Shown here one piece after another: positions 1-64,000 of a stretch of DNA of 64,000 nt. Source of the stretch: a candidate division FCPU426 bacterium (GTDB lineage: Bacteria; Oederibacteriota; Muellerivitia; Muellerivitales; Muellerivitaceae); contig CAVRAL010000005.1 in NCBI GenBank assembly GCA_963719085.1, positions 162,442-226,441 on the forward strand, given 5' to 3'. Numbering within the stretch: the first letter of the stretch is position 1; the number at the start of each line of letters is the position of its first letter. The notes beneath the pieces were generated by a model. The model had not been told where the DNA came from, did not search any database, and saw only the letters and a list, made by a program, of their open reading frames with translations. The position numbers were made by a program, and so were the translations under genes.

Positions 1-1107
1 TTGCCGGCCGTCCAGAATGAACTGTCCTTCCACGGCCCGCCTGGACTTTTCCTGTTGAAGCACCACATTGACTTCCAAATCCCGGCGCAGGCTTCTTTGG
101 TTCAAATTGCTGGAACCCACCAATACCCAATCGTCCACGACCAGTGTTTTGGCGTGCAAAATGCTTTCCTGATATTCGGCGATATGGCAGCCCGCCTTCA
201 ACAGTTTGGGATAGAAAGCCATGGAAACCCACCGGACCATCGGGATGTCGGAGGAACCTGGAAGAATCAACCGCACCTCGCAGCCCCGGCGGGCCGCCTG
301 GGCCAGGGCCCTCAGCAACGATTGGGTCGGGGTAAAATAGGGGGTCAAAACCCAAATCCTCCGGCTCGCGCCTTGAAATCGGTTCAACAATTCCCGCCGG
401 TAGGCCACCCGGAGGCGACGGGTCATCGTCAACCGGATCGGGGTTCCCGCCAACTCCCGGGTAATCCAACTTTTCAACCGGCGGCGGCCCCGGCTTCCCC
501 AAAGGCGCGGCCAGCGGTCTTCCCAGGCGAGTCGGAAGGCGGTCTGGAAAACCAAACTCGCCACGCCCGACAAGAATAATCCCGTATCCCGCCACGCTTT
601 TTTCCCCTTGGCGCGCCGAAGGTGCCAGTCCGAGACATTAAAGCTTCCCATCCAAACTTGGCGCTCATCCACCAGGCAAAGCTTGCGGTGGTCCCGGCGG
701 TTGCCGGTATTTAAAAGCGAGTGCGCCTCCCGGAATCGATGTTTGAGGTGGTCCAGCCGCAAAAGCCGGAAGGCGGTGGAAAAAATTACCGGCAAGGAAC
801 GGTAAACCCGGAAGGCGGCTCCCGCTTGGGTCAACCGGGGGCCATAATGGGCGGCGAAATCCGGGGAACCAATTCCATCCACCAGCAGGCGGACCGCCAC
901 TCCCTTTTGGGCGGCTTGGCAAAGCGCCTCGGCCACCTGATCGCCCAGCCAGCCCGGCTCAAAGATATAGGTCTCAAAGTCCACCGTTCGTTTGGCCAAC
1001 CGCACGGACCTCAAAAGATCCCGGAAATATTCGTCTCCCTTGAAATAAAGGGTTTCTTTTTTCCAAGCGGCTTTTCGAGAGATTTTATTTTGGGTGATTC
1101 TTTTCAA
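1..1107 (-). CDS. cls: Cardiolipin synthase (PLD superfamily, ClsB-like); 3' end runs off the window
   Basis: Missing from the ORF track (no stop in window). Manual translation from TTG at 1107: MKRITQNK...YFKGDEYF...VDFETYIFE...VRLLVDGIGS. Two HKD motifs: RDHRKLCLVD...MGSFN and LHAKTLVVDD...VGSSNLNQRS. Confidence 0.9.
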   Translation of the reverse strand, partial: MKRITQNKISRKAAWKKETLYFKGDEYFRDLLRSVRLAKRTVDFETYIFEPGWLGDQVAEALCQAAQKGVAVRLLVDGIGSPDFAAHYGPRLTQAGAAFRVYRSLPVIFSTAFRLLRLDHLKHRFREAHSLLNTGNRRDHRKLCLVDERQVWMGSFNVSDWHLRRAKGKKAWRDTGLFLSGVASLVFQTAFRLAWEDRWPRLWGSRGRRRLKSWITRELAGTPIRLTMTRRLRVAYRRELLNRFQGASRRIWVLTPYFTPTQSLLRALAQAARRGCEVRLILPGSSDIPMVRWVSMAFYPKLLKAGCHIAEYQESILHAKTLVVDDWVLVGSSNLNQRSLRRDLEVNVVLQQEKSRRAVEGQFILDGRQ

Positions 1108-1139
1108 AAAAACCTTTCAGTCCTCGTCCTGGTCCCGCG

Positions 1140-1820
1140 TCAACTGGCGAGCAAGCCAAGCTTTCCGGAAACCCGCGGCGCCTTGACTCCCGCCTTGATT
1201 TCGCTGAATCCCCCGCAAGCCGGGCACCGGATCACGCTCATCTCATCGGGCACGTGAAGTGTATAGGACGCGGCGCAATAGGGACAAGCCACTTTCCGGG
1301 CCAAAGGCTGGGCCGTGGAGTGGTCAAAAAGAGCCCGCCCCGTCGCGGGATCGAAAAAAGAATCGACGGCCGTGGAAACCAAGGGCTCCAAATCGCCTTG
1401 GGCGAAAGGGACGATCGCGGGCCGTGACTCCTCAAAGGCCTCCGCGATCTTGATCACATGGTCGGTCCAGGCGTTGGTGATATAAAGGGAAATGAAATGA
1501 TGAAGATCGGGGATGCGGATGGAAACCCGCTTGGAATCCTCGCAGTGCTCGAAAACATAAACATTCCGGCCTCGGGAAAAACCCGACTCAAAAAAACCGA
1601 GGTTTCGGTCATCGAACGCGGCTTGGGTCTCCCGGCTTAAAATCAGGAACAAGGCGTCGGACGCCGCGGCTTGTTTTCGGAAATCCCCGATGGGGTTCTT
1701 TCCCCCGATATTCTCGTATTCTTCCCAAACCGTTCCCACTTGGACCGCCAAAAAAACTTTTTCCAAGAAAGGTTTGAGCCTCGACTCCGCCCGGCTGTTC
1801 ACAATCAGTATTCGTTTCAA
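1140..1820 (-). CDS. TIR-like (flavodoxin-fold) domain protein with C-terminal zinc ribbon
   Basis: TIR-like pattern RILIVNS...SDALFLILS...FFESGF...VYVFE; C-terminal CPYC...CPAC; in series with neighbours. Confidence 0.55.
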   Translation of the reverse strand: MKRILIVNSRAESRLKPFLEKVFLAVQVGTVWEEYENIGGKNPIGDFRKQAAASDALFLILSRETQAAFDDRNLGFFESGFSRGRNVYVFEHCEDSKRVSIRIPDLHHFISLYITNAWTDHVIKIAEAFEESRPAIVPFAQGDLEPLVSTAVDSFFDPATGRALFDHSTAQPLARKVACPYCAASYTLHVPDEMSVIRCPACGGFSEIKAGVKAPRVSGKLGLLAS

Positions 1821-1859
1821 GAGAAACCCCCATTCATTTTTCCAGGCGGTCGGCCCGGA

Positions 1860-2489
1860 TTACTTCAAAGCGGTTTGATCAACCGGGGTCGTGGTTTGCG
1901 AAACCCCGCCCCAACCCGATTCCTGGCCCGTCCGTCCCTGACGGAAATAAATCTCCTTTTGGACATCCCCTAAAAGATCCTTCACTCCGCCGTTCATGGC
2001 GTCCCCCGCCAAGGGCAAATCAAACTTTCGGCAGGCGGTCAACTGATAGAGCACGCTCACGCCGCCCTGGGGGCAATTTTCGATGTTCCAATAACCTTGA
2101 TAAACCGAGAAATCCTGGTGGTCCACATCCTCAAAGGCGATGTTGCCTTTGGGCGTCTCATGGATTTTTAAAAGCAGATGGACCCTTTTGGTGATAAATA
2201 AGAATCCCCCCTCCATTTCCTGGACCAACAAGATGTCGTTTCGATGGCGTTTCTCGACCCGGCTGACCTTCATACTGGAAACAAACTGGGGAATATTCTC
2301 GTAATCGGTCAAAACCGCCCAGACCACCGAGCGGTCCGCCATCACGTAAAATTGGCCCTGGAGTTCGTCCACCCCGGCGTTTTCCTGCGAGGTCAGGGAA
2401 ACCGGCGCAAACGCGAGTCCGGCGCCGCAAAGCGCCGCCGCGCCCGCGGCGATCAACAGCAGTGGAAAAAACCTGTTCCGGGGTCTCAA
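1860..2489 (-). CDS. SRPBCC/polyketide cyclase (COQ10-like) lipid-binding protein with signal peptide
   Basis: VWAVLTDYENIPQFVSSM and GDF-like DFSVYQGYW motifs; hydrophobic N-terminus. Confidence 0.8.
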   Translation of the reverse strand: MRPRNRFFPLLLIAAGAAALCGAGLAFAPVSLTSQENAGVDELQGQFYVMADRSVVWAVLTDYENIPQFVSSMKVSRVEKRHRNDILLVQEMEGGFLFITKRVHLLLKIHETPKGNIAFEDVDHQDFSVYQGYWNIENCPQGGVSVLYQLTACRKFDLPLAGDAMNGGVKDLLGDVQKEIYFRQGRTGQESGWGGVSQTTTPVDQTALK

Positions 2490-2502
2490 GATAATCCTCC
2501 GG

Positions 2503-3882
2503 TCAGAACGCGAACTGGAACATCATCCGCGCCGAGGGAATCAACGAGGCGGTTTGCAGTCCCGTGGTGGCGACTTGGCTGGGCATCTCGGCCAAAACAT
2601 ACATCCCGTCGTTGCCCAAGGCTTCCGGGGTATTGATCATCCACATCGCCTCCGCCACCAGCTTGGCGTCCTCATTCAGGTGCCAGGTAATGGACGGCAG
2701 GGTGATTTCGTAAATGGGGTTGCTGCCCGTGATGGCGGTATAAGGCGTTCCCGGCGCCGCGGTGGCCGCGGGAGTGACCCGGAAAGAATTATCGGGAATC
2801 ACCACGGCGAACCTGCCGGCGATCTCCCAGGGGTTATCCCCGACCGAGGCGATCACTTCCGCCCCGCCGATATTGATCTGTCCCGAGGTGACCGTATTGC
2901 CGTTGATGACAAAAGGCGCGAAGTTGGAAGCCTTAAACTGGGCCACATTGGCTTGGGCTGTTAGGGTAAAGGTAGTGTTGCCCAAAGGCGCCCGGAACTG
3001 GGTGTCCAAACTCGCCGTCCAATACTGGGCGTTGACCGGGCCAAAATTGGCCGCTGTTTTTCCCAAAAAAGGATTCCAAGCGGAATAAAGCATCATGTTG
3101 CCATAATCGCCGTTGGCCGAGAAGGCGGTGATGTAGCCGCTTTGAAGCGACAGGTCCGTGGAGTGGCCGGCATTGCTGTCATTCTCATACATCCCATTCA
3201 AGTGCAGGGCGAACGCGCTCTGGGCAGGCTTCACGAATCCGGTCTGCGTTTGATGGAAAGGGTCTTTCGTGATCCCGTCGTCAATCCCGATCCGCAAAAA
3301 CATCAAGGGCGGAAACTCAAAGGTCTCGGGCAGGTAACGCTGAGGCAAGTTCGGGGCGCCGCTCAAAACGCCGCCCGCGAAATCCAATTGGCCCATCTGG
3401 CCGTAAAGGGACAAACCATTGTCGTATCCCGTATTGAAGAACATGTTGTAGAGAAGTGATTTTTCCGTGAAAAGCTGATTGCCTTCGTAGACCGCGCTTT
3501 CCAAGTTGGCGGGCACCTTGAACTGTCCCACCTTGACATAAACCATATCCGGGATAAGCGGGATATCGACGTTGAAATCCTTCAGGTTAATCTGGTTGTT
3601 CGTGCTGTTGACCGCTTCCCCACCGAGGCCCAGCTCAAAGTTCCACTTGTAGCCCTTGAAATTTCCCGAGCTGGTTAAGCGATCCTCAACATTGAACAGA
3701 TAGATCCTGGTATGCTCCCGGGTGGGGTCGTTGGTAACCAATTCCAGTTCGCCGAGCTCTTGAAACCGCCCGCCCAAACTGAAGGCCAGGTCGTCATTTT
3801 GAAAAATCTCAGCCGAATGGGCCCCGGACGCGAATCCCAGCAAAACCGCCATCGTCAATAGGCATTTCTGAAAAGCCTTCAT
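2503..3882 (-). CDS. Outer-membrane porin (OprO/OprP-like beta-barrel)
   Basis: Signal peptide MKAFQK...AHSA; VKVGQFKVP motif; C-terminal FQFAF BAM signal. Confidence 0.7.
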   Translation of the reverse strand: MKAFQKCLLTMAVLLGFASGAHSAEIFQNDDLAFSLGGRFQELGELELVTNDPTREHTRIYLFNVEDRLTSSGNFKGYKWNFELGLGGEAVNSTNNQINLKDFNVDIPLIPDMVYVKVGQFKVPANLESAVYEGNQLFTEKSLLYNMFFNTGYDNGLSLYGQMGQLDFAGGVLSGAPNLPQRYLPETFEFPPLMFLRIGIDDGITKDPFHQTQTGFVKPAQSAFALHLNGMYENDSNAGHSTDLSLQSGYITAFSANGDYGNMMLYSAWNPFLGKTAANFGPVNAQYWTASLDTQFRAPLGNTTFTLTAQANVAQFKASNFAPFVINGNTVTSGQINIGGAEVIASVGDNPWEIAGRFAVVIPDNSFRVTPAATAAPGTPYTAITGSNPIYEITLPSITWHLNEDAKLVAEAMWMINTPEALGNDGMYVLAEMPSQVATTGLQTASLIPSARMMFQFAF

Positions 3883-3923
3883 GTTGCTCCGCCTTTTAAA
3901 TTTGATCCTCAAAAACCTTCCGC

Positions 3924-4658
3924 TTACTTGGCCCCAAAAGTCACGTCATAGTGAATTTCGATCTCGTCCGTACAGGTGACCGTGACGATCAATATCGACA
4001 TCTTGGGCGGGGTGATCTTGAAATCGGTCATCTTGAGCTTCTGGACGCCCTTCAACCGAACCTGGTTATTCTGAAAAGTCGCGTCGGCGGTCAGTGTCAC
4101 CGGGGCGGACTGACCCGCCACCGTCACGGTCCCCCGACCGGTCATGACGTAAGCGTCCGGAGACGCGCCCGCCGTTAAAGTTTCGCCGGTTAAGTTGAAC
4201 TTAATTTCGGGATAGTCTTTGGCCTGAAGCGCCTGATAGGCGTTTTTGTCCAGTCCCGTATCCTTTGAGTTAAGGGTTTTGAGCGGAACTACCAGGGTCA
4301 TGGCCTTGACTTGGCCGGTTTGAAGCGCCGTGATCAAACTATGGGGGGCCGCCCCCTTAAGAAGGGCCGAACCTTCCAGCGCTTTCGCCGTCATTTGGTA
4401 GTTATGAAGGGTCGAGCCGCCCTCCATGTATAAGAAGCTTCCTGGTTGCAGTGTCAGGACCCGTCCCGCGCCCGCCATTCCCTCGACAGGCCCTACGGTT
4501 TCGGCCGCCTTCTCGTACCAATGGATATAGCCCTTCATCAACTGGTTGCCGCCGTCTTGACTCTGCCCCGGCGCGGCGCCGCTATCAGCCCAAACCACCG
4601 GCATCAAACCCAAAAACAAACCCAAAATCCCCGCCAAAACTCGATCGAAATTTCTCAT
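3924..4658 (-). CDS. YceI family lipid/isoprenoid-binding protein
   Basis: EGGSTLH, LNSKDTGLDKNAY, YPEIKF, MTDFKITPP; signal peptide. Confidence 0.85.
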   Translation of the reverse strand: MRNFDRVLAGILGLFLGLMPVVWADSGAAPGQSQDGGNQLMKGYIHWYEKAAETVGPVEGMAGAGRVLTLQPGSFLYMEGGSTLHNYQMTAKALEGSALLKGAAPHSLITALQTGQVKAMTLVVPLKTLNSKDTGLDKNAYQALQAKDYPEIKFNLTGETLTAGASPDAYVMTGRGTVTVAGQSAPVTLTADATFQNNQVRLKGVQKLKMTDFKITPPKMSILIVTVTCTDEIEIHYDVTFGAK

Positions 4659-4689
4659 GATTGACTTCCTTTTTTTGATCCTTCATCCT

Positions 4690-5772
4690 TTAGTTCCATA
4701 GGACTTCCATCGTGGCGGCGCCCTGGATGGCCAGGCGCACTTCAATCCCCTCGTTGTCGGCGAATCCATCCAAGACCCGGAAGGAGGTCACTTGGGTTTG
4801 CAGACGGGCAAAGGGCCCCAGGGGACGGTTCAGGGCCTTGTCGATTTTTCCCTTAATCACGTCCAGCTTGACGCCGACCGGAAGCACGGCGATCTTTCGG
4901 AGTTGGTTTTTAAAATCCGATTTGAAAATCCAATCGGCGATCTGAAGCAGTAGGTCGCTGGACTTGATGTCATAGTCAAGATCCGGCAGGTCGAACATCC
5001 TCAGTTGGGGCAGGTAGCGGGGGGTTCCCCGCAAGTAAACCGTCAGGTGCGCCGGTTTGCCGGTGAAGTTGATGATGGGCGGGTTGTAATTGAGCTTTAC
5101 CTCGGCGATGACTTGGCCGCCCGACCCATACAAGCGCACGCCTTCCAAGGTGAGTTTTCGCTCGCCCGTGCCGGGGAAAACCATGCCGATCAGCTTAAGT
5201 CGGGGGTCTTTAAAATATAAATTCGCCTCTTCATAACTAATTCGGGTATTGGTGATGGCCTGAAAAACGCCCGGACCCGGCTGAAAATGCCCCAAGGGCG
5301 GGATCTCCACCGGATGGGTCACGGGTTCGGGCCCGAAGACAATCTCCGGCTCCGCCGTCATTTCTAAAACCGTATGCAGGGTGGAAACCCGCTTCAAATC
5401 GGTGCGCATGGTCCCGATACACAAGGTCTCCGGTTGAATCATCAGCCAAAGATCCTTATCCAGGAAAATGGGTACCTGCATCCGGGCCCAGAGATCCCCC
5501 ACATGGGATTTCAAATTAAGCCCGGGCGTGTTGTAAAGGTCGGGTACCAGTTGGCGCAGGCCGCCCTTGACCAGATTGGCCAAATGTTGGACCAGGTCGC
5601 CCCCGCTGGGAAAGATGATATCCACCGGCAAGCGCACCAGGCCCGGCTTGACCGCGGGAAAGCTTCGAACCGGCGGGGGTAATACGGGCACGTAGTGCGA
5701 AGGAAATGTGGCGCAGCCCATGGAGAAAACCGGCAAAAGGAGGATCAAAAGCCGGCGCCCGGTCGGGTTCAT
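4690..5772 (-). CDS. DUF4403-like putative lipoprotein
   Basis: Lipobox-like SMGC; DLWLMIQP, VYLRGTPRY and LDYDI patterns. Confidence 0.6.
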   Translation of the reverse strand: MNPTGRRLLILLLPVFSMGCATFPSHYVPVLPPPVRSFPAVKPGLVRLPVDIIFPSGGDLVQHLANLVKGGLRQLVPDLYNTPGLNLKSHVGDLWARMQVPIFLDKDLWLMIQPETLCIGTMRTDLKRVSTLHTVLEMTAEPEIVFGPEPVTHPVEIPPLGHFQPGPGVFQAITNTRISYEEANLYFKDPRLKLIGMVFPGTGERKLTLEGVRLYGSGGQVIAEVKLNYNPPIINFTGKPAHLTVYLRGTPRYLPQLRMFDLPDLDYDIKSSDLLLQIADWIFKSDFKNQLRKIAVLPVGVKLDVIKGKIDKALNRPLGPFARLQTQVTSFRVLDGFADNEGIEVRLAIQGAATMEVLWN

Positions 5773-6995
5773 GGTTTCTCATTTTCTAAAACTTGTTTTT
5801 CTTCCCGGGCCCGATCCCCCGACATTTCCACCGCGATGGCGGCGGATTGCTCGGCCGACACGCCCTCGGTGCGCCTTTCATATTCCTTTTCGCCCTGGTC
5901 GTCCTTTTCCCGCTGCGCCCCATCCGCCGCCTGTGCCTGTTCCCCCGGCAGTTGAACCCGCAGTTCCTCAATCAGCATCATGGCCGCCGCCGCGAAAGGA
6001 AGCGCCAGCAGAAGGCCCACGACGCCCATCAAGGTTCCCCCCGCCAAAAGCGAAAAAAGAACCACCGTGGAAGGCAGACGCAAGGCATGCCCGTAAACCC
6101 GTGGCACCAAAACCCGGCTCTCGAATTCCATATAAAGAAGCATCAAAGCCAGCACCGAGAGGGTGATCACCGGGCCGTTGGGAAGGGACGCGAGAACCGC
6201 CGTCGCGATCGGAAAAAAAATACCGATATAAGGCAGGATGTCGGCCACTGCCCCGAAAAAGGCCAAAGCCAAGGCGTTTTGAACCCCGCAACAGACCAAA
6301 AGCACCAGGATAAAAACGCCAATGGACGCGCTGGTGATGACCTGCCCGCGGATATAGGCGCCCACGATGGTCTCCAGATTCATCATCACGCGGGAAAGCC
6401 GGATATGGTGGGAGCGGGGGACGACGGCGAAAAGGCCGCCCCGAAGCCGGTCCCGGTCGATCATGATATAGAGGGCCAGGAAGAGGGTGCTCAGCACATA
6501 AGCGACGAAGCTAAGCGCCTCCATGGAATAAGCGAAGGCGGTGGCCCCGGCGGTGCTGACCTGTCCGCCGTATTTAAACTGCCGCAGCCATTTCGCCAAA
6601 GTCTGGCTGAGGGGATAGGCGGACAGCTTATCCGCCAATTGATCCCGCAAAGCCGGTTCCTGATCCAAGATGATCGCGCCCTGCGCCAGGAGCGCCGGAA
6701 TGGTCAGGATGGCCGCCCCCAGGATCAGGACCACCAAGGAGCCGAAGACAATCCCGATGGCGGCCCCCCGGCGGATTCCTTTTTTTTCCAGCCAATGGGT
6801 GGCCGGATTCAAGGTACCCACCATAAAAAAAGCGGCGACCAAGACTAAGAGCACCGGCAAAAGCTTGAAGATCACCCATAAACCGGCCAGCACCGCGACC
6901 AAGGTCATCATGGTCGAAGGCGCCAGTTCGAAACGCACTACGCGCCGGATGACCTTCCTCGAATTTTCCGACTCACTCTTAATCGCCAAAGTCAC
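5769..6995 (-). CDS. AI-2E family transporter
   Basis: Multi-TM; GAYIRGQ, ILPYIG and LVPRVYG motifs. Confidence 0.9.
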   Translation of the reverse strand: MTLAIKSESENSRKVIRRVVRFELAPSTMMTLVAVLAGLWVIFKLLPVLLVLVAAFFMVGTLNPATHWLEKKGIRRGAAIGIVFGSLVVLILGAAILTIPALLAQGAIILDQEPALRDQLADKLSAYPLSQTLAKWLRQFKYGGQVSTAGATAFAYSMEALSFVAYVLSTLFLALYIMIDRDRLRGGLFAVVPRSHHIRLSRVMMNLETIVGAYIRGQVITSASIGVFILVLLVCCGVQNALALAFFGAVADILPYIGIFFPIATAVLASLPNGPVITLSVLALMLLYMEFESRVLVPRVYGHALRLPSTVVLFSLLAGGTLMGVVGLLLALPFAAAAMMLIEELRVQLPGEQAQAADGAQREKDDQGEKEYERRTEGVSAEQSAAIAVEMSGDRAREEKQVLENEKP

Positions 6996-7037
6996 GGCTC
7001 ACTCCTGGATGGGGGTCTTCCCGAAAATAAATCGAAC

Positions 7038-7463
7038 CTAGAAATAATTGATCGGAAGCGGGTTCCGGGGCTCCACATGCTTCACAAAGGCCGGAGTGTC
7101 ATTGGCCAACTGCTTGGCGTGAACGATCTGGTCCGCGGATTGGCCTTTTTGAATGACCAACACCTGTCCGGGGGTAATCTGGTCCGGATCCTGAATCTCA
7201 TCCCGGTTGGTTTTGAAGATCAAAGGCCATTGAGTGGAATCGGCATAGATGCCCTCGTGATCCGAGATCGCCCAAAGGGTATCCCCGGACTGAACCACAT
7301 ATTGCTCCGCTGGCGCGGCCGCCACTACCGTCGGCGCGGCCTGTTCGGTCACGGGCGCTTGCGGAACATCGGTCACATCCATTTTTTTCGCCGCGCAGCC
7401 GCAGGCCATCATCACCATCAGACCCAGACTAAAAACCACCGCCGTCTTCTCATATTTTTTCAT
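7038..7463 (-). CDS. LysM peptidoglycan-binding lipoprotein
   Basis: Lipobox ACGC; YVVQSGDTLWAIS...WPLIFKTNRDEIQDPDQITPGQVL. Confidence 0.9.
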   Translation of the reverse strand: MKKYEKTAVVFSLGLMVMMACGCAAKKMDVTDVPQAPVTEQAAPTVVAAAPAEQYVVQSGDTLWAISDHEGIYADSTQWPLIFKTNRDEIQDPDQITPGQVLVIQKGQSADQIVHAKQLANDTPAFVKHVEPRNPLPINYF

Positions 7464-7558
7464 TTCTTTTTTCCTTTTAAGTTTTCAAGGCTTTCCGCCC
7501 GGTCAAAAGCGGACAGCGGGTGAACAGCGGATCCTCCCGGAAGGGGAAAACCCGGGCA

Positions 7559-8041
7559 TCAATTCGCGGACTGGCCGTGGGCTTCCACAAACCACAACTG
7601 CTTGTCAACATTTCGGGAAACTTCGGTCAGGATGTCCGCCGTATCCGCGTCGTCCACCTCAACGGCCTTCTGGATGGTCCCCCGGACCGATTCGCCGTAA
7701 GACGCCAAAGCGTGGGACAGGGACGCGACGTGTTCCTTGCCGCTGGAAATCGTCACTGGATAAACGGGCAGGCTGGATTTTTGGTCTACCGGGCCCAAGG
7801 TGCCGATCGCGATGCCGCCCAATTGAACGATTCTTTCCGCGATCAGGTCCGAATAGCCTTCGGCCGCTTCCGCGACCTTGTCAAACAGCTCGTGCAAGGC
7901 GATAAAACTGGGGCCCTTCACGTTCCAATGGGCCTGCTTGGCTTGAAGCGTCAAGTCGATCGAATCCACCAGGCGGCCCTGAAGCAGGGTCGTCACTTGA
8001 ATCCTGACTTTTTCCGGCAAATTGTTCTTGGTCGGATACAT
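7559..8041 (-). CDS. dps: Dps DNA-protecting ferritin-like protein
   Basis: KQAHWNVKGPSFIALHELFD, DLIAERI, DKQLWF. Confidence 0.97.
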   Translation of the reverse strand: MYPTKNNLPEKVRIQVTTLLQGRLVDSIDLTLQAKQAHWNVKGPSFIALHELFDKVAEAAEGYSDLIAERIVQLGGIAIGTLGPVDQKSSLPVYPVTISSGKEHVASLSHALASYGESVRGTIQKAVEVDDADTADILTEVSRNVDKQLWFVEAHGQSAN

Positions 8042-8071
8042 AAAAACCCGCTTTCTTTCGGCTCGAAATTT

Positions 8072-8230
8072 TCAATCCTCATCCACCAGCGCAAACTGCG
8101 TTTTGGGTTCCCCGCAGGAAGGACAAGCGCCCAGGACCCACCGGTTGCGGGATTTCAGTTCCCCGCACTCCAGGCACTTCCATAAAAGCTCCGTCCGGTC
8201 GGAATTGGCGTCATAGAGATAAATTTCCAC
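8072..8230 (-). CDS. Small rubredoxin-like/Zn-ribbon protein (52 aa)
   Basis: Below the ORF-track cutoff. GTG start after GGAGG; MEIYLYDANSDRTELLWKCLECGE...ACPSCGEPKTQFALVDED*. Confidence 0.8.
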   Translation of the reverse strand: MEIYLYDANSDRTELLWKCLECGELKSRNRWVLGACPSCGEPKTQFALVDED

Positions 8231-8248
8231 AAGCCCTCCGGCCGGGCG

Positions 8249-8527
8249 TCAACCCTGGCTTTTGCGGGAAGGGGTGAAAACCCTGAAAATGGACAGGAGC
8301 AAAATCGCCCCCAGAATGGACATGCCAAGCACTTCCCAATACCCGATTAGCGTGATCTGGAACCAGTAGGCGCAATAGCCGCCTAGAAAAGCGCCGGCCA
8401 CACCCACGACCACATCCCCTAAAATGCCCATCCCCGAACCTTCCACCAAGACGCTGGCAATCCATCCCGCCAGTCCTCCGGTAATTAAAAACCAAACCAA
8501 ATCGTGAAGCTGCATCGAGTTATCCAC
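8249..8527 (-). CDS. GlsB/YeaQ/YmgE (transglycosylase-associated) stress membrane protein
   Basis: GGLAGWIAS...GILGDVVVGVAGAFLGG pattern. Confidence 0.9.
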   Translation of the reverse strand: MDNSMQLHDLVWFLITGGLAGWIASVLVEGSGMGILGDVVVGVAGAFLGGYCAYWFQITLIGYWEVLGMSILGAILLLSIFRVFTPSRKSQG

Positions 8528-8550
8528 AGAATCCTCCGAATCAAAAAATA

Positions 8551-8576
8551 TTTCTCCGGGCTTGGGACCGGAGAAA
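8551..8576 (-). terminator. Stem-loop between the OMP gene and glsB
   Basis: TTTCTCCGG...CCGGAGAAA inverted repeat followed by a T-rich tract on the minus strand. Confidence 0.4.
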
Positions 8577-8584
8577 CCCGGCGG

Positions 8585-9145
8585 TTAAAGAATTGAAAGC
8601 CCCACTAAAAAGGTGAAGGTGCCGTTTTGAATCTTTTGGCTGGAGCTCACGTCGTTCAAACCCACCTCGTAACGGCCGCTCACCAGGATCGGATCCATGT
8701 TCACTTGGGCTCCCAGCATCAATCCCACATCGGTGCGGTTCACGTTCACGACACCGTTATCGGCCACCTCGGAATTAAAGGAAGGCCCCAAAATCACGCC
8801 CAAGGGCCCCACTAAAGTGACGTCCAAGAGAATGGGTATTTCGATATAGTCCAATTGGTAAGGGTTGCCGTTGAACTTGCCACCCTTTTGCTCATAAAGA
8901 ACTTCCGGCTGAATCGCCAGACTCGGCGAGAGGGGCAAATCCAGGAAAGCGCCGCCCACAAAACCCAAACGGGAGGCGAAAATATCATTCACATTTTGAC
9001 CCTGCAGGTTGGCCAGGTTAACCCCGCCTTCCACGCCCAACCGTAAACCCGGATCCCCGCCCGTGGACGCTTGCGCTTCCGCCGCGAACGAATTTCCAGC
9101 CATCAACAAAAACAACCCGACGAACATCCCAGTAATTTTTCTCAT
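8585..9145 (-). CDS. Small outer-membrane beta-barrel (PorT/OMP_b-brl_2-like)
   Basis: Signal peptide; LGVEGGVN, IQPEVLYEQKG, LDYIEIP, GRYEVGL. Confidence 0.85.
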   Translation of the reverse strand: MRKITGMFVGLFLLMAGNSFAAEAQASTGGDPGLRLGVEGGVNLANLQGQNVNDIFASRLGFVGGAFLDLPLSPSLAIQPEVLYEQKGGKFNGNPYQLDYIEIPILLDVTLVGPLGVILGPSFNSEVADNGVVNVNRTDVGLMLGAQVNMDPILVSGRYEVGLNDVSSSQKIQNGTFTFLVGLSIL

Positions 9146-9213
9146 TTTTTCCTTTTTTCTTGCAGCTAAGGCCCGTGGGCTTCTCAACCCACGGTTCCCC
9201 GCTTTTCAACCGC

Positions 9214-9345
9214 TTATATGTAACGAACCACAAAGAGGATCAGCGCGACCACCAACAATACGTGGACCACTCCGCCCGCCGTATTGGAGGTCGCCATCCC
9301 CAGAAGCCATAAAACCAGCAGAATCACAGCGATGGTCACCAACAT
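9214..9345 (-). CDS. lmo0937 family (DUF5670) small membrane protein (43 aa)
   Basis: Not in the ORF track. MLVTIAVILLVLWLLGMATSNTAGGVVHVLLVVALILFVVRYI*. Confidence 0.85.
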   Translation of the reverse strand: MLVTIAVILLVLWLLGMATSNTAGGVVHVLLVVALILFVVRYI

Positions 9346-9370
9346 GTGCAGCCTACTTTCTGGTTAAAAC

Positions 9371-9880
9371 TTAGAAGTAATAATGCGCGCCTAATTCGCC
9401 GTAAATATCAAAGGTGGAATTCCCGCCATTGGGGAACCAAAGCGTCGGCACGGCCTGAAGATAGATATCAATCGGGACGTTGCGTTTGTCGAAGATGTAG
9501 GAGATACCCACGGGCAACCGAGCGGCGATTTCCACCGTGTTCTCCAGCACCAAGTTTCCGCCTAATCCGATGTAAAGCGGCATCTCGCCGTTCTGAATCT
9601 GGATAATGTCAAAATTGTGCCAAAGGTAATCCAACTGCAGGATCGCCGTTCCACCCTCGTCAAACTTCACCGCCGGTTGAAACGCGTTTTCCCGATCGAC
9701 CCAAATTTTGCCCGTAATGCCCCAGTTTCCCGGTTGGCCGAATTCCACGCCTAGGCCGAAATTGCCGCCATCGTTCGTGGGGTGATAATCCGAATATTCC
9801 GCCCGGACCGCCAGCGGCGTCAAAAATAATCCCGTCGCCAACAAGGCGGCGGATAAGCTTTTTTTAAAATTGAAAGACAT
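9371..9880 (-). CDS. Small outer-membrane beta-barrel (DUF3996-like)
   Basis: Signal peptide; FGLGVEFGQP, DYLWH, ARLPVGISY; ends GAHYYF. Confidence 0.75.
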   Translation of the reverse strand: MSFNFKKSLSAALLATGLFLTPLAVRAEYSDYHPTNDGGNFGLGVEFGQPGNWGITGKIWVDRENAFQPAVKFDEGGTAILQLDYLWHNFDIIQIQNGEMPLYIGLGGNLVLENTVEIAARLPVGISYIFDKRNVPIDIYLQAVPTLWFPNGGNSTFDIYGELGAHYYF

Positions 9881-9968
9881 TGCTTCCTCTTTTCATGCGG
9901 CTGTTGTTGGTGATTAAAAATCCGAAACCGAACCCCTGCCCTCGTAGGACAAAAGCCTTGCGACAAAC

Positions 9969-10328
9969 CTACTTGGCGGCCGCGGGCGCCGCCTGCTTCA
10001 CATCAGTTCCCTCGGTCGGAAATTCGGCGTCCGACCATTCCTTCATTCCGCCCGGATAATCCTCTGCCTCGAACCCCCTGGCCTTGAGGGCCTTGGCGGC
10101 CTCCGGACCCGCGTTGCACGTAAACCCGGCACAATAAGTGATCAGAAACCTAGTTTTTCCAAAACGCTTTTCGGCGGCTTGGACGAAATCCTCAGCCTTG
10201 AGTCCCAAGGGAAGGTTTTCGGAGCCCTTGATATGAAGCTTGGCGTATTCGGCGTCCGAAAGGACGTTTAAAACCACGACATTCTTTTCTTTCATCTTTT
10301 CCATTACGGCTTCTTTAGTCATGGACAT
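9969..10328 (-). CDS. Rhodanese-like domain protein
   Basis: HIKGSEN, YCAGFTC and YPGGMKEW motifs; start chosen at MSMTKE, which has a GAGGT RBS. Confidence 0.9.
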   Translation of the reverse strand: MSMTKEAVMEKMKEKNVVVLNVLSDAEYAKLHIKGSENLPLGLKAEDFVQAAEKRFGKTRFLITYCAGFTCNAGPEAAKALKARGFEAEDYPGGMKEWSDAEFPTEGTDVKQAAPAAAK

Positions 10329-10375
10329 AGGCTTTACCTCGCTTCGCTTTCCAGGCATCGGATGAGGTCCTGTAA

Positions 10376-10391
10376 AGCAAGTCTCATACCG
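10376..10391 (-). promoter_or_regulatory. Sigma-54 -24/-12 promoter P1 (drives the leftward ~10 kb block)
   Basis: Minus strand CGGTATGAGACTTGCT = GG-N10-GC. Confidence 0.75.
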
Positions 10392-10496
10392 CCGGGGTAA
10401 ACGAACACCGATTGAGCCGTTTTGTGGGCAGGCTTGCGTAAAAAACGATTTCGGTGGTTGCGTAAAATTATCGGCGGATATTTGAGGGAGGACGGT

Positions 10497-10534
10497 CTAT
10501 CACTTTGATCGGTCACGGACTATCAATTTGACGC
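10497..10534. promoter_or_regulatory. Tandem candidate enhancer (UAS) palindromes
   Basis: CTATCACTTTGATCG (10497-10511) and CTATCAATTTGACGC (10520-10534), about 107-145 bp upstream of P1. Confidence 0.65.
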
Positions 10535-10761
10535 GAGGAGTGGGCAATGCGGCCTGTCGGCGGCAAGTCCAGGAAAGCTGAATGCCCCTGGTGATCAAGG
10601 GTGGAATCCACCGGGCCGCTTTTCCCTTGGCCCTCGTATTTCATCGCCACAAAGATGACCAAAATCATCAGGCCCACCGTCGCCCAGTAGGAAAAACTGA
10701 CGCCTCTTTTCCGCCGGGGCGGAGGGTATAAAGGCTTTAGATCTTTTTCCTCGTCTTTCAT
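10513..10761 (-). CDS. Small single-TM hypothetical protein
   Basis: One hydrophobic helix; start overlaps the upstream YceI stop (ATGA). Confidence 0.55.
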   Translation of the reverse strand: MKDEEKDLKPLYPPPRRKRGVSFSYWATVGLMILVIFVAMKYEGQGKSGPVDSTLDHQGHSAFLDLPPTGRIAHSSRQIDSP

Positions 10762-11378
10762 TTCCGCTCCAATGAGATCCTGTAATGGACCACGACCTTG
10801 TCATCCGTAGTCAGAATGACGGCCGCGCTGTAGGGTGAAATGCCGTAATCCTTCTGGGAAACGTCCTGACTTCCGTATATCTGGATACCCCCCGTCCCGA
10901 GCACCATCGTGGGCTCCAAAACCACCGCCTTCTCAACTCCGCCGATCCTTAACCGGCCATAAACCATCAGGGCAAAAGTATTGAGGCTTCCCGGATAGGC
11001 CTTGATCACGTAATTCTCCAGGTTGAAAACAATATCGGGGAAATCCTCGGACTTAAGTTTTTCATAGGCGTTCAAATCCATATTGCGGTCGCCCGACTTG
11101 AGGCTTTTCACCGGGAGGGTCACCACCAGCCGGTGTCCCCGGCGGTTGAGGATCACGGCCAATAAGGTCTTAAGCGTGGAACCCGTATTCAGGTCGCTTT
11201 GGACCGAAATTCCCTCGGCCGTGAGGTAATAGCGCTGGAGCGAGGAATTTCCCTCAAGCCAAACCTGGGCCTGGATCAGGGAATCCGGGGCCGGTTTTAC
11301 CTCGGCCTTCGAGGAACAACCCGGCGCCACGGCCGCCAAGGCCAAAACCACCGCCAAAAATAAACCCTGCTTTTTCAT
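10758..11378 (-). CDS. YceI family lipoprotein
   Basis: Lipobox APGC; LEGNSSL, LKSGDRNMDLNAY, FPDIVF, DYGISP. Confidence 0.8.
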   Translation of the reverse strand: MKKQGLFLAVVLALAAVAPGCSSKAEVKPAPDSLIQAQVWLEGNSSLQRYYLTAEGISVQSDLNTGSTLKTLLAVILNRRGHRLVVTLPVKSLKSGDRNMDLNAYEKLKSEDFPDIVFNLENYVIKAYPGSLNTFALMVYGRLRIGGVEKAVVLEPTMVLGTGGIQIYGSQDVSQKDYGISPYSAAVILTTDDKVVVHYRISLERK

Positions 11379-11439
11379 CGTCCTAACCTTTTCATGCGAT
11401 TCCCCTCGAGTTAAAAGCAATCTCCTGCTGCACCCACAA

Positions 11440-11455
11440 AGCAAGGAACGTGCCT
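11440..11455 (-). promoter_or_regulatory. Sigma-54 promoter P2
   Basis: Minus strand AGGCACGTTCCTTGCT. Confidence 0.85.
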
Positions 11456-11534
11456 CTCCCTGTCGGCCGGCCCATCATTCCGAACGGGCTAATAAAGAAA
11501 AATAGAATCATGGATGAAGCTAGCGCCGTCGAAG

Positions 11535-11549
11535 CGATCAAAATGATCT
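11535..11549. promoter_or_regulatory. Candidate UAS shared by divergent P2/P3
   Basis: CGATCAAAATGATCT, about 81-82 bp from each -24 GG. Confidence 0.7.
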
Positions 11550-11629
11550 CCACTTATGTCATTTCGGTTAATTTCGGGGGCCACACCCTCGAAAGGGGCA
11601 CAAAACAAGTCAACCGCCCCCGGGACGAA

Positions 11630-11645
11630 CGGCTCGCTTCTTGCT
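11630..11645 (+). promoter_or_regulatory. Sigma-54 promoter P3 (pirin)
   Basis: CGGCTCGCTTCTTGCT. Confidence 0.75.
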
Positions 11646-11752
11646 TTAAAAGAAGCGTATTTCTTTTTCTCGCGGCCGAATCGGCGGTCCATTTTTTAAA
11701 TCCATCCAGCTGAAAAAGACAGGTCGATCATGAAAATCCGGGGAGTGAAAAA

Positions 11753-12451
11753 ATGATAACCGTTCGAAAATCCGAGGAACGCCGCCATATCGTCGCCGGG
11801 AGCCAAGCCACTTGGATGACCTTTGATTGGGAAAACACCGCAGACCGCTTCCGGGAAGGATTCGGCGTCCTCAAGATTTTCAACGAGGAAATTCTTTCGC
11901 CGGGCCGGGGCTTTATTCTTCATACGCACAAGGACATGGTGGTAGTCACTTATGTCCAAGAAGGCGTAGTGGTCTTCAATGGGCCGGGGGAAAGGACGGG
12001 CCTATTAGCCTCCGGAGAAGTCCAGCAGATGAAGATCACGACCGGAGCCAAACGATTCACCTTCAACACCATGCCCGATGACAATGCGCATGTTTTCCAA
12101 AGCGGTTTCGCGCCCGGGACGGATACGGAAGAAATCGCCGGGGAAAAAAAGCTCTTCACCCTGGCGGAGCGCCGAGGGATCCTCCGGCTGATCGCTTCCC
12201 CGGACGGGAAAGAGTCTTCCTTGAAGATCCAGCAGGACGTTCAAATGTACTCCACGCTTTTGCATAAGGGAAACCACATGATCCACGAAATGAAACCCGG
12301 GCGAAAGGCCTGGCTCCACGTGGTTTCGGGCAAAATATTGTTGGACGGGCTGGATCTTAAAACAGGGGACGGCGTCGGGCTCTCCGAGGAAATAGCCGTT
12401 TCTTTCACAGCCCAGGAACCCACCGAGATTTTGCTTTTCGACCTGCCGTAA
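11753..12451 (+). CDS. Pirin-family bicupin (YhhW-like), metal site partly degenerate
   Basis: GFGVLKIFNEE, HTHKDM, LIASPDG, IQQD, AWLHVVSG, EILLFDL. Confidence 0.9.
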   Translation: MITVRKSEERRHIVAGSQATWMTFDWENTADRFREGFGVLKIFNEEILSPGRGFILHTHKDMVVVTYVQEGVVVFNGPGERTGLLASGEVQQMKITTGAKRFTFNTMPDDNAHVFQSGFAPGTDTEEIAGEKKLFTLAERRGILRLIASPDGKESSLKIQQDVQMYSTLLHKGNHMIHEMKPGRKAWLHVVSGKILLDGLDLKTGDGVGLSEEIAVSFTAQEPTEILLFDLP

Positions 12452-12470
12452 CTTAATAAGCAAAACCTTT

Positions 12471-12585
12471 TTTAACCATAGATGCACACGGATGCACACA
12501 GATTACAAAATTAAATATTTTTTTCCTTTGTTGGTTTTAAGGCTTGAACCCAATCTGGGCTAATCCGTGTGCATCTGTGGTTAAA
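12471..12585. repeat. Palindromic element with 10-bp subrepeats (GATGCACACR) between convergent genes
   Basis: Arms TTTAACCATAGATGCACACGGATGCACACAGATT and AATCTGGGCTAATCCGTGTGCATCTGTGGTTAAA. Confidence 0.8.
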
Positions 12586-12611
12586 CCATTTTATTTTTCG
12601 TTTCTGTGGAT

Positions 12612-14240
12612 TTATTCCTTCAATCGATCCAGCAACTTGTAGGCCTTGAGCTTGCGGTAAAGCGTCGCCACGCCCATGCCCATCAAATCGGCGGCCATCC
12701 GGCGGTTGCCCCCGGTTTTTTCCAAGGCTCCCAGGATGCAGTCTTTTTCGACGTCCTTCAAAAACCGCGGCACTCCCTTATCCGAAACCAATGGCAGTAC
12801 CAAGCGAACCTCCGGGGGAAGATCCCCCACATCCACCCGCTTACCCTTGGACACCGCGACCGCCCGTTCCATGGCGTTGGCCAACTCACGCACATTTCCG
12901 GGCCAAAGATAAGTTAATAATTGGTCCGCTGCCGCCGCGGTCAAACCCTCCACGTCCCGTTTCATCTGAATGGCGGCGTCCGCCAAGAGCAGGCGGGCCA
13001 AGGGCAGGATGTCTTCCCGGCGCCCGCGCAAAGGCGGAACCGCCAGCTCCACCACATTCAAACGGTAGTAAAGGTCCTCCCGGAATAGTTTTTGCGTGAT
13101 TTCGTTTTTTAAATTCTTATTGGTCGCGCTTAAGACCCGCACGTTGATGGGACGGCTTTTATTTTCCCCGACCCGCCGCACTTCCCGTTCTTGGATCGCC
13201 CGAAGTAGTTTCACCTGCATGGGCAGGGAAATTTCACCGACTTCGTCCAGCAAAAGGGTACCGCCGTTGGCCGCCTCAAAAAGACCCGGCCGATCCGACG
13301 TGGCGCCCGTAAAGGCCCCCCGGGCATGCCCGAAAAGTTCGCTCTCCAATAAGGTCTCGGTGATGGCACCGCAATTGACGGCAATGAAGGGGCCGTCCGA
13401 ATGGGCGGAATGGTCATGGACAAAACGCGCGATCCGTTCCTTGCCCGTGCCGCTCTCCCCGGTGATCAACACCGTGGAATCGATGGGGGCGATCGTCTTG
13501 GCCAAATCCATGAGCTTGCGCATATCGGGACTGCGCGCCATCAAATCCGCCGGGTCGTCCGGTATTTTTGCCAGGACGGCCAGTTTCCTCTTTTTGTCCC
13601 GCAGCTCCGTCTCGGCGTTTTTCAAACGGTTCGTGACATCCCGCAGCGCCTCGTCTATTTCCACCCGTTTAAAAACCGCCACATCCCCGCCCGATTGGCT
13701 TTGCCACTCGGCTTCGGATTTGATCATCACATGGCAGACCGGATCGCCCTTGCCGATGCATTTGTCCTCGAGCGCGAAAAGATCCTTATCCAGGGAAAAA
13801 CTCAAATAACCGCTGATGAAACCGCAAAGGTTCCAACAAACGGGCTTGTCCGACCGTCCCTTTAAAAGCAATTGCTGTTCCGCCTCGTAAGAAACGCGCC
13901 AAGTCCCGCCTTCGGGACCGAAAACGTCCAGGCTGTCGGGATCTAATAAAAAAAGCCCCTGGAGCGCCAGGATTCGGGCGCCTGCTCGGCGCCAATCCAA
14001 CTCGCTGTCCCATTTGAATTTGGATTTCAAAGCCATGGCCATTCGCCGGCCGTGGATATACCCAAAACGGCTCATGATGCCTTGGGCGGTCCTTTCGCCG
14101 AATGAATCGACTAATTCTTTCTGGAGCAGGCCATGGGAAAGCGCGTCACAAATGACGGCTCTTTGGCCCGCGAAGCGGACTACGCCCTCCTCGGGTTTCA
14201 GCTCTAAAAGTTCCTTCAAGTCCAAATCTTCAGCTCGCAT
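12612..14240 (-). CDS. Sigma-54 enhancer-binding protein: XylR-N/V4R sensor + AAA+ + Fis HTH
   Basis: GESGTGKE, GAFTGA, LLLDE, FREDLYYRL, WPGNVREL, C-terminal HTH; V4R cysteines PVCW...EDKC...PVC. Confidence 0.95.
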   Translation of the reverse strand: MRAEDLDLKELLELKPEEGVVRFAGQRAVICDALSHGLLQKELVDSFGERTAQGIMSRFGYIHGRRMAMALKSKFKWDSELDWRRAGARILALQGLFLLDPDSLDVFGPEGGTWRVSYEAEQQLLLKGRSDKPVCWNLCGFISGYLSFSLDKDLFALEDKCIGKGDPVCHVMIKSEAEWQSQSGGDVAVFKRVEIDEALRDVTNRLKNAETELRDKKRKLAVLAKIPDDPADLMARSPDMRKLMDLAKTIAPIDSTVLITGESGTGKERIARFVHDHSAHSDGPFIAVNCGAITETLLESELFGHARGAFTGATSDRPGLFEAANGGTLLLDEVGEISLPMQVKLLRAIQEREVRRVGENKSRPINVRVLSATNKNLKNEITQKLFREDLYYRLNVVELAVPPLRGRREDILPLARLLLADAAIQMKRDVEGLTAAAADQLLTYLWPGNVRELANAMERAVAVSKGKRVDVGDLPPEVRLVLPLVSDKGVPRFLKDVEKDCILGALEKTGGNRRMAADLMGMGVATLYRKLKAYKLLDRLKE

Positions 14241-14446
14241 GTAAAGTTCCTTGGGTAAAACATTGACCGGTTATTTGGCATTCATAAATGGCGTGGTTGG
14301 GAGGCCCGGGAGGGTTGAACCAATCGTGGATGAAAAATTGGCCCGAATTCGCTTAGGACATTTTGCCGGGGCTATCAATCAAAAACAAAACCGTCTTTGA
14401 CCTAGATGATCGTACTCTCATTGCGAGCGTAAAGCATCAGCGCGGA

Positions 14447-15160
14447 TCATTTTGGTTGAGATTTTTTTGTCCGCCGGACTATCGAATTGATAGGCTTTTT
14501 CTTGGGCTTAGCTATTTCATCCGCGCGCTTGGAATGAGCCCGCGGCGTGAAGCGTTGAAAGTTTTCGAAAAAGTCGCGGATGGACCGCCGCAAAAACCAG
14601 ACCAAGCCGCAAAGGGCGGTGCCGACGACGATGCTGTAAAGCGCCACCGGGCCCAGCCAACTTTTAAAATGTTCCCATCGCTGTCCGAAAAAATATCCCG
14701 TGAGGGTGTAGAGCGTGGCGTAAGCCGCGGCCCCCGCCAGGTTATAAAAAAGAAAAGGACGAAGGGGAGTTTTCCCTAAGCCCGCCAAAAGACCGGTGAC
14801 CGGATGGAGCAAAGCCACGAACCGGGCGAAAAAAACGGCCTTCGCGCCGTATTTCTCGAAAAAATTTTCCAGATGTACCACCCGCTCCGGGGTGATTTGG
14901 AGCCAGCGCATTTTTTTCAGGAAAAATCGGCGGCCATAATGGAAGCCAAGCCAATAGGAACCATTCCCCCCCAAAAAACAGGCCAGGGTCCCGGTCGCCA
15001 CAACCGCCCACCCCATTAAAATCCCTTTTCCCGCAAGAAACCCGCCCCCCAACAGCATGGAATCACCCGGAATAGGCAAACCCAAGTTGTTTAAAAAGAC
15101 GACGAGAAAAATTACCCAATAGCCCTGGTGGGCCAATAGCGCTTGTAACCAGTGAAACAT
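14447..15160 (-). CDS. DedA family membrane protein
   Basis: GLPIPGD, YG...AVFFARF, FLFYN motifs. Confidence 0.9.
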   Translation of the reverse strand: MFHWLQALLAHQGYWVIFLVVFLNNLGLPIPGDSMLLGGGFLAGKGILMGWAVVATGTLACFLGGNGSYWLGFHYGRRFFLKKMRWLQITPERVVHLENFFEKYGAKAVFFARFVALLHPVTGLLAGLGKTPLRPFLFYNLAGAAAYATLYTLTGYFFGQRWEHFKSWLGPVALYSIVVGTALCGLVWFLRRSIRDFFENFQRFTPRAHSKRADEIAKPKKKPINSIVRRTKKSQPK

Positions 15161-15358
15161 CCGGAAGGCTCCTTTAAACCATCACCGGCTTGGATTTGCC
15201 CGGGGCGAAATTTCGGCAAGCCAAGTTTATCACGCGGTTATTGAGGCGGAGCCGGGCCTAGGGTCTGGCCCACGACATTAGCGCCAATCCCCGGTCATTC
15301 GGCCGGTTTCTGGAAATTGATCTGATTTTATTCGCGTTGGGCCTATTTACCCGATGGC

Positions 15359-16741
15359 CTAGGCCGGCGCGTCGATCGCCGCGACGCGGACAAGTTTCTT
15401 GTTCACGAACTCCTGGATGCCCAAGCTGGAAAGCTCCCGGCCATAGCCGGAATTCTTGATTCCACCGAATGGCAAATCCGCGGTTGTCCAAGTCGGGTGG
15501 TTGACGAAGACCATGCCCGTATCGACACAGCTTGCCACGCGCTTGCCGCGCGCCACATCTTTAGTAAAAACCGATCCACCCAACCCGAATTCGGAGTCAT
15601 TGGCCAGTTCAATGGCCGCCTTCTCGTTTTTTACGCGAAAAAAAAGGGCGACAGGCCCAAAAAACTCCTCCCGAAAAGCCGGATTATCGGGTTTGATATC
15701 CGACAGGATCGTTGGCTGCATAAAAGCTCCCGTGCGGTTGATCCGCTGGCCGCCCATCACTAGGGTGGCGCCCTTGGCGACGGCTCGTTTCACTTGATCG
15801 AGTAATTTAGTCAAGGCCCCTTCGGTGGAAAGCGGCCCCAGCGTGGTGGCTTTGTCCATGGGGTCCCCCGGTTTGAGCGCGGCTAAAGCCGTTTTGAATT
15901 TATCCAAAAATCGGTCGGCCAGTTCCTCCACCACGATGATCCTTTTGGCAGCCACGCAGCACTGGCCGGTATTGTTCATCTTACCCCAAACCGCCCAATC
16001 CACCGTTTTCTCCAAATCCGCGTCCTCGAGAACAATGAAAGCGTCGCTGCCGCCCAATTCCATGGTCGATTTTTTGAGGTTCAGCCCGGCCCTTCCAGCA
16101 ACGACTTTTCCCGCTTCCACGCTGCCGGTCAAAGCCACGCCCTTGATCCGGGGATCGTCGATCACCCGGTTCACTTGGTCGTAGGAAATGAAAAGATTGG
16201 TATAAGCGCCGGCGGGAGCTCCCGCCTCGATCCATAATTTTTCAAAGGCGAGGGCGCATTGAGGAACGCACCCCGCGTGCTTCACCATCACCACGTTACC
16301 CGCCATCAGGTTGGGCGCGGCGAACCGGGCCAGTTGATAGTAAGGAAAGTTCCAGGGCTCCACGCCGAAAAGCACGCCAAAGGGCGCGCTTTCAATCTCC
16401 GCCTCACCCGAGCTTGGCTTAAGGGTTTGGGGCGCCAAAAACCGCTCGGCGTTTTCCGCGTAATACTCAATGATGTCCGCGCTGAGCGCCACTTCCCCGC
16501 GGGCTTGGTCGATGAGTTTTCCCATCTCCAGCGTTACCGGGGCGGCGAACTCGTCGACGCGGGCGCGCATGATCGACGCGGCTTTGGCCACAATGACCGC
16601 CCGTTCAGCGAAAGTTTTATGTTTCCAAGTTTCGAAACAGGCTTGGGCCGCGGCCAACGCCGTCTCCAACTGTTGGTCGGTGATTTCCTCGAATTCTTTT
16701 GAGATTTTTCCGTCGTAGGGATTAACACTTTGATAAGCCAT
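15359..16741 (-). CDS. NAD(P)-dependent succinate-semialdehyde dehydrogenase-like aldehyde dehydrogenase
   Basis: PWNFP, TGS, MELGGSD, GQCC, EEFFGP, PFGGIKNSGYGRE. Confidence 0.93.
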   Translation of the reverse strand: MAYQSVNPYDGKISKEFEEITDQQLETALAAAQACFETWKHKTFAERAVIVAKAASIMRARVDEFAAPVTLEMGKLIDQARGEVALSADIIEYYAENAERFLAPQTLKPSSGEAEIESAPFGVLFGVEPWNFPYYQLARFAAPNLMAGNVVMVKHAGCVPQCALAFEKLWIEAGAPAGAYTNLFISYDQVNRVIDDPRIKGVALTGSVEAGKVVAGRAGLNLKKSTMELGGSDAFIVLEDADLEKTVDWAVWGKMNNTGQCCVAAKRIIVVEELADRFLDKFKTALAALKPGDPMDKATTLGPLSTEGALTKLLDQVKRAVAKGATLVMGGQRINRTGAFMQPTILSDIKPDNPAFREEFFGPVALFFRVKNEKAAIELANDSEFGLGGSVFTKDVARGKRVASCVDTGMVFVNHPTWTTADLPFGGIKNSGYGRELSSLGIQEFVNKKLVRVAAIDAPA

Positions 16742-16876
16742 GATTGTGTTCCTTTCAAATCAACAGGTGCGAGGTGAACAAATGCGGGTTTAGGTTTATT
16801 TCATAGAGCGGGCGCCCGCGCAAAGCCAAGATCAAATCGCCTGGGTCGCCCATCTTTTCCAGTCCCAAGTTTCAGT

Positions 16877-17647
16877 TCAACGGGAGCGTTTTTCCGAAGC
16901 CAATTCCTCAGCCCAATAACCCTGACGGTTGTAATGCCGGTGCAATCCAGCCTCATATTCCCGGGTCACGAGAGAATCCTCGGTGTAAGCGGGCGATTTT
17001 CGGATAGTTTCCCGGGAAAGATTGATGAATACCTTCGATTTTTCCCAGCTCACACTCTCAATCCATTGGGTGGGCATCAGCACCTTTTTTCCCGGCCACC
17101 AGTCCCCTGTATCGATTACCAAATAGCGGACCGCCCATTTTTCGTCATCGAGGATAAAATCATCAACATGGCCGATCTCGCCGTCGGAGGCTTCCAGGGC
17201 GTGGCCCGTCACCGATTGGGTGCTGCGCAAATGCTGATCCCATGCTTTCCGAACCGGCGCGGGGCCCTTTTGTTTTTCATCCTCACGAATGAGACCAGGG
17301 GTGGTGCCCCACATATAGGGACCGCCCCAATACATCGGCCACCCGAAAAATCCATAATATTCCTCCTCGAATTGCCGCGAGACCGGTTTGTCGCTGTCCA
17401 AGGTCGGACTATCCTCGATTTGCTTCTTGGTCAATTCAACCGTAATACTTTGCTCTTCCTCATTCACGCCGGCCAAGGCATAGGGCGAAATCAAAACCTG
17501 CCGCCCCGTCAACCAATGTCCTGTATCGGCGACCAAGTAGCGGACCGTCCAATGGTGGTCATCAAAATAAAATTCCTCAACCCGTCCGATTTTTCCGTCG
17601 TTGGCGTGCAATTGATAACCCTTCAACGTTTTTATTTTGTGGAGCAT
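16877..17647 (-). CDS. Tandem PRC-barrel domain protein
   Basis: Two repeats of DG.IG.V.(E/D)F..DD..W.VRYLV.DTG.W.. Confidence 0.92.
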   Translation of the reverse strand: MLHKIKTLKGYQLHANDGKIGRVEEFYFDDHHWTVRYLVADTGHWLTGRQVLISPYALAGVNEEEQSITVELTKKQIEDSPTLDSDKPVSRQFEEEYYGFFGWPMYWGGPYMWGTTPGLIREDEKQKGPAPVRKAWDQHLRSTQSVTGHALEASDGEIGHVDDFILDDEKWAVRYLVIDTGDWWPGKKVLMPTQWIESVSWEKSKVFINLSRETIRKSPAYTEDSLVTREYEAGLHRHYNRQGYWAEELASEKRSR

Positions 17648-17922
17648 GAATTTTCCTTTCGCGGCTTGAATTAGGTTTTGTTCGATTGTTTTCAACTCCC
17701 TGAAAAATTAGGGATTGGTCTTTTCGGGCAAAGCGGCCAGGTCATTAGCGTGCTCCTCTTCCAACCTCAAAATGGTTTCCACCAGTTGGCCCGGCATCCA
17801 TTAGTGACGGCCCCCTTCTGGATATGTTTCGTGCCCTTTCGCAGATATCTTGGAGGTTTTGGGCAAAATTGCCTTTAGGCATAAAGTATCCATTATTCAT
17901 AACCGTTGCGGACCTTAGCTAA

Positions 17923-17938
17923 AGCAAGGAACATGCCC
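17923..17938 (-). promoter_or_regulatory. Sigma-54 promoter P4
   Basis: Minus strand GGGCATGTTCCTTGCT. Confidence 0.8.
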
Positions 17939-18043
17939 TTTGGCCTTGGCGCGGCTGCCCTCCCAAATCCCTTCTAATCGACAATGGAAAACCCCATCGA
18001 GGATCGGCCGAGGGCCCGGGAGTACTTTTCAGCGATCGCCGAA

Positions 18044-18078
18044 GAATCAAATCGATATTTACGCTCTCGCTTTGATCT
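18044..18078. promoter_or_regulatory. Tandem candidate UAS between divergent P4/P5
   Basis: GAATCAAATCGATAT (18044-18058) and CTCTCGCTTTGATCT (18064-18078); imperfect matches. Confidence 0.55.
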
Positions 18079-18126
18079 TTCCGCGAATAATCTCATCGAA
18101 ATTCCATCTTCAACTCCAACCACATA

Positions 18127-18142
18127 CGGCTTGTTTCTTGCT
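18127..18142 (+). promoter_or_regulatory. Sigma-54 promoter P5 (DUF2934-OMP, possibly cgs)
   Basis: CGGCTTGTTTCTTGCT. Confidence 0.75.
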
Positions 18143-18200
18143 TCACTTATAGAAGAAGTGCCGGGCCGAAAGACTCGAGTTACCATCAAAGGAAGTTCCT

Positions 18201-18398
18201 GTGTCCAACCTAAAAATCGTCAAAAACACTCCCTCTCCCAGCCGCGCGGAAACAACCCAACAGATCGAGGAAACCGCTTATTACAAATGGTTGGACCGCG
18301 GGCGTCTTTCACAAGTCTCCGACGAAGTCAACGATTGGATCGAGGCCGAAAAGGAAGTAAGGGCCCGGCTCAAAGCCGCTCCCCACGGTCCCTCGTGA
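18201..18398 (+). CDS. DUF2934 domain protein
   Basis: IEETAYYKWLDRGR...DWIEAEKEV; AAGGA RBS before GTG. Confidence 0.85.
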   Translation: MSNLKIVKNTPSPSRAETTQQIEETAYYKWLDRGRLSQVSDEVNDWIEAEKEVRARLKAAPHGPS

Positions 18399-18610
18399 AA
18401 AGTTTCGAGTTAAACCAGCGGGTTGGTAATTTAAAAACCGATAAAGTCGGGAAAATCGCTTCCCTGTTTTTCAAAGCCCACAGCGGGGACTTCAATGGAT
18501 TCGTGGTCCTTACCGATCATTACGGTTACGAGGTTTGGGACGCGTCCGTCACCATCCTGTTACCCCCGGATTTCGAAACGGCGCTCCCCGTCCCCGAAAC
18601 CGAGGCCTAA
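18395..18610 (+). CDS. Small hypothetical protein (possibly SH3-like beta fold)
   Basis: GTG overlaps the DUF2934 stop (GTGA); ends 3 nt before the next ATG; true part of ORF 17984..18610. Confidence 0.55.
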   Translation: MKSFELNQRVGNLKTDKVGKIASLFFKAHSGDFNGFVVLTDHYGYEVWDASVTILLPPDFETALPVPETEA

Positions 18611-18613
18611 CCC

Positions 18614-19216
18614 ATGGGAAAAACGGGAAGGTGGATTCTAGGGCTTTGCCTGATCGCCACCCCCGCTTTATCCCAAAGCGGGCCGGATCCCCACCCCCAG
18701 TGGATTGAGCAGATTGACGGCAGTTTTTCCGTCCCCGCCTCATCCACCCAACGCTTGGCGGACCCCGGATTGGGCGGCGACATCAATGTGGGCTACCGGT
18801 TCGATAACACCTTTAGTTTTTTTGTGGGCACCGGCTATTACCAATACGGCATCGCCCCCTCCCCGGGCGGGCAAAACGCCCAGTTGTCTTATATCCCCTT
18901 GACCGGCATTTTGCGCTTCACTTTTGGCGGAGGTTTTTTTCGCCCCTATCTCGTGGGAGGGTTTGGCGGCGCGTTAAACACCTACACCCAAACCAACCCT
19001 CCGGGAAGCCTCACGGCCCGCAGCAGCGAATCCCAAATCAATTTCTATCTCGCGCCGGGCCTGGGGGTTCTTTATGTTTTCTCAAGCGACATGGCGGTTT
19101 TTCTTCAAGCCCGGGTGGACGTGGATTTCACGTCCCACAATGGCTTGGGCGGCGAGCTCGAAAACCCTTCGGTGTTTATCCCTTTGCAAATCGGCATCAG
19201 TTTCTTCGCGGTTTGA
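18614..19216 (+). CDS. OmpW/OmpA-like outer-membrane beta-barrel
   Basis: Signal peptide; YIPLT, FRPYLVGGFG, alternating beta pattern, ends GISFFAV. Confidence 0.8.
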   Translation: MGKTGRWILGLCLIATPALSQSGPDPHPQWIEQIDGSFSVPASSTQRLADPGLGGDINVGYRFDNTFSFFVGTGYYQYGIAPSPGGQNAQLSYIPLTGILRFTFGGGFFRPYLVGGFGGALNTYTQTNPPGSLTARSSESQINFYLAPGLGVLYVFSSDMAVFLQARVDVDFTSHNGLGGELENPSVFIPLQIGISFFAV

Positions 19217-19304
19217 TCCCGCCGTCTTGAAATTAACCGCTTGGTTCATGCATGATCAAAATAGGTTAAATGCTTTCATTATCCCGCGACATTGAGGGCA
19301 TTCT

Positions 19305-22300
19305 ATGACGCCGTCCCTTTCGAGCCTTCAAGATCTTTTTCGATCCCCTTTTAAGTTCCTGCTTTCCAGCGTCCCGGAAGAACCGATCCGTTCCGAGCTT
19401 TTCAGCTTGGAGCGCTTCGATCAACATGCCCGCTCATTGGCGGCCGCCCAAACGATTTCCGACAATCCCAAATCCGGCGTTTCCCTCACCCCCCGCCTGC
19501 GGGAAAACGAGCGGGTCCTGCAGGAAGCCTTCCGGTACATCACCGGTGAAGTCCAAAAAAAGAAGCCCATCAGCCCCGCCGGCGAGTGGTTGATTGATTC
19601 CTTTTACGTGGTGGAAGAACAACTCCGGGACATCAAACGGTACCTGCCCCATAACTTTTACAATGAGCTCCCGAAACTTTCCGATGGGTTTTTGAAAGGC
19701 TATCCCCGGGTTTACGGATTGGCTTGGGCCTATGTGGCCCATACGGACAGCCATTTCGATCCCGATTCCTTGACCCACTTTGTGCGCTCCTACCAGCAGG
19801 TCCAGCCGCTCACCATCGGGGAAATTTGGGCCTTGGCCATTACCCTGCGCGTGGTCATGGTCGACAACTTACGCCGCATCGCCATTTACTTAGTCACCTC
19901 CCAGGAAGCCCGGCAAGAAGCCGACGCCTTCGTGGACGAGCTATTGGGCCTGATCGAGGAATCCTCCGAGGCCGGCCACCCCTCCGCGGCCAAGTTAAGG
20001 CAGCGCTCCGTCCATCCGGCCTTTTTGGTCCAACTCATCCAGCGCCTGCGCTACCAGGACCCCGCGGGAATCCCGGCGGTGAATTGGTTGAACGAAAGGC
20101 TGGCCGCGGAAAAAACCACGGCGGAGGACCTGGTCAACTCCGTCCACAGCCGCCAGGCGGCCAACAATCTCACCGTCCGCAATATCGTGACCAGTTTCCG
20201 GTCCATGATTTCATTTGATTGGCAGATTTTTTTCGAGCAGGTCAGCCAGGTCCAGGGAATCCTGGCCCACCATCCCCACTTCGAGAAAATGGATTTCATG
20301 ACCCGCAATAGTTACCGGTCCGCGGTGGAAGAGATCGCCAAGGGGTCCCAAAAGGACGAATCAGAGATCGCCCACCGGGCGGTCCAAAAAACCGAGGAGG
20401 CGGCCGGCGGGCCAAACCACTCGGAGCGGCTCCAGGACCCGGGCTATTACCTATTGGCCGAGGGCCGTACTGAATTCGAGAAAGAAGTGGGATTCCGGGT
20501 TCCGGTCAAAAAGCGCTTTCTGCGGCTTTGCATGGACTACCCGGCTTTGACTTATATGGGCAACGTTCTGTTGATGACTTTCGTCATCCTCATCATCGCG
20601 CTGCTTCTGAACGCCGGTCTTTCGCTTCCCGAAGCGATCCTGCTTTTCGTTTTGGGCTTTTTCCCCGCCTCCGACCTGGCCGTGAGCTGGGTCAATCGTT
20701 GGGTCACCGGCATGCTGCCTCCCCGGCATTTATCCCGCCTGGAATTCCCCGACGGCCCCCCGGCCTGGTTCCGAACCTTCGTGGTCGTCCCCACCCTGCT
20801 GGGGAAAGAAACCGAAATCTCCGAACAGATCGAGAAACTCGAGGTTCATTATCTTTCCAATCCCGAAGGGGACGTGCGTTTCGCGCTCCTCACCGATTGG
20901 GCCGATTCGTCCGTGGAAAGCTCGCCCGAGGACGAGCGCAAACTTTCGCTGGCGCTCCAGCGGGTGGCCGACCTCAACCAAAAACACGGGCCCGCGCCCG
21001 AGGGCGGCCCCCGGTTTTTCCTTTTTCACCGCAAAAGGCTTTGGAACCCGTCCGAGGGGAAATGGATGGGATGGGAGCGAAAAAGAGGAAAACTCCACGA
21101 GTTCAACCTTCTGCTTCGGGGCGCGGTCGACACCACTTACGGCGCTTCCGCCAGCCTGCCGCCCGGCACGCGTTATGTCATCACCCTGGACGCGGACACC
21201 AAGCTTCCGCCCGGCGTGGTCACCGAACTGGTGGGAATCTTGGCCCATCCGCTCAACCAAGCCCGCCTGGATCCCCGCTCGAAAAAGGTGGTGGAAGGCT
21301 ACGGCATCCTTCAACCCCGGATCACCTCTTTTTTACCCAGTGAAAATGAAAAATCCATTTTTCAAAGGCTCTTTTCCGGCGACTGCGGAATCGATCCTTA
21401 CGCCTCGGCGGTTTCCGATGTTTATCAGGACCTATTTAATGAGGGAAGCTTCACGGGCAAGGGGATTTATGACGTCGACGCGTATGAAAAATCCATGGAG
21501 GGACGGATTCCTGAAAATAGTTTATTGAGCCATGATCTTTTCGAGGGCTCTTTCGCCCGGTGCGGCTACGCTAGCGACCTGGAGTTTTTCGAGGAATTTC
21601 CTTCCCACGCCGAGATTTCCACCGCCCGCAACCACCGCTGGATCCGGGGGGATTGGCAGCTTTTCCCCTGGATCTTCGGCCGGGAAGGCGCGGCGCTCTC
21701 CATCCTTTCCCGTTGGAAAATGCTCGATAACTTAAGGCGAAGCCTCTCGCCCCTGGGTACGGTCGCCCTTCTGATCGCGGTTTTATTTCTCCCCCCCGCC
21801 AATCCGGCACTTTGGATCGGCTTGGCGCTTCTGGGAATTGGCTTCCCCTCTTTCATTTCTTTTTTTGATGACTTGGCTTTTTGGAGGCGCGCCCTGCATT
21901 GGCGGGATCAGTTGGACGAAATCAGCCGGGATTTTCTTCTCGGCGCGGGGCAGTTTACCGTCAATCTCATCCTCATCGCCAACCGGGCCTGGATGCACCT
22001 GGACGCGATCGCCCGGACGCTCTGGCGTTTATTCGTCAGTCGGCGCGATCTTCTGGAATGGACCACCGCCGCCCAAGCGAAATCCAGCGCTTCCCTTTCA
22101 GCCTCCAGCTTCTGGCGGCGGATGAAAGGCTCAGTTTTTATCGGGGTTTTGACTGCGGCCGCGGCGGCCATCGGAAATCCAAAGGCCCTGTCCCTGGCTA
22201 TCCCCTTCTCGCTTTTGTGGTTGGGCGCGCCTTGGTTCGCCCGCTTCATTAGTTTGCCCGGCTCCCGGGGCGTGGCGGTTCCTTTAAGCCCGGAACAGAT

Positions 22301-25300
22301 AATGGAATTTCGGCTCTATGGCCGGCGGATTTGGCGGTTTTTCACCGATTTCACCTTGGCGGAAGATCATTATCTGCCGCCGGACAATTTCCAGGAAGAC
22401 CCGGACCCCGTCCTGGCCCACCGCAGTTCCCCGACCAACTTCGGCCTTCATCTGCTCTCCATCGTCACCGCCCATGATTTTGGATGGTGCGGCTGGAGTG
22501 AAATGACGGACCGCCTTGAGGCGACCCTGGAAAGTTTGAAAGGCCTTCCCCGGTTTCGGGGGCATTTTTACAATTGGATCGAGACCCAATCCCTCCAGTT
22601 GTTGGAACCCAAATACATTTCCACCGTGGACAGCGGCAACCTGGCGGGCCATCTGCTCACCTTGTCCCAATCCTGCCGGGACCTGACCCGCCAACCGCTT
22701 TTTTCAACCTCCGTGCTTTCGGGCATCCAGGATGTTGTCCTCCTGTTGAAAAGGGCCGCGGAAGAACTCCCGCATCATGGCCGCGCCGCGATCACTCCCT
22801 TAAGCCAGCTTCAAAAGGAAATTTCCCTCTTTGAGCTTCAAATGGCTGAAATGGATCATTTCACCTCCCACACCAAATGGGCCGGCGCCTGGGATAAATT
22901 GGACCTACAGGCCGAGACGCTCAAAGACACGGCCCACGCCTTCGCCTCGGACCAGCGGGCGGATGAAAAAATCGAGTTGACGGTTTGGGCCGACCTGGTG
23001 GCCGCCGATGTCAAAAGCCACGCCCGGGATTTCCGGCGCTTGTTCCCCTGGGTCTACGCCCTTTCCGACAGCGCCCACCTGAGCGCCGAAACCGCCGAAG
23101 AAAAAGAATTTCAGGCTTCCATTCAAAGGCTCCTGTCCGTCGACCTGACCCTGAGCCAAGCTCCCGCTCATTGCGAGAAAGCGCTGGAGGCTTTCGAGCA
23201 ATGGCGTCAATCCCGGCTCCACCAAGAAAAATCCCCCGGCGAGGACGTTTATTTCGACCAGGTGGTTGAGGCGCTGAGCCTCTCCTCCAAAAATTGCCGG
23301 CGGATGCTGGACCGGCTCAATGGGATCGCCGATCTTTCCCGGCGTTTATTCGACGAAATGGATTTCAGCTTTTTGCTGAACCCGAAGAAAAAACTTTTCG
23401 CCATTGGCTACCGGGTCAACGAGGAGCAATTGGACGAGAGCTGTTATGACCTGCTGGCGTCCGAGTGCCGCCTGGCCAGCTATGTGTCCATCATTAAAGG
23501 GGATGTGCCGGTTTCCCATTGGTTTCGCCTGAGCCGGGGGATGGTGGCCGAGGAGGGCGAGGCGGTCTTGATGTCTTGGTCCGGTTCCATGTTTGAGTAT
23601 TTGATGCCGTCCCTGGTCATGGAAACGCCCGACGGAAGTTTGCTCAACCAAACCTGTGCGCGAGTGGTCCGGCGCCAAATCGAGTACGGCAAATTTCGGG
23701 GCGTTCCCTGGGGCATCTCCGAAGCCGGGTATAACGCGCGCGACTTAAACCTCACTTATCAATATTCCAACTTTGGCATCCCCGGCCTGGGGTTGAAACG
23801 GGGCTTGACCAAAGACCTGGTGGTGGCCCCCTACGCGACCGCCCTGGCGGCCATGGTGGATCCCCAGGAGGCCCTGATCAACCTTAAAAAGCTTGAGCGG
23901 CTTGGCGCCCGGAGCGCTTATGGTTTTTACGAGTCCTTGGACTATACGCCGACCCGCTTGCGCGAAAACGAGCCCTTCGCCCTGGTGCGCTCCTATATGG
24001 CCCATCATCAAGGCATGTCGCTGCTTTCTTTTTCCAATGTGGTCCACAACGGCCTATTGCGGCGGCGCTTTCACATGGATCCCCTGGTTCAATCGGGCGA
24101 GCTTCTGCTTCAAGAAAGAACGCCCCGCAACCTGGGCGCCGTTCGCGACCAGGTGCGGGAGGTGGAAATCCACAGCATCCAGGAATCCGTCCCCGCCATC
24201 ATCCGAAAAATCAGGTCGCCCCATCATCCCGTCCCCAGCTCCCATTTATTGTCCAACGGCCGTTACGCGCTCATGATCACCGCCGCCGGATCCGGCTACA
24301 GCCTGTGGAAAAACCGAGCGGTCACCCGGTGGCGGGAAGACGTCACCCGGGACCACACGGGAAGCTACTTTTTCCTCCGGGATATCCATAGCGGTTCGGT
24401 TTGGTCGGCGGGCTATCAGCCCACCCTGGCGGATCCGCTTCAATACCAAGCCATCTTTTCCGAGGATCGGGCAAAAATCTCGCGGCTGGACCACGCCATC
24501 ACCACGGACATGGAAGTACTTGTTTCCGCGGAGGATGATGCCGAGCTGCGCCGAATTTCCCTGACCAATCACGGAACCGACGAGCGTGAAATCGAGATTA
24601 CCTCTTACGCGGAAGTCGTTATCGCCTCGCCGGATTCGGACCTGGCCCATCCGGCGTTCTCGAACCTTTTTGTCCAAACCGAATATCTCCCTGAACTGGG
24701 CGCCTTGGTGGCGACCCGGCGCCCCCGGTCTTCCGGCGAAGACCGGGTCTTTGTGGCCCAAGTGCTCTCATCGGAAAACGAGCCCTTCGGGGAATTGGAA
24801 TACGAGACGGACCGGGCCAAATTTATCGGCCGGGGCCGCGCGCTTCGAAAACCCCTCTCGGTCATGGACGGCCGCTCCCTTTCCAATACGGTGGGCGCGG
24901 TGCTGGACCCCATTCTCAGCCTGCGGGTCAAGGTGAGGATCCAACCGGGAGCGACGGTTAAAATTTGCTTCACCACCCTGTTGGCCCCCACCGGCATTGA
25001 GATGCTGGCCATGGTGGAAAAATACCACAACGCTTCCGCCTTTGAGCGGTCCTCCAACCTGGTCTGGACCCAATCCAAGGCCCAGCTTCATCATCTGGGA
25101 ATCGAGCTGGACGAGGCCCAGCTTTTCCAAAAACTCGCCAATCGGATCCTTTTTTCCGATCCCCTGATGCGGCCCACCAGCGAGATTTTGAAAAAGAACC
25201 GGATGAACGTGACCGGCCTCTGGTCCCGGGGGATTTCGGGGGACTTCCCCATACTTTTAGTCCGGATCGATGACCTGGAGGACCAGGGGATGATCCGCCA

Positions 25301-28100
25301 ACTGCTTCGCGCCCATGAATATTGGCGGCTCAAGCGCCTGGCGGTGGACATTGTGATCTTAAATGAGAAGGCCTCGTCCTATGTGCAGGACCTCCAAACG
25401 GCCTTGGAAGGCATGGTCCGCGGAAGCGAGGCCACTTCCTCAGGGAATCCCGACCTGCTGCCGGGAAAAATTTTCGTTTTGCGGAATGACCTGTTGGATA
25501 TCCGGGAAAAGAATCTTTTGCTCACCGTCGCCCGGGCCATCCTCAACAGCCGGCAAGGCACCCTGGCCGAGCAGGTCATGCGGGTGCGTAAATTCGAGAG
25601 TTTCAAATCCATTTCCACCAAGCGGTTGGATGAAATGGAAGTCTTCCGCCTTCAAAGCCGCTCCGAATCCGCCCTGACCGTGCCTCCCTTGGAATTTTTC
25701 AACGGCATCGGGGGATTCGCCCAAGGCGGGCGGGAATACGTGATCGTCCTGGAAAAGGGCCAACACACCCCGGCGCCTTGGATCAACGTGATCGCCAACC
25801 CCGATTTCGGGTTTCAAGTGTCCGAATCGGGCGCGGGCTACACCTGGTCGGTCAATAGCCGGGAGAACCAACTCACGCCCTGGTCCAATGACCCGGTGGT
25901 GGACCCGAGCGGCGAGGCCTTCTTTATCAGCGACCTGGACTCGGGCCAGGTCTGGTGCCCCACCGCCTCCCCCATCCGCTTGGAAAACGCCACCTACATG
26001 ACACGGCATGGCGCCGGTTACAGTGTTTTTGAAAATGGTTCCAACGAGATTCACAGTGAACTTACCCAGTTCGTGGACGCCTCCGATTCGGTGAAAATCT
26101 CCCGGCTGGTTTTGGAAAACAACTCCGACCGGGTCCGGCAGTTGTCGGTGACCGGCTATGTGGAATGGGTGCTGGGCTTTTCCCGGGTCAAAACCGCCCC
26201 CTGGATCGTCACCGAGCGGGACGGTGAAACCGGAGCTCTCTTCGCCGTCAACCCGCTCAATTCGGAATTCGGGAACCGAACGGCCTTTATGGATTTTAAC
26301 GGGACCGCGTCCGCCTGGACCTGCGACCGTTCGGAATTCATCGGGCGTAACGGAAGTTTGGAGCGGCCCGCGGCCCTGATGCGCCGGGAGAAATTAAGCG
26401 GCGCCACGGGGGCCGGCTTCGACCCCTGCGGGGTTTTGCAGGCCCAAATCCGGCTGGAACCCGGCGAAAAAAAGCAGGTCGATTTTTTTCTCGGACAAGC
26501 CGAAGGCCGGGACCAAGCCCGGGACTTGGTGCGTAAATACCGGCATTCGAACCTGGAATCCCGGTTTCAAACCGTGGTCCGCGGCTGGGACTCGTTCCTG
26601 GGAAAAATACAGGTTCAAACTCCCGATCGCTCGATGGACATCCTGCTCAACCACTGGCTTCTTTACCAAACCCTGGCCTGCCGTTTTTGGGCGCGGGCGG
26701 CTTTTTACCAAGCGGGGGGCGCCTTTGGATTCCGCGATCAATTACAGGATGGGATGGCCATTGTGGCCTCCGACCCCGGACTGGCCCGTTCCCATATCCT
26801 CAAAACCGCCGCCCGGCAGTTTATTGAGGGCGACGTCCAGCATTGGTGGCATCCCCCCATGGGCCGTGGGGTACGCACCCGAATTTCGGATGACCGCCTC
26901 TGGCTTCCTTATGTGACGCTTCACTATTTACGGGAGACCCAGGATGTCAGCATCCTCGACGAGCCGGTCCCTTTTATTGAAGGAGCCCCGCTCAACCCCG
27001 GCCAGGACGATTCTTATTTTGAGCCGGCGGTATCCCGGGAACCGGCCTTGAGCCTTTATGAGCATTGCGCCCGGGCCATCGATGTCAGCCTGCAAACCGG
27101 CGTCCATGACCTGCCCTTGATGGGAAGCGGCGATTGGAACGACGGGATGAACCGGGTCGGACACGGGGGAAAAGGTGAAAGTGTTTGGCTCGCTTGGTTC
27201 CTTCATGAAGTTTTGACCGAGATGGCGCCTTGGGCCAAGGATCGGGGAGAGGAAGAACGCCAGGAAATTTGGACCGCCCACGCCCAAAAACTAAAGACCG
27301 CTTTGGAAACCCAGGGCTGGGACGGCGACTGGTACAAACGCGCCTTTTTCGACGATGGTTTCCCCTTGGGCTCGAGCGAGAACATGGAATGTAAAATCGA
27401 CTCCATCGCCCAAACTTGGGCTGTTTTATCCGGCGCCGGCGATCTGTCCAAATCGCTTCAAGCCATAAAGGCCGTGGAGGAGCAACTCATCCGCGCCCAG
27501 GACCATTTGGTCCTTTTATTCACCCCGCCCTTCAACCAAACCCCGAAAGATCCGGGTTACATCAAAGGTTATGTCCCCGGGGTGCGGGAAAACGGGGGCC
27601 AATATACCCATGCCGCCATTTGGGTCGCCTGCGCTTACGCGAAGCTGGGGATGGGAAAAAAGGCCGCCGATTTGTTCGCCATGCTCAACCCCATCAACCA
27701 CGCCTTGACCCGCACCCAGGTAGGCACTTATAAATCTGAACCCTATGTCATGGCCGCGGATATTTACGCCAAAGCCCCTCACGTGGGCCGCGGAGGCTGG
27801 ACCTGGTACACGGGCTCCGCCGGATGGATGGCGCGGGCCGGGATGGAATATATCTTAGGCATCCATCGGCGGGGCCCGGCGCTTTATTTTGATCCCTGCA
27901 TCCCGCCGGAATGGCCCGGGTTCAAAGTCAGTTATCAACATGGATTGTCGACTTATGAAATTCAATTTGAAAACCCCAATCACGTTTCCAAAGGCATTCA
28001 AAAAATCGAGTTGGACGGACGACCGGTCGAAGCGTCAAATGACACGGTCGAGCTAAAAGATGATGGAAAAAATCACGCCGTCAAAGTGGTGATGGGCTGA
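19305..28100 (+). CDS. ndvB: Cyclic beta-1,2-glucan synthase (Cgs/NdvB/ChvB): GT84 + glucoamylase-like + GH94 domains
   Basis: 2931 aa; WERKRGKL, TLDADT, SHDLFEG, RWIRGDW, SWSGSMFEY, GFRDQLQD, GDWNDG, RENGGQYTH, WYTGSAGW. Confidence 0.93.
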   Translation: MTPSLSSLQDLFRSPFKFLLSSVPEEPIRSELFSLERFDQHARSLAAAQTISDNPKSGVSLTPRLRENERVLQEAFRYITGEVQKKKPISPAGEWLIDSFYVVEEQLRDIKRYLPHNFYNELPKLSDGFLKGYPRVYGLAWAYVAHTDSHFDPDSLTHFVRSYQQVQPLTIGEIWALAITLRVVMVDNLRRIAIYLVTSQEARQEADAFVDELLGLIEESSEAGHPSAAKLRQRSVHPAFLVQLIQRLRYQDPAGIPAVNWLNERLAAEKTTAEDLVNSVHSRQAANNLTVRNIVTSFRSMISFDWQIFFEQVSQVQGILAHHPHFEKMDFMTRNSYRSAVEEIAKGSQKDESEIAHRAVQKTEEAAGGPNHSERLQDPGYYLLAEGRTEFEKEVGFRVPVKKRFLRLCMDYPALTYMGNVLLMTFVILIIALLLNAGLSLPEAILLFVLGFFPASDLAVSWVNRWVTGMLPPRHLSRLEFPDGPPAWFRTFVVVPTLLGKETEISEQIEKLEVHYLSNPEGDVRFALLTDWADSSVESSPEDERKLSLALQRVADLNQKHGPAPEGGPRFFLFHRKRLWNPSEGKWMGWERKRGKLHEFNLLLRGAVDTTYGASASLPPGTRYVITLDADTKLPPGVVTELVGILAHPLNQARLDPRSKKVVEGYGILQPRITSFLPSENEKSIFQRLFSGDCGIDPYASAVSDVYQDLFNEGSFTGKGIYDVDAYEKSMEGRIPENSLLSHDLFEGSFARCGYASDLEFFEEFPSHAEISTARNHRWIRGDWQLFPWIFGREGAALSILSRWKMLDNLRRSLSPLGTVALLIAVLFLPPANPALWIGLALLGIGFPSFISFFDDLAFWRRALHWRDQLDEISRDFLLGAGQFTVNLILIANRAWMHLDAIARTLWRLFVSRRDLLEWTTAAQAKSSASLSASSFWRRMKGSVFIGVLTAAAAAIGNPKALSLAIPFSLLWLGAPWFARFISLPGSRGVAVPLSPEQIMEFRLYGRRIWRFFTDFTLAEDHYLPPDNFQEDPDPVLAHRSSPTNFGLHLLSIVTAHDFGWCGWSEMTDRLEATLESLKGLPRFRGHFYNWIETQSLQLLEPKYISTVDSGNLAGHLLTLSQSCRDLTRQPLFSTSVLSGIQDVVLLLKRAAEELPHHGRAAITPLSQLQKEISLFELQMAEMDHFTSHTKWAGAWDKLDLQAETLKDTAHAFASDQRADEKIELTVWADLVAADVKSHARDFRRLFPWVYALSDSAHLSAETAEEKEFQASIQRLLSVDLTLSQAPAHCEKALEAFEQWRQSRLHQEKSPGEDVYFDQVVEALSLSSKNCRRMLDRLNGIADLSRRLFDEMDFSFLLNPKKKLFAIGYRVNEEQLDESCYDLLASECRLASYVSIIKGDVPVSHWFRLSRGMVAEEGEAVLMSWSGSMFEYLMPSLVMETPDGSLLNQTCARVVRRQIEYGKFRGVPWGISEAGYNARDLNLTYQYSNFGIPGLGLKRGLTKDLVVAPYATALAAMVDPQEALINLKKLERLGARSAYGFYESLDYTPTRLRENEPFALVRSYMAHHQGMSLLSFSNVVHNGLLRRRFHMDPLVQSGELLLQERTPRNLGAVRDQVREVEIHSIQESVPAIIRKIRSPHHPVPSSHLLSNGRYALMITAAGSGYSLWKNRAVTRWREDVTRDHTGSYFFLRDIHSGSVWSAGYQPTLADPLQYQAIFSEDRAKISRLDHAITTDMEVLVSAEDDAELRRISLTNHGTDEREIEITSYAEVVIASPDSDLAHPAFSNLFVQTEYLPELGALVATRRPRSSGEDRVFVAQVLSSENEPFGELEYETDRAKFIGRGRALRKPLSVMDGRSLSNTVGAVLDPILSLRVKVRIQPGATVKICFTTLLAPTGIEMLAMVEKYHNASAFERSSNLVWTQSKAQLHHLGIELDEAQLFQKLANRILFSDPLMRPTSEILKKNRMNVTGLWSRGISGDFPILLVRIDDLEDQGMIRQLLRAHEYWRLKRLAVDIVILNEKASSYVQDLQTALEGMVRGSEATSSGNPDLLPGKIFVLRNDLLDIREKNLLLTVARAILNSRQGTLAEQVMRVRKFESFKSISTKRLDEMEVFRLQSRSESALTVPPLEFFNGIGGFAQGGREYVIVLEKGQHTPAPWINVIANPDFGFQVSESGAGYTWSVNSRENQLTPWSNDPVVDPSGEAFFISDLDSGQVWCPTASPIRLENATYMTRHGAGYSVFENGSNEIHSELTQFVDASDSVKISRLVLENNSDRVRQLSVTGYVEWVLGFSRVKTAPWIVTERDGETGALFAVNPLNSEFGNRTAFMDFNGTASAWTCDRSEFIGRNGSLERPAALMRREKLSGATGAGFDPCGVLQAQIRLEPGEKKQVDFFLGQAEGRDQARDLVRKYRHSNLESRFQTVVRGWDSFLGKIQVQTPDRSMDILLNHWLLYQTLACRFWARAAFYQAGGAFGFRDQLQDGMAIVASDPGLARSHILKTAARQFIEGDVQHWWHPPMGRGVRTRISDDRLWLPYVTLHYLRETQDVSILDEPVPFIEGAPLNPGQDDSYFEPAVSREPALSLYEHCARAIDVSLQTGVHDLPLMGSGDWNDGMNRVGHGGKGESVWLAWFLHEVLTEMAPWAKDRGEEERQEIWTAHAQKLKTALETQGWDGDWYKRAFFDDGFPLGSSENMECKIDSIAQTWAVLSGAGDLSKSLQAIKAVEEQLIRAQDHLVLLFTPPFNQTPKDPGYIKGYVPGVRENGGQYTHAAIWVACAYAKLGMGKKAADLFAMLNPINHALTRTQVGTYKSEPYVMAADIYAKAPHVGRGGWTWYTGSAGWMARAGMEYILGIHRRGPALYFDPCIPPEWPGFKVSYQHGLSTYEIQFENPNHVSKGIQKIELDGRPVEASNDTVELKDDGKNHAVKVVMG

Positions 28101-28112
28101 ACTTGGCTTTAA

Positions 28113-28622
28113 CTAAAGCCGGTTCTTGGCGCCGGCTTCCGCCAGGGTCAACCAATCGAAGTATTCCCGGATTTTCACCAGCTTTCCCTGGTTCAGCTCG
28201 CCGATCAGGGTGACGGGAATCTCAAAAGGGGTCCCCGGGGCGGGCGGATGGGCCGATTTGGGCCAGTCCTTGGCGACCAAACCCCGATAGATGTACTCCA
28301 AACAAATTTTCGTTCCGGCCTCGTCGGTGAAAACACCCGCGGGCTCCGGCTCGAGCCCGGCCCCTTGGGCCCGCATGACGACCGACACGGAAGCCAGCGC
28401 CTGGATCCGGGAGGGCCCCTGGAATCTTTCGCCCGTCGCCATAATGACCCATTCCCCTTCCGCGGTGAAAAGGTTGATCAGGGCTTCCATGTCCCCTTGG
28501 ACAATGGACCTCATGAATTTGTGGGTAAAATCAGCGGTTGTTTCTTTAGGACTCACTTCGGTCGCCTCACCCCACTTCACATTGACCGGTTCGGGCGGGG
28601 ATTGGGGATTTGAGTTCATCAT
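28113..28622 (-). CDS. SnoaL/NTF2-like protein
   Basis: GDMEALINLFT, F.G...I, GKLVKIREYFD; start at MMNSN. Confidence 0.75.
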   Translation of the reverse strand: MMNSNPQSPPEPVNVKWGEATEVSPKETTADFTHKFMRSIVQGDMEALINLFTAEGEWVIMATGERFQGPSRIQALASVSVVMRAQGAGLEPEPAGVFTDEAGTKICLEYIYRGLVAKDWPKSAHPPAPGTPFEIPVTLIGELNQGKLVKIREYFDWLTLAEAGAKNRL

Positions 28623-28657
28623 GATGGTCACCTTTTGAGGATTTTTAACGACTCGGC

Positions 28658-28876
28658 TTAATTCGCCGCCGGAACCAACAAGGGAAGCCCTTGTCCATGG
28701 CGCACCCAGGCGAAATCGCCGGTCAGCACATAGACCGAGATACAAAGCAGCATCAGAAACACAACGGCCAAAAAACGCCAATCCCGGTGCGCCCTCCGCC
28801 AATAGGGACCCCGCACTTCGGCGATCTCCGGATTGGGATAACTGGTGTGTTGGTGCTTATATTTATGTTTCGTCAC
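28658..28876 (-). CDS. Small single-TM protein (PYWRRAHRDWRF motif)
   Basis: GTG start after a GAGG RBS; His-rich N-terminus followed by a TM helix. Confidence 0.65.
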   Translation of the reverse strand: MTKHKYKHQHTSYPNPEIAEVRGPYWRRAHRDWRFLAVVFLMLLCISVYVLTGDFAWVRHGQGLPLLVPAAN

Positions 28877-28979
28877 GGGCAGCCTCTTCGATTGGAAGTA
28901 AAAGCCTCTCGGTAGCATCATGGACGCGCGGCCGCCGTTTGTCTCCCTAGTCCCGTAAAATAAAACGGATAACAAAGTG

Positions 28980-29016
28980 CGATCAAAATGATTTTTTATT
29001 TTTATCACTTTGATCG
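28980..29016. promoter_or_regulatory. Tandem candidate UAS upstream of P6
   Basis: CGATCAAAATGATTT (28980-28994) and TTATCACTTTGATCG (29002-29016). Confidence 0.75.
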
Positions 29017-29085
29017 TTTGCCGGGGACCGGTCCAATTTCTGTTTCCGCGAAATGGCTTTTCGTCGATTCCCCGAGCTGAAAGTC

Positions 29086-29101
29086 AGGCACGGCACTTGC
29101 T
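29086..29101 (+). promoter_or_regulatory. Sigma-54 promoter P6
   Basis: AGGCACGGCACTTGCT, close to the consensus. Confidence 0.85.
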
Positions 29102-29150
29102 CTTCATCATCCCAACATTTAAATCCGCGCTTTATTTTGAAAGGTAACTC

Positions 29151-29312
29151 ATGAAATTTTCGGGCTGGTTCATCGGCCAAAAGGGCCAAACAAACCTCGG
29201 CTATATCCTCCTCGGGGTAGCGCTGACCATCGGCGTTATTTTTTTGGTGGAATACATCCACCATGAAAACGGCGATATCGAGATTCACCCGCCGCACGTG
29301 GAAGTGCATTAG
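29151..29312 (+). CDS. Small membrane protein (53 aa) with a class III signal peptide-like N-terminus
   Basis: Not in the ORF track. AAGGT RBS; MKFSGWFIGQKGQTNLGYILLGVALTIGVIFLVEYIHHENGDIEIHPPHVEVH*. Confidence 0.7.
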   Translation: MKFSGWFIGQKGQTNLGYILLGVALTIGVIFLVEYIHHENGDIEIHPPHVEVH

Positions 29313-29363
29313 TCCGATAAACTTTTGCCGGTCTTTTTAAACTACTTGATGGGGGAATGAAAA

Positions 29364-29546
29364 ATGATTACAGGCTTACTGGGTTTACTGATATTTATCG
29401 GCGACATCGTGGCGATCGTCTCCATCCTGCAAAGCAAAGCGGAAACGACGGCCAAACTCTTATGGTGTCTTTTGGTTCTGGCGCTTCCCGTGTTAGGGCT
29501 CATTATTTGGTTTTTGGCCGGCCCGCGGAATGTATCCGCCCGCTGA
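29364..29546 (+). CDS. Stand-alone PLDc N-terminal domain protein
   Basis: DIVAIVSILQS...KLLWCLLVLALPVLGLIIWF. Confidence 0.85.
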   Translation: MITGLLGLLIFIGDIVAIVSILQSKAETTAKLLWCLLVLALPVLGLIIWFLAGPRNVSAR

Positions 29547-29571
29547 GACAAAAACCTTCCAGGAGGCCCAA

Positions 29572-29805
29572 ATGCCTGATTTAAGGGGATCCGATCCCAA
29601 GGATGTTGAATTGGAAAACACCGTTTCCCGCGCGCTCCATGGCTTGGTCTCGGACTGCCATATCAGCGCGTTGGCCGGGCACGTCACGATTTCGGGCAAG
29701 GTGGATGATTTTGGCGCCAAACGGGACATCTATTTGACGGTCCAAAGCGTGGCCGGGGTGAAGACTATTTCGAACCTCATCCGGGTCACTCCCATCGGGG
29801 ATTAA
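29572..29805 (+). CDS. BON domain protein
   Basis: AGGAGG RBS; GHVTISGKV...VAGVKTISNLIRV. Confidence 0.85.
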   Translation: MPDLRGSDPKDVELENTVSRALHGLVSDCHISALAGHVTISGKVDDFGAKRDIYLTVQSVAGVKTISNLIRVTPIGD

Positions 29806-29827
29806 CCGCGTAGGTCCCGCCGATTAA

Positions 29828-30778
29828 TCAAATGGCTTGAGCTTCGCCCGCCCCCACCATTTGTTCCCGTAACTTTTCGATGTCCTTGGTCGGCGCTCCC
29901 CCGAAGAACCGCCCATATTCCCGGCTGAACTGGGAGGCGCTAAGATAGCCCACCTGCCGGCTGGCGATTCCCGCGTCCATCATCGAGGAAAACATCAAAC
30001 GCCTGGCCTCTTGGAGCCTTAAAACTTTCTGGAACTGCAAGGGGCTCATGGCCGTGACCGTCTTGAAATGCGCGTGAAAAGTGGAGGCGCTCATGTTCGC
30101 GAGCTTCGCCAAATTGTCCATTTTAACCGGCTGGGCGAAATTTTCCCGGAGCCAAGCGATCGCCCTTGAAACCCCGTTCAAACCGGAGTCCTTCAGGCCC
30201 AGTTGGGCCACCCGGGGACCCAGCGGGCTCCGGAGCAGGCGGATGAGAATCTCATCCAGGATCAAAGGCGCCAGGAGATCCGCCTCCTCCGGGCGCGGGA
30301 TCAATTCCAATAAACGAACGGCCGCGTTGGTGATTTTGGCGTCGGATCGCCCCACATAGACCGCCCGATTTTCCTTAACGGGCGGCAAACCGTGGGGATA
30401 AATTTTTAAGGTCAGTTCGGCGATCTTACGCGGCTCCAGGTCAATCCGCACGCAGAGAAAGGGTTCAGCGTGGCTGGCCGTCGTCACTTGGGAGGCCAAG
30501 GGCATATCCACCGAATAGACGACCATCTTGGAGGCGTCGTAGTGAAAAACCTCCCGGCCCAGCAAAACGTCTTTGGCGCCTTGCGCCACCACGCACAAAC
30601 CGGCGTGCGCCAGGCCATGCACCAGCTCGGAATTGATCTTGGACCGTCGGATGGTATGGACCCCTGGGATTTTTTGCTCAAAACTTCCGTCATAGGGCGT
30701 ATAGGTCTTGATCAATTCCGCCAACCGGGAAATATCCCCGTTGGCGAGATCCACGTTATTTTTAGCTAAAGCCTTCAT
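29828..30778 (-). CDS. AraC family regulator (AraC_N, YqhC-like)
   Basis: [36 protein letters not shown]. Confidence 0.93.
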
Positions 30779-30851
30779 GACCCCTCCCCTGCCGACTTAA
30801 TTGATTTTATCCCTACTCTTATCGAAAAAGCATCCTTGGTTTCGGAACCGA

Positions 30852-31169
30852 TCATTTCGAAAACAGTTCCTTGGCAACCCCCATGCCGGTCATGGCGCAG
30901 GGCCAACCCGAATAAAAGGCCAAATGGGTGATCACTTCTTTTAATTCCTCGACTTTCACGCCGTTTTCCACGGCCCTGCCCAAATGATGTTTGAGCTGTT
31001 CGGGGCGGTTCAAAGCGACCAGCGCGGCTACCGTGATCAGGCTCCGGTCCCGTTTCGAAAGCTCCGGCCGTTCCCAAACATCGGCAAAAAGCACCTCGTC
31101 CGTCAACTCAACCAGCTTCGGCGCGAAATCCCCGAACATTTTTTGAGCCCCTGTTTGTGCTTTGCTCAT
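30852..31169 (-). CDS. Carboxymuconolactone decarboxylase family protein
   Basis: VWERPELSKRDRSLIT, HLAFYSGWP. Confidence 0.92.
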   Translation of the reverse strand: MSKAQTGAQKMFGDFAPKLVELTDEVLFADVWERPELSKRDRSLITVAALVALNRPEQLKHHLGRAVENGVKVEELKEVITHLAFYSGWPCAMTGMGVAKELFSK

Positions 31170-31212
31170 GCCAACCCTCCTTATTGTTTCCCATGGGACT
31201 GCTTCTTTGAGA

Positions 31213-31641
31213 TCAAACTTTATATTGTTCGTCCGAGACCTTCTCCATCCAATTCACGTTTTTACCATCCAGACTTTCTTGAACCGCCAAATGGGTCAAG
31301 CTTGAATCGGGTGAAGCCCCATGCCAGTGTTTCACTCCGGGCGGAGTCCAGATCACATCGCCTTTTTTAATCCGCTGAACCGGCTTTCCCCATTCCTGGA
31401 CGAATCCTGAACCTTCCTGAACGATTAAAAGCTGTCCTTTCGGGTGGTTATGCCAGGCGGACCGGGCGGAAGGATCAAAGGTGACACAGCCGCAGGTTAC
31501 GCAAGAAGGCTCTTCGCCTTGAATCACTGGCGTGACCCGCACCGTTCCGGTGAAAAACTCCGCCGGACCCGGATTGGAAGGAAGCGTTTGAGGATTTAAA
31601 ACCTTCACGGCTCCATCTTGTGCCATGATTTTTCCTTTCAA
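31213..31641 (-). CDS. Cupin domain protein (hydroxynitrile lyase-like)
   Basis: [29 protein letters not shown]. Confidence 0.9.
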
Positions 31642-31651
31642 AAATATTTGA

Positions 31652-32293
31652 TTACTTTATCCACTCAAATTTGTAGGCCATTTCGGGCCCTTTTTTGCCG
31701 CCATAGGCGATCTCGGCAACCAGAAGCCCGAAGGGTTCGGTGTAACGGGCGTTCTTTAAAGCTCCCAAATCCACCGGCTCAAAGCCCACATCCTGAATGA
31801 TCCCTGCGGCGATCTTCTTGGCGCCGGCGTCATCCCCGCAGTAAACCAGGCTGGGTTTGGAAACCTTCTTTCGAGCTTCGAAAACCCCAAACAAAACCTC
31901 GCTAGGCACCGTGTTGAAAACCCCCACGATCTTGGATTGGGGAAGTTTTTTAGCCAGTTCTTCCGCGCCCGAAGTGGTGCGGCCCAAAACCAAACCGCTG
32001 TTGGACTCGTCCATGGGCAAGGAACAAGTCAGGATGGTCTTCCCCGAAAGGTCGCCCGCCTGTTTCAGAACGTCGTCCACCCTCGGCCAATTCACGGCCA
32101 AAAGCAGGACGTCCGCCCCCTGAGCCGCCTCGGCGGGGGTGCCCGCCCGGGCTCTGTTCCCCGCTTCTTTGGTAAGCCGCTCCAGTTTGCCTTTGGTCTT
32201 GGCGTAACTGAAAATCACCTCATGCCCCGCCCAAGCGAAGATCGTGCCGAGTTTCGCTCCCATTAATCCTGAACCCAAAATGCCGATTTTCAT
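31652..32293 (-). CDS. NADPH-dependent F420 reductase-family oxidoreductase
   Basis: GILGSGLMG, SGAEELA, FNT, CGDD, GFEPVDLG. Confidence 0.88.
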   Translation of the reverse strand: MKIGILGSGLMGAKLGTIFAWAGHEVIFSYAKTKGKLERLTKEAGNRARAGTPAEAAQGADVLLLAVNWPRVDDVLKQAGDLSGKTILTCSLPMDESNSGLVLGRTTSGAEELAKKLPQSKIVGVFNTVPSEVLFGVFEARKKVSKPSLVYCGDDAGAKKIAAGIIQDVGFEPVDLGALKNARYTEPFGLLVAEIAYGGKKGPEMAYKFEWIK

Positions 32294-32312
32294 AAAAGCC
32301 TTCCTTTTTAAT

Positions 32313-33158
32313 TTAAGAATGCGCCATGGATGACGAGAGATCCGGGTAAGCGTCACTTTGAGCGATAATATCGGCGGCCTTCTGCTTCGCGGAAGCTACC
32401 GAATCCGCACCTGCCATGAAGCGGCGAGGCGGCTTCTCTTCGCTCGCGATCTTGATCAGGGCGTTAGCTAATTTGGCCGGGTCATTGGTCTGCTTGCCGG
32501 CTTGGGTTTTCCACCATCCGAGCAACTGTTCCCGGCGCTCTTTGTAATCCTCGATGGAGCGGGAAGAATAGGTTGTCGATTTATCCGAAAGAAGGTCCGT
32601 ACGGAAGAACCCCGGCTCGACTAGGGTGGCATTGATGCCGAATGGAGCGACTTCTTGCTGCAATGACTCCATCCAGCCCTCCAGGCCGAATTTCGAAGCG
32701 GAATAAGCGGAACCCAACTCAAAGCCGACCAGACCCGCGGTTGACGAAATAGTAATGATGTGACCTGACCGCTGTTTTCGCATAACTGGCAAGATCGCGC
32801 GAGTGACATTCATAGGTCCGATGAGGTTGGTGGTGATCTGTTTCTCCATTTCTGCCGGTGACAACTCCTCAAAGTAACCAGCGAAGAAGTTGCCCGCGTT
32901 ATTGACCAGTACATCAATGTTACCAAACCTGTCGACAGCGGCCTTTGCGGCCGCCTCTGCTTCGCTAAGTTTGGTGACATCCAATTTAACAATTAGTAGG
33001 TCGTCTGACTTGCCGACCGCCTTTTCCACTGCGTTAGTATCCCGGCCGGTGGCAACCACCGCGTGTCCGGCGGCCAGAGCCGCTTTAGCGATATCCACAC
33101 CCATCCCACGGCCAGCCCCGGTGATGAACCAAACTTTTTTATTTTTCATAACATCCAC
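32313..33158 (-). CDS. SDR family oxidoreductase
   Basis: TGAGRGMG, NNAG, YSASK. Confidence 0.93.
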   Translation of the reverse strand: MDVMKNKKVWFITGAGRGMGVDIAKAALAAGHAVVATGRDTNAVEKAVGKSDDLLIVKLDVTKLSEAEAAAKAAVDRFGNIDVLVNNAGNFFAGYFEELSPAEMEKQITTNLIGPMNVTRAILPVMRKQRSGHIITISSTAGLVGFELGSAYSASKFGLEGWMESLQQEVAPFGINATLVEPGFFRTDLLSDKSTTYSSRSIEDYKERREQLLGWWKTQAGKQTNDPAKLANALIKIASEEKPPRRFMAGADSVASAKQKAADIIAQSDAYPDLSSSMAHS

Positions 33159-33198
33159 TTCCTTTCCATTTGTCCCGCCTTTTACTCGAACCGTCCGC

Positions 33199-34318
<1,120 letters not shown>

Positions 34319-34455
34319 ATAAAGGCCTTAATAGACCTAAAACTGGGTTTTGGAAGCTCGGTGGGCACGAACCAAATAAAAAACCCGGATCCTTTGAAAG
34401 AATCTGGGTTCACTTTGGCATCTCCCGGTTAAAACCCTCATCAAGCGAAAGGTCC

Positions 34456-35025
34456 CTAGGTGCCCCTTTTCTTGGTCTGTCGCTTACGCAGCGCCTGGCG
34501 CGTGCGCACGATCGCGAACCACAAAATGAGCTCCCAGGCGCTATAAATGCTGTTCAACAGGATGATGAGGGTCAAGACCGCGAGCACGCCGAACGGCGTT
34601 TGTCCCATCCAAAAATAGACGCCGCAGCCCGTAAAGCCAAGATACACCGCCAGCGGCACGATGAAACCGGTCAACCAATCCGCCATCTCCATATCGTTGA
34701 ATTGGCGTTGGGCCCTGCTCAAACCCCGGTAGACCCCGGCGAGCACAATCAAACTCAATAGGCCCACACCCGTCAAAAGACCGCCGAAAAGGGCGGTCTC
34801 CATCCCGGGCATGAGCGCGATCCCCGCGATCACGAGCACCTGGACGAAATGGATGATAGTCGGGTCAAGGAAAGCGCGCGCCATCGGCATGTTCTTTTCG
34901 TCGATGAGGTGCGCGCCGAAGGTCACAGCCACAAACATGAGGCCGATCAGCGTGAAAGCGCCCGTACCCACGAGCAGGTAGAAATCGTGCCAGGACGTGA
35001 GGATCGCTTCAAAAGAAGGGGTCAT
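34456..35025 (-). CDS. Conserved multi-TM hypothetical protein
   Basis: WHDFYLLVG...LIGLMFVA; five or six TM helices. Confidence 0.7.
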   Translation of the reverse strand: MTPSFEAILTSWHDFYLLVGTGAFTLIGLMFVAVTFGAHLIDEKNMPMARAFLDPTIIHFVQVLVIAGIALMPGMETALFGGLLTGVGLLSLIVLAGVYRGLSRAQRQFNDMEMADWLTGFIVPLAVYLGFTGCGVYFWMGQTPFGVLAVLTLIILLNSIYSAWELILWFAIVRTRQALRKRQTKKRGT

Positions 35026-35223
35026 GGGGTCTCCTATTCGGATGCCGTCGCCGGATGCGGAATATTGGTTTGTTCCAACCGAGCGATAAAATGAAACAAA
35101 GGGGTCGGCCCACATTTTACACTATAGACCGGCGTCAAGTAACTTCACCTTCCCCTTACCCGTATTCTTCGCGGTGGAGTCTTTTAATTTACCCGGCATT
35201 CCTTCAATCCTGGAGGCCACTTG

Positions 35224-35868
35224 ATGAAAAATCGTTTGCTATTGGTTTCGATGATTCTATTCACCATTGGAGTCCGCAATGTCCAAATCACCCTGGCCGA
35301 TACTTTGAAACCCATATACGGCAGTCCCGAAGCCGTCCAACCCTTGACGAAGGGTCAGAGCGTCCCCGATGGGGAGCTGGTAACCCTGGAAAACAAAAAG
35401 GTTTCCCTGAAAACCCTGGTTTCCCAAAAACCAACCGTCCTCATCTTTTACCGGGGCGGCTGGTGTCCCTTCTGCAACATCCAAATGGGCCAACTAGTGA
35501 AGATAGAACCCGACTTGGACAAACTGGGCTACCAAGTGTTAGCCATTACCCCAGATAAACCTGAAAGCCTGAAGGCAAGCCTGAACAAGCATCAGATCAA
35601 CTATACCCTCTTGTCCGACCGGACAATGAAGCTAGTCCAAGCCTTCGGGCTCGTCTACAAGCTGGATTCTACGACTCTGGAAAAGATGAAGGGCTTCGGG
35701 GTTGACCTGGATGGAGCCACGGGCAATTCATTGCATGAACTGCCGGTACCGGCGGCCTATGTGCTGGACACGAAGGGAATAATCCATTTTGTTTACTACA
35801 ACGCCGACATCAAGGTTCGGGTGAACCCTGATGACTTAATGACCGCCGCAAAAGAGGCCTTGAAATGA
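35224..35868 (+). CDS. Exported peroxiredoxin-like (AhpC/TSA) protein
   Basis: FYRGGWCPFC, LPVPA; GGAGG RBS. Confidence 0.9.
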   Translation: MKNRLLLVSMILFTIGVRNVQITLADTLKPIYGSPEAVQPLTKGQSVPDGELVTLENKKVSLKTLVSQKPTVLIFYRGGWCPFCNIQMGQLVKIEPDLDKLGYQVLAITPDKPESLKASLNKHQINYTLLSDRTMKLVQAFGLVYKLDSTTLEKMKGFGVDLDGATGNSLHELPVPAAYVLDTKGIIHFVYYNADIKVRVNPDDLMTAAKEALK

Positions 35869-36212
35869 AAATAATTAACCCAAGGGTTCATGGGATTTTA
35901 GATTACGTTGTGGTGGTGGGGCTTCTCGCGGCGCCTACTCTTTTGGGTTTGGCGGGATCACCCGCCGTCATCGCTTATCTCTTGGCAGGGGTTCATTTGA
36001 CCCTTACTCTCCTCACCGCCTTTCCCATGGGTGCCCTGAAAGCGATTCCGTTTAAGATTCACGGTCTCATTGAGATGATCGTCGGCCCCTGCTTGGTCGC
36101 GTCGCCCTTTGTCTTGGGCTTCAGCGCCTTGCCCATGGCGAAGGATTTTTACGTGATTTGCGGCGCCATGATCTTTTTAGTCTGGGTTTTGACTGATTAC
36201 AAGAATTCGTGA
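35865..36212 (+). CDS. SPW-repeat-like small membrane protein
   Basis: HGILDY...HGLIE repeats, ends LTDY. Confidence 0.75.
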   Translation: MKIINPRVHGILDYVVVVGLLAAPTLLGLAGSPAVIAYLLAGVHLTLTLLTAFPMGALKAIPFKIHGLIEMIVGPCLVASPFVLGFSALPMAKDFYVICGAMIFLVWVLTDYKNS

Positions 36213-36287
36213 AATCAAAATAAAAAGATTTCTTTTCAACCTCGAATGAACGCGAAACAAAGGGGCCTATATTTTACACTTTAAAAT

Positions 36288-36320
36288 AAAAAAACCCCGA
36301 CTCTCTGGAAGAGTCGGGGC
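36288..36320 (-). terminator. Rho-independent terminator after tRNA-Glu
   Basis: CCCCGACTCT / AGAGTCGGGG stem followed by a U-tract on the minus strand. Confidence 0.8.
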
Positions 36321-36327
36321 GCGTTTA

Positions 36328-36402
36328 TGGTAGCCCCACGGGGAATCGAACCCCGATTTAATGGCTGAGAACCATCCGTCCTAACCGTTAGACGATGAGG
36401 CC
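36328..36402 (-). tRNA. tRNA-Glu (CTC)
   Basis: GGCCTCATCGTCTAACGGTTAGGACGGATGGTTCTCAGCCATTAAATCGGGGTTCGATTCCCCGTGGGGCTACCA. Confidence 0.96.
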
Positions 36403-36511
36403 GCTACCATCCATAAGTTTTGAGTTCTTAGTTTTAAGTTTGAAGTTAAAACCAAGACCTTTGAAGAGGGGTAATCTTAAATCGAAAAGCCCCAAAAACG
36501 AAGAGAAAACG

Positions 36512-37981
36512 TCAAGGTTTAGCCGTGTTTAACGGCCCAAATATATCCTTCACCGTGACCACGTTCCCAAAGCCTTCCAAATCCTTTTCCAAGGCCGCCG
36601 GGCCGCAAACCACTAAGACCCAATCGGACTGGCTCAAAATAAGTTGAGCCGCCTGGGCCGCTTGATCCCGGGTGACCGCTTGGATCTGATCCCGGTAAGT
36701 GGCCAGATAATCATCCGGATAACCGTGGAAATCCAGCGACGCCTTGTAGGCATCCAAAGTAAAGGGCGACTCAAAGTTATAGGCGAATTCCTCGATCATC
36801 GATTTCTTGGCGGAGTCCACCTCGGCCTGGGTCGGGCCGGTCTTGGCGAAATCGGAAATCATTTGGAAGGACAGGGTTAAAAATTCCTTCACCGCGTCGG
36901 GCCGGGTTCCCCCCACCAGCTCAAAAGGCCCCCGGACATCCTTGGGTTGGAAAAAGGTTTCCACGAAATAAGCCAAGCCCCGGTCGGAGCGGATATGTTC
37001 CATCAAACGCGAGGCGAATCCGGAGCCGCCCAAAACATAATTGGCCACCTGTAAGGGGAGGTCATTCGGGTCATGCCGTTTCAGCCCCAAATAGCCCAAG
37101 CGAATAAAAACCTGGCTGACCTCTTTGGGATAAAAATAAATCGTGGGGCCCAGAGGCTTCGGATCCGCGTAAGTGGCGGGGGCCGCTTGCGCGGGCCAAG
37201 AGGCGAACAAGCTCTCCAATTGCGCCGTAACCTTGGCTTCGTCCACGTCACCGGCGATCGCCAGCACGGCGCCCTTAGGTCCGTAATTTTTCTGATAAAA
37301 CTTCAGCACGTCATCCCGGGTCAATTTCGCCACCGTGTCCGGCGTTGAAACGCGGCCATAGGGGTGGTCGCCGTAAAGGGCCCGGTAAAAGAGGGTCCGG
37401 GTCAAATCATCCGGCGTGTCCTGGGACCTTTCCAATCCGTCGATCATTTGGGCCTTATCGGTTTCCAACCGCTTGGCGTCCAACCCCGGGCGGCGCACCA
37501 TATCGGCGAAAAGTCCCAACACGTTTGGAAGATCCGCGGACAGACAGCTAAAACCGGCGGTAAAGTTTTCGGTGTCATCCCCCGCGGTCATGGAAGCGGC
37601 CCGGTTTTCCAGGGCCTCGTCAAAAGCCTCCGGCGATAAGGAGCCCGCTCCGCCGTCCCTCAATAACGAGGACAGAAGCCCCGAGACGCCTTCTTTTCCC
37701 ACGGGTTCGCCGGCGCTTCCGCCGGGAATCAGCAAGTCACCCGAAACCAGGGGCAAACTGGCATCTTGCAAATAAATCACCTTCAGTCCGCAGGATAAAG
37801 TCGTCACATCAAAGGTGGGAACCTGAATGTCCAGCGGCTTCGCCTCGGGAACCAACGGCGGATTAGCATAAGCCGCCGCGAAGAGAAAATAAAAAACGAT
37901 CGCGGCAGTTTTAAACTTTAAGTTTTGAGTTTTAAGTTTTTGAAGACTTAGAACTAAAAACTTCGAACTTAGAACTTTCAT
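36512..37981 (-). CDS. M16B peptidase, non-catalytic subunit
   Basis: No HxxEH; LGGSGFASRL...IRSDRGLAY (R/Y pair). Confidence 0.88.
   Translation of the reverse strand: MKVLSSKFLVLSLQKLKTQNLKFKTAAIVFYFLFAAAYANPPLVPEAKPLDIQVPTFDVTTLSCGLKVIYLQDASLPLVSGDLLIPGGSAGEPVGKEGVSGLLSSLLRDGGAGSLSPEAFDEALENRAASMTAGDDTENFTAGFSCLSADLPNVLGLFADMVRRPGLDAKRLETDKAQMIDGLERSQDTPDDLTRTLFYRALYGDHPYGRVSTPDTVAKLTRDDVLKFYQKNYGPKGAVLAIAGDVDEAKVTAQLESLFASWPAQAAPATYADPKPLGPTIYFYPKEVSQVFIRLGYLGLKRHDPNDLPLQVANYVLGGSGFASRLMEHIRSDRGLAYFVETFFQPKDVRGPFELVGGTRPDAVKEFLTLSFQMISDFAKTGPTQAEVDSAKKSMIEEFAYNFESPFTLDAYKASLDFHGYPDDYLATYRDQIQAVTRDQAAQAAQLILSQSDWVLVVCGPAALEKDLEGFGNVVTVKDIFGPLNTAKP
37907..37976. repeat. 7-bp-periodic imperfect palindrome (AGTTTTR units) inside the 5' end of the M16 subunit gene
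   Basis: AGTTTTAAACTTTAAGTTTTGAGTTTTAAG...CTTAGAACTAAAAACTTCGAACTTAGAACT; a related half-array lies at 36415-36448. Confidence 0.7.
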
Positions 37982-39471
37982 GGTTTCCCCCTGTCCAAAT
38001 AAGCGATGGTTCGGTTGGTATCCAGCAGATAGGTTTGGGCGACTTTTTGGATGTCCTCAGGAGTCAATGCCCGAACCATCTCCAGATATTTCGACAGATA
38101 AGACCAATCCCCATGGACCGCCTGGTTATACGCCAAATCCTCGGCCAACCCCATGGTGGAAGTCTTGCCCCACAAATATTCGGATTCGGCGCTGCGCTTC
38201 GCCCGGTCCAATTCTTCCTGCGTCACTCCGGTCGTTTTGAGTTCGGTCAAGTCCGCGTCAATCGCTTGGGTGACCTGCTCGGAGGAAAAAGGCGGAGCCG
38301 GCTCAAACTCCAGGACCAAAAGGTCCGGGTCCCGGTCTCCCGGAAAGCCCGTCGAGGCGCTGACCGAATGCGCCATCTTTTTGGTGAAAATAAGGTCCTT
38401 CACCAACCGGGAAGTGTTACCCGAGGTCAGGATCGTGCAAAGCACGTCGAGCGCCACCGAATCCGGTTTGGGGAAATTGGGCTTGTGCCAGGCCATCATG
38501 GCCATTGGATCCGCGTCAAAGGTAGTGCGGACGATCCGCTCCCCATCCTGCGGCGGCTCTTTTGTCCAATCTTTCTTTAAAGGCGGGATCGGCGGATTGG
38601 GCACGGTTCCCAAGGTGCTTTCTAAAATCGGAATAACTTCCGAAGCCTTTACCCCTCCGACCACGGCCAACACGCCCTTATCCGGCCGGTAGGTTTGCTT
38701 GTAAAAATTCTCAGCATCAGGCCGGAGCAATTTTTGAATGTCGCTCATCCAGCCGATGGCCGGATCCCGGTAAGGGGCCGCGGAGTAGGCGGTGGACTCC
38801 AGGATCTCATTCAGTTTGCCCTCGGGGCTGGACTCGGTCCGCCAACGCCGCTCTTGGGCCACCACATCCCGCTCGGTGTAAAACTCCCGGAAAACCGGAT
38901 GGCTGATGCGGTCCTTTTCGATGGTGGCGTAAAGCAAAACCTTATTGGCCGGAAGCGTCACCGTGTAAGCCGTCGCATCCTGGCTGGTCCAAGCGTTTAA
39001 GCTTTGGCCGCCGTTGAGCGTATAGATATTGGAAAGTTCGTTGTTGATTCCAATTTGGTGCTGCTCATTTTGCAGTTTCAGCATTTGCTCGGCCAGGGCT
39101 TTTAATTTGTCTTGGGAAGGCTCCGGCCTGGCCCGCTCGTCGTTTTCCGCCGCGGCGATCTTGTCCATCGCGTCCAGGATCGGTTTTTCCTTGGCGTAGG
39201 ATTTGGTCCCGATGGTTTCGGTTCCCTTAAACATCATGTGTTCCAACATATGGGGCAGGCCCGTCTTACCCTTGGGGGCGTCCTGGGCGCCGACCGGCTG
39301 CATAAAGGCGAAAGAAACCACCGGGACGCCGGGGCGTTCCAACACTAAGACCGTGAGGCCGTTTTTGAGGACCTTTTCGACCACCGGCAGATTAAAGGAA
39401 GACGAGTCAGTTTGCGCTGAAACGACAGCGGGTAAAAGGAACAAACAAAGACCAAAGATCTTCAATTTCAT
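37978..39471 (-). CDS. M16B zinc peptidase, catalytic subunit
   Basis: HMLEHMMFKGT, NAWTS, ERDVVAQERR; signal peptide. Confidence 0.93.
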   Translation of the reverse strand: MKLKIFGLCLFLLPAVVSAQTDSSSFNLPVVEKVLKNGLTVLVLERPGVPVVSFAFMQPVGAQDAPKGKTGLPHMLEHMMFKGTETIGTKSYAKEKPILDAMDKIAAAENDERARPEPSQDKLKALAEQMLKLQNEQHQIGINNELSNIYTLNGGQSLNAWTSQDATAYTVTLPANKVLLYATIEKDRISHPVFREFYTERDVVAQERRWRTESSPEGKLNEILESTAYSAAPYRDPAIGWMSDIQKLLRPDAENFYKQTYRPDKGVLAVVGGVKASEVIPILESTLGTVPNPPIPPLKKDWTKEPPQDGERIVRTTFDADPMAMMAWHKPNFPKPDSVALDVLCTILTSGNTSRLVKDLIFTKKMAHSVSASTGFPGDRDPDLLVLEFEPAPPFSSEQVTQAIDADLTELKTTGVTQEELDRAKRSAESEYLWGKTSTMGLAEDLAYNQAVHGDWSYLSKYLEMVRALTPEDIQKVAQTYLLDTNRTIAYLDRGKP

Positions 39472-39777
39472 GGGTTTCTCCCGGAGTTTGGAGCCTTGGG
39501 CAACCCAAGGACTCTATTGACCCGGCTTCGCAGCGCTACGCCGGGCATCCTTACATTTCAGCTGGCGACATCCGACGTAGCTTTTCCCAACAATTTCTTC
39601 AAGATCGGTTGGGTACCAGCGAAGACGGATAAGACAGATAGGCCGGTCAAAAGTTTAACCGTGAAGAGCAAAAAAAGGTAGGGGCAAGCCTCGCCAAATT
39701 GGGAAAAAAACCAACAAAAAGGCCCCTCTCCATTTGATCGTGGGAAGGGGCTTTCAAGTTATCGGCTAGACAAAAAC

Positions 39778-40710
39778 TTAATGAAACGCGACGATCTGTG
39801 AATTATTCGTATCCGTCACATAAAAAGTTCCGTTGCCATCCGTCGCGATGCCTTCCGGAGCGTCCAGGAAGGCATTCCCAACTTCCGTGAGAGCCGAACC
39901 CGAGGGGTTCATCTCCACGATCTGGTCATTCCCTTCGTCCGTAACGTAGATATCACCGGTGGGGCCAAAGGCCAAATCCGTGGGTTTGAAACCCACGATG
40001 TTCGGCACGATCTGTTTAAGGTAAGTTCCCGACGCGCTGAATTCCGCTAATCGGGCATGGCCATAATCCGTCACCCAAACATTTCCTGAGTGATCCAGCC
40101 GTATATTGTAGGGGGCGCTCAGCGTCGCCGAGCCGCTGCCTGAAAAAGTAACCGGCGTGCCGAATGTGGGCGGCGACCCGGCCGTAATCGGGAACGCGTT
40201 CACTGTGTTAGCGGTATAGTTCAGGACATAGAGCGTTGTTCCCGCTGAATTGATCGCCACACCCGCGGGCGCGGTCCCGGTAATCGCGTCAGAATTCACC
40301 GAGGTTAGATAGGTTCCGGTTGAGTTGAACACCTCAACGTTCCCGTCATTTTGACCTCCGACATAAACATTTCCCGTGGCCGGGTCAATCCCGACGCCCC
40401 AGGCGTAATAAAAGCTGACTCCACCATTAAAGTTATTGATGTTGGTGATGGGCGCGCTGCCGTTGGTCGCCCATTCCGAAAGGTTTGATTCCTGTATGTC
40501 GTCCACGACCCACAACTTGCCGTTCACATAGGAAAGGACGGCCAACCCAGTGGAGGAAAAATAAGTTCCGCTTCCAATCGTGGCGAAGGCGCTCAAGGGG
40601 GCGGGCGCCGAACCCGCCTGCCCGGAGGTCGGGCTGTTATTGCTACAACCGCCCGCCAAAATAACAAGGCCGGCGATTCCAAAAATCATGGCCAAAAACT
40701 GATTTTTCAC
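39778..40710 (-). CDS. NHL-repeat beta-propeller lipoprotein
   Basis: Lipobox LAGGC; repeated P.G.A.D..G..YV.D..N units. Confidence 0.85.
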   Translation of the reverse strand: MKNQFLAMIFGIAGLVILAGGCSNNSPTSGQAGSAPAPLSAFATIGSGTYFSSTGLAVLSYVNGKLWVVDDIQESNLSEWATNGSAPITNINNFNGGVSFYYAWGVGIDPATGNVYVGGQNDGNVEVFNSTGTYLTSVNSDAITGTAPAGVAINSAGTTLYVLNYTANTVNAFPITAGSPPTFGTPVTFSGSGSATLSAPYNIRLDHSGNVWVTDYGHARLAEFSASGTYLKQIVPNIVGFKPTDLAFGPTGDIYVTDEGNDQIVEMNPSGSALTEVGNAFLDAPEGIATDGNGTFYVTDTNNSQIVAFH

Positions 40711-40869
40711 GGAGCCTCCCGAATAGTCATAATTTCCAAATCATGATACTGAAATCCATAAATAAAAAGAACCCGTTTTTCGCCTGTTCAAACGGGAAAA
40801 AGCCCGAGTTGAATGAAAGATTAGGATTAAGCGGTGGCTAAATAAACTTCAGCCGTCTCTCAATCAGCG

Positions 40870-41181
40870 TTAAAAGGGGCCCTGCGATTTTTCGATCAAT
40901 TCCAAAAGTCCGGGTAAGTATTCCTTCATCTCATCCAAACGCAAAGAATTGAATTGCCGGGTGCCTTCGCCCCGGGTCTTCACCAATCCCGCCTGACGAA
41001 GCACCTTATAGTGATGGGAAAGCGTCGATTTACTCACCGGCATTTTACAGTCGCCGCAGGGGGCTTCTTTTTTATCGAGCAAAATCTTAATGATCTTTAA
41101 GCGGGCCGGGTCGCTTAAGGCGTAAAAAACCGTGGAAAGCGGCACCTTTTTGGTTTCGGAATAAAGGGTATTTCGCATCAT
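40870..41181 (-). CDS. ArsR/SmtB family regulator
   Basis: ALSDPARLKI, KSTLSHHYKVLRQAGL. Confidence 0.92.
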   Translation of the reverse strand: MMRNTLYSETKKVPLSTVFYALSDPARLKIIKILLDKKEAPCGDCKMPVSKSTLSHHYKVLRQAGLVKTRGEGTRQFNSLRLDEMKEYLPGLLELIEKSQGPF

Positions 41182-41217
41182 TTCACCTCGAATTTGGCTC
41201 TTTTAGAAGTATAGGGC

Positions 41218-41262
41218 TTGACCCCGCCGGGGGCTAGTCCTATTGTTCGAATATCATCGAAC
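41218..41262 (+). promoter_or_regulatory. Sigma-70 promoter with overlapping candidate ArsR operator
   Basis: TTGACC-N17-TATTGT; perfect palindrome GTTCGA-N6-TCGAAC at 41245-41262. Confidence 0.7.
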
Positions 41263-41313
41263 TAATCAACGGCCGGGACGAAATCGTTGAAAAGAACGGT
41301 CAGGAGGATTGCC

Positions 41314-41499
41314 ATGAACTTGTTAAACCAGGAAAATCAAGCTTACATAGAAGCCCAGGATAAAGCCCTGGAGGAGTTAAAATATCTCCTCCAGCAAAAG
41401 GACGCGCGGCTTCAACGCCTGGCGATCCAGACGGGCCAAAAAGAACCACCGGCCTATTTCGACCGGTACGAAGAGAAAACTCTCATTGTTTTAAATTAA
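41314..41499 (+). CDS. Small hypothetical protein
   Basis: AGGAGG RBS; first gene of the trxA operon. Confidence 0.6.
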   Translation: MNLLNQENQAYIEAQDKALEELKYLLQQKDARLQRLAIQTGQKEPPAYFDRYEEKTLIVLN

Positions 41500-41512
41500 T
41501 AAGGAGGCGGTC

Positions 41513-41845
41513 ATGGAAGGTAAGAATTTGTTTGAGGCAACCGACGGAACGTTTGAAAAGGAAGTCCTTCAGTCCAAAGAACCGGTCTTGGTTGATTTTT
41601 GGGCCGAGTGGTGCGGGCCTTGCAAGGTTTTAGGACCGACCATGCATACCATATCCAATGAGTACGCCGGCAAGGTAAAGGTCGTCAAGATGGACGTGGA
41701 TCAAAACCCTCAAACCCCGGGCCAGTACCATATCCATGGAATCCCGACCGTCATTTTGTTTAAAAACGGCCAGCCCGTGGATCAGTTCGTCGGCGCCAAG
41801 TCAAAACCCGCCGTCGAGGAATTTTTAAACAAACACTTGGCCTAA
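41513..41845 (+). CDS. trxA: Thioredoxin
   Basis: DFWAEWCGPC, GIPT. Confidence 0.97.
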   Translation: MEGKNLFEATDGTFEKEVLQSKEPVLVDFWAEWCGPCKVLGPTMHTISNEYAGKVKVVKMDVDQNPQTPGQYHIHGIPTVILFKNGQPVDQFVGAKSKPAVEEFLNKHLA

Positions 41846-41863
41846 ACCAGTCCAACTTTTCGC

Positions 41864-41943
41864 TTCACCACCAAGGCGCCAAGATACCAAGAACAGCAAG
41901 ATGAGATTTGCTTAACTTGGTGTCTTGGTGCCTTGGTGGTGAA
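41864..41943. repeat. Palindromic element with 8-bp subrepeats (CACCAAGR)
   Basis: TTCACCACCAAGGCGCCAAGATACCAAG ... CTTGGTGTCTTGGTGCCTTGGTGGTGAA. Confidence 0.85.
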
Positions 41944-41977
41944 AAGGCCTCGGAGTTTAAGTTTTTTAGGAGTCAAT

Positions 41978-42940
41978 ATGAAAGCCATTCGGGTAACGCA
42001 GTTCGGCGGGCCGGAAGTTTTAAAGCTGGAAGATAAACCGGACTTCGCGCCCCCGGCGGCCGGGCAGCTGGTGGTCGCGGTCAAGGCCGTGGGCGTCAAT
42101 CCATTGGAGACTTACATACGCGCCGGCAAATACGGGGTCCTTCCCGCCCTGCCCTACACACCGGGAAGTGACGGCGCGGGAATCGTGGAATCCATCGGCC
42201 CGGGCGTGACCGCCCATAAGCCCGGCGATCGGGTTTATTTTATTTCCACCCCCGACGCTTACGCTGAAAAAGTCCTGGCCCAAGCCGTTTCCGTTTATCC
42301 CCTTCCGTCCGCCGTCAGCTTCAGCCAAGGCGCCGCCCTCGGCGTTCCTTATGGAACGGCTCACCGGGCCCTGTTCCATCGAGGCGACGCGAAAAAAGGC
42401 GAAACCGTCCTGATCCACGGCGCCAGCGGCGGCGTGGGCACGGCCGCCATCCAGTTGGCCAAACGCGCGGGCCTCACGGTCATCGGAACCGGCGGCACGG
42501 ACGCCGGACGCGCCCTCGTCAAGGCCGAGGGAGCCGACACCGTGCTTGATCATCACGACAGCGCGTTCGCCGACAAACTTAATCAGGCGACCAACGGCAA
42601 GGGCGTGGACCTCATCATCGAACTGGCCGCCCATATCAACCTGGGCAAGGATCTGGGCCTCTTGGCCAAGTTTGGACGGGTGGTGGTGGTGGGCAGCCGG
42701 GGGCCGGTGGAGATCAATCCCCGGGACATCATGGGCCGCGACGCGGACATCCGCGGCATGGTTCTGGCCAATTCCACATCCGGCGAATTGGTCCAGGTCC
42801 ATTTGGATTTAGGCAAAGGCCTGGCTGATAAAAGCTTAAGACCCGTCATCGGCAAGGAATTCGCCCTCAAGGACGCCCCGGCGGCCCACGCGGCCGTCAT
42901 GGCCGGCGGAGCGCAGGGCAAGGTGGTTCTTCTGCCGTGA
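41978..42940 (+). CDS. qor: NADPH:quinone reductase (zeta-crystallin-like)
   Basis: FGGPEVL, GVNP, PGSDGAG, HGASGGVG, GKVVL. Confidence 0.92.
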   Translation: MKAIRVTQFGGPEVLKLEDKPDFAPPAAGQLVVAVKAVGVNPLETYIRAGKYGVLPALPYTPGSDGAGIVESIGPGVTAHKPGDRVYFISTPDAYAEKVLAQAVSVYPLPSAVSFSQGAALGVPYGTAHRALFHRGDAKKGETVLIHGASGGVGTAAIQLAKRAGLTVIGTGGTDAGRALVKAEGADTVLDHHDSAFADKLNQATNGKGVDLIIELAAHINLGKDLGLLAKFGRVVVVGSRGPVEINPRDIMGRDADIRGMVLANSTSGELVQVHLDLGKGLADKSLRPVIGKEFALKDAPAAHAAVMAGGAQGKVVLLP

Positions 42941-43674
42941 AAAAACCGGACCCCAAACTGGTTTTCCTGCTGGATTACGACGGCACGCTCACCGATTTCG
43001 ACCGAAACCCGGATCACTCCCGGCTTCCGGCCGAAACCCGCCGGATTCTGAAACGCCTTCGACGTAAATATCCCGTCATCCTGGTCAGTGGCCGCGATGT
43101 CAAAAGCCTGAGGGCGGTCTCCAAGCTTAAAAATTTTCCGATGGTGGGCAGTCATGGTTTTGAGGCCTATCAGCTTCCCGGAGGCCTGAAACTCTCCACA
43201 TCCGCCCAACAACGCGAGGTCGGCCGTGAAGCCCGCCTCCTTTATAAGGCCTTCCACCAGCTTCAAGCGCGCTTCCCCGGCCTGCACATTGAGCCAAAAC
43301 CCTTTTCCGCCACTGTGCATTACCGCGGACTCACCTTGAGCCCGGCCCAAGAGCGGAAGTTAAAGGCGATGTTTCATTCCATCGTCCAAAAAACCGTCAG
43401 GCCGAATCGATGGGTTTTGCAAGATGGAAAAAAGATGCTGGAAGCCAAACCAAAAGGTTTTTCCAAGGGCCAAGCGGTTTTAAGGCTTTTAAAGCAATTT
43501 CCCGGCGCCCTTCCGCTTTACGCCGGTGACGATCTGACCGACATTTCGGCTTTGAAAGCCTTGGGATCCAAGGGCCTGAAAGTGGTTCTGGGCGACCGTA
43601 TCCCTAAAAAGCTCGCCAATCTCCGTTTCAATCAGCCTGATGATTTCGTCTATTGGCTGAAAGCGTTTTTATAA
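42937..43674 (+). CDS. otsB: Trehalose-6-phosphate phosphatase (HAD)
   Basis: DYDGTL, VSGR, GSHG, HYR, KG.A, GDDLTD. Confidence 0.9.
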   Translation: MKKPDPKLVFLLDYDGTLTDFDRNPDHSRLPAETRRILKRLRRKYPVILVSGRDVKSLRAVSKLKNFPMVGSHGFEAYQLPGGLKLSTSAQQREVGREARLLYKAFHQLQARFPGLHIEPKPFSATVHYRGLTLSPAQERKLKAMFHSIVQKTVRPNRWVLQDGKKMLEAKPKGFSKGQAVLRLLKQFPGALPLYAGDDLTDISALKALGSKGLKVVLGDRIPKKLANLRFNQPDDFVYWLKAFL

Positions 43675-43956
43675 TTTCAACCCCATTGACCGGCCCAAAT
43701 CACCTGGGCGCGTCCGCCTTTCCCGCTATCATTTCGAGAAGCCTTCCAGCAAAAATTTGAATTTTAAATAATTACGAATTTACTCATTTAAAATTTAATT
43801 AGTAGTAACATGCCTTCCACCAAATGGATTTACCGCCCAATTCTCAGTTTCCCCAGAATGTCCTCGAGAGTTAAAACCAGGCCTTTAAAACCAATTTGCC
43901 TCAACTAGTTCAACCCGGTGTTTCGCCGAAATAAAACATCCTTTTGGAGACAAAAA

Positions 43957-44715
43957 ATGATTATTGTCCGGAAATCGGAAGAGCGCCGCCACATTGAGAG
44001 AAGGGGCCATCAGACTTGGATGACCTTCGACTGGGAAAACAACTCGGATCCGCTTCAAAACGGTTTCGGCGCGCTCAAAATACTGAATGAAGAAATACTT
44101 TCCCCGGGCGTAGGTTTCATCCTTCTAACTCAAAAGGACATGGTGATCATCACCTATTTGCGTGAAGGCGTGATTATCTACAAAGGTCCCTTGGAAGACG
44201 CCGATTTATTGTGGGCCAAAGAATTCCAGAGAACCAATGTCACCCCCGACACCCAACAATACGTTTTCAATGTTTCCCAATCCGATGACGCCCACATCTT
44301 CCAAAGCGGATTCACCCCTAGCGAGCTTTTTTCAAAACAGGACGGGGTCAAAAAACTTTTTACCCACGCGGAGCGTCAGGGCATTTTAAAGCTCATTGCC
44401 TCTCCCGACGGACGCGAGGGATCGCTGTCCATACAACAGGACGTCCAAATGTATTCCGCTTACACGCATCAGGGAAATCACTTGATCCACGGGCTTGAAC
44501 CCGGACGGATTGCCTGGCTTCAAGTGGTCAAAGGTGAAATCGCGATGAACGGCCTCACGCTTAAAACAGGGGATGGAGCCGGTTTATCCAATGAAATATC
44601 AGTGTCGTTTACAGCCCAAAGATCGACCGAAATTCTTCTTTTTGATCTGACTGGGTTCATGAATACGAAAAACGAAATGGAGTCACTTCAAAAAACCGAG
44701 GTTTTCCTGAGTTGA
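43957..44715 (+). CDS. Pirin-family protein, paralog of 11753..12451, metal ligands absent
   Basis: Shared MI.VRKSEERRHI, TWMTFDWEN, LIASPDG, IQQDVQMYS; HxH replaced by LTQ. Confidence 0.88.
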   Translation: MIIVRKSEERRHIERRGHQTWMTFDWENNSDPLQNGFGALKILNEEILSPGVGFILLTQKDMVIITYLREGVIIYKGPLEDADLLWAKEFQRTNVTPDTQQYVFNVSQSDDAHIFQSGFTPSELFSKQDGVKKLFTHAERQGILKLIASPDGREGSLSIQQDVQMYSAYTHQGNHLIHGLEPGRIAWLQVVKGEIAMNGLTLKTGDGAGLSNEISVSFTAQRSTEILLFDLTGFMNTKNEMESLQKTEVFLS

Positions 44716-45067
44716 CCGAGCCACGGGCAAAAAACTGGGCCGACAAGAGGTTTCGGCGGCTTTCCTGACCAGGCACCGCCAACCTTCACGCCGAGAAACC
44801 GGATGATTTTGTCTATTGGTTGAAGGCTTTTTTGTAGGCTTCCCTTCTAAAAAAACTTTGGTTGCCACCGAACCGGGACGGATTATAATATTTCCATTGT
44901 TACCCGTCGGCTGCCGCCGCAACGGGCCCTTCAAACCATTACAGACAACTTAACCGTCGGAACTGATCCGGCGACCTTCCGGATTGACTTCCTTGCGCCA
45001 TCGGGTTTTAACGTGAAATAAAACCGAGGACGCCCAAGCTATTCATCTCACTTTAAGGATCGCGCTC

Positions 45068-45418
45068 ATGGAAAATTTCTCGGTGATGACGAGGCAGGCG
45101 ATGTCGAATACCGCTGTCTCGGTGATGGAAGTGCAGGGGGCGTTGGACATCAATACGGTGGAAGCCTTTGAGACGGCGCTGCAGAGGCTTTTCAACCAAA
45201 AACAGTTCAAGATCATCCTGAATTTCGAGAAACTCACCTACGTTTCCAGCGCCGGCATCGGCGTCATGGTGGGCCTGATCCGCGATGTCCGCAAGAACCG
45301 CGGGGACATCAAGATCACCCACACGCCCCCGGAAATCTTCAAGATATTCGATCTATTGGAACTCCCGGGCCTGCTGCATTTCGTCAAGACCGAGCAGGAA
45401 GCGGCCGCCCAGTTTTAA
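45068..45418 (+). CDS. STAS anti-sigma-factor antagonist
   Basis: GALD, YVSSAG phospho-Ser motif. Confidence 0.92.
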   Translation: MENFSVMTRQAMSNTAVSVMEVQGALDINTVEAFETALQRLFNQKQFKIILNFEKLTYVSSAGIGVMVGLIRDVRKNRGDIKITHTPPEIFKIFDLLELPGLLHFVKTEQEAAAQF

Positions 45419-46221
45419 CGTCCGCTGAAAAAATTAGTTAAAACCGGTTCCAGCGCTGGAGCGGCCTTGGCGGCGTCATGGGATTGCCCCGCCAAAGTTT
45501 GATAGCGCGCCTCAGGCAGGATTCGCGCCAGGGACTTCATGGCGTTTCGCATCCATTGGGGGCTCTTCCCACCATCCAATACCAGCGCCGGCAGTTTGAC
45601 GGCTTTCCAGTCGCTTTTGGCGAGCGGCTTGCCGTTTTGATAATCCTTTACGATCGCCCCGTCATAAGGAAGGGTATGTGCGGCCGCTTGGAGCTTGGTC
45701 CACAAGGGAAACAACCGCATAACCATGACCACGAAAGAAGGAACCCCGACCGCCTTCAAAAATGCCGCCACCGCGGCTGAGCGGTTTCCCGCCCGGACGG
45801 CTTGATCAATCCGAATCCAAGTTTCCGCCATGCCGGAACGGCTGTTATCGACAATGAAGGGCGCCTCGTACAAGGCCAATTTTTTAATCGGGAATTTTCG
45901 GGCGGCGGCCAAAAGCGCCAAAACCGCGCCCGAAGAAACGCCGAACACGAAAGCCGATCGACCCGCCTTTTTGAGCAAAGTGCCCAAATCCTCCAGCTCA
46001 CGATCCACGGCATAAGGCATTGTGTCGCCGCTTTCACCCCGGCCCCGGCGGTCATAAATGAAAACGGTAAAGTGTTTGGCCAAAACCGAAACCAAAGCCG
46101 AACTGGGTCCAAACTTACGGCTGCACAAGGCCCCATCCACGAGGATAAGGGACGACCCCTGGCCCACCCGCTCAAAGGCGATAACCGTCCCGTCTTTTGA
46201 GGTTACGGTTTCCGTCATCAA
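45415..46221 (-). CDS. Alpha/beta hydrolase
   Basis: SKDGT.IA, YDRRGRG.SGD, GVSSG, GQSH. Confidence 0.9.
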   Translation of the reverse strand: MMTETVTSKDGTVIAFERVGQGSSLILVDGALCSRKFGPSSALVSVLAKHFTVFIYDRRGRGESGDTMPYAVDRELEDLGTLLKKAGRSAFVFGVSSGAVLALLAAARKFPIKKLALYEAPFIVDNSRSGMAETWIRIDQAVRAGNRSAAVAAFLKAVGVPSFVVMVMRLFPLWTKLQAAAHTLPYDGAIVKDYQNGKPLAKSDWKAVKLPALVLDGGKSPQWMRNAMKSLARILPEARYQTLAGQSHDAAKAAPALEPVLTNFFSGR

Positions 46222-46243
46222 AAACTCCTTTACTGATTGCCCA

Positions 46244-47488
46244 TTACGGGGATTTCGATTCCGGGGCGGCCGACCGGGCCATCTTCGGGGACTCGGAAAG
46301 CGAGATCATGAGAAAAGCGGCTCCCCCCAGCAGTACGGCGAGGCCGATAAACGAGGGAATGTAAGAATTGTGGAATGCTCCCCGCAAGGCGTCCATCAAG
46401 ACAATGAGAAGACCGGACGCCTGTACCACGAGGGCGAAAATCCCGTTGCTCGTACCCTCGGGAGCCGGAAAGGTGATCTCAGCGCCGTATTGATAGGCCA
46501 CCGGCGTGACGCCCGTGACCGCGAATCCCATGACAAAGAAGCAGATGATCTCGAACGGGAGGCCCCTCCCGAGCACCAATCCAAAGGTGGCGGGCACGGC
46601 CAGAAAAACCGCGATGATCAGCACAAGCTTGCGGCGGCCCAAGGCGTCTGAAACCGCGGGAATCACGATACTGCCCGCAATTCCGCCGACGAGCAGCAAA
46701 GCCGTCAGCATGACGCCCTGATCCACGGTCAGTGAAAGCTCCGCGCCAAGGCCGTCGATCAGCGTAAACACCCCATTCACGATGCCGCTGGCCAGGAACA
46801 GCGCCAGCGAGAGGATATAGACGCTTTTGTTTTTCAAGATTTGCTTCAGGCTGTCCAGCACCAGCGCTCGGACCTCCTCGCCCGGGGGGCTCGCGGGCGT
46901 GGGCGGCCCCGAGCGGGCCAGCGCGACGAACAACAGGGCCGACAAAGCCGAGGCGGCCCCATAAATAAGCTGCAGTCCTGAAAAACCGCAGGCGGAAACC
47001 AATCCCGGCCCCAGCACTTCGCCAAGCCCAATGCCTAAAAACATAGCCAGGAAAATAACGCCCGTGATGGTCGCCCGGTGTTTTTGCGGAAACCAAATCG
47101 CGGCGAATTTGGTGAAGGCGTTTAAAAGGAAGGGCTGTCCGATCGATATTCCAATCGATCCCACAACCGCCATCGTGTAATTCGTGGGAAACAAGGCGCG
47201 GAGCAGTCCAAAAGCTCCCATTAGTATGGCGCCGAACCCCACCGCTTTCTTGAAACCGTAGGTATCAATCGCCCAAGCCGCCGGAAACGCCACCACGATG
47301 TAGATGAGCATGAACATATTCGCCAGAAGGTCGATGTCCTCGCGCTTCACCCCATAAACGGCGGCCGCCAAAGTCGCGATGGGCGCGTAACCGATCCACA
47401 GCACTTGCACCATGACATTGATCAGCATGAATACGGCGAGCACCACCCATCGGTATGGATACACCTTGACGCTTTGCGCTTCCATCAC
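46244..47488 (-). CDS. MFS transporter (FLVCR-like)
   Basis: YPYRWVVL, 12 TM helices, SDALGRRK, AEITFPAPEG. Confidence 0.9.
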   Translation of the reverse strand: MMEAQSVKVYPYRWVVLAVFMLINVMVQVLWIGYAPIATLAAAVYGVKREDIDLLANMFMLIYIVVAFPAAWAIDTYGFKKAVGFGAILMGAFGLLRALFPTNYTMAVVGSIGISIGQPFLLNAFTKFAAIWFPQKHRATITGVIFLAMFLGIGLGEVLGPGLVSACGFSGLQLIYGAASALSALLFVALARSGPPTPASPPGEEVRALVLDSLKQILKNKSVYILSLALFLASGIVNGVFTLIDGLGAELSLTVDQGVMLTALLLVGGIAGSIVIPAVSDALGRRKLVLIIAVFLAVPATFGLVLGRGLPFEIICFFVMGFAVTGVTPVAYQYGAEITFPAPEGTSNGIFALVVQASGLLIVLMDALRGAFHNSYIPSFIGLAVLLGGAAFLMISLSESPKMARSAAPESKSP

Positions 47489-48025
47489 CCCTCCCTTTCT
47501 TTAATCACACAAAAGAATCAGAAAATGACGGCAATCCTGCAATTCAAACAAAAACCGACGCCATTTTAATCGAAAATATCTCTTTTGGAAATTATACGGA
47601 AAAGGACAAAACGAAATTCCGATTGCCCTTCGTCACAGCTCAGGCACTCGACCCATCGCAGTGGGTCCCGGTTCTTGCGGCCCAGGGAACAGGTCGTTTC
47701 CCCCACGGTGAAGCTCCTCTTCTTTAAAAAAATGCCTTTTGGCACTCTCCATCTTCAATTCATCGATGTACTTGCAAAGGGGTTTGGCCAGTATTTTGGT
47801 TGAAGACCCGAATAATAGTCCCCGGAGAATATAGGGTCCGCTTTTTTGACAAACTTTTGGTTTTTTCAAAAATTTTTGCCCCCTTCTCATTTTTGGCAAG
47901 TCCAAAACCCCTTTAAAATCAACGATTCTTAATTTGGCATCGTTTGTGCATACTTCTAATCTTCTATTCGGCCGGATATTTTTGGAAAAAAACAATTTTG
48001 AAAGCCCGTATAACAGGGGGTATTT

Positions 48026-49009
48026 ATGAACCGGAAATTTTACGGACTGGTGGTGGCTGGATTATTGCCGCTTTTCTTGGGTTGCAGCCGCAATTTGTCC
48101 ACCAGCCCCGTTGAAGGCCCGGCTCTCACCCCGGTCCCGACTCCACCCACACCCACGGCGATCAATTACATTTATCAAGCCGAATGGGGCGGCCCCGGTA
48201 CCGGAAACGGCCAATTCTCCTACCCGACGGGGATCGCCATGGATTCAAAGGGTAATCTCTACGTCCCCGATGGTTACAATTCCCGTGTTGAGAAATTCTC
48301 AAGCAACGGCACCTATATTAGCCAATGGGGGACCCCTGGTACAGGAAACAGCCAATTCGGTATCCCGAACGGGATTGGAATCGACTCCTCCGATAACGTT
48401 TATATCTCGGACTATACGAACAATAACATCCAAAAATTCACGAGTAACGGGACCTATCTGACCCAATGGGGATCGAGCGGATCAGGGAACGGCCAATTTT
48501 CGGGTCCTTCGGGCATCGTTTTGGATGCATCGAATAATGTTTTCGTGGTGGACAACCATAACGCCCGCGTCGAAAAATTCACCAATACCGGCACCTATCT
48601 CAGCCAATGGGGGACCCTCGGTACGGGGAACGGCCAATTTAAATATCCCGTCGGGGCCTGCTCGGACGCTTCGGGAAACATATATGTGGTAGACGAGACA
48701 AATTGTAACGTCCAAAAATTCACCAACGACGGAGCCTTCATTTGCGGATGGGGCTCATTGGGTTCGGGCAACGGCCAGTTCTCGAACCCCTCCTGCGGCA
48801 TAAAGGTGCTCACCAACGGCACTGTTTGTGTGGTGGATTCGGGAAATAATCGGGTCCAAGAATTCACGCCGAATGGCGCCTATCTGTGCCAATTCGGAAA
48901 CACGGGAAGCACGGTCCTGGATGATCCCGACTATATCTGCTCGAACACTTCGAATCAGCTTTGGGTCACCAATACCGGTTCCGAATGGGTTTATACCTAC
49001 ACCCCCTAG
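48026..49009 (+). CDS. NHL-repeat six-bladed beta-propeller lipoprotein
   Basis: Lipobox FLGC; repeated WG..G.GNGQF..P.GI units. Confidence 0.9.
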   Translation: MNRKFYGLVVAGLLPLFLGCSRNLSTSPVEGPALTPVPTPPTPTAINYIYQAEWGGPGTGNGQFSYPTGIAMDSKGNLYVPDGYNSRVEKFSSNGTYISQWGTPGTGNSQFGIPNGIGIDSSDNVYISDYTNNNIQKFTSNGTYLTQWGSSGSGNGQFSGPSGIVLDASNNVFVVDNHNARVEKFTNTGTYLSQWGTLGTGNGQFKYPVGACSDASGNIYVVDETNCNVQKFTNDGAFICGWGSLGSGNGQFSNPSCGIKVLTNGTVCVVDSGNNRVQEFTPNGAYLCQFGNTGSTVLDDPDYICSNTSNQLWVTNTGSEWVYTYTP

Positions 49010-49223
49010 CGGTCATTCGGGGTTGGAAAAGCTTCTATATCAGCGGCGAAATTTTAATTCTTATTCTATGATTCAAATGGGATGAAGAAAGCCTTCCATT
49101 AATCAACGCATCTCCTCCGTATAATCTCCCTATATTGTTTGCGCCCTTCCCATTCCCAAACTATGGGCAATCCTGTTTCCACGGAAATCCGACTCAAACC
49201 ATTTATCTTAGGTGAACCAAAAC

Positions 49224-49251
49224 AAAAAGCCCGGCGGAGGGGGCCGGGCTT
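49224..49251 (-). terminator. Rho-independent terminator after the second LysM gene
   Basis: AAGCCCGGC / GCCGGGCTT stem followed by a U-tract on the minus strand. Confidence 0.7.
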
Positions 49252-49298
49252 GAATCCGGCGCTACCAGCCGGATTCTAAAAGTTAGAGAGGTTGATTG

Positions 49299-49760
49299 TC
49301 AGAAGTAATCGATGGGCAGGGTTTCCCGGGGTTTGCTGTGAGGAACAAACTTCGGCGTCTCCATCGCCAACTTTTTCGCCCTCGCCAAATCATCCGCGGA
49401 AATCCCTTTTTCAACCTTTAAAACCTGTCGCGGATAGATGAGGTCCGGGTCTTGAATCTGGTCCCGGTTGGCCTTGAAAAGCAGGGGCCATTCAAACGAG
49501 TCGGCGTAAACCTGCGGCTGGCCCGAAATCCCCCAAAGCGTATTTCCCTTCTCCACGGTGTAGCGGGCCGAGGGGACCGCCGCCACGGGAGCCATAGCGG
49601 CCGGCTCGTTTGATTGCGGTGGCCGCGGCACTTCCGTACTGTCGATGCGTTTGGCGGTGCCACAGCCATCCAGTCCCGCGCCTACGGCCAATAAGCAAGC
49701 TAAAACCCTAACCTTCATTTTCGTTTTCATTTTCGTATCCTTCCCGTTTATTTTTTTCAA
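49299..49760 (-). CDS. LysM lipoprotein, paralog of 7038..7463 (start uncertain)
   Basis: LDGC; YTVEKGNTLWGIS...WPLLFKANRDQIQDPD; ends PRETLPIDYF. Confidence 0.88.
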   Translation of the reverse strand: MKKINGKDTKMKTKMKVRVLACLLAVGAGLDGCGTAKRIDSTEVPRPPQSNEPAAMAPVAAVPSARYTVEKGNTLWGISGQPQVYADSFEWPLLFKANRDQIQDPDLIYPRQVLKVEKGISADDLARAKKLAMETPKFVPHSKPRETLPIDYF

Positions 49761-49763
49761 CGC

Positions 49764-50105
49764 TTAACCTTTCGTCAGTTCCCTTAAATCCCCCGATTTT
49801 TTCGTGTCTTCCAAAACCGCTTTTCCCAATGCCTGTTTTTTCTCCATGTCCAACGCCGATCCCTTCCCCCAAGGGGTTGGATTCTCCCCGAAAGTCCGGG
49901 CCCTCATGACCACGCCATGAACCCGGGTACCGTTGGGCCGGACTTTCCAGGCGATGCTCGTTATTCCAGCGTCCTGGAGTGACCGAAAAGCGTAAAAACT
50001 TTTGCTCAACCGGGGACCCAAATAGCCCAACGCGATAAGGAACAGGTAAAAGAAAAGAATGAGTAACATTTCGTTTTGTTTCATGAAATCTCCTTTTAGG
50101 ATCAA
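49764..50105 (-). CDS. Hypothetical membrane-anchored protein
   Basis: N-terminal TM helix; likely start MKQN after AGGAG. Confidence 0.5.
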   Translation of the reverse strand: MILKGDFMKQNEMLLILFFYLFLIALGYLGPRLSKSFYAFRSLQDAGITSIAWKVRPNGTRVHGVVMRARTFGENPTPWGKGSALDMEKKQALGKAVLEDTKKSGDLRELTKG

Positions 50106-50174
50106 TCCAAAATACGTCCGCGAAGACGCTTTAAACCGTCGGCCTCAGGGCAAACGGTGGAATTGAAAAGGAGT

Positions 50175-50522
50175 TTAAATTCTTAAGACTAGAGGATGAA
50201 GCGAGGAGAAGCTGGAAAATCTGGAAGAGAAAGTAAATTCAGGCCGCGGATAAAAACAACCGTTCGCCTTGATATAACAAGGAACCAACGCGAATGGTTC
50301 CGGACTTTCTTTTTGAATTGAACGGAACATCGAGGAATAAGAACGGTCCATCGGCGGCGCGAGCGAACCAGACCCTGGATGATGGACCGTCAGGGCCAGG
50401 GCCGCCGGACTATTCGCCTGAATAGTTGTCATTTGCGCGCTGACAACCACAGGCCGCAAGGCCAAAGTGGCCACCAACAGCAGCATCATCATAGAACCGA
50501 TATTTTTAAGGATCTTTCTCAA
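50175..50522 (-). CDS. Hypothetical exported/leader-like protein ending LVLRI
   Basis: Signal-like N-terminus; GGTGG RBS before TTG. Confidence 0.5.
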   Translation of the reverse strand: MRKILKNIGSMMMLLLVATLALRPVVVSAQMTTIQANSPAALALTVHHPGSGSLAPPMDRSYSSMFRSIQKESPEPFALVPCYIKANGCFYPRPEFTFSSRFSSFSSLHPLVLRI

Positions 50523-50743
50523 AAACCCACCTTCTTAAAAAAGTATCGCCTTACCCGTTGATATTTTGACGAATGGTTCGGCCAAAAAGTTTCATTTTTT
50601 GGGGGTAAGCCAATCATTTAAAATTTTAGTTCTGGCCTCCTCGAGCGGTCTACGAATTAGGTTCAAACCACCGAATAATTCATATCATTCGCTTTTATAT
50701 TCCACTTTCGGGAAACATCCTGATCCATCGGCGTTTGAACTAA

Positions 50744-50778
50744 AAAAGCCGCCTAAACAAATCGTTTAGGCGGCTTTT
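50744..50778 (-). terminator. Terminator after tRNA-Gln
   Basis: AAAAGCCGCCTAAAC / GTTTAGGCGGCTTTT. Confidence 0.85.
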
Positions 50779-50784
50779 GTCATT

Positions 50785-50858
50785 TGGCTGGGAGACTTGG
50801 ATTCGAACCAAGATAAGCAGAGTCAGAGTCTACTGTCCTACCGTTAGACGATCTCCCA
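50785..50858 (-). tRNA. tRNA-Gln (CTG)
   Basis: TGGGAGATCGTCTAACGGTAGGACAGTAGACTCTGACTCTGCTTATCTTGGTTCGAATCCAAGTCTCCCAGCCA. Confidence 0.96.
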
Positions 50859-50982
50859 AGATTCATCAGCTTCAAAAGTCCGGACAGGGCTGGAATTTTA
50901 TCACAAGATTCAAAAGGTCCGAATAAAATTCCGAACCTTTCAACCATGTAAAAACAGGAGTTTTAAAAAGAATGGGCGGTTC

Positions 50983-51540
50983 TTAAGGCTTAACGATGGA
51001 CATGACCGTTTGGTCATGGTGTTCCCCGTCGCGGAAAACATAGCTCTTGCGGATGCCCTCGATTTGGAACCCGGCCTTTTGAAGCGCGTTCAGGGACCTG
51101 ATATTGTAAGCCGCCGATACCGCCCCGATGCGTTTATAGCCCAATTGTTCCAAACCGTACTTCACCATGCGTTTGGCGGTCTCGGTTCCGATGCCCTTGC
51201 CCCACCAATTTTTATCGCCGATTAAAAAGCCAAACTCAGCGGTGCGGTGGGAAGGCCTCTCCGAGTAAAACTCAGCGGTTCCCACGGGCAGCCATTTGCC
51301 GCCCTGCTCCACCTCGATGACGAAGGACCGGGGAAGCTTTTCTTCCTCATGGGAGCCGGATTTTTCAAACCATTTTTCGGCGTCCGAAAAGGTCTGATCC
51401 ACGAAATGCACGTCAAACAGGTGGCGTACCTCTTTATCGTTCCACCAACCCACGATTTGGGCCCAATCGTTGCGGTTTACCGACCTCAGCCGCCCCTTTT
51501 GCTCGCCGCGCTGGAAAACGAACTCAATAACATGGGCCAT
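50983..51540 (-). CDS. GNAT N-acetyltransferase (RimJ/RimL-like)
   Basis: AEFGFLIG..WWGKGIGT, N..S...LQKAGF..EG. Confidence 0.9.
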   Translation of the reverse strand: MAHVIEFVFQRGEQKGRLRSVNRNDWAQIVGWWNDKEVRHLFDVHFVDQTFSDAEKWFEKSGSHEEEKLPRSFVIEVEQGGKWLPVGTAEFYSERPSHRTAEFGFLIGDKNWWGKGIGTETAKRMVKYGLEQLGYKRIGAVSAAYNIRSLNALQKAGFQIEGIRKSYVFRDGEHHDQTVMSIVKP

Positions 51541-51616
51541 AACGCCCCCCTTGATTGAACTTGAAACCTCAGCGCCTGCTCACCCCCCTGAGCTTAGCCG
51601 ATATGCCCCCGCAAGC

Positions 51617-53092
51617 TCAAGAGGCTCCCCCCGGATTGGTCCGAATCGTTTGAATCAGGCGCAAAAGCCTGACCACACAACGGCCTTGGCCCAATATTTC
51701 AATGAGCTCAAAAAGATTGGGGCTGGCCGATTTGCCCGTAATGGCCAAGCGCATGGGATGGACATATTCCCCGAATTTTCGGCCGCTTTGCACCGCCACC
51801 TCCCGGAACCGCTGTTCCAAAGCCATGGCGTTAAAGACCCGGCTTTCTTCCAGCACGATGGCCGCTTGTTCCAATATCGGGATCGTGGCGGGAATGCCGT
51901 ACTTCATCATGGCTTCCGTCTCGTAAGTGTGAACTTCCCCCAAAAAGTAGGTTAACTGTTCCCCCACTTCCGAGATGGTCTTCAGGCTGTTTTTGACGGT
52001 CGCGATCATGCGCATCAAGGCCTCGCCGCCTTGGCGCATAAAATCCTCGTTGATGGCGTCGGCCTCCCAGAGGTACTCAAGGCAAAGCTGATAAATTTCC
52101 TGGTCGGAGGCTTCACGGATGTAATGTCCGTTCATCCACTGCAATTTATCGTAATCAAAAGCCGCCGGGCTCTTCACGACCTTTTCCAGTTTGAAATGCT
52201 TGATCAGCTCATCCTTGGAAAACAGCTCGGTCTTCCCGTCAAAGGCCCAGCCCAACAGGGCCAGGTAATTCATGAGCGCTTGGGGAAGATATCCTTGTTT
52301 TTTAAACTCACCCACGGCGCTGGCGCCATGCCGCTTGGACAAAGGCGCGCGGTCCGGCCCCAGGATGAGGGGGATATGGGCGAATTGGGGTTGGGGAAGC
52401 CCGAGGGCCTGGTACAAAAGAATTTGCTTGGGGGTATTGGAAAGATGGTCCTCGCCCCGGATCACGTGGGAAATTTTCATCAAGGCGTCGTCGACCGCGG
52501 CCACGAAATTATAGGTCGGCTCGCCGCTGCTTCGAACCAAAATAAAATCGTCCAATTCGGCGTGCTCCACCGTCACCTCGCCCCGGATCATATCCGTGAA
52601 CTGGGTATGGCCCTCGGGCACCCGCAAGCGGATGGCGTAAGGCGTCTTTTCTTTTTTACGGCGGTCCACTTCTTCCTTCGAAAGTCCCCGGCATTTGCCC
52701 GAGTAGCGGTGGCCTTGGTTGATGAACTGGGAGGCTTGCCGCTCGGCTTCCAGTTCTTTATGGGTGCAAAAGCAAGGGTAGACGGCCCCGGTGGACAGTA
52801 AAAGCTTCAGTTGTTCCCGGTAAAGCGGCGCCCGCTCCGTTTGGCGGTAGGGGCCGTAAGGACCGCCGACCGAAGGGCCTTCATCCCAATTAAGCCCCAT
52901 CCACTGCAAGTCCCGGATGATGGCTTCCTCATACTCGTCTTTGGACCTTTCGCGGTCGGTGTCCTCAATGCGCAAAATAAACTTCCCCCCCATATGCCGG
53001 GCGAAAAGCCAATTAAAAAGCGCCGTGCGGGCCCCGCCCACATGCAAAAAGCCGGTGGGGCTGGGGGCGAATCGAACTCGAACCTCGCTCAT
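51617..53092 (-). CDS. gltX: Glutamate--tRNA ligase
   Basis: RFAPSPTGFLHVGG, LRIEDTD, RGEDH, PLSKRHG. Confidence 0.98.
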   Translation of the reverse strand: MSEVRVRFAPSPTGFLHVGGARTALFNWLFARHMGGKFILRIEDTDRERSKDEYEEAIIRDLQWMGLNWDEGPSVGGPYGPYRQTERAPLYREQLKLLLSTGAVYPCFCTHKELEAERQASQFINQGHRYSGKCRGLSKEEVDRRKKEKTPYAIRLRVPEGHTQFTDMIRGEVTVEHAELDDFILVRSSGEPTYNFVAAVDDALMKISHVIRGEDHLSNTPKQILLYQALGLPQPQFAHIPLILGPDRAPLSKRHGASAVGEFKKQGYLPQALMNYLALLGWAFDGKTELFSKDELIKHFKLEKVVKSPAAFDYDKLQWMNGHYIREASDQEIYQLCLEYLWEADAINEDFMRQGGEALMRMIATVKNSLKTISEVGEQLTYFLGEVHTYETEAMMKYGIPATIPILEQAAIVLEESRVFNAMALEQRFREVAVQSGRKFGEYVHPMRLAITGKSASPNLFELIEILGQGRCVVRLLRLIQTIRTNPGGAS

Positions 53093-53191
53093 AACTTGAA
53101 ACCCTCATTCCTTTTTTCAACCCCGCGTCGGCCCGGGGATGCTATGCTAAAGGCGCTTTTGACCTAACTTTCACGGTAAAGGACCCGCGCC

Positions 53192-53572
53192 ATGTCGAAA
53201 CTCAGCCGCCCCGCGCCTAAGAATAATAAACGCTCGGCAAACCCCCGGGTGGTCATGGTCAAAACAATCAAAGCCCGAATGTTGGGAGGGATCGACCGCG
53301 ATCTTTTCCAGGCCCAGTTGATCAACGTCAGTAAGACCGGGGCTCAATTCTACTCGAATAAGTTCATCGAAACCAACGCGTCCGTCGTCTTGGACTTGGA
53401 TTCACTCGATGGAAGCCATAGCGTGGCTTTCGAGGGCCGGACCGTTTGGGCCCGAAAGAATCCCCTCAAAACCATGGGCCGTTACGCCTATGGGGTTAAT
53501 TTTGAGAAAATGACCCCGGACCTGGTGAAGTTCCTGGAAACGAACTATTCCCTGGCCTCCGCCGCCGAATAG
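53192..53572 (+). CDS. PilZ domain protein
   Basis: KRSANPR and NVSKTG (D/NxSxxG); ends YGVNF. Confidence 0.8.
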   Translation: MSKLSRPAPKNNKRSANPRVVMVKTIKARMLGGIDRDLFQAQLINVSKTGAQFYSNKFIETNASVVLDLDSLDGSHSVAFEGRTVWARKNPLKTMGRYAYGVNFEKMTPDLVKFLETNYSLASAAE

Positions 53573-53779
53573 CTTTCCCGGCTTTGGGAACAATGATAAA
53601 TGCCGATCAAGGCTGATATTTGAAACACAAAATCAGATTTAATCAGCCTCCACGTCTCTTCACCATATAGAAGTTAGAGGAGAGAGACATTGTCCCGGGC
53701 ATCCTTGACTTCAATAGCGAGCTCCGGGGCATCAATGTTTCAATAGGCCTTGCTTGGCAAAGCGAATCATTCCGTTATA

Positions 53780-54919
53780 TTAATTATTCGTTTGGGGGAT
53801 GATGGCCTTTTTCAACACCACCAGAATTTTCTTGTGCAAGTCATCCGTGTCCTTCGAGTTATTCATGGCCTTTTGGAATTGGGGATTGATCTCCAAGGCC
53901 TTTTTGAATTCCTTGAGCGACCGGCTCACGTCAAACCGGCACTTAATCAGATAGGCCACCCCCAAGTGATGGTGCAGATCGGCGTAATGGGGGTATTCCT
54001 CAATCACTTTGCTTAATTTATCGATGTATTGTTCGGTCATCTGAAGGTCGATGCCTTCGCTTCCATAGAGCAGGGTCAGGGTAAAGAAAAAGATGATCTC
54101 ATCCCCAATGCGGGGAAGATATTTCGGACGCACCTCCACCATATGCTGGAACGCCACCGGGAAACTGCGGTTCTTAATCATATCCATGGCCACCATATAT
54201 TCCCGGTTACGCACCTTGGGGTTCAAGGTCGCGGCCGTTTCCGCCTCGGTCTTGGCCCGCTCCGAAAGTTCCACGATCTTATCCTCGGTCAAAACCGTTC
54301 CATTGGCCAAATACCCCACACAAGCGGTCGCCAACCGAAGCCGCGCGTCCGCGTAACGGGGATTAATTTGAAGCGCTTGAAGGTAGCATTGAACGGCCGA
54401 GTCCAATTCTTTGCGGTAAAGATGGGCGTTGCCCAGATGGTAATAGATGTCAGCGAAAGACGGCCCCAGCTCCTGCGCCCGGTTGAGGATGGAAATCGCG
54501 CCCTCAAAATCTTCCACCAAAGTCAGGGCGATGCCGTAATTTTTAATGGATTGCAGATGGGTGGGATCCATCTCGATGGACTTGATGAATTTTTGCTGGG
54601 CATCCTCGTAAAAACCGTTGGAAAGGAAAATAACCCCCATTTTCCAGCAGGCGTCCGGCGTGGGCTTTTCGTCGACTTTGCGGCTAAGGCGGAAAATCGA
54701 TTCCAGTTCCACGGCCCGGATATGGTGGGTTTCTTGTAAAAGATGTTTAAGGCTATCCGCGGAAAGACCTTCGGCCACATCAAAGGCCCGTTGGGAAATG
54801 ACCCGCCCCCCCAAATAAACCAGGGAAGAAACCCGGTTTTTACTGGGCGTGGCGGATGTCTCAATCGTAAAGTTTTTTCCCTCAATTTCAATGAGGGAGG
54901 TTAATGCGCCCGATTCCAT
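53780..54919 (-). CDS. Tetratricopeptide repeat protein
   Basis: Multiple TPRs (PSFADIYYHLG, INPRYADA, PHYADLHHHLG). Confidence 0.88.
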   Translation of the reverse strand: MESGALTSLIEIEGKNFTIETSATPSKNRVSSLVYLGGRVISQRAFDVAEGLSADSLKHLLQETHHIRAVELESIFRLSRKVDEKPTPDACWKMGVIFLSNGFYEDAQQKFIKSIEMDPTHLQSIKNYGIALTLVEDFEGAISILNRAQELGPSFADIYYHLGNAHLYRKELDSAVQCYLQALQINPRYADARLRLATACVGYLANGTVLTEDKIVELSERAKTEAETAATLNPKVRNREYMVAMDMIKNRSFPVAFQHMVEVRPKYLPRIGDEIIFFFTLTLLYGSEGIDLQMTEQYIDKLSKVIEEYPHYADLHHHLGVAYLIKCRFDVSRSLKEFKKALEINPQFQKAMNNSKDTDDLHKKILVVLKKAIIPQTNN

Positions 54920-54948
54920 TTTTTTCCAGTTAAGGGCCCGTTAGTCCT

Positions 54949-55311
54949 TCAAGACTTCTGGAACCCTTTAATCACGGCTTGATCCACGTTGGGAAACGAT
55001 TTCAAAATGGTATTGAATTCCAGAAGCTCGAAAACCTCGGAAACCTCCGGATTCATCCCGACCAAAATAAGATCGCCTTTTTGTTTGCGGATGCGTTTCA
55101 GCTCACTGATGAAAATACCCCAGCCCGCGCTGCTGATGTAATTGACATCTTTCAAATCCACGATCAATTTGTACTTTTTGTTGTCCAAAACATCGTGGAA
55201 GGTCTTTTCGAATTCCGGTGCGGTCGTGGTGTCGATAAAGCCCCGCACCGCGAGCACACTGATATCCTTGTTTTTGGGGTGGGACGAGACGTTGACTGAG
55301 ATGTTATCCAT
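54949..55311 (-). CDS. STAS anti-sigma-factor antagonist
   Basis: GFIDTTT, YISSAG. Confidence 0.93.
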   Translation of the reverse strand: MDNISVNVSSHPKNKDISVLAVRGFIDTTTAPEFEKTFHDVLDNKKYKLIVDLKDVNYISSAGWGIFISELKRIRKQKGDLILVGMNPEVSEVFELLEFNTILKSFPNVDQAVIKGFQKS

Positions 55312-55347
55312 AAATCCTCCAAAAGATGAGCTATTATTACTACGACG

Positions 55348-58023
55348 TTAGAGAGTGTCAACCTCGTTCGAGGCGGCCGAAGAGCCTTCCGGCAACGCTT
55401 CCAAAGTCATTGGCTCGTCAACACCAGCCCGGCTTTTCAAATATTTCCGAACCGCCCGCGCGTCAAGCTGCCGGGGGCTTTCGGGATTTTTCTTGAGCAT
55501 TTTCACGATGTCCTCCGCCGCGAGGTCGGCGTTTTCCTTGAGCGCGCGGGCTACCGCTTCCTTCTCGTCCTCGGACAAGTCCACGACAGGATGCTTTTTA
55601 GGCTTCGCTGTTTTCGACTTAACCGTCTTCGCCGGCAGCCCGATCAAAAGCGGTTTGGGCCCGTCGATTCCCTTACGTTTCAAAAATTCCCGGATTCGCC
55701 TGGGCTCAATGTCCATCGGATTTTCCGCGTCATTTTTTATTTTTTCCGCGATTTTCGGCACCGTTAACCCGGGATTTTCCTCGATCAGTTTCATCACCGC
55801 GTCTTTTTGATCGTTGGACAATTCCCCAATGTCGCGTTTTCCCTTTTCGGAAGCCGACTTTAAGCCCTTCAGGCCTTGCTCGTCGAAAAGTTTTTTATAC
55901 CGGTAATAAAGCCCGGGGGAAACGTGCATCTGCCGGCAGGCTTGGGACACCGACAGGCCTTTTTTCTCGACCAAGTCCAAAAGTTTTTTACGCATCTTGA
56001 ACTGCACGGTCTCGGCCTTCATTTTTTCCTTGATCGCCACCACCGTGATGTCGTCATTTTGCTCGGCGCCGTTGGTGAACTGGGCGATGGCCTCATTTAA
56101 TTTTTGGACCAGCTCGGCCGGCGTCAGCTGGTAATTGTCCTTGATCACTTGGATCAGGCGTTTTTCCCCGAACTGCTCCTTTTTGACGTTCATGGCTTCC
56201 GTGATGCCGTCCGTGTAGATGAGCAGCACGTCGTCTTTTTCCAGCTTGATCTTTTGAAGCGCCATGTTGCGGGCGAACATGTCCTGCTCGGGCAGGTCAA
56301 TGCCCACGGGGAACCCCTTGGGCTTCAGGAAGAAGACTTCCTCGGTGGAACTGCGGTAAAGGATCATGGGGTTGTGCCCGGCGCTGGCGAAGTTGATGCT
56401 GCGGTTCCGGGAATCCAGGATGATGTAGAACATCGTGACGAACATTCCCTTTTTCATATCGCCGGTCACATGCTGGTTCACTTGCGCCAAAACGCTGGAC
56501 GCCGATTTGTTGCCGCGCGCTTCCATGCGCATGGCGGTGCGGATCATGGTCATGACCATGGACCCCGGGACCCCCTTACCCGAAACGTCGGCCACCACAA
56601 TGCCCATGGTGGTGGGATCCACCCAGAAAAAGTCGTAATAGTCGCCGCCCACTTCCTTGGCCGCCCGGTAAGTGGCGCCGATTTCATAGCCCTCAATCTC
56701 GGGGAAGGTGCTGGGAAGCAAGGTATGCTGGATCTCCTGCGCGACCTGCATTTCTTTCTGGAGCCGTTCCTGCTCCACCATGCCCTTTTGGGATTCCTGG
56801 AGCTTCACGGTCATGTCGTTGAAAATACTGGCCAATTGGCCGAATTCGTCCTTGGTATCCAGGTCGATTTTGGCGTTAAAATCACCCAAACTAACCGCGT
56901 TCACGCCCACCAAAATCTTCCGGAAGGGCCGGATCACGATCAGGGACAGGAAATAAAGCCCGCCGATGATGATCACCGAAAGCCCCAGAATCATCTTCGC
57001 CAAGTCGGATTTCACGTGGCCCAGGACCTTATCCACGGCGTCTTGGTTCATCCCCGAATGGACTTCCCCGACCCACTGGTTTTTAAAGAAAACCGGCGCC
57101 ACAAACTCACTCACCTTGCCCTTCGATGTTTTGAGGGTAAAAACCTTCACGCCCCCATCCTTGACGGGACGGACCGCGCCGGGACGGTGATAATCCTTAA
57201 AGACTTGGTTCAAGTCCGAATGGGCCAAAAATTTGTCGTCCCCATTGACCACGAAAACATAGTCCAAAACATGATTGCCGTCGTTTTGCAGGATCTGGCG
57301 GATAAGACGGTCCAGCCCCAAGTCATCCTTGCGTTGAACCGATTCCCCCGCCTGGGCCGCCATGTCCTGGGTCATGGATTGCACCTTGTCGCGCTGTTGG
57401 CCCAAGATGAAGGTTTGATTGCGGAAGTTGAGGAAGAAATAAACCGACAGGATAATGATCAGGATCAGGGCCACCGAGCCCAAAGTAAATTTAGCGGAAA
57501 TCGAAATCCGGTTCGGGCGTCCAGCCGTCAAGGCGCTGACCGGGGGCGCTTGGGATAACTTGCGGTACAGGATCAGGTCATTGCGGCCGTTCTTCGTCTT
57601 GTAGTCGACCTTGTACATGATCTTTTTGATGAGAAAAATGCCCAAGCCGCCTTTTTTACCGATATCCACATAGTGGTTCAAATCGGGGGCCTCAATCTTG
57701 CGGAAGTCGAAGGATTTGCCGAAGTCCGTGATGGCGATCCGGATGTCCTTGCGGCCGATACCGGCTTCCATGATGATCTTGCCGCCTTCCATGCCTTGGT
57801 AGGCGTGGCGGACGATATTGCTGCAAGCCTCGTCGATGGCCAATTTGACGCTGGAGGTTTCCTTGGAACTGCATCCGGCCGCGTCGCAAACCCGCTGGAT
57901 GAAATCCTTAATGGTCAAAAGCTCGATTTCTTGCGCCGGCACTTCCAAACGGAAAATGCGGCGGTGGGGCCTTAAAAAAGGAATGAGTTCGGTAAAATCC
58001 GGGATGAATTTTTTAAAATTCAT
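55348..58023 (-). CDS. Fusion: RsbW-like HATPase kinase + 2 TM/periplasmic sensor + HAMP + SpoIIE/PP2C phosphatase + C-terminal HTH array
   Basis: AIDEACSNIVRHAY, DFG, GGLG; two TM helices; DEFGQLA..FN.M; VGGDYYD, ADVSGKG, SAGHNP, YTDGITEA, DDIT; VSQACRQMHVS..LYYRY HTH. Confidence 0.9.
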   Translation of the reverse strand: MNFKKFIPDFTELIPFLRPHRRIFRLEVPAQEIELLTIKDFIQRVCDAAGCSSKETSSVKLAIDEACSNIVRHAYQGMEGGKIIMEAGIGRKDIRIAITDFGKSFDFRKIEAPDLNHYVDIGKKGGLGIFLIKKIMYKVDYKTKNGRNDLILYRKLSQAPPVSALTAGRPNRISISAKFTLGSVALILIIILSVYFFLNFRNQTFILGQQRDKVQSMTQDMAAQAGESVQRKDDLGLDRLIRQILQNDGNHVLDYVFVVNGDDKFLAHSDLNQVFKDYHRPGAVRPVKDGGVKVFTLKTSKGKVSEFVAPVFFKNQWVGEVHSGMNQDAVDKVLGHVKSDLAKMILGLSVIIIGGLYFLSLIVIRPFRKILVGVNAVSLGDFNAKIDLDTKDEFGQLASIFNDMTVKLQESQKGMVEQERLQKEMQVAQEIQHTLLPSTFPEIEGYEIGATYRAAKEVGGDYYDFFWVDPTTMGIVVADVSGKGVPGSMVMTMIRTAMRMEARGNKSASSVLAQVNQHVTGDMKKGMFVTMFYIILDSRNRSINFASAGHNPMILYRSSTEEVFFLKPKGFPVGIDLPEQDMFARNMALQKIKLEKDDVLLIYTDGITEAMNVKKEQFGEKRLIQVIKDNYQLTPAELVQKLNEAIAQFTNGAEQNDDITVVAIKEKMKAETVQFKMRKKLLDLVEKKGLSVSQACRQMHVSPGLYYRYKKLFDEQGLKGLKSASEKGKRDIGELSNDQKDAVMKLIEENPGLTVPKIAEKIKNDAENPMDIEPRRIREFLKRKGIDGPKPLLIGLPAKTVKSKTAKPKKHPVVDLSEDEKEAVARALKENADLAAEDIVKMLKKNPESPRQLDARAVRKYLKSRAGVDEPMTLEALPEGSSAASNEVDTL

Positions 58024-58026
58024 AAG

Positions 58027-59658
58027 TTATTTTTTCACTCCTTCCCCGGTGCCGGAGGTTGTGGAGGCGTCCAATAACTGTTGGGCTTCCTCAATATTGC
58101 GGCGCACCAGGTAGTTCTTCGGCTCATTTTCCAAAACCTTTTTCCACTCGGCAATGGCCGAGGAATAATTACCGGCCATGTAGGCGTTCACACCTTGGGC
58201 GTAATGGTCCGTGGCGTCCTTGGTCATGCTTTCCAGCGGCAAATAATGGCTTTCGGCGTCATGATAAAGAAAAGTCGAGTTGCGGTAACCCGGGGACAAG
58301 TCGTTCACCACGCCCAGGTAACGGACCGCCGTTTTATAATCCTCGCGGCTGTAAGCCTCGGTCCCCCGCATGTAATTGGAGGTCAGGACCAGTTCCCGGT
58401 TGACCTGGCCCAGCATTTTTTTAATCTGGGGATTCGTGGGATCCAGGCTCAGGCCCTGGGCCAAAACCCGCACCGCCCGGTCCAAATCGTCCGAGTCTAA
58501 AGCGTCCCGGCCCTCGGCGATATTGCTTCGGATGGCCTTTTCACGGCGGTCTTGCAGGTTTCGGATGGCCGCCGGGGCCTCGTCGTCCTCGGGGAACTGG
58601 CTGGCTTCGCTCTTCCAAGCCTGGATAGCCGCGTCATACTCGTTTTCTTTGTCATAGGTTTGGGCGATAAACTTCATGGTCTTCATTTTCAAGCCGTCCA
58701 GGGGATTGCGGTACTGGCCGAAACTATAGGTCAAAGAAAAGCGCTGGAGCGGCCCCAAATCCCTTTGGTTGAAAGCGTAATCAAACTCCAATCCGGACAG
58801 GCGTATCCCCGCGCCCGCGGTGGGGCTGACCCCGTCGAAACCCACCCGGCCAAAAAGGGTGTTATTCCAGCCATATTCCAGACCGGCCAATACCTGGTTG
58901 GTCGCTCCGGCGCCCGATTGCAATTGCCCTTCCACGCTCAACCAAAGGGAGCTGGACAAATCCAGCGACTGAAAATGATAGGAGATGGCCGGACGGTAAA
59001 TCCGGACCGGTTTATCCTCGAGTGAGAATAGGTGATTTTCCGGCGCGACCACGTTGGAAGCTGAAAAACCGATCGCGATATTATTGAGACCAAATTGGCT
59101 GAAATCCCTGCCCGTGCGGCCGAATTGGTAGAGGACGCCTAAATCCACGCCCATGCCGTTGTCCACATAGCTTCCCAATTCCTGGCGGTCATATTTGACG
59201 TTGCCGCCCAAGCTCAAGCCGTCCTCCAACTGAAACGCGTACCCGAACAAACCCTGTAATTGCTCGTTGGCGATCGTTCCCTCGGAGCTGATGCCGCTGG
59301 TGGTTTCCAAAACTCCAGAGGTGGACACCCGCTCAATCGCGGCGCCGAAGCTGGTGTGGGAGCCCACGGGCAAAACATAACCGATCGCGTCATAAGAAGA
59401 ATCCAGCAACAGGGGCGAATGAAAGGTGAGGATTTCTTGCTGGGTCAGGGTGGCCAAGGTAGCCGGGTTGAGAAAGAAAGAACTGCCGTCCCCGGCCAAG
59501 GCCGTGCCCACGCCGCCCATCCCCAAGGTCCGGGCCGAACCGCCCAGTTCAAAGGGTGATACCGTGCCGCCGCTGTCCTGGGCAAAGGCCGGGCTCAGGG
59601 CCGCCGTCAAAAGCATCCCTCCCAGGGCCCAATGATGAATGAGGGTTTTCGCGTTCAT
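58027..59658 (-). CDS. PorV/PorQ-like beta-barrel fused to C-terminal TPRs
   Basis: Signal peptide; FELGGSARTLGMGG, FLNPATL, GVDLG, FDYAF...QRFSLTY, then TPR helices. Confidence 0.8.
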   Translation of the reverse strand: MNAKTLIHHWALGGMLLTAALSPAFAQDSGGTVSPFELGGSARTLGMGGVGTALAGDGSSFFLNPATLATLTQQEILTFHSPLLLDSSYDAIGYVLPVGSHTSFGAAIERVSTSGVLETTSGISSEGTIANEQLQGLFGYAFQLEDGLSLGGNVKYDRQELGSYVDNGMGVDLGVLYQFGRTGRDFSQFGLNNIAIGFSASNVVAPENHLFSLEDKPVRIYRPAISYHFQSLDLSSSLWLSVEGQLQSGAGATNQVLAGLEYGWNNTLFGRVGFDGVSPTAGAGIRLSGLEFDYAFNQRDLGPLQRFSLTYSFGQYRNPLDGLKMKTMKFIAQTYDKENEYDAAIQAWKSEASQFPEDDEAPAAIRNLQDRREKAIRSNIAEGRDALDSDDLDRAVRVLAQGLSLDPTNPQIKKMLGQVNRELVLTSNYMRGTEAYSREDYKTAVRYLGVVNDLSPGYRNSTFLYHDAESHYLPLESMTKDATDHYAQGVNAYMAGNYSSAIAEWKKVLENEPKNYLVRRNIEEAQQLLDASTTSGTGEGVKK

Positions 59659-62600
59659 TATTTCACCACCGCGATTTTAAGCAGCAGCTTGGCGCCGTTC
59701 ACGTCAAGCTGGGCGAAATAGATTCCGTTCAACACCAGGCTGCCCATCCCGTTTTCACCGTCCCACGGGACTCGTTGAATCCCCGCGGGCAAGGCGGCGT
59801 TTTTAAGTAAAGAACGAACCCGGTTGCCCATGACATCGTAAATCTCCAAGGAAACGGTCGAGGCGGTTTGCAAATTAAACTCGATGGTCGTGGGCTCGCT
59901 TCCGGCGTGGAAAGGATTGGGATAGTTGCCGTAGGTCTTTGCCAGCTCGCCGTCGGTGAAAACCATCACGCCGGAAACCATGGGGAACCCGGTGGGATCA
60001 CCCACCGTGGAAATCGAGACTGTCCCGCTGGGCACATCATTGGCCGTAATGGCGGCGCTGTTGGCGATTGAGAACTTGAGGGTTTGCGCCGTGACCGTTG
60101 GCGCGACATCCGCGAACAGGGTCACCGGCAAGACCGTACCCGTCACGGAAATCGGGGCGTTTAAGGCGGCCAAAGCCGAGCTGTTCCCCGTGACATTCAA
60201 AGGAAAGGCCCCTCCCGCGTAGGACAGGCCTAAAGTCGTGAAAGCCGAATTGACCGGCACATCGGCGCCGGACTGATCCGTCGCGTGAACCGTCAAACTG
60301 CTCACCAGGATGGTCTGCTGTCCAACCGGTACCTGCATATTGAAGGTAAAAATCGTCAAATTCGTTTGCCCTAATATCACGTCGGAAATGTTCGGCGAGG
60401 CGTGAACCAGGTTCAGGTCCGGACTGGAAGCCGCGCCTAAAACCGTGGCCTGGTCGCTAAACCAGGTGACGGCCGAGCTAAAAGGATCAATGCCGCCGAT
60501 TCTAGGCGTACCCGCGTTATAGAACTGCACCGGACCCGAAGCCGTTCCCGAGACTAAAGTCACCGGATCTTCCGGGGTGTTGTCCGTACTGGTCAAGGTG
60601 ATCGCCCCATTAAAGGTCACCGGGTTAAAATAAGCGTCCACGGCGTTGACTGTCACATTCACTGGATTATCCGCGACGATTTGTCCCACACCTCCCACAT
60701 GTCCGCTGGCGTCAGCCGTAGGACGTCCCGGATCGGAAACCTGGCCCGGGAAAAGAATTTGAAGCTGCGAGTAAGGCCCGGGAGCGATCGAGACACCCGA
60801 AGACGCGCTGGGAACCGGCAAGGCCGCGCTCGCGGTCAGGGTGATTGAAGCGGCTTTGTCATCGGTGTAATTGACGATCGTTTGACTCATACCCGTCGGC
60901 ATCACGAACGAGGAAGGATTGATCACAAACTCACCCGAGGAATTCGAGGCGACATTGACGGAAAGACTGGAGGTTGCCGTCACCGGAGTGGAGGACGCGC
61001 TTTGAAGCTGGAGGGTCACCGGCGCCGCCACACCGGCCGTGAAGTGGCCGATCGGATGTAAAAAGACCAATTGGTTCATGGGAACGGAAGTCGGGGTCGA
61101 GGTTAAAGTGACCGTCGGCGTCGGGGTGGCCGTGGTGGTCAAGGTGACTGTCGGCGTCCAAGTGGGAGTGGCCGTGGGAGTGAAGGTCGGGGTAAAGGTC
61201 AAGGTCACCGTCGGCGTAAAGGTTAAGGTCACCGTGGGAGTCATGGTCGGCGTGAAGCTCGGCGTGCTGGTCGGGGTAAACGTCAAGGTCACCGTCGGCG
61301 TAAAGGTCAACGTAATCGTCGGCGTGAAGCTCGGCGTAAACGTCGGCGTGGCCGTCGGCGTAAAGGTTAAGGTCACCGTCGGGGTGGTCGTGGGGGTAAA
61401 GCTAGGCGTGGGCGTCGCCGCCGCCACCGTATGCGTGTTCCCGTTTATCGGGCTTCCCTGCGCGCTCAATGCCACCCCGCTCACCTGCGCGAAGGCCCCG
61501 ATATCCGCCGGCGAAATCGACTCCAGGAAGTTCCCGCCATTCTGCGAGCTTAGGTCAAACACCAACAACAGCGTCACCGGTGTCGCCGGCGTCACGGATA
61601 AAGTCGTCAGGTTCGTGAAGGCCGCTTTCCCCCCGCTAAAACCACCCAGGGTGGCGATAGGCCCCGGCCCGCTTCCGTTATACAGCCCGCCCGTTTCGTT
61701 CGACCCCGTGTCCGCGTAAAGCCTCACGTTCAAGGCGTCCGTATTCGAGTTCATCGTTCCGCCCGCCGTAAAGGTCACTCCCGACACCGACACCGCCTGG
61801 TTCCCCGTCGCCGACAACACCACCTGGATGCTCGTCACATTCGTCTGGTCGAATACATAAGCTTGCGACGAGGGCTTCGCGTTCCAAGACAGGCTCAAGG
61901 TCGATCCCGGCGTGCTCGTCGTCGTGGGCGTCAGCGTCACCGTTAATGTCACCGTCGGGGTGCTCGTAAACGACGGCGTCCAAGTCGGCGTTAAAGTCGG
62001 CGTCAAGGTCACCGTCGGCGTGAATGTCGGCGTAAACGTCAGGGTTTCCGTCGGGGTAAAGGTCAAGGTCACCGTCGGCGTAAAGCTCGGCGTATCGGTC
62101 GGCGTCAAGGTTACGGTCGGCGTATCCGTCGGCGTGAAGCTCGGCGTGCTGGTCGGGGTAAACGTCAAGGTCACCGTCGGCGTAAAGGTCAACGTAATCG
62201 TCGGCGTGAAGCTCGGCGTAAACGTCGGCGTGGCCGTCGGCGTAAAGGTTAAGGTCACCGTCGGGGTGGTCGTGGGGGTAAAGCTAGGCGTGGGCGTCGC
62301 CGCCGCCACCGTATGCGTGTTCCCGTTTATCGGGCTTCCCTGCGCGCTCAATGCCACCCCGCTCACCTGCGCGAAGGCCCCGATATCCGCCGGCGAAATC
62401 GACTCCAGGAAGTTCCCGCCATTCTGCGAGCTTAGGTCAAACACCAACAACAGCGTCACCGGTGTCGCCGGCGTCACGGATAAAGTCGTCAGGTTCGTGA
62501 AGGCCGCTTTCCCCCCGCTAAAACCACCCAGGGTGGCGATAGGCCCCGGCCCGCTTCCGTTATACAGCCCGCCCGTTTCGTTCGACCCCGTGTCCGCGTA

Positions 62601-64000
62601 AAGCCTCACGTTCAAGGCGTCCGTATTCGAGTTCATCGTTCCGCCCGCCGTAAAGGTCACTCCCGACACCGACACCGCCTGGTTCCCCGTCGCCGACAAC
62701 ACCACCTGGATGCTCGTCACATTCGTCTGGTCGAATACATAAGCTTGCGACGAGGGCTTCGCGTTCCAAGACAGGCTCAAGGTCGATCCCGGCGTGCTCG
62801 TCGTCGTGGGCGTCAGCGTCACCGTTAATGTCACCGTCGGGGTGCTCGTAAACGACGGCGTCCAAGTCGGCGTTAAAGTCGGCGTCAAGGTCACCGTCGG
62901 CGTGAATGTCGGCGTAAACGTCGGGGTTTGCGTCGGGGTAAAGGTCAAGGTCACCGTCGGCGTAAAGCTCGGCGTATCGGTCGGCGTCAAGGTGACGGTC
63001 GGCGTATCCGTCGGCGTGAAGCTCGGCGTAAAGCTCGGGGTAAACGTCAAGGTCACCGTCGGCGTAAAGGTCAACGTAATCGTCGGCGTGAAGCTCGGCG
63101 TAAACGTCGGCGTGGCCGTCGGCGTAAAGGTTAAGGTCACCGTCGGGGTGGTCGTGGGGGTAAAGCTAGGCGTGGGCGTCGCCGCCGCCACCGTATGCGT
63201 GTTCCCGTTTATCGGGCTTCCCTGCGCGCTCAATGCCACCCCGCTCACCTGCGCGAAGGCCCCGATATCCGCCGGCGAAATCGACTCCAGGAAGTTCCCG
63301 CCATTCTGCGAGCTTAGGTCAAACACCAACAACAGCGTCACCGGTGTCGCCGGCGTCACGGATAAAGTCGTCAGGTTCGTGAAGGCCGCTTTCCCCCCGC
63401 TAAAACCACCCAGGGTGGCGATAGGCCCCGGCCCGCTTCCGTTATACAGCCCGCCCGTTTCGTTCGACCCCGTGTCCGCGTAAAGCCTCACGTTCAAGGC
63501 GTCCGTATTCGAGTTCATCGTTCCGCCCGCCGTAAAGGTCACTCCCGACACCGACACCGGCTGGTTCCCCGTCGCCGACAGCACCACCTGGATGCTCGTC
63601 ACATTCGTCTGGTCGAACACATAAGCTTGCGACGAGGGCTTCGCGTTCCAAGACAGGCTCAAGGTCGATCCCGGCGTGCTCGTCGTCGTGGGCGTCAGCG
63701 TCACCGTTAATGTCACCGTCGGGGTGCTCGTAAACGACGGCGTCCAAGTCGGCGTTAAAGTCGGCGTCAAGGTCACCGTCGGCGTGAATGTCGGCGTAAA
63801 CGTCGGGGTTTGCGTCGGGGTAAAGGTCAAGGTCACCGTCGGCGTAAAGCTCGGCGTATCGGTCGGCGTCAAGGTGACGGTCGGCGTATCCGTCGGCGTG
63901 AAGCTCGGCGTAAAGCTCGGGGTAAACGTCAAGGTCACCGTCGGCGTAAAGGTCAGCGTAATCGTCGGCGTGAAGCTCGGCGTAAACGTCGGCGTGGCCG
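59658..64000 (-). CDS. Large Thr/Pro-rich repeat surface protein with C-terminal FlgD-Ig/T9SS type-A-like sorting domain; 5' end outside the window
   Basis: (T.TPT)n linkers, repeated beta-rich domains; C-terminal NYPNPF...IYDVMG..VR.L...WDG...NGIY...KIAVVK. Confidence 0.88.
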   Translation of the reverse strand, partial: ATPTFTPSFTPTITLTFTPTVTLTFTPSFTPSFTPTDTPTVTLTPTDTPSFTPTVTLTFTPTQTPTFTPTFTPTVTLTPTLTPTWTPSFTSTPTVTLTVTLTPTTTSTPGSTLSLSWNAKPSSQAYVFDQTNVTSIQVVLSATGNQPVSVSGVTFTAGGTMNSNTDALNVRLYADTGSNETGGLYNGSGPGPIATLGGFSGGKAAFTNLTTLSVTPATPVTLLLVFDLSSQNGGNFLESISPADIGAFAQVSGVALSAQGSPINGNTHTVAAATPTPSFTPTTTPTVTLTFTPTATPTFTPSFTPTITLTFTPTVTLTFTPSFTPSFTPTDTPTVTLTPTDTPSFTPTVTLTFTPTQTPTFTPTFTPTVTLTPTLTPTWTPSFTSTPTVTLTVTLTPTTTSTPGSTLSLSWNAKPSSQAYVFDQTNVTSIQVVLSATGNQAVSVSGVTFTAGGTMNSNTDALNVRLYADTGSNETGGLYNGSGPGPIATLGGFSGGKAAFTNLTTLSVTPATPVTLLLVFDLSSQNGGNFLESISPADIGAFAQVSGVALSAQGSPINGNTHTVAAATPTPSFTPTTTPTVTLTFTPTATPTFTPSFTPTITLTFTPTVTLTFTPTSTPSFTPTDTPTVTLTPTDTPSFTPTVTLTFTPTETLTFTPTFTPTVTLTPTLTPTWTPSFTSTPTVTLTVTLTPTTTSTPGSTLSLSWNAKPSSQAYVFDQTNVTSIQVVLSATGNQAVSVSGVTFTAGGTMNSNTDALNVRLYADTGSNETGGLYNGSGPGPIATLGGFSGGKAAFTNLTTLSVTPATPVTLLLVFDLSSQNGGNFLESISPADIGAFAQVSGVALSAQGSPINGNTHTVAAATPTPSFTPTTTPTVTLTFTPTATPTFTPSFTPTITLTFTPTVTLTFTPTSTPSFTPTMTPTVTLTFTPTVTLTFTPTFTPTATPTWTPTVTLTTTATPTPTVTLTSTPTSVPMNQLVFLHPIGHFTAGVAAPVTLQLQSASSTPVTATSSLSVNVASNSSGEFVINPSSFVMPTGMSQTIVNYTDDKAASITLTASAALPVPSASSGVSIAPGPYSQLQILFPGQVSDPGRPTADASGHVGGVGQIVADNPVNVTVNAVDAYFNPVTFNGAITLTSTDNTPEDPVTLVSGTASGPVQFYNAGTPRIGGIDPFSSAVTWFSDQATVLGAASSPDLNLVHASPNISDVILGQTNLTIFTFNMQVPVGQQTILVSSLTVHATDQSGADVPVNSAFTTLGLSYAGGAFPLNVTGNSSALAALNAPISVTGTVLPVTLFADVAPTVTAQTLKFSIANSAAITANDVPSGTVSISTVGDPTGFPMVSGVMVFTDGELAKTYGNYPNPFHAGSEPTTIEFNLQTASTVSLEIYDVMGNRVRSLLKNAALPAGIQRVPWDGENGMGSLVLNGIYFAQLDVNGAKLLLKIAVVK
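61250..64000. repeat. Near-identical 882-bp (294-aa) intragenic tandem repeat, at least 3 copies
   Basis: CCGTATGCGTGTTCCCG recurs at about 61427, 62309 and 63191; few differences (e.g. QPVSVS vs QAVSVS). Confidence 0.95.

Follow-up and report, generated by a model that had tools for sequence, protein, structure and literature searches.

A predicted sigma-54 regulon with paired dyad enhancers and an embedded XylR/V4R-type activator in an uncultured bacterial family

Described sigma-54 activators and stress regulons

Activators of the XylR/DmpR type, which have found wide use as biosensors, are the textbook switches of aromatic catabolism. XylR, DmpR (CapR), MopR and PoxR control one or two promoters, and paired A/T-rich dyads lie 50-140 nt upstream of the -24/-12 promoter. 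Here we describe a 64-kb stretch of DNA (the window, to which all unprefixed positions refer) that encodes an activator at 12612-14240 on the minus strand. It matches these proteins from end to end in its domain order (XylR_N, V4R, AAA+ with GAFTGA, HTH_8) and keeps their Zn ligands, and its predicted promoters share the dyad arrangement, the comparison with XylR being one of layout and not of letters. The MobR plasmid locus, with two 18-nt repeats upstream of TGGCAC-N5-TTGT, has an ATCAAA core in common with the present dyad. Unlike these systems, the activator lacks the phenol-anchoring His, ten promoters are predicted for it, and its predicted targets are envelope and protective genes with no aromatic catabolic operon. 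The NCBIfam MobR model aligns with residues 7-533 but at only 294.8 bits against a cut-off of 999, so that the equivalog level is not reached.

PspF of the phage-shock system lacks a sensor domain and is under the control of PspA; it resembles the present locus in that sigma-54 and a dedicated activator serve an envelope-stress output. Dps, BON/OsmY-like, lmo0937 and GlsB-like proteins and osmoprotective glucan are general-stress outputs of RpoS, SigB or EcfG, and together with the PRC-barrel they overlap with the gene set found here. For the PRC-barrel, a gene with an EcfG-type promoter is described in Sphingomonas melonis (PMC6599016). Those regulons use a sigma-70-family factor and partner switching, whereas here the promoters are of the -24/-12 type, with sigma-54 and an ATPase activator predicted. 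PexR of Myxococcus xanthus is described as a one-component sigma-54 activator with a metal-binding sensor and with binding sites in dyad repeats upstream of the protective genes ahpC and katB, and as a dual repressor-activator (PMC12754779). As far as that account goes, PexR has a GAF sensor and two genes, whereas the present activator has an XylR_N/V4R sensor, no GAF domain and a predicted regulon several-fold larger. Our literature search found no description of a V4R/XylR-type activator controlling stress genes, nor of sigma-54 in connection with Dps, pirin, YceI and BON.

Promoters, dyads and genes in the window

The window was searched on both strands with the pattern GG-N7-CTTGCT, and 100 shuffled sequences served as the control. 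There were seven matches against a shuffle mean of 1.80 (sd 1.38), and none of the shuffles gave seven. The loose core GG-N8-TTGC was not enriched (48 seen, 58.95 expected); it is thus the extended motif that carries the signal. When the window was scanned with a PWM and no filter, six sites scored 19.7-27.1 bits and the next best 12.7. These six sites, predicted from pattern and PWM to be sigma-54-type -24/-12 promoters, are P1 (CGGTATGAGACTTGCT, 10376..10391, minus strand), P2 (11440..11455, minus) and the divergent P3 (11630..11645, plus), P4 (17923..17938, minus) and the divergent P5 (18127..18142, plus), and P6 (29086..29101, plus). All six had been proposed at exactly these positions in an earlier, sequence-only reading, as promoters pointing into gene blocks, and each does face a gene. 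Between the 16-mer and the likely start codon there are about 48 nt at P1, 62 at P2, 107 at P3, 58 at P5 and 49 at P6; P4 is followed either by a 228-273 nt leader or by an ORF of 51 aa that is doubtful. The seventh match (49694-49708, minus) has no dyad nearby and lies in or at coding sequence, and was left out together with a GGCATG-N4-TTGC site at 30873, to which the same applies. The PWM gave no additional promoter above 12.7 bits in the window before the GlsB-like, Dps, AI-2E, cls and SnoaL genes.

In P1-P6 the GG and GC elements are exactly 10 nt apart, which fits the sigma-54 pattern TGGCAC-N5-TTGCW, and the motif matches the classical sigma-54 consensus as quoted in PMC3063778. The T before GG is missing in all six, unlike in the genome's other sigma-54-like promoters, and on this ground the 16-mers could be taken for copies of a dispersed repeat or for promoters of another sigma factor. 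We consider this very improbable: conservation is confined to the -24 and -12 blocks while the spacer differs between sites, GG stands at a constant offset, the sites point into genes a leader's length away, and in relatives the T is present in many promoter copies.

The exact dyad ATCA-N3-TGAT occurs six times in the window, with 0.52 expected and no shuffle of 100 giving six. Four copies are upstream of promoters (10499, 11537, 28982 and 29004) and the remaining two fall within coding sequence. At P1, an exact dyad (10499-10509) is followed 23 bp away by one with a single mismatch (10522-10532), the putative enhancer spanning 10499..10532. P2 and P3 have a single exact dyad (11537..11547) halfway between them, at 87.5 nt from P2 and 88.5 nt from P3. 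P4 and P5 share a candidate enhancer (18046..18076) of more degenerate copies 20 bp apart, with one mismatch at 18046-18056 and two at 18066-18076. P6 has two exact dyads, 28982-28992 and 29004-29014, 22 bp apart in inverted orientation (28982..29014). A shared enhancer motif 50-145 bp upstream of each promoter had been claimed; a dyad is indeed found upstream of all six, its centre 56.5-136.5 nt from the first G of GG.

The predicted P1 operon, on the minus strand, begins with a rhodanese gene (9969..10358), followed by genes for a 169-aa secreted protein of no family (9371..9880), a small membrane protein of the lmo0937 family (DUF5670; 9217..9345; 48.3 bits, cut-off 30) and an outer-membrane beta-barrel protein (8585..9187). 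In relatives, a protein of 167-178 aa without a Pfam family lies behind the P1-type promoter, its likeness to the 169-aa protein being one of size and place. A 10-bp terminator-like hairpin (8550-8577) follows the fourth gene. The 11 genes beyond it are assigned to the regulon from synteny and from relatives, in which the gene families of this block sit directly behind such promoters. The block (1..8527, minus) is co-oriented and tightly packed, would need read-through and runs off the window. It encodes a GlsB-like protein (Transgly_assoc, 8249-8527; 24.7 bits, just below the cut-off of 25.3), DUF7130 (8072-8230), Dps (7559-8041; NCBIfam 187.8 bits, cut-off 114), LysM (7038-7463), AI-2E (5769-6995), DUF4403 (4690-5772), YceI (3924-4658), porin-like (2503-3912), SRPBCC (1860-2489) and Zn-ribbon (1140-1820) proteins and a cardiolipin synthase (PLDc_2, cls; 1-1107), whose gene is cut by the window edge. 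Two plus-strand ORFs in this block (7077-7523 and 7520-8185) were rejected as spurious antisense frames.

Behind P2 (10513..11444, minus) are genes for a YceI lipoprotein with its likely start at 11378 and for an 82-aa membrane protein (10513-10761), and behind P3 is the gene for a pirin with a quercetinase-type C-terminal cupin in addition to the Pirin domain (11753..12451, plus). The predicted P4 operon (14447..17695, minus), co-oriented with the activator gene, encodes a PRC-barrel protein (16877-17695), an aldehyde dehydrogenase (ALDH, 15359-16741) and a DedA/VTT protein (14447-15160). The predicted P5 operon (18201..28100, plus) encodes DUF2934 (18201-18398), an outer-membrane barrel (18614-19216) and a GH94-type cyclic beta-1,2-glucan synthase of 2931 aa (19305-28100), and the P6 operon (29151..29805, plus) a 53-aa membrane protein (29151-29312) and a BON-domain protein (29530-29805). 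NCBIfam and Pfam gave no family for ORFs 17745-17900, 29151-29312, 29357-29584 and 10513-10761. A second pirin paralogue (43957-44649), considered as a regulon member, has neither promoter nor dyad.

The labels Dps, lmo0937, BON, PRC, PLDc_2 cardiolipin synthase and GH94-type glucan synthase given in the sequence-only reading were confirmed, the GlsB-like label narrowly missing its cut-off. Its figure of roughly 30 genes should be read as a maximum, in that about 13 genes are directly behind the six promoters and a further 14-15 (from GlsB-like to cls, with ALDH, DedA and the activator) depend on read-through past the hairpin or past gaps of 135-206 nt. Likewise, the genes cited for a general-stress output, such as Dps, BON, PRC and lmo0937, are present, but "general stress" was read from annotations alone; many downstream ORFs have no family, and "stress" is therefore a label taken from annotation. 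The gene set resembles a general-stress or dormancy set, as judged from these annotations. No hydroxylase or ring-cleavage pathway was found behind any promoter examined.

The regulon in the genome and in relatives

Four further promoter-plus-dyad pairs were found outside the window, which brings the predicted regulon to ten promoters in the genome instead of the six claimed before. A dyad with at most one mismatch lies within 200 nt upstream of 10/10 regulon promoters and of 0/5 other sigma-54-like promoters. The dyads of the ten follow the consensus (G)ATCA-N3-TGAT(C) and are present in one or, more often, two copies per promoter, with the paired copies 20-23 bp apart and the centres 47-137 nt upstream of the -24 GG. 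A PWM made from 19 sites of relatives, none from this genome, was run over the 3.04-Mb genome and ranked P4, E3, P5, P2, E4 and P3 as the top six, with E1 8th, P1 11th and P6 20th; the training sites of our PWMs had been chosen by a GG-N8-TTGC-plus-dyad rule, and 8 of 34 rows were dropped by hand. With no other anchor than an exact dyad and a CTTGC[TC] close by, we found GG at the exact -24 offset in 64 of 86 cases.

An intact rpoN, on which the sequence-only reading depended, is present in the genome as a 530-aa ORF with AID, CBD and DBD. The same reading had the regulon run through sigma-54 instead of a stress sigma factor, which is not established. The genome encodes two RpoD-class sigmas, group-2/RpoH-like sigmas of 354 and 285 aa (both under the cut-offs for RpoS and RpoH) and additional ECF-type sigmas, with 17 Sigma70_r2 matches in all; the RpoS or SigB/F/G cut-offs were reached by none of the seven sigmas scanned.

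Co-inheritance was followed in 30 relatives from the same and other families, which are kin and not independent samples. Each of the 12 genomes with an activator ortholog contains 4-12 exact copies of GATCAAARTGAT, as against 0, 1, 0, 0, 0, 3 and 0 in the seven family genomes without it; the 12 genomes of other families contain 0-4. G015, with three dyads and no activator found, is 82% complete. A pirin ortholog is present in 12/12 genomes with the activator and 0/7 without, and a Dps ortholog in 7/12 and 0/7, respectively. Six relatives have 36 dyad-anchored regions with, in total, 54 predicted pairs of promoter and dyad; the downstream ORFs belong to the same families as in the window, with SOD and KatG in addition. 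Alcohol dehydrogenases, DoxX and ice-binding-like proteins are also among the predicted outputs. Going by this distribution, the activator, dyads, pirin and Dps appear to behave as an accessory island that is gained or lost together, and the module would therefore be a clean case for the study of regulon evolution.

These data also bear on which protein binds the dyad. The genome encodes roughly ten activators, and another of these, or a Crp- or AraC-type protein, might be the binder, with the embedded activator controlling its neighbours at most. Crp-family and response-regulator genes do lie within the regulon in relatives, and exact dyads also occur at three loci (C1:201329, C1:1112849-1112910 and C4:426004) where no sigma-54 promoter was found alongside; the dyad is thus not confined to promoters of this class. 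However, the dyad count, pirin and Dps track the embedded activator across relatives, its gene is inside the cluster in every genome examined, and dyads are also present at its own promoter region. At least five other activators adjoin their own canonical TGGCAC-type promoters, which lack the dyad; the adjacency is in line with the usual case described in PMC8359166, in which activator and promoter are paired locally. We thus regard another binder as improbable. The protein encoded at 12612-14240 is most probably the activator of the regulon: it has GAFTGA, it is located inside the regulon, and its presence tracks dyad, pirin and Dps, which makes it the best candidate regulator. The claim that it runs the regulon stands to this extent, with rpoN present and binding as a prediction.

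The activator and its putative signal

The embedded XylR/V4R activator noticed earlier proved to be a 542-aa bEBP with an XylR_N and V4R sensor, a sigma-54 AAA+ domain and HTH_8. Within its subfamily, GAFTGA is found in 90 of 111 members and GSFTGA in the other 21. In the phylum, an XylR_N/V4R sensor of this type was found in one uncultured family only; the host itself appears to be a bacterium from soil or peat, so far uncultured. Homology links the sensor to the domains with which PoxR, DmpR and MopR bind their ligands (E 3e-19 to 1e-15; PDB 5fru, 6iy8, 5kbe). The Zn site of the sensor (C135, E158, C161 and C169, corresponding to MopR C155, E178, C181 and C189) is invariant in 111/111; in MopR, E178 belongs to that site as well. 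The pocket Trp (MopR Trp134) is kept in 109/111. For MopR, PMC9556785 names the three Cys as ligands of Zn and H106 as the anchor of the phenol OH. In the present protein, Leu takes the place of this His; across the 111 members the residue is Tyr, Leu, Phe, Met or Ser and in no case His.

It is conceivable that the regulon is real yet serves a specific response, to a hydrophobic or electrophilic toxicant, oxidants, drying or freezing, with a ligand in the V4R pocket as in XylR/DmpR. The homology of the sensor and the conserved Trp and Zn ligands point that way, as do the pirin with its quercetinase-type cupin, the aldehyde and alcohol dehydrogenases, DoxX, SOD, KatG and ice-binding-like proteins among the outputs, and a YqhC-like AraC regulator with reductase genes that adjoins the regulon. 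On the other hand, a catabolic pathway is missing from the outputs, the His anchor described for MopR is replaced in every member, and the gene set is broad and consists mostly of envelope proteins. We judge a specific response to be a serious contender, if somewhat short of probable.

A conserved leader element, a candidate structured RNA, precedes the activator gene (14304..14373, minus). Rfam returned only a noise match for it (purD, E 0.88). Among the 80 loci examined from a metagenome scan with the leader core, 12 were real, and 11 of these have the activator 175-265 nt downstream; the other, L176, has the full motif, and its sequence ends before any gene is visible. The remaining loci are chance matches, which are to be expected since the core has only 17 fixed bases. 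Further upstream (14400..14491, minus), a predicted sigma-70-type -10 element (14409-14414) is overlapped by a degenerate dyad (14400-10), and two one-mismatch dyads lie at 14446-56 and 14481-91. The dual repressor-activator role described for PexR in PMC12754779 would fit dyads at such sigma-70-like promoters.

Our preferred reading, to which we give a probability of about three in four, is a conserved sigma-54 regulon of ten promoters with paired dyads, the activator at 12612-14240 and an envelope and protective output. What is observed is that the motifs are there, that they are placed non-randomly and conserved, and that they are inherited together with the activator. Until it receives a signal, the XylR_N/V4R sensor would hold the AAA+ domain in an inactive state; the activator would then oligomerise on the dyad pairs, contact the promoter-bound sigma-54 holoenzyme through GAFTGA and open the promoter by ATP hydrolysis. 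The result would be envelope remodelling and protection, by a set that includes outer-membrane proteins, lipoproteins, YceI, BON, LysM, GlsB-like, lmo0937, DedA, cardiolipin synthase, cyclic beta-glucan, Dps, pirin, rhodanese and aldehyde dehydrogenase. A bolder and rather doubtful extension is that sigma-54 and the V4R activator form the general-stress or dormancy master switch of the family, standing in for RpoS, SigB or EcfG; an endogenous hydrophobic or redox signal would act via the Zn-bearing pocket, and synthesis of the activator would be gated by negative autoregulation at the sigma-70 promoter and by the undescribed structured leader RNA.

Here the XylR/DmpR chassis has seemingly been turned over to a regulon of envelope and protection genes with multiple promoters, and its pocket cannot hold phenol by the known anchor. 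If this is true, it would point to a new class of ligand for V4R sensors and provide a defined pair of promoter and enhancer for testing in a heterologous host, and it would mean that a lineage known only from metagenomes has a sigma-54-based stress programme.

Predicted promoters and upstream dyads in the window and the genome

The sequence-only reading had claimed six sigma-54-type promoters in the window, and all six were recovered as matches to GG-N7-CTTGCT: P1 (10376-10391, minus strand), P2 (11440-11455, minus), P3 (11630-11645, plus), P4 (17923-17938, minus), P5 (18127-18142, plus) and P6 (29086-29101, plus). The window contains seven copies of the motif where 1.80 were expected, a count that none of 100 shuffles attained; the seventh match (49694) was without a dyad and was left out of the count. 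The bare core GG-N8-TTGC showed no enrichment in the window (48 against 59 expected). In an unfiltered scan of the window with a position weight matrix (PWM), P1–P6 scored 19.7–27.1 bits and everything else 12.7 bits or less. The exact palindrome ATCA-N3-TGAT, a putative enhancer site referred to here as the dyad, was found six times (0.52 expected), four of the six copies being upstream of promoters. It is clear that every promoter has an upstream palindrome, as had been proposed, with dyad centres 56.5–136.5 nt from the -24 GG, the copies of P4 and P5 being degenerate; these two promoters have common dyad copies with one and two mismatches. P2/P3 and P4/P5 form divergent pairs flanking a central putative enhancer, and the dyads of P1, P4/P5 and P6 are paired, 20–23 bp or about two helical turns apart. 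We also noticed that the divergent pairs are asymmetric, the GGCT(T/C)-TTTCTTGCT types lying nearer the dyad than the GGCA(C/T)G-CCTTGCT types, and the same was seen in relatives.

The source genome (3.04 Mb, five contigs, 99% complete) carries one full-length copy of rpoN with the AID, CBD and DBD domains, the intact gene that the sigma-54 reading requires. It encodes about ten full sigma-54 activators, one of them inside the window (12612-14240, minus; hereafter the activator). Sigma70_r2 gave 17 matches in the genome; an NCBIfam scan, which covered seven of these proteins, identified two RpoD-class sigmas and three of ECF or SigJ types, and the 354-aa and 285-aa sigma factors among the seven scored under the RpoS and RpoH cut-offs. 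The 226 kb contig C5, of which the window takes up 162442-226441, has a G+C content of 49.2%, compared with 53–54% in the other large contigs, and in several relatives the regulon genes are also clustered on one contig, an island-like distribution.

The exact sequence GATCAAARTGAT occurs seven times genome-wide, four of the copies being within the window. Joint scans for promoter and dyad found four further pairs beyond the window, upstream of a second lmo0937-family gene (C1:596280), a DUF2959 lipoprotein gene (C1:678156), an ice-binding-like lipoprotein gene (C1:1097805) and a gene for a 39-aa basic peptide (C4:505088). The promoter-plus-dyad observation was confirmed and widened. A dyad with at most one mismatch and no more than 200 nt upstream accompanied ten of ten regulon promoters and none of five other sigma-54-like promoters of the genome; these others conform to the canonical TGGCAC type, and five or more adjoin other activator genes. 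The T before GG is missing in all six window promoters. When all sequence available was anchored only on an exact dyad and a nearby CTTGC[TC], a GG stood at the exact sigma-54 offset in 64 of 86 cases; the reversed control hexamer gave 24 occurrences in this test. A PWM trained on 19 sites from relatives only and run over the whole source genome placed P4, E3, P5, P2, E4 and P3 as the top six, with E1 8th, P1 11th and P6 20th (E1, E3 and E4 being regulon promoters outside the window). For a combined PWM of 29 sites, 8 of 34 candidate rows, which were weak matches or lay in coding regions, were discarded manually.

Exact dyads without any sigma-54 promoter were seen at C1:1112849-1112910 (locus L074), C1:201329 and C4:426004. 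The first is a dyad pair 30–95 nt in front of a RibD_C gene; after this gene, and on its strand, comes one for a second RpoD-class sigma (C1:1109874-1111712). Such dyads may mark sites of repression or be unrelated.

Genes behind the promoters

P1 precedes genes for a rhodanese, a 169-aa secreted protein, an lmo0937-family protein of 43 aa (9217-9345, minus) and an outer-membrane barrel, after which there is a terminator-like hairpin of 10 bp (8550-8577). Past the hairpin lies a packed co-oriented block encoding GlsB-like, DUF7130 (8072-8230, minus), Dps (7559-8041, minus), LysM (7038-7463, minus), AI-2E, DUF4403, YceI, porin-like, SRPBCC and Zn-ribbon proteins and a cardiolipin synthase; two plus-strand ORFs within 7077-8185 were rejected as spurious. 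P2 is followed by genes for a lipoprotein of the YceI family and a membrane protein of 82 aa, P3 by pirin, P5 by DUF2934, an outer-membrane barrel and a glucan synthase of GH94 type (2931 aa), and P6 by a membrane protein of 53 aa and then a BON protein. P4 leads, in the same orientation as the activator gene, to genes for PRC-barrel, aldehyde dehydrogenase and DedA proteins. A programme of roughly 30 genes had been proposed; about 13 genes lie directly behind promoters, and the total would come to 27–28 at most if there is read-through.

Between P4 and the PRC-barrel gene there is a gap of 228–273 nt (17696-17922, minus, in the window), whose sole ORF (51 aa, 17745-17900, minus) belongs to no family and looks non-coding; the stretch could represent either an extended leader or a small RNA. 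The region upstream of a second pirin paralog (43957-44649, plus; 62% identity to the pirin of the regulon) is A/T-rich and contains neither the promoter nor the dyad. Adjoining the regulon, at 29828-34251 (minus), an AraC_N/HTH_18 regulator of YqhC-like architecture stands beside genes for CMD/AhpD-like, cupin, F420-type NADP oxidoreductase, SDR and aldo-keto reductase proteins, which looks like a cluster for aldehyde or electrophile detoxification. The sigma-54-like GGCATG-N4-TTGC at 30873-30888 is without a dyad.

The predicted regulon in relatives

Orthologs of the activator (70–80% identity, one to three copies) were found in G002, G003, G006, G008, G010, G012, G013, G014, G016 and G018, and a partial one in G011; none was found in the same-family genomes G001, G004, G005, G007, G009, G015 and G017. 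The twelve activator-bearing genomes, the source genome included, have 4–12 exact dyads each, the seven same-family genomes without the activator 0, 1, 0, 0, 0, 3 and 0, and twelve genomes of other families 0–4 each. A pirin ortholog, mostly adjoining the activator gene, was present in 12 of 12 genomes with the activator and 0 of 7 without, and a Dps ortholog in 7 of 12 and 0 of 7, although these co-occurrence counts overstate independence because the relatives share descent. The sensor domain was detected in 19 of 99 genomes of the phylum, all of one family (18 of 30 plus the source genome), and in none of 68 genomes across 22 other families.

From 36 dyad-anchored regions of six relatives, 54 promoter-plus-dyad pairs were predicted (PWM at least 14 bits; dyad with at most one mismatch, 35–175 nt upstream). 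Three Pfam runs, with 91, 140 and 34 proteins encoded beside or downstream of these promoters, returned the families of the window: AI-2E in five of six genomes; rhodanese, Sod_Fe_C, YceI, BON, LysM, ice-binding-like and pirin in three each; PLDc_2 cardiolipin synthase, Transgly_assoc, DUF2934 and DoxX in two each; and further PRC, DedA, DUF4403, SRPBCC, SnoaL and Zn-dependent alcohol dehydrogenase. Receiver-only response regulators and Crp-type regulators were also encoded there, and many ORFs had no Pfam family. The families of the block at 1-8500 are therefore directly promoter-linked elsewhere; in G018, for example, GlsB-like, YceI and cls genes lie behind one promoter. A dyad pair in locus L023 lies about 320 nt away from a KatG-type peroxidase gene (L023:12045-14240); a promoter facing this gene was looked for and none was found.

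The activator and the possible control of its gene

The activator consists of XylR_N, V4R, sigma-54 AAA+, AAA lid and HTH_8 domains. It aligned end to end with the MobR model, with a score far under the cut-off, and its sensor matched the structures of PoxR, DmpR(CapR) and MopR. Compared with MopR (numbering as in PMC9556785), its Zn cysteines are conserved, as is the pocket Trp, but the phenol-anchoring His106 is replaced by Leu. Among 111 full-length members of the subfamily, drawn from 195 clusters, this position is Tyr in 52, Leu in 49, Phe in 5, Met in 3 and Ser in 2, with no His in any member. All members share the four Zn-site residues, the GAFTGA motif reads GAFTGA in 90 and GSFTGA in 21, and none of the 111 carries a functional name.

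A conserved upstream region was present at every ortholog and paralog of the activator gene examined (17 distinct versions from genomes) and in 12 of 80 metagenome loci fetched, the remainder of which were chance matches. Eleven of the 12 have the activator 175–265 nt downstream, and L176 ends before any gene is visible. The region contains a sigma-70-like -10 (TAnnAT) overlapped by a dyad, which is degenerate in the window copy, a second dyad about 80 nt further upstream, and a conserved leader element of about 85 nt (14304-14373, flanks to 14491, minus), in which unpaired blocks are strongly conserved and a candidate hairpin has a loop of variable length. With 17 sequences, 97.1% of cells paired and 5 of 12 pairs showed a compensatory change; none of 500 shuffles was as good, and slid controls paired at 24–58%. 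The covariation is modest and weaker with more sequences. The leader structure is only a candidate, because with 28 sequences the predicted fold shifts, the lower part of the hairpin is broken in five and the energy is weak. An Rfam search with the element gave no matching family. One relative carries a gene for a group II intron reverse transcriptase/maturase (L018:5779-7146) some 800 nt upstream of its activator gene.

In the window and at loci L017, L020 and L097 the activator gene is downstream of a co-oriented regulon operon. Since this comes in addition to the leader-region dyads, both negative and positive feedback are possible.

Published work describes sigma-54 control of the cell exterior (PMC3162934), peroxide defence by a GAF-type sigma-54 activator (PMC12754779), a redox-sensing PAS activator together with the rule that activators adjoin their promoters (PMC8359166), trends of sigma-54 regulons across a phylum (PMC12316311), and enhancers with a consensus promoter for XylR/DmpR-type regulators (PMC3063778). 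In the library that our literature search covered, we found no account in which an activator of V4R/XylR type drives a stress-type regulon. The activator's signal, how far the operons extend, the label 'general stress' and any relation to stress sigma factors are inferred rather than observed. The core reading, a predicted sigma-54 regulon under the embedded activator, was supported by each in-silico test run.
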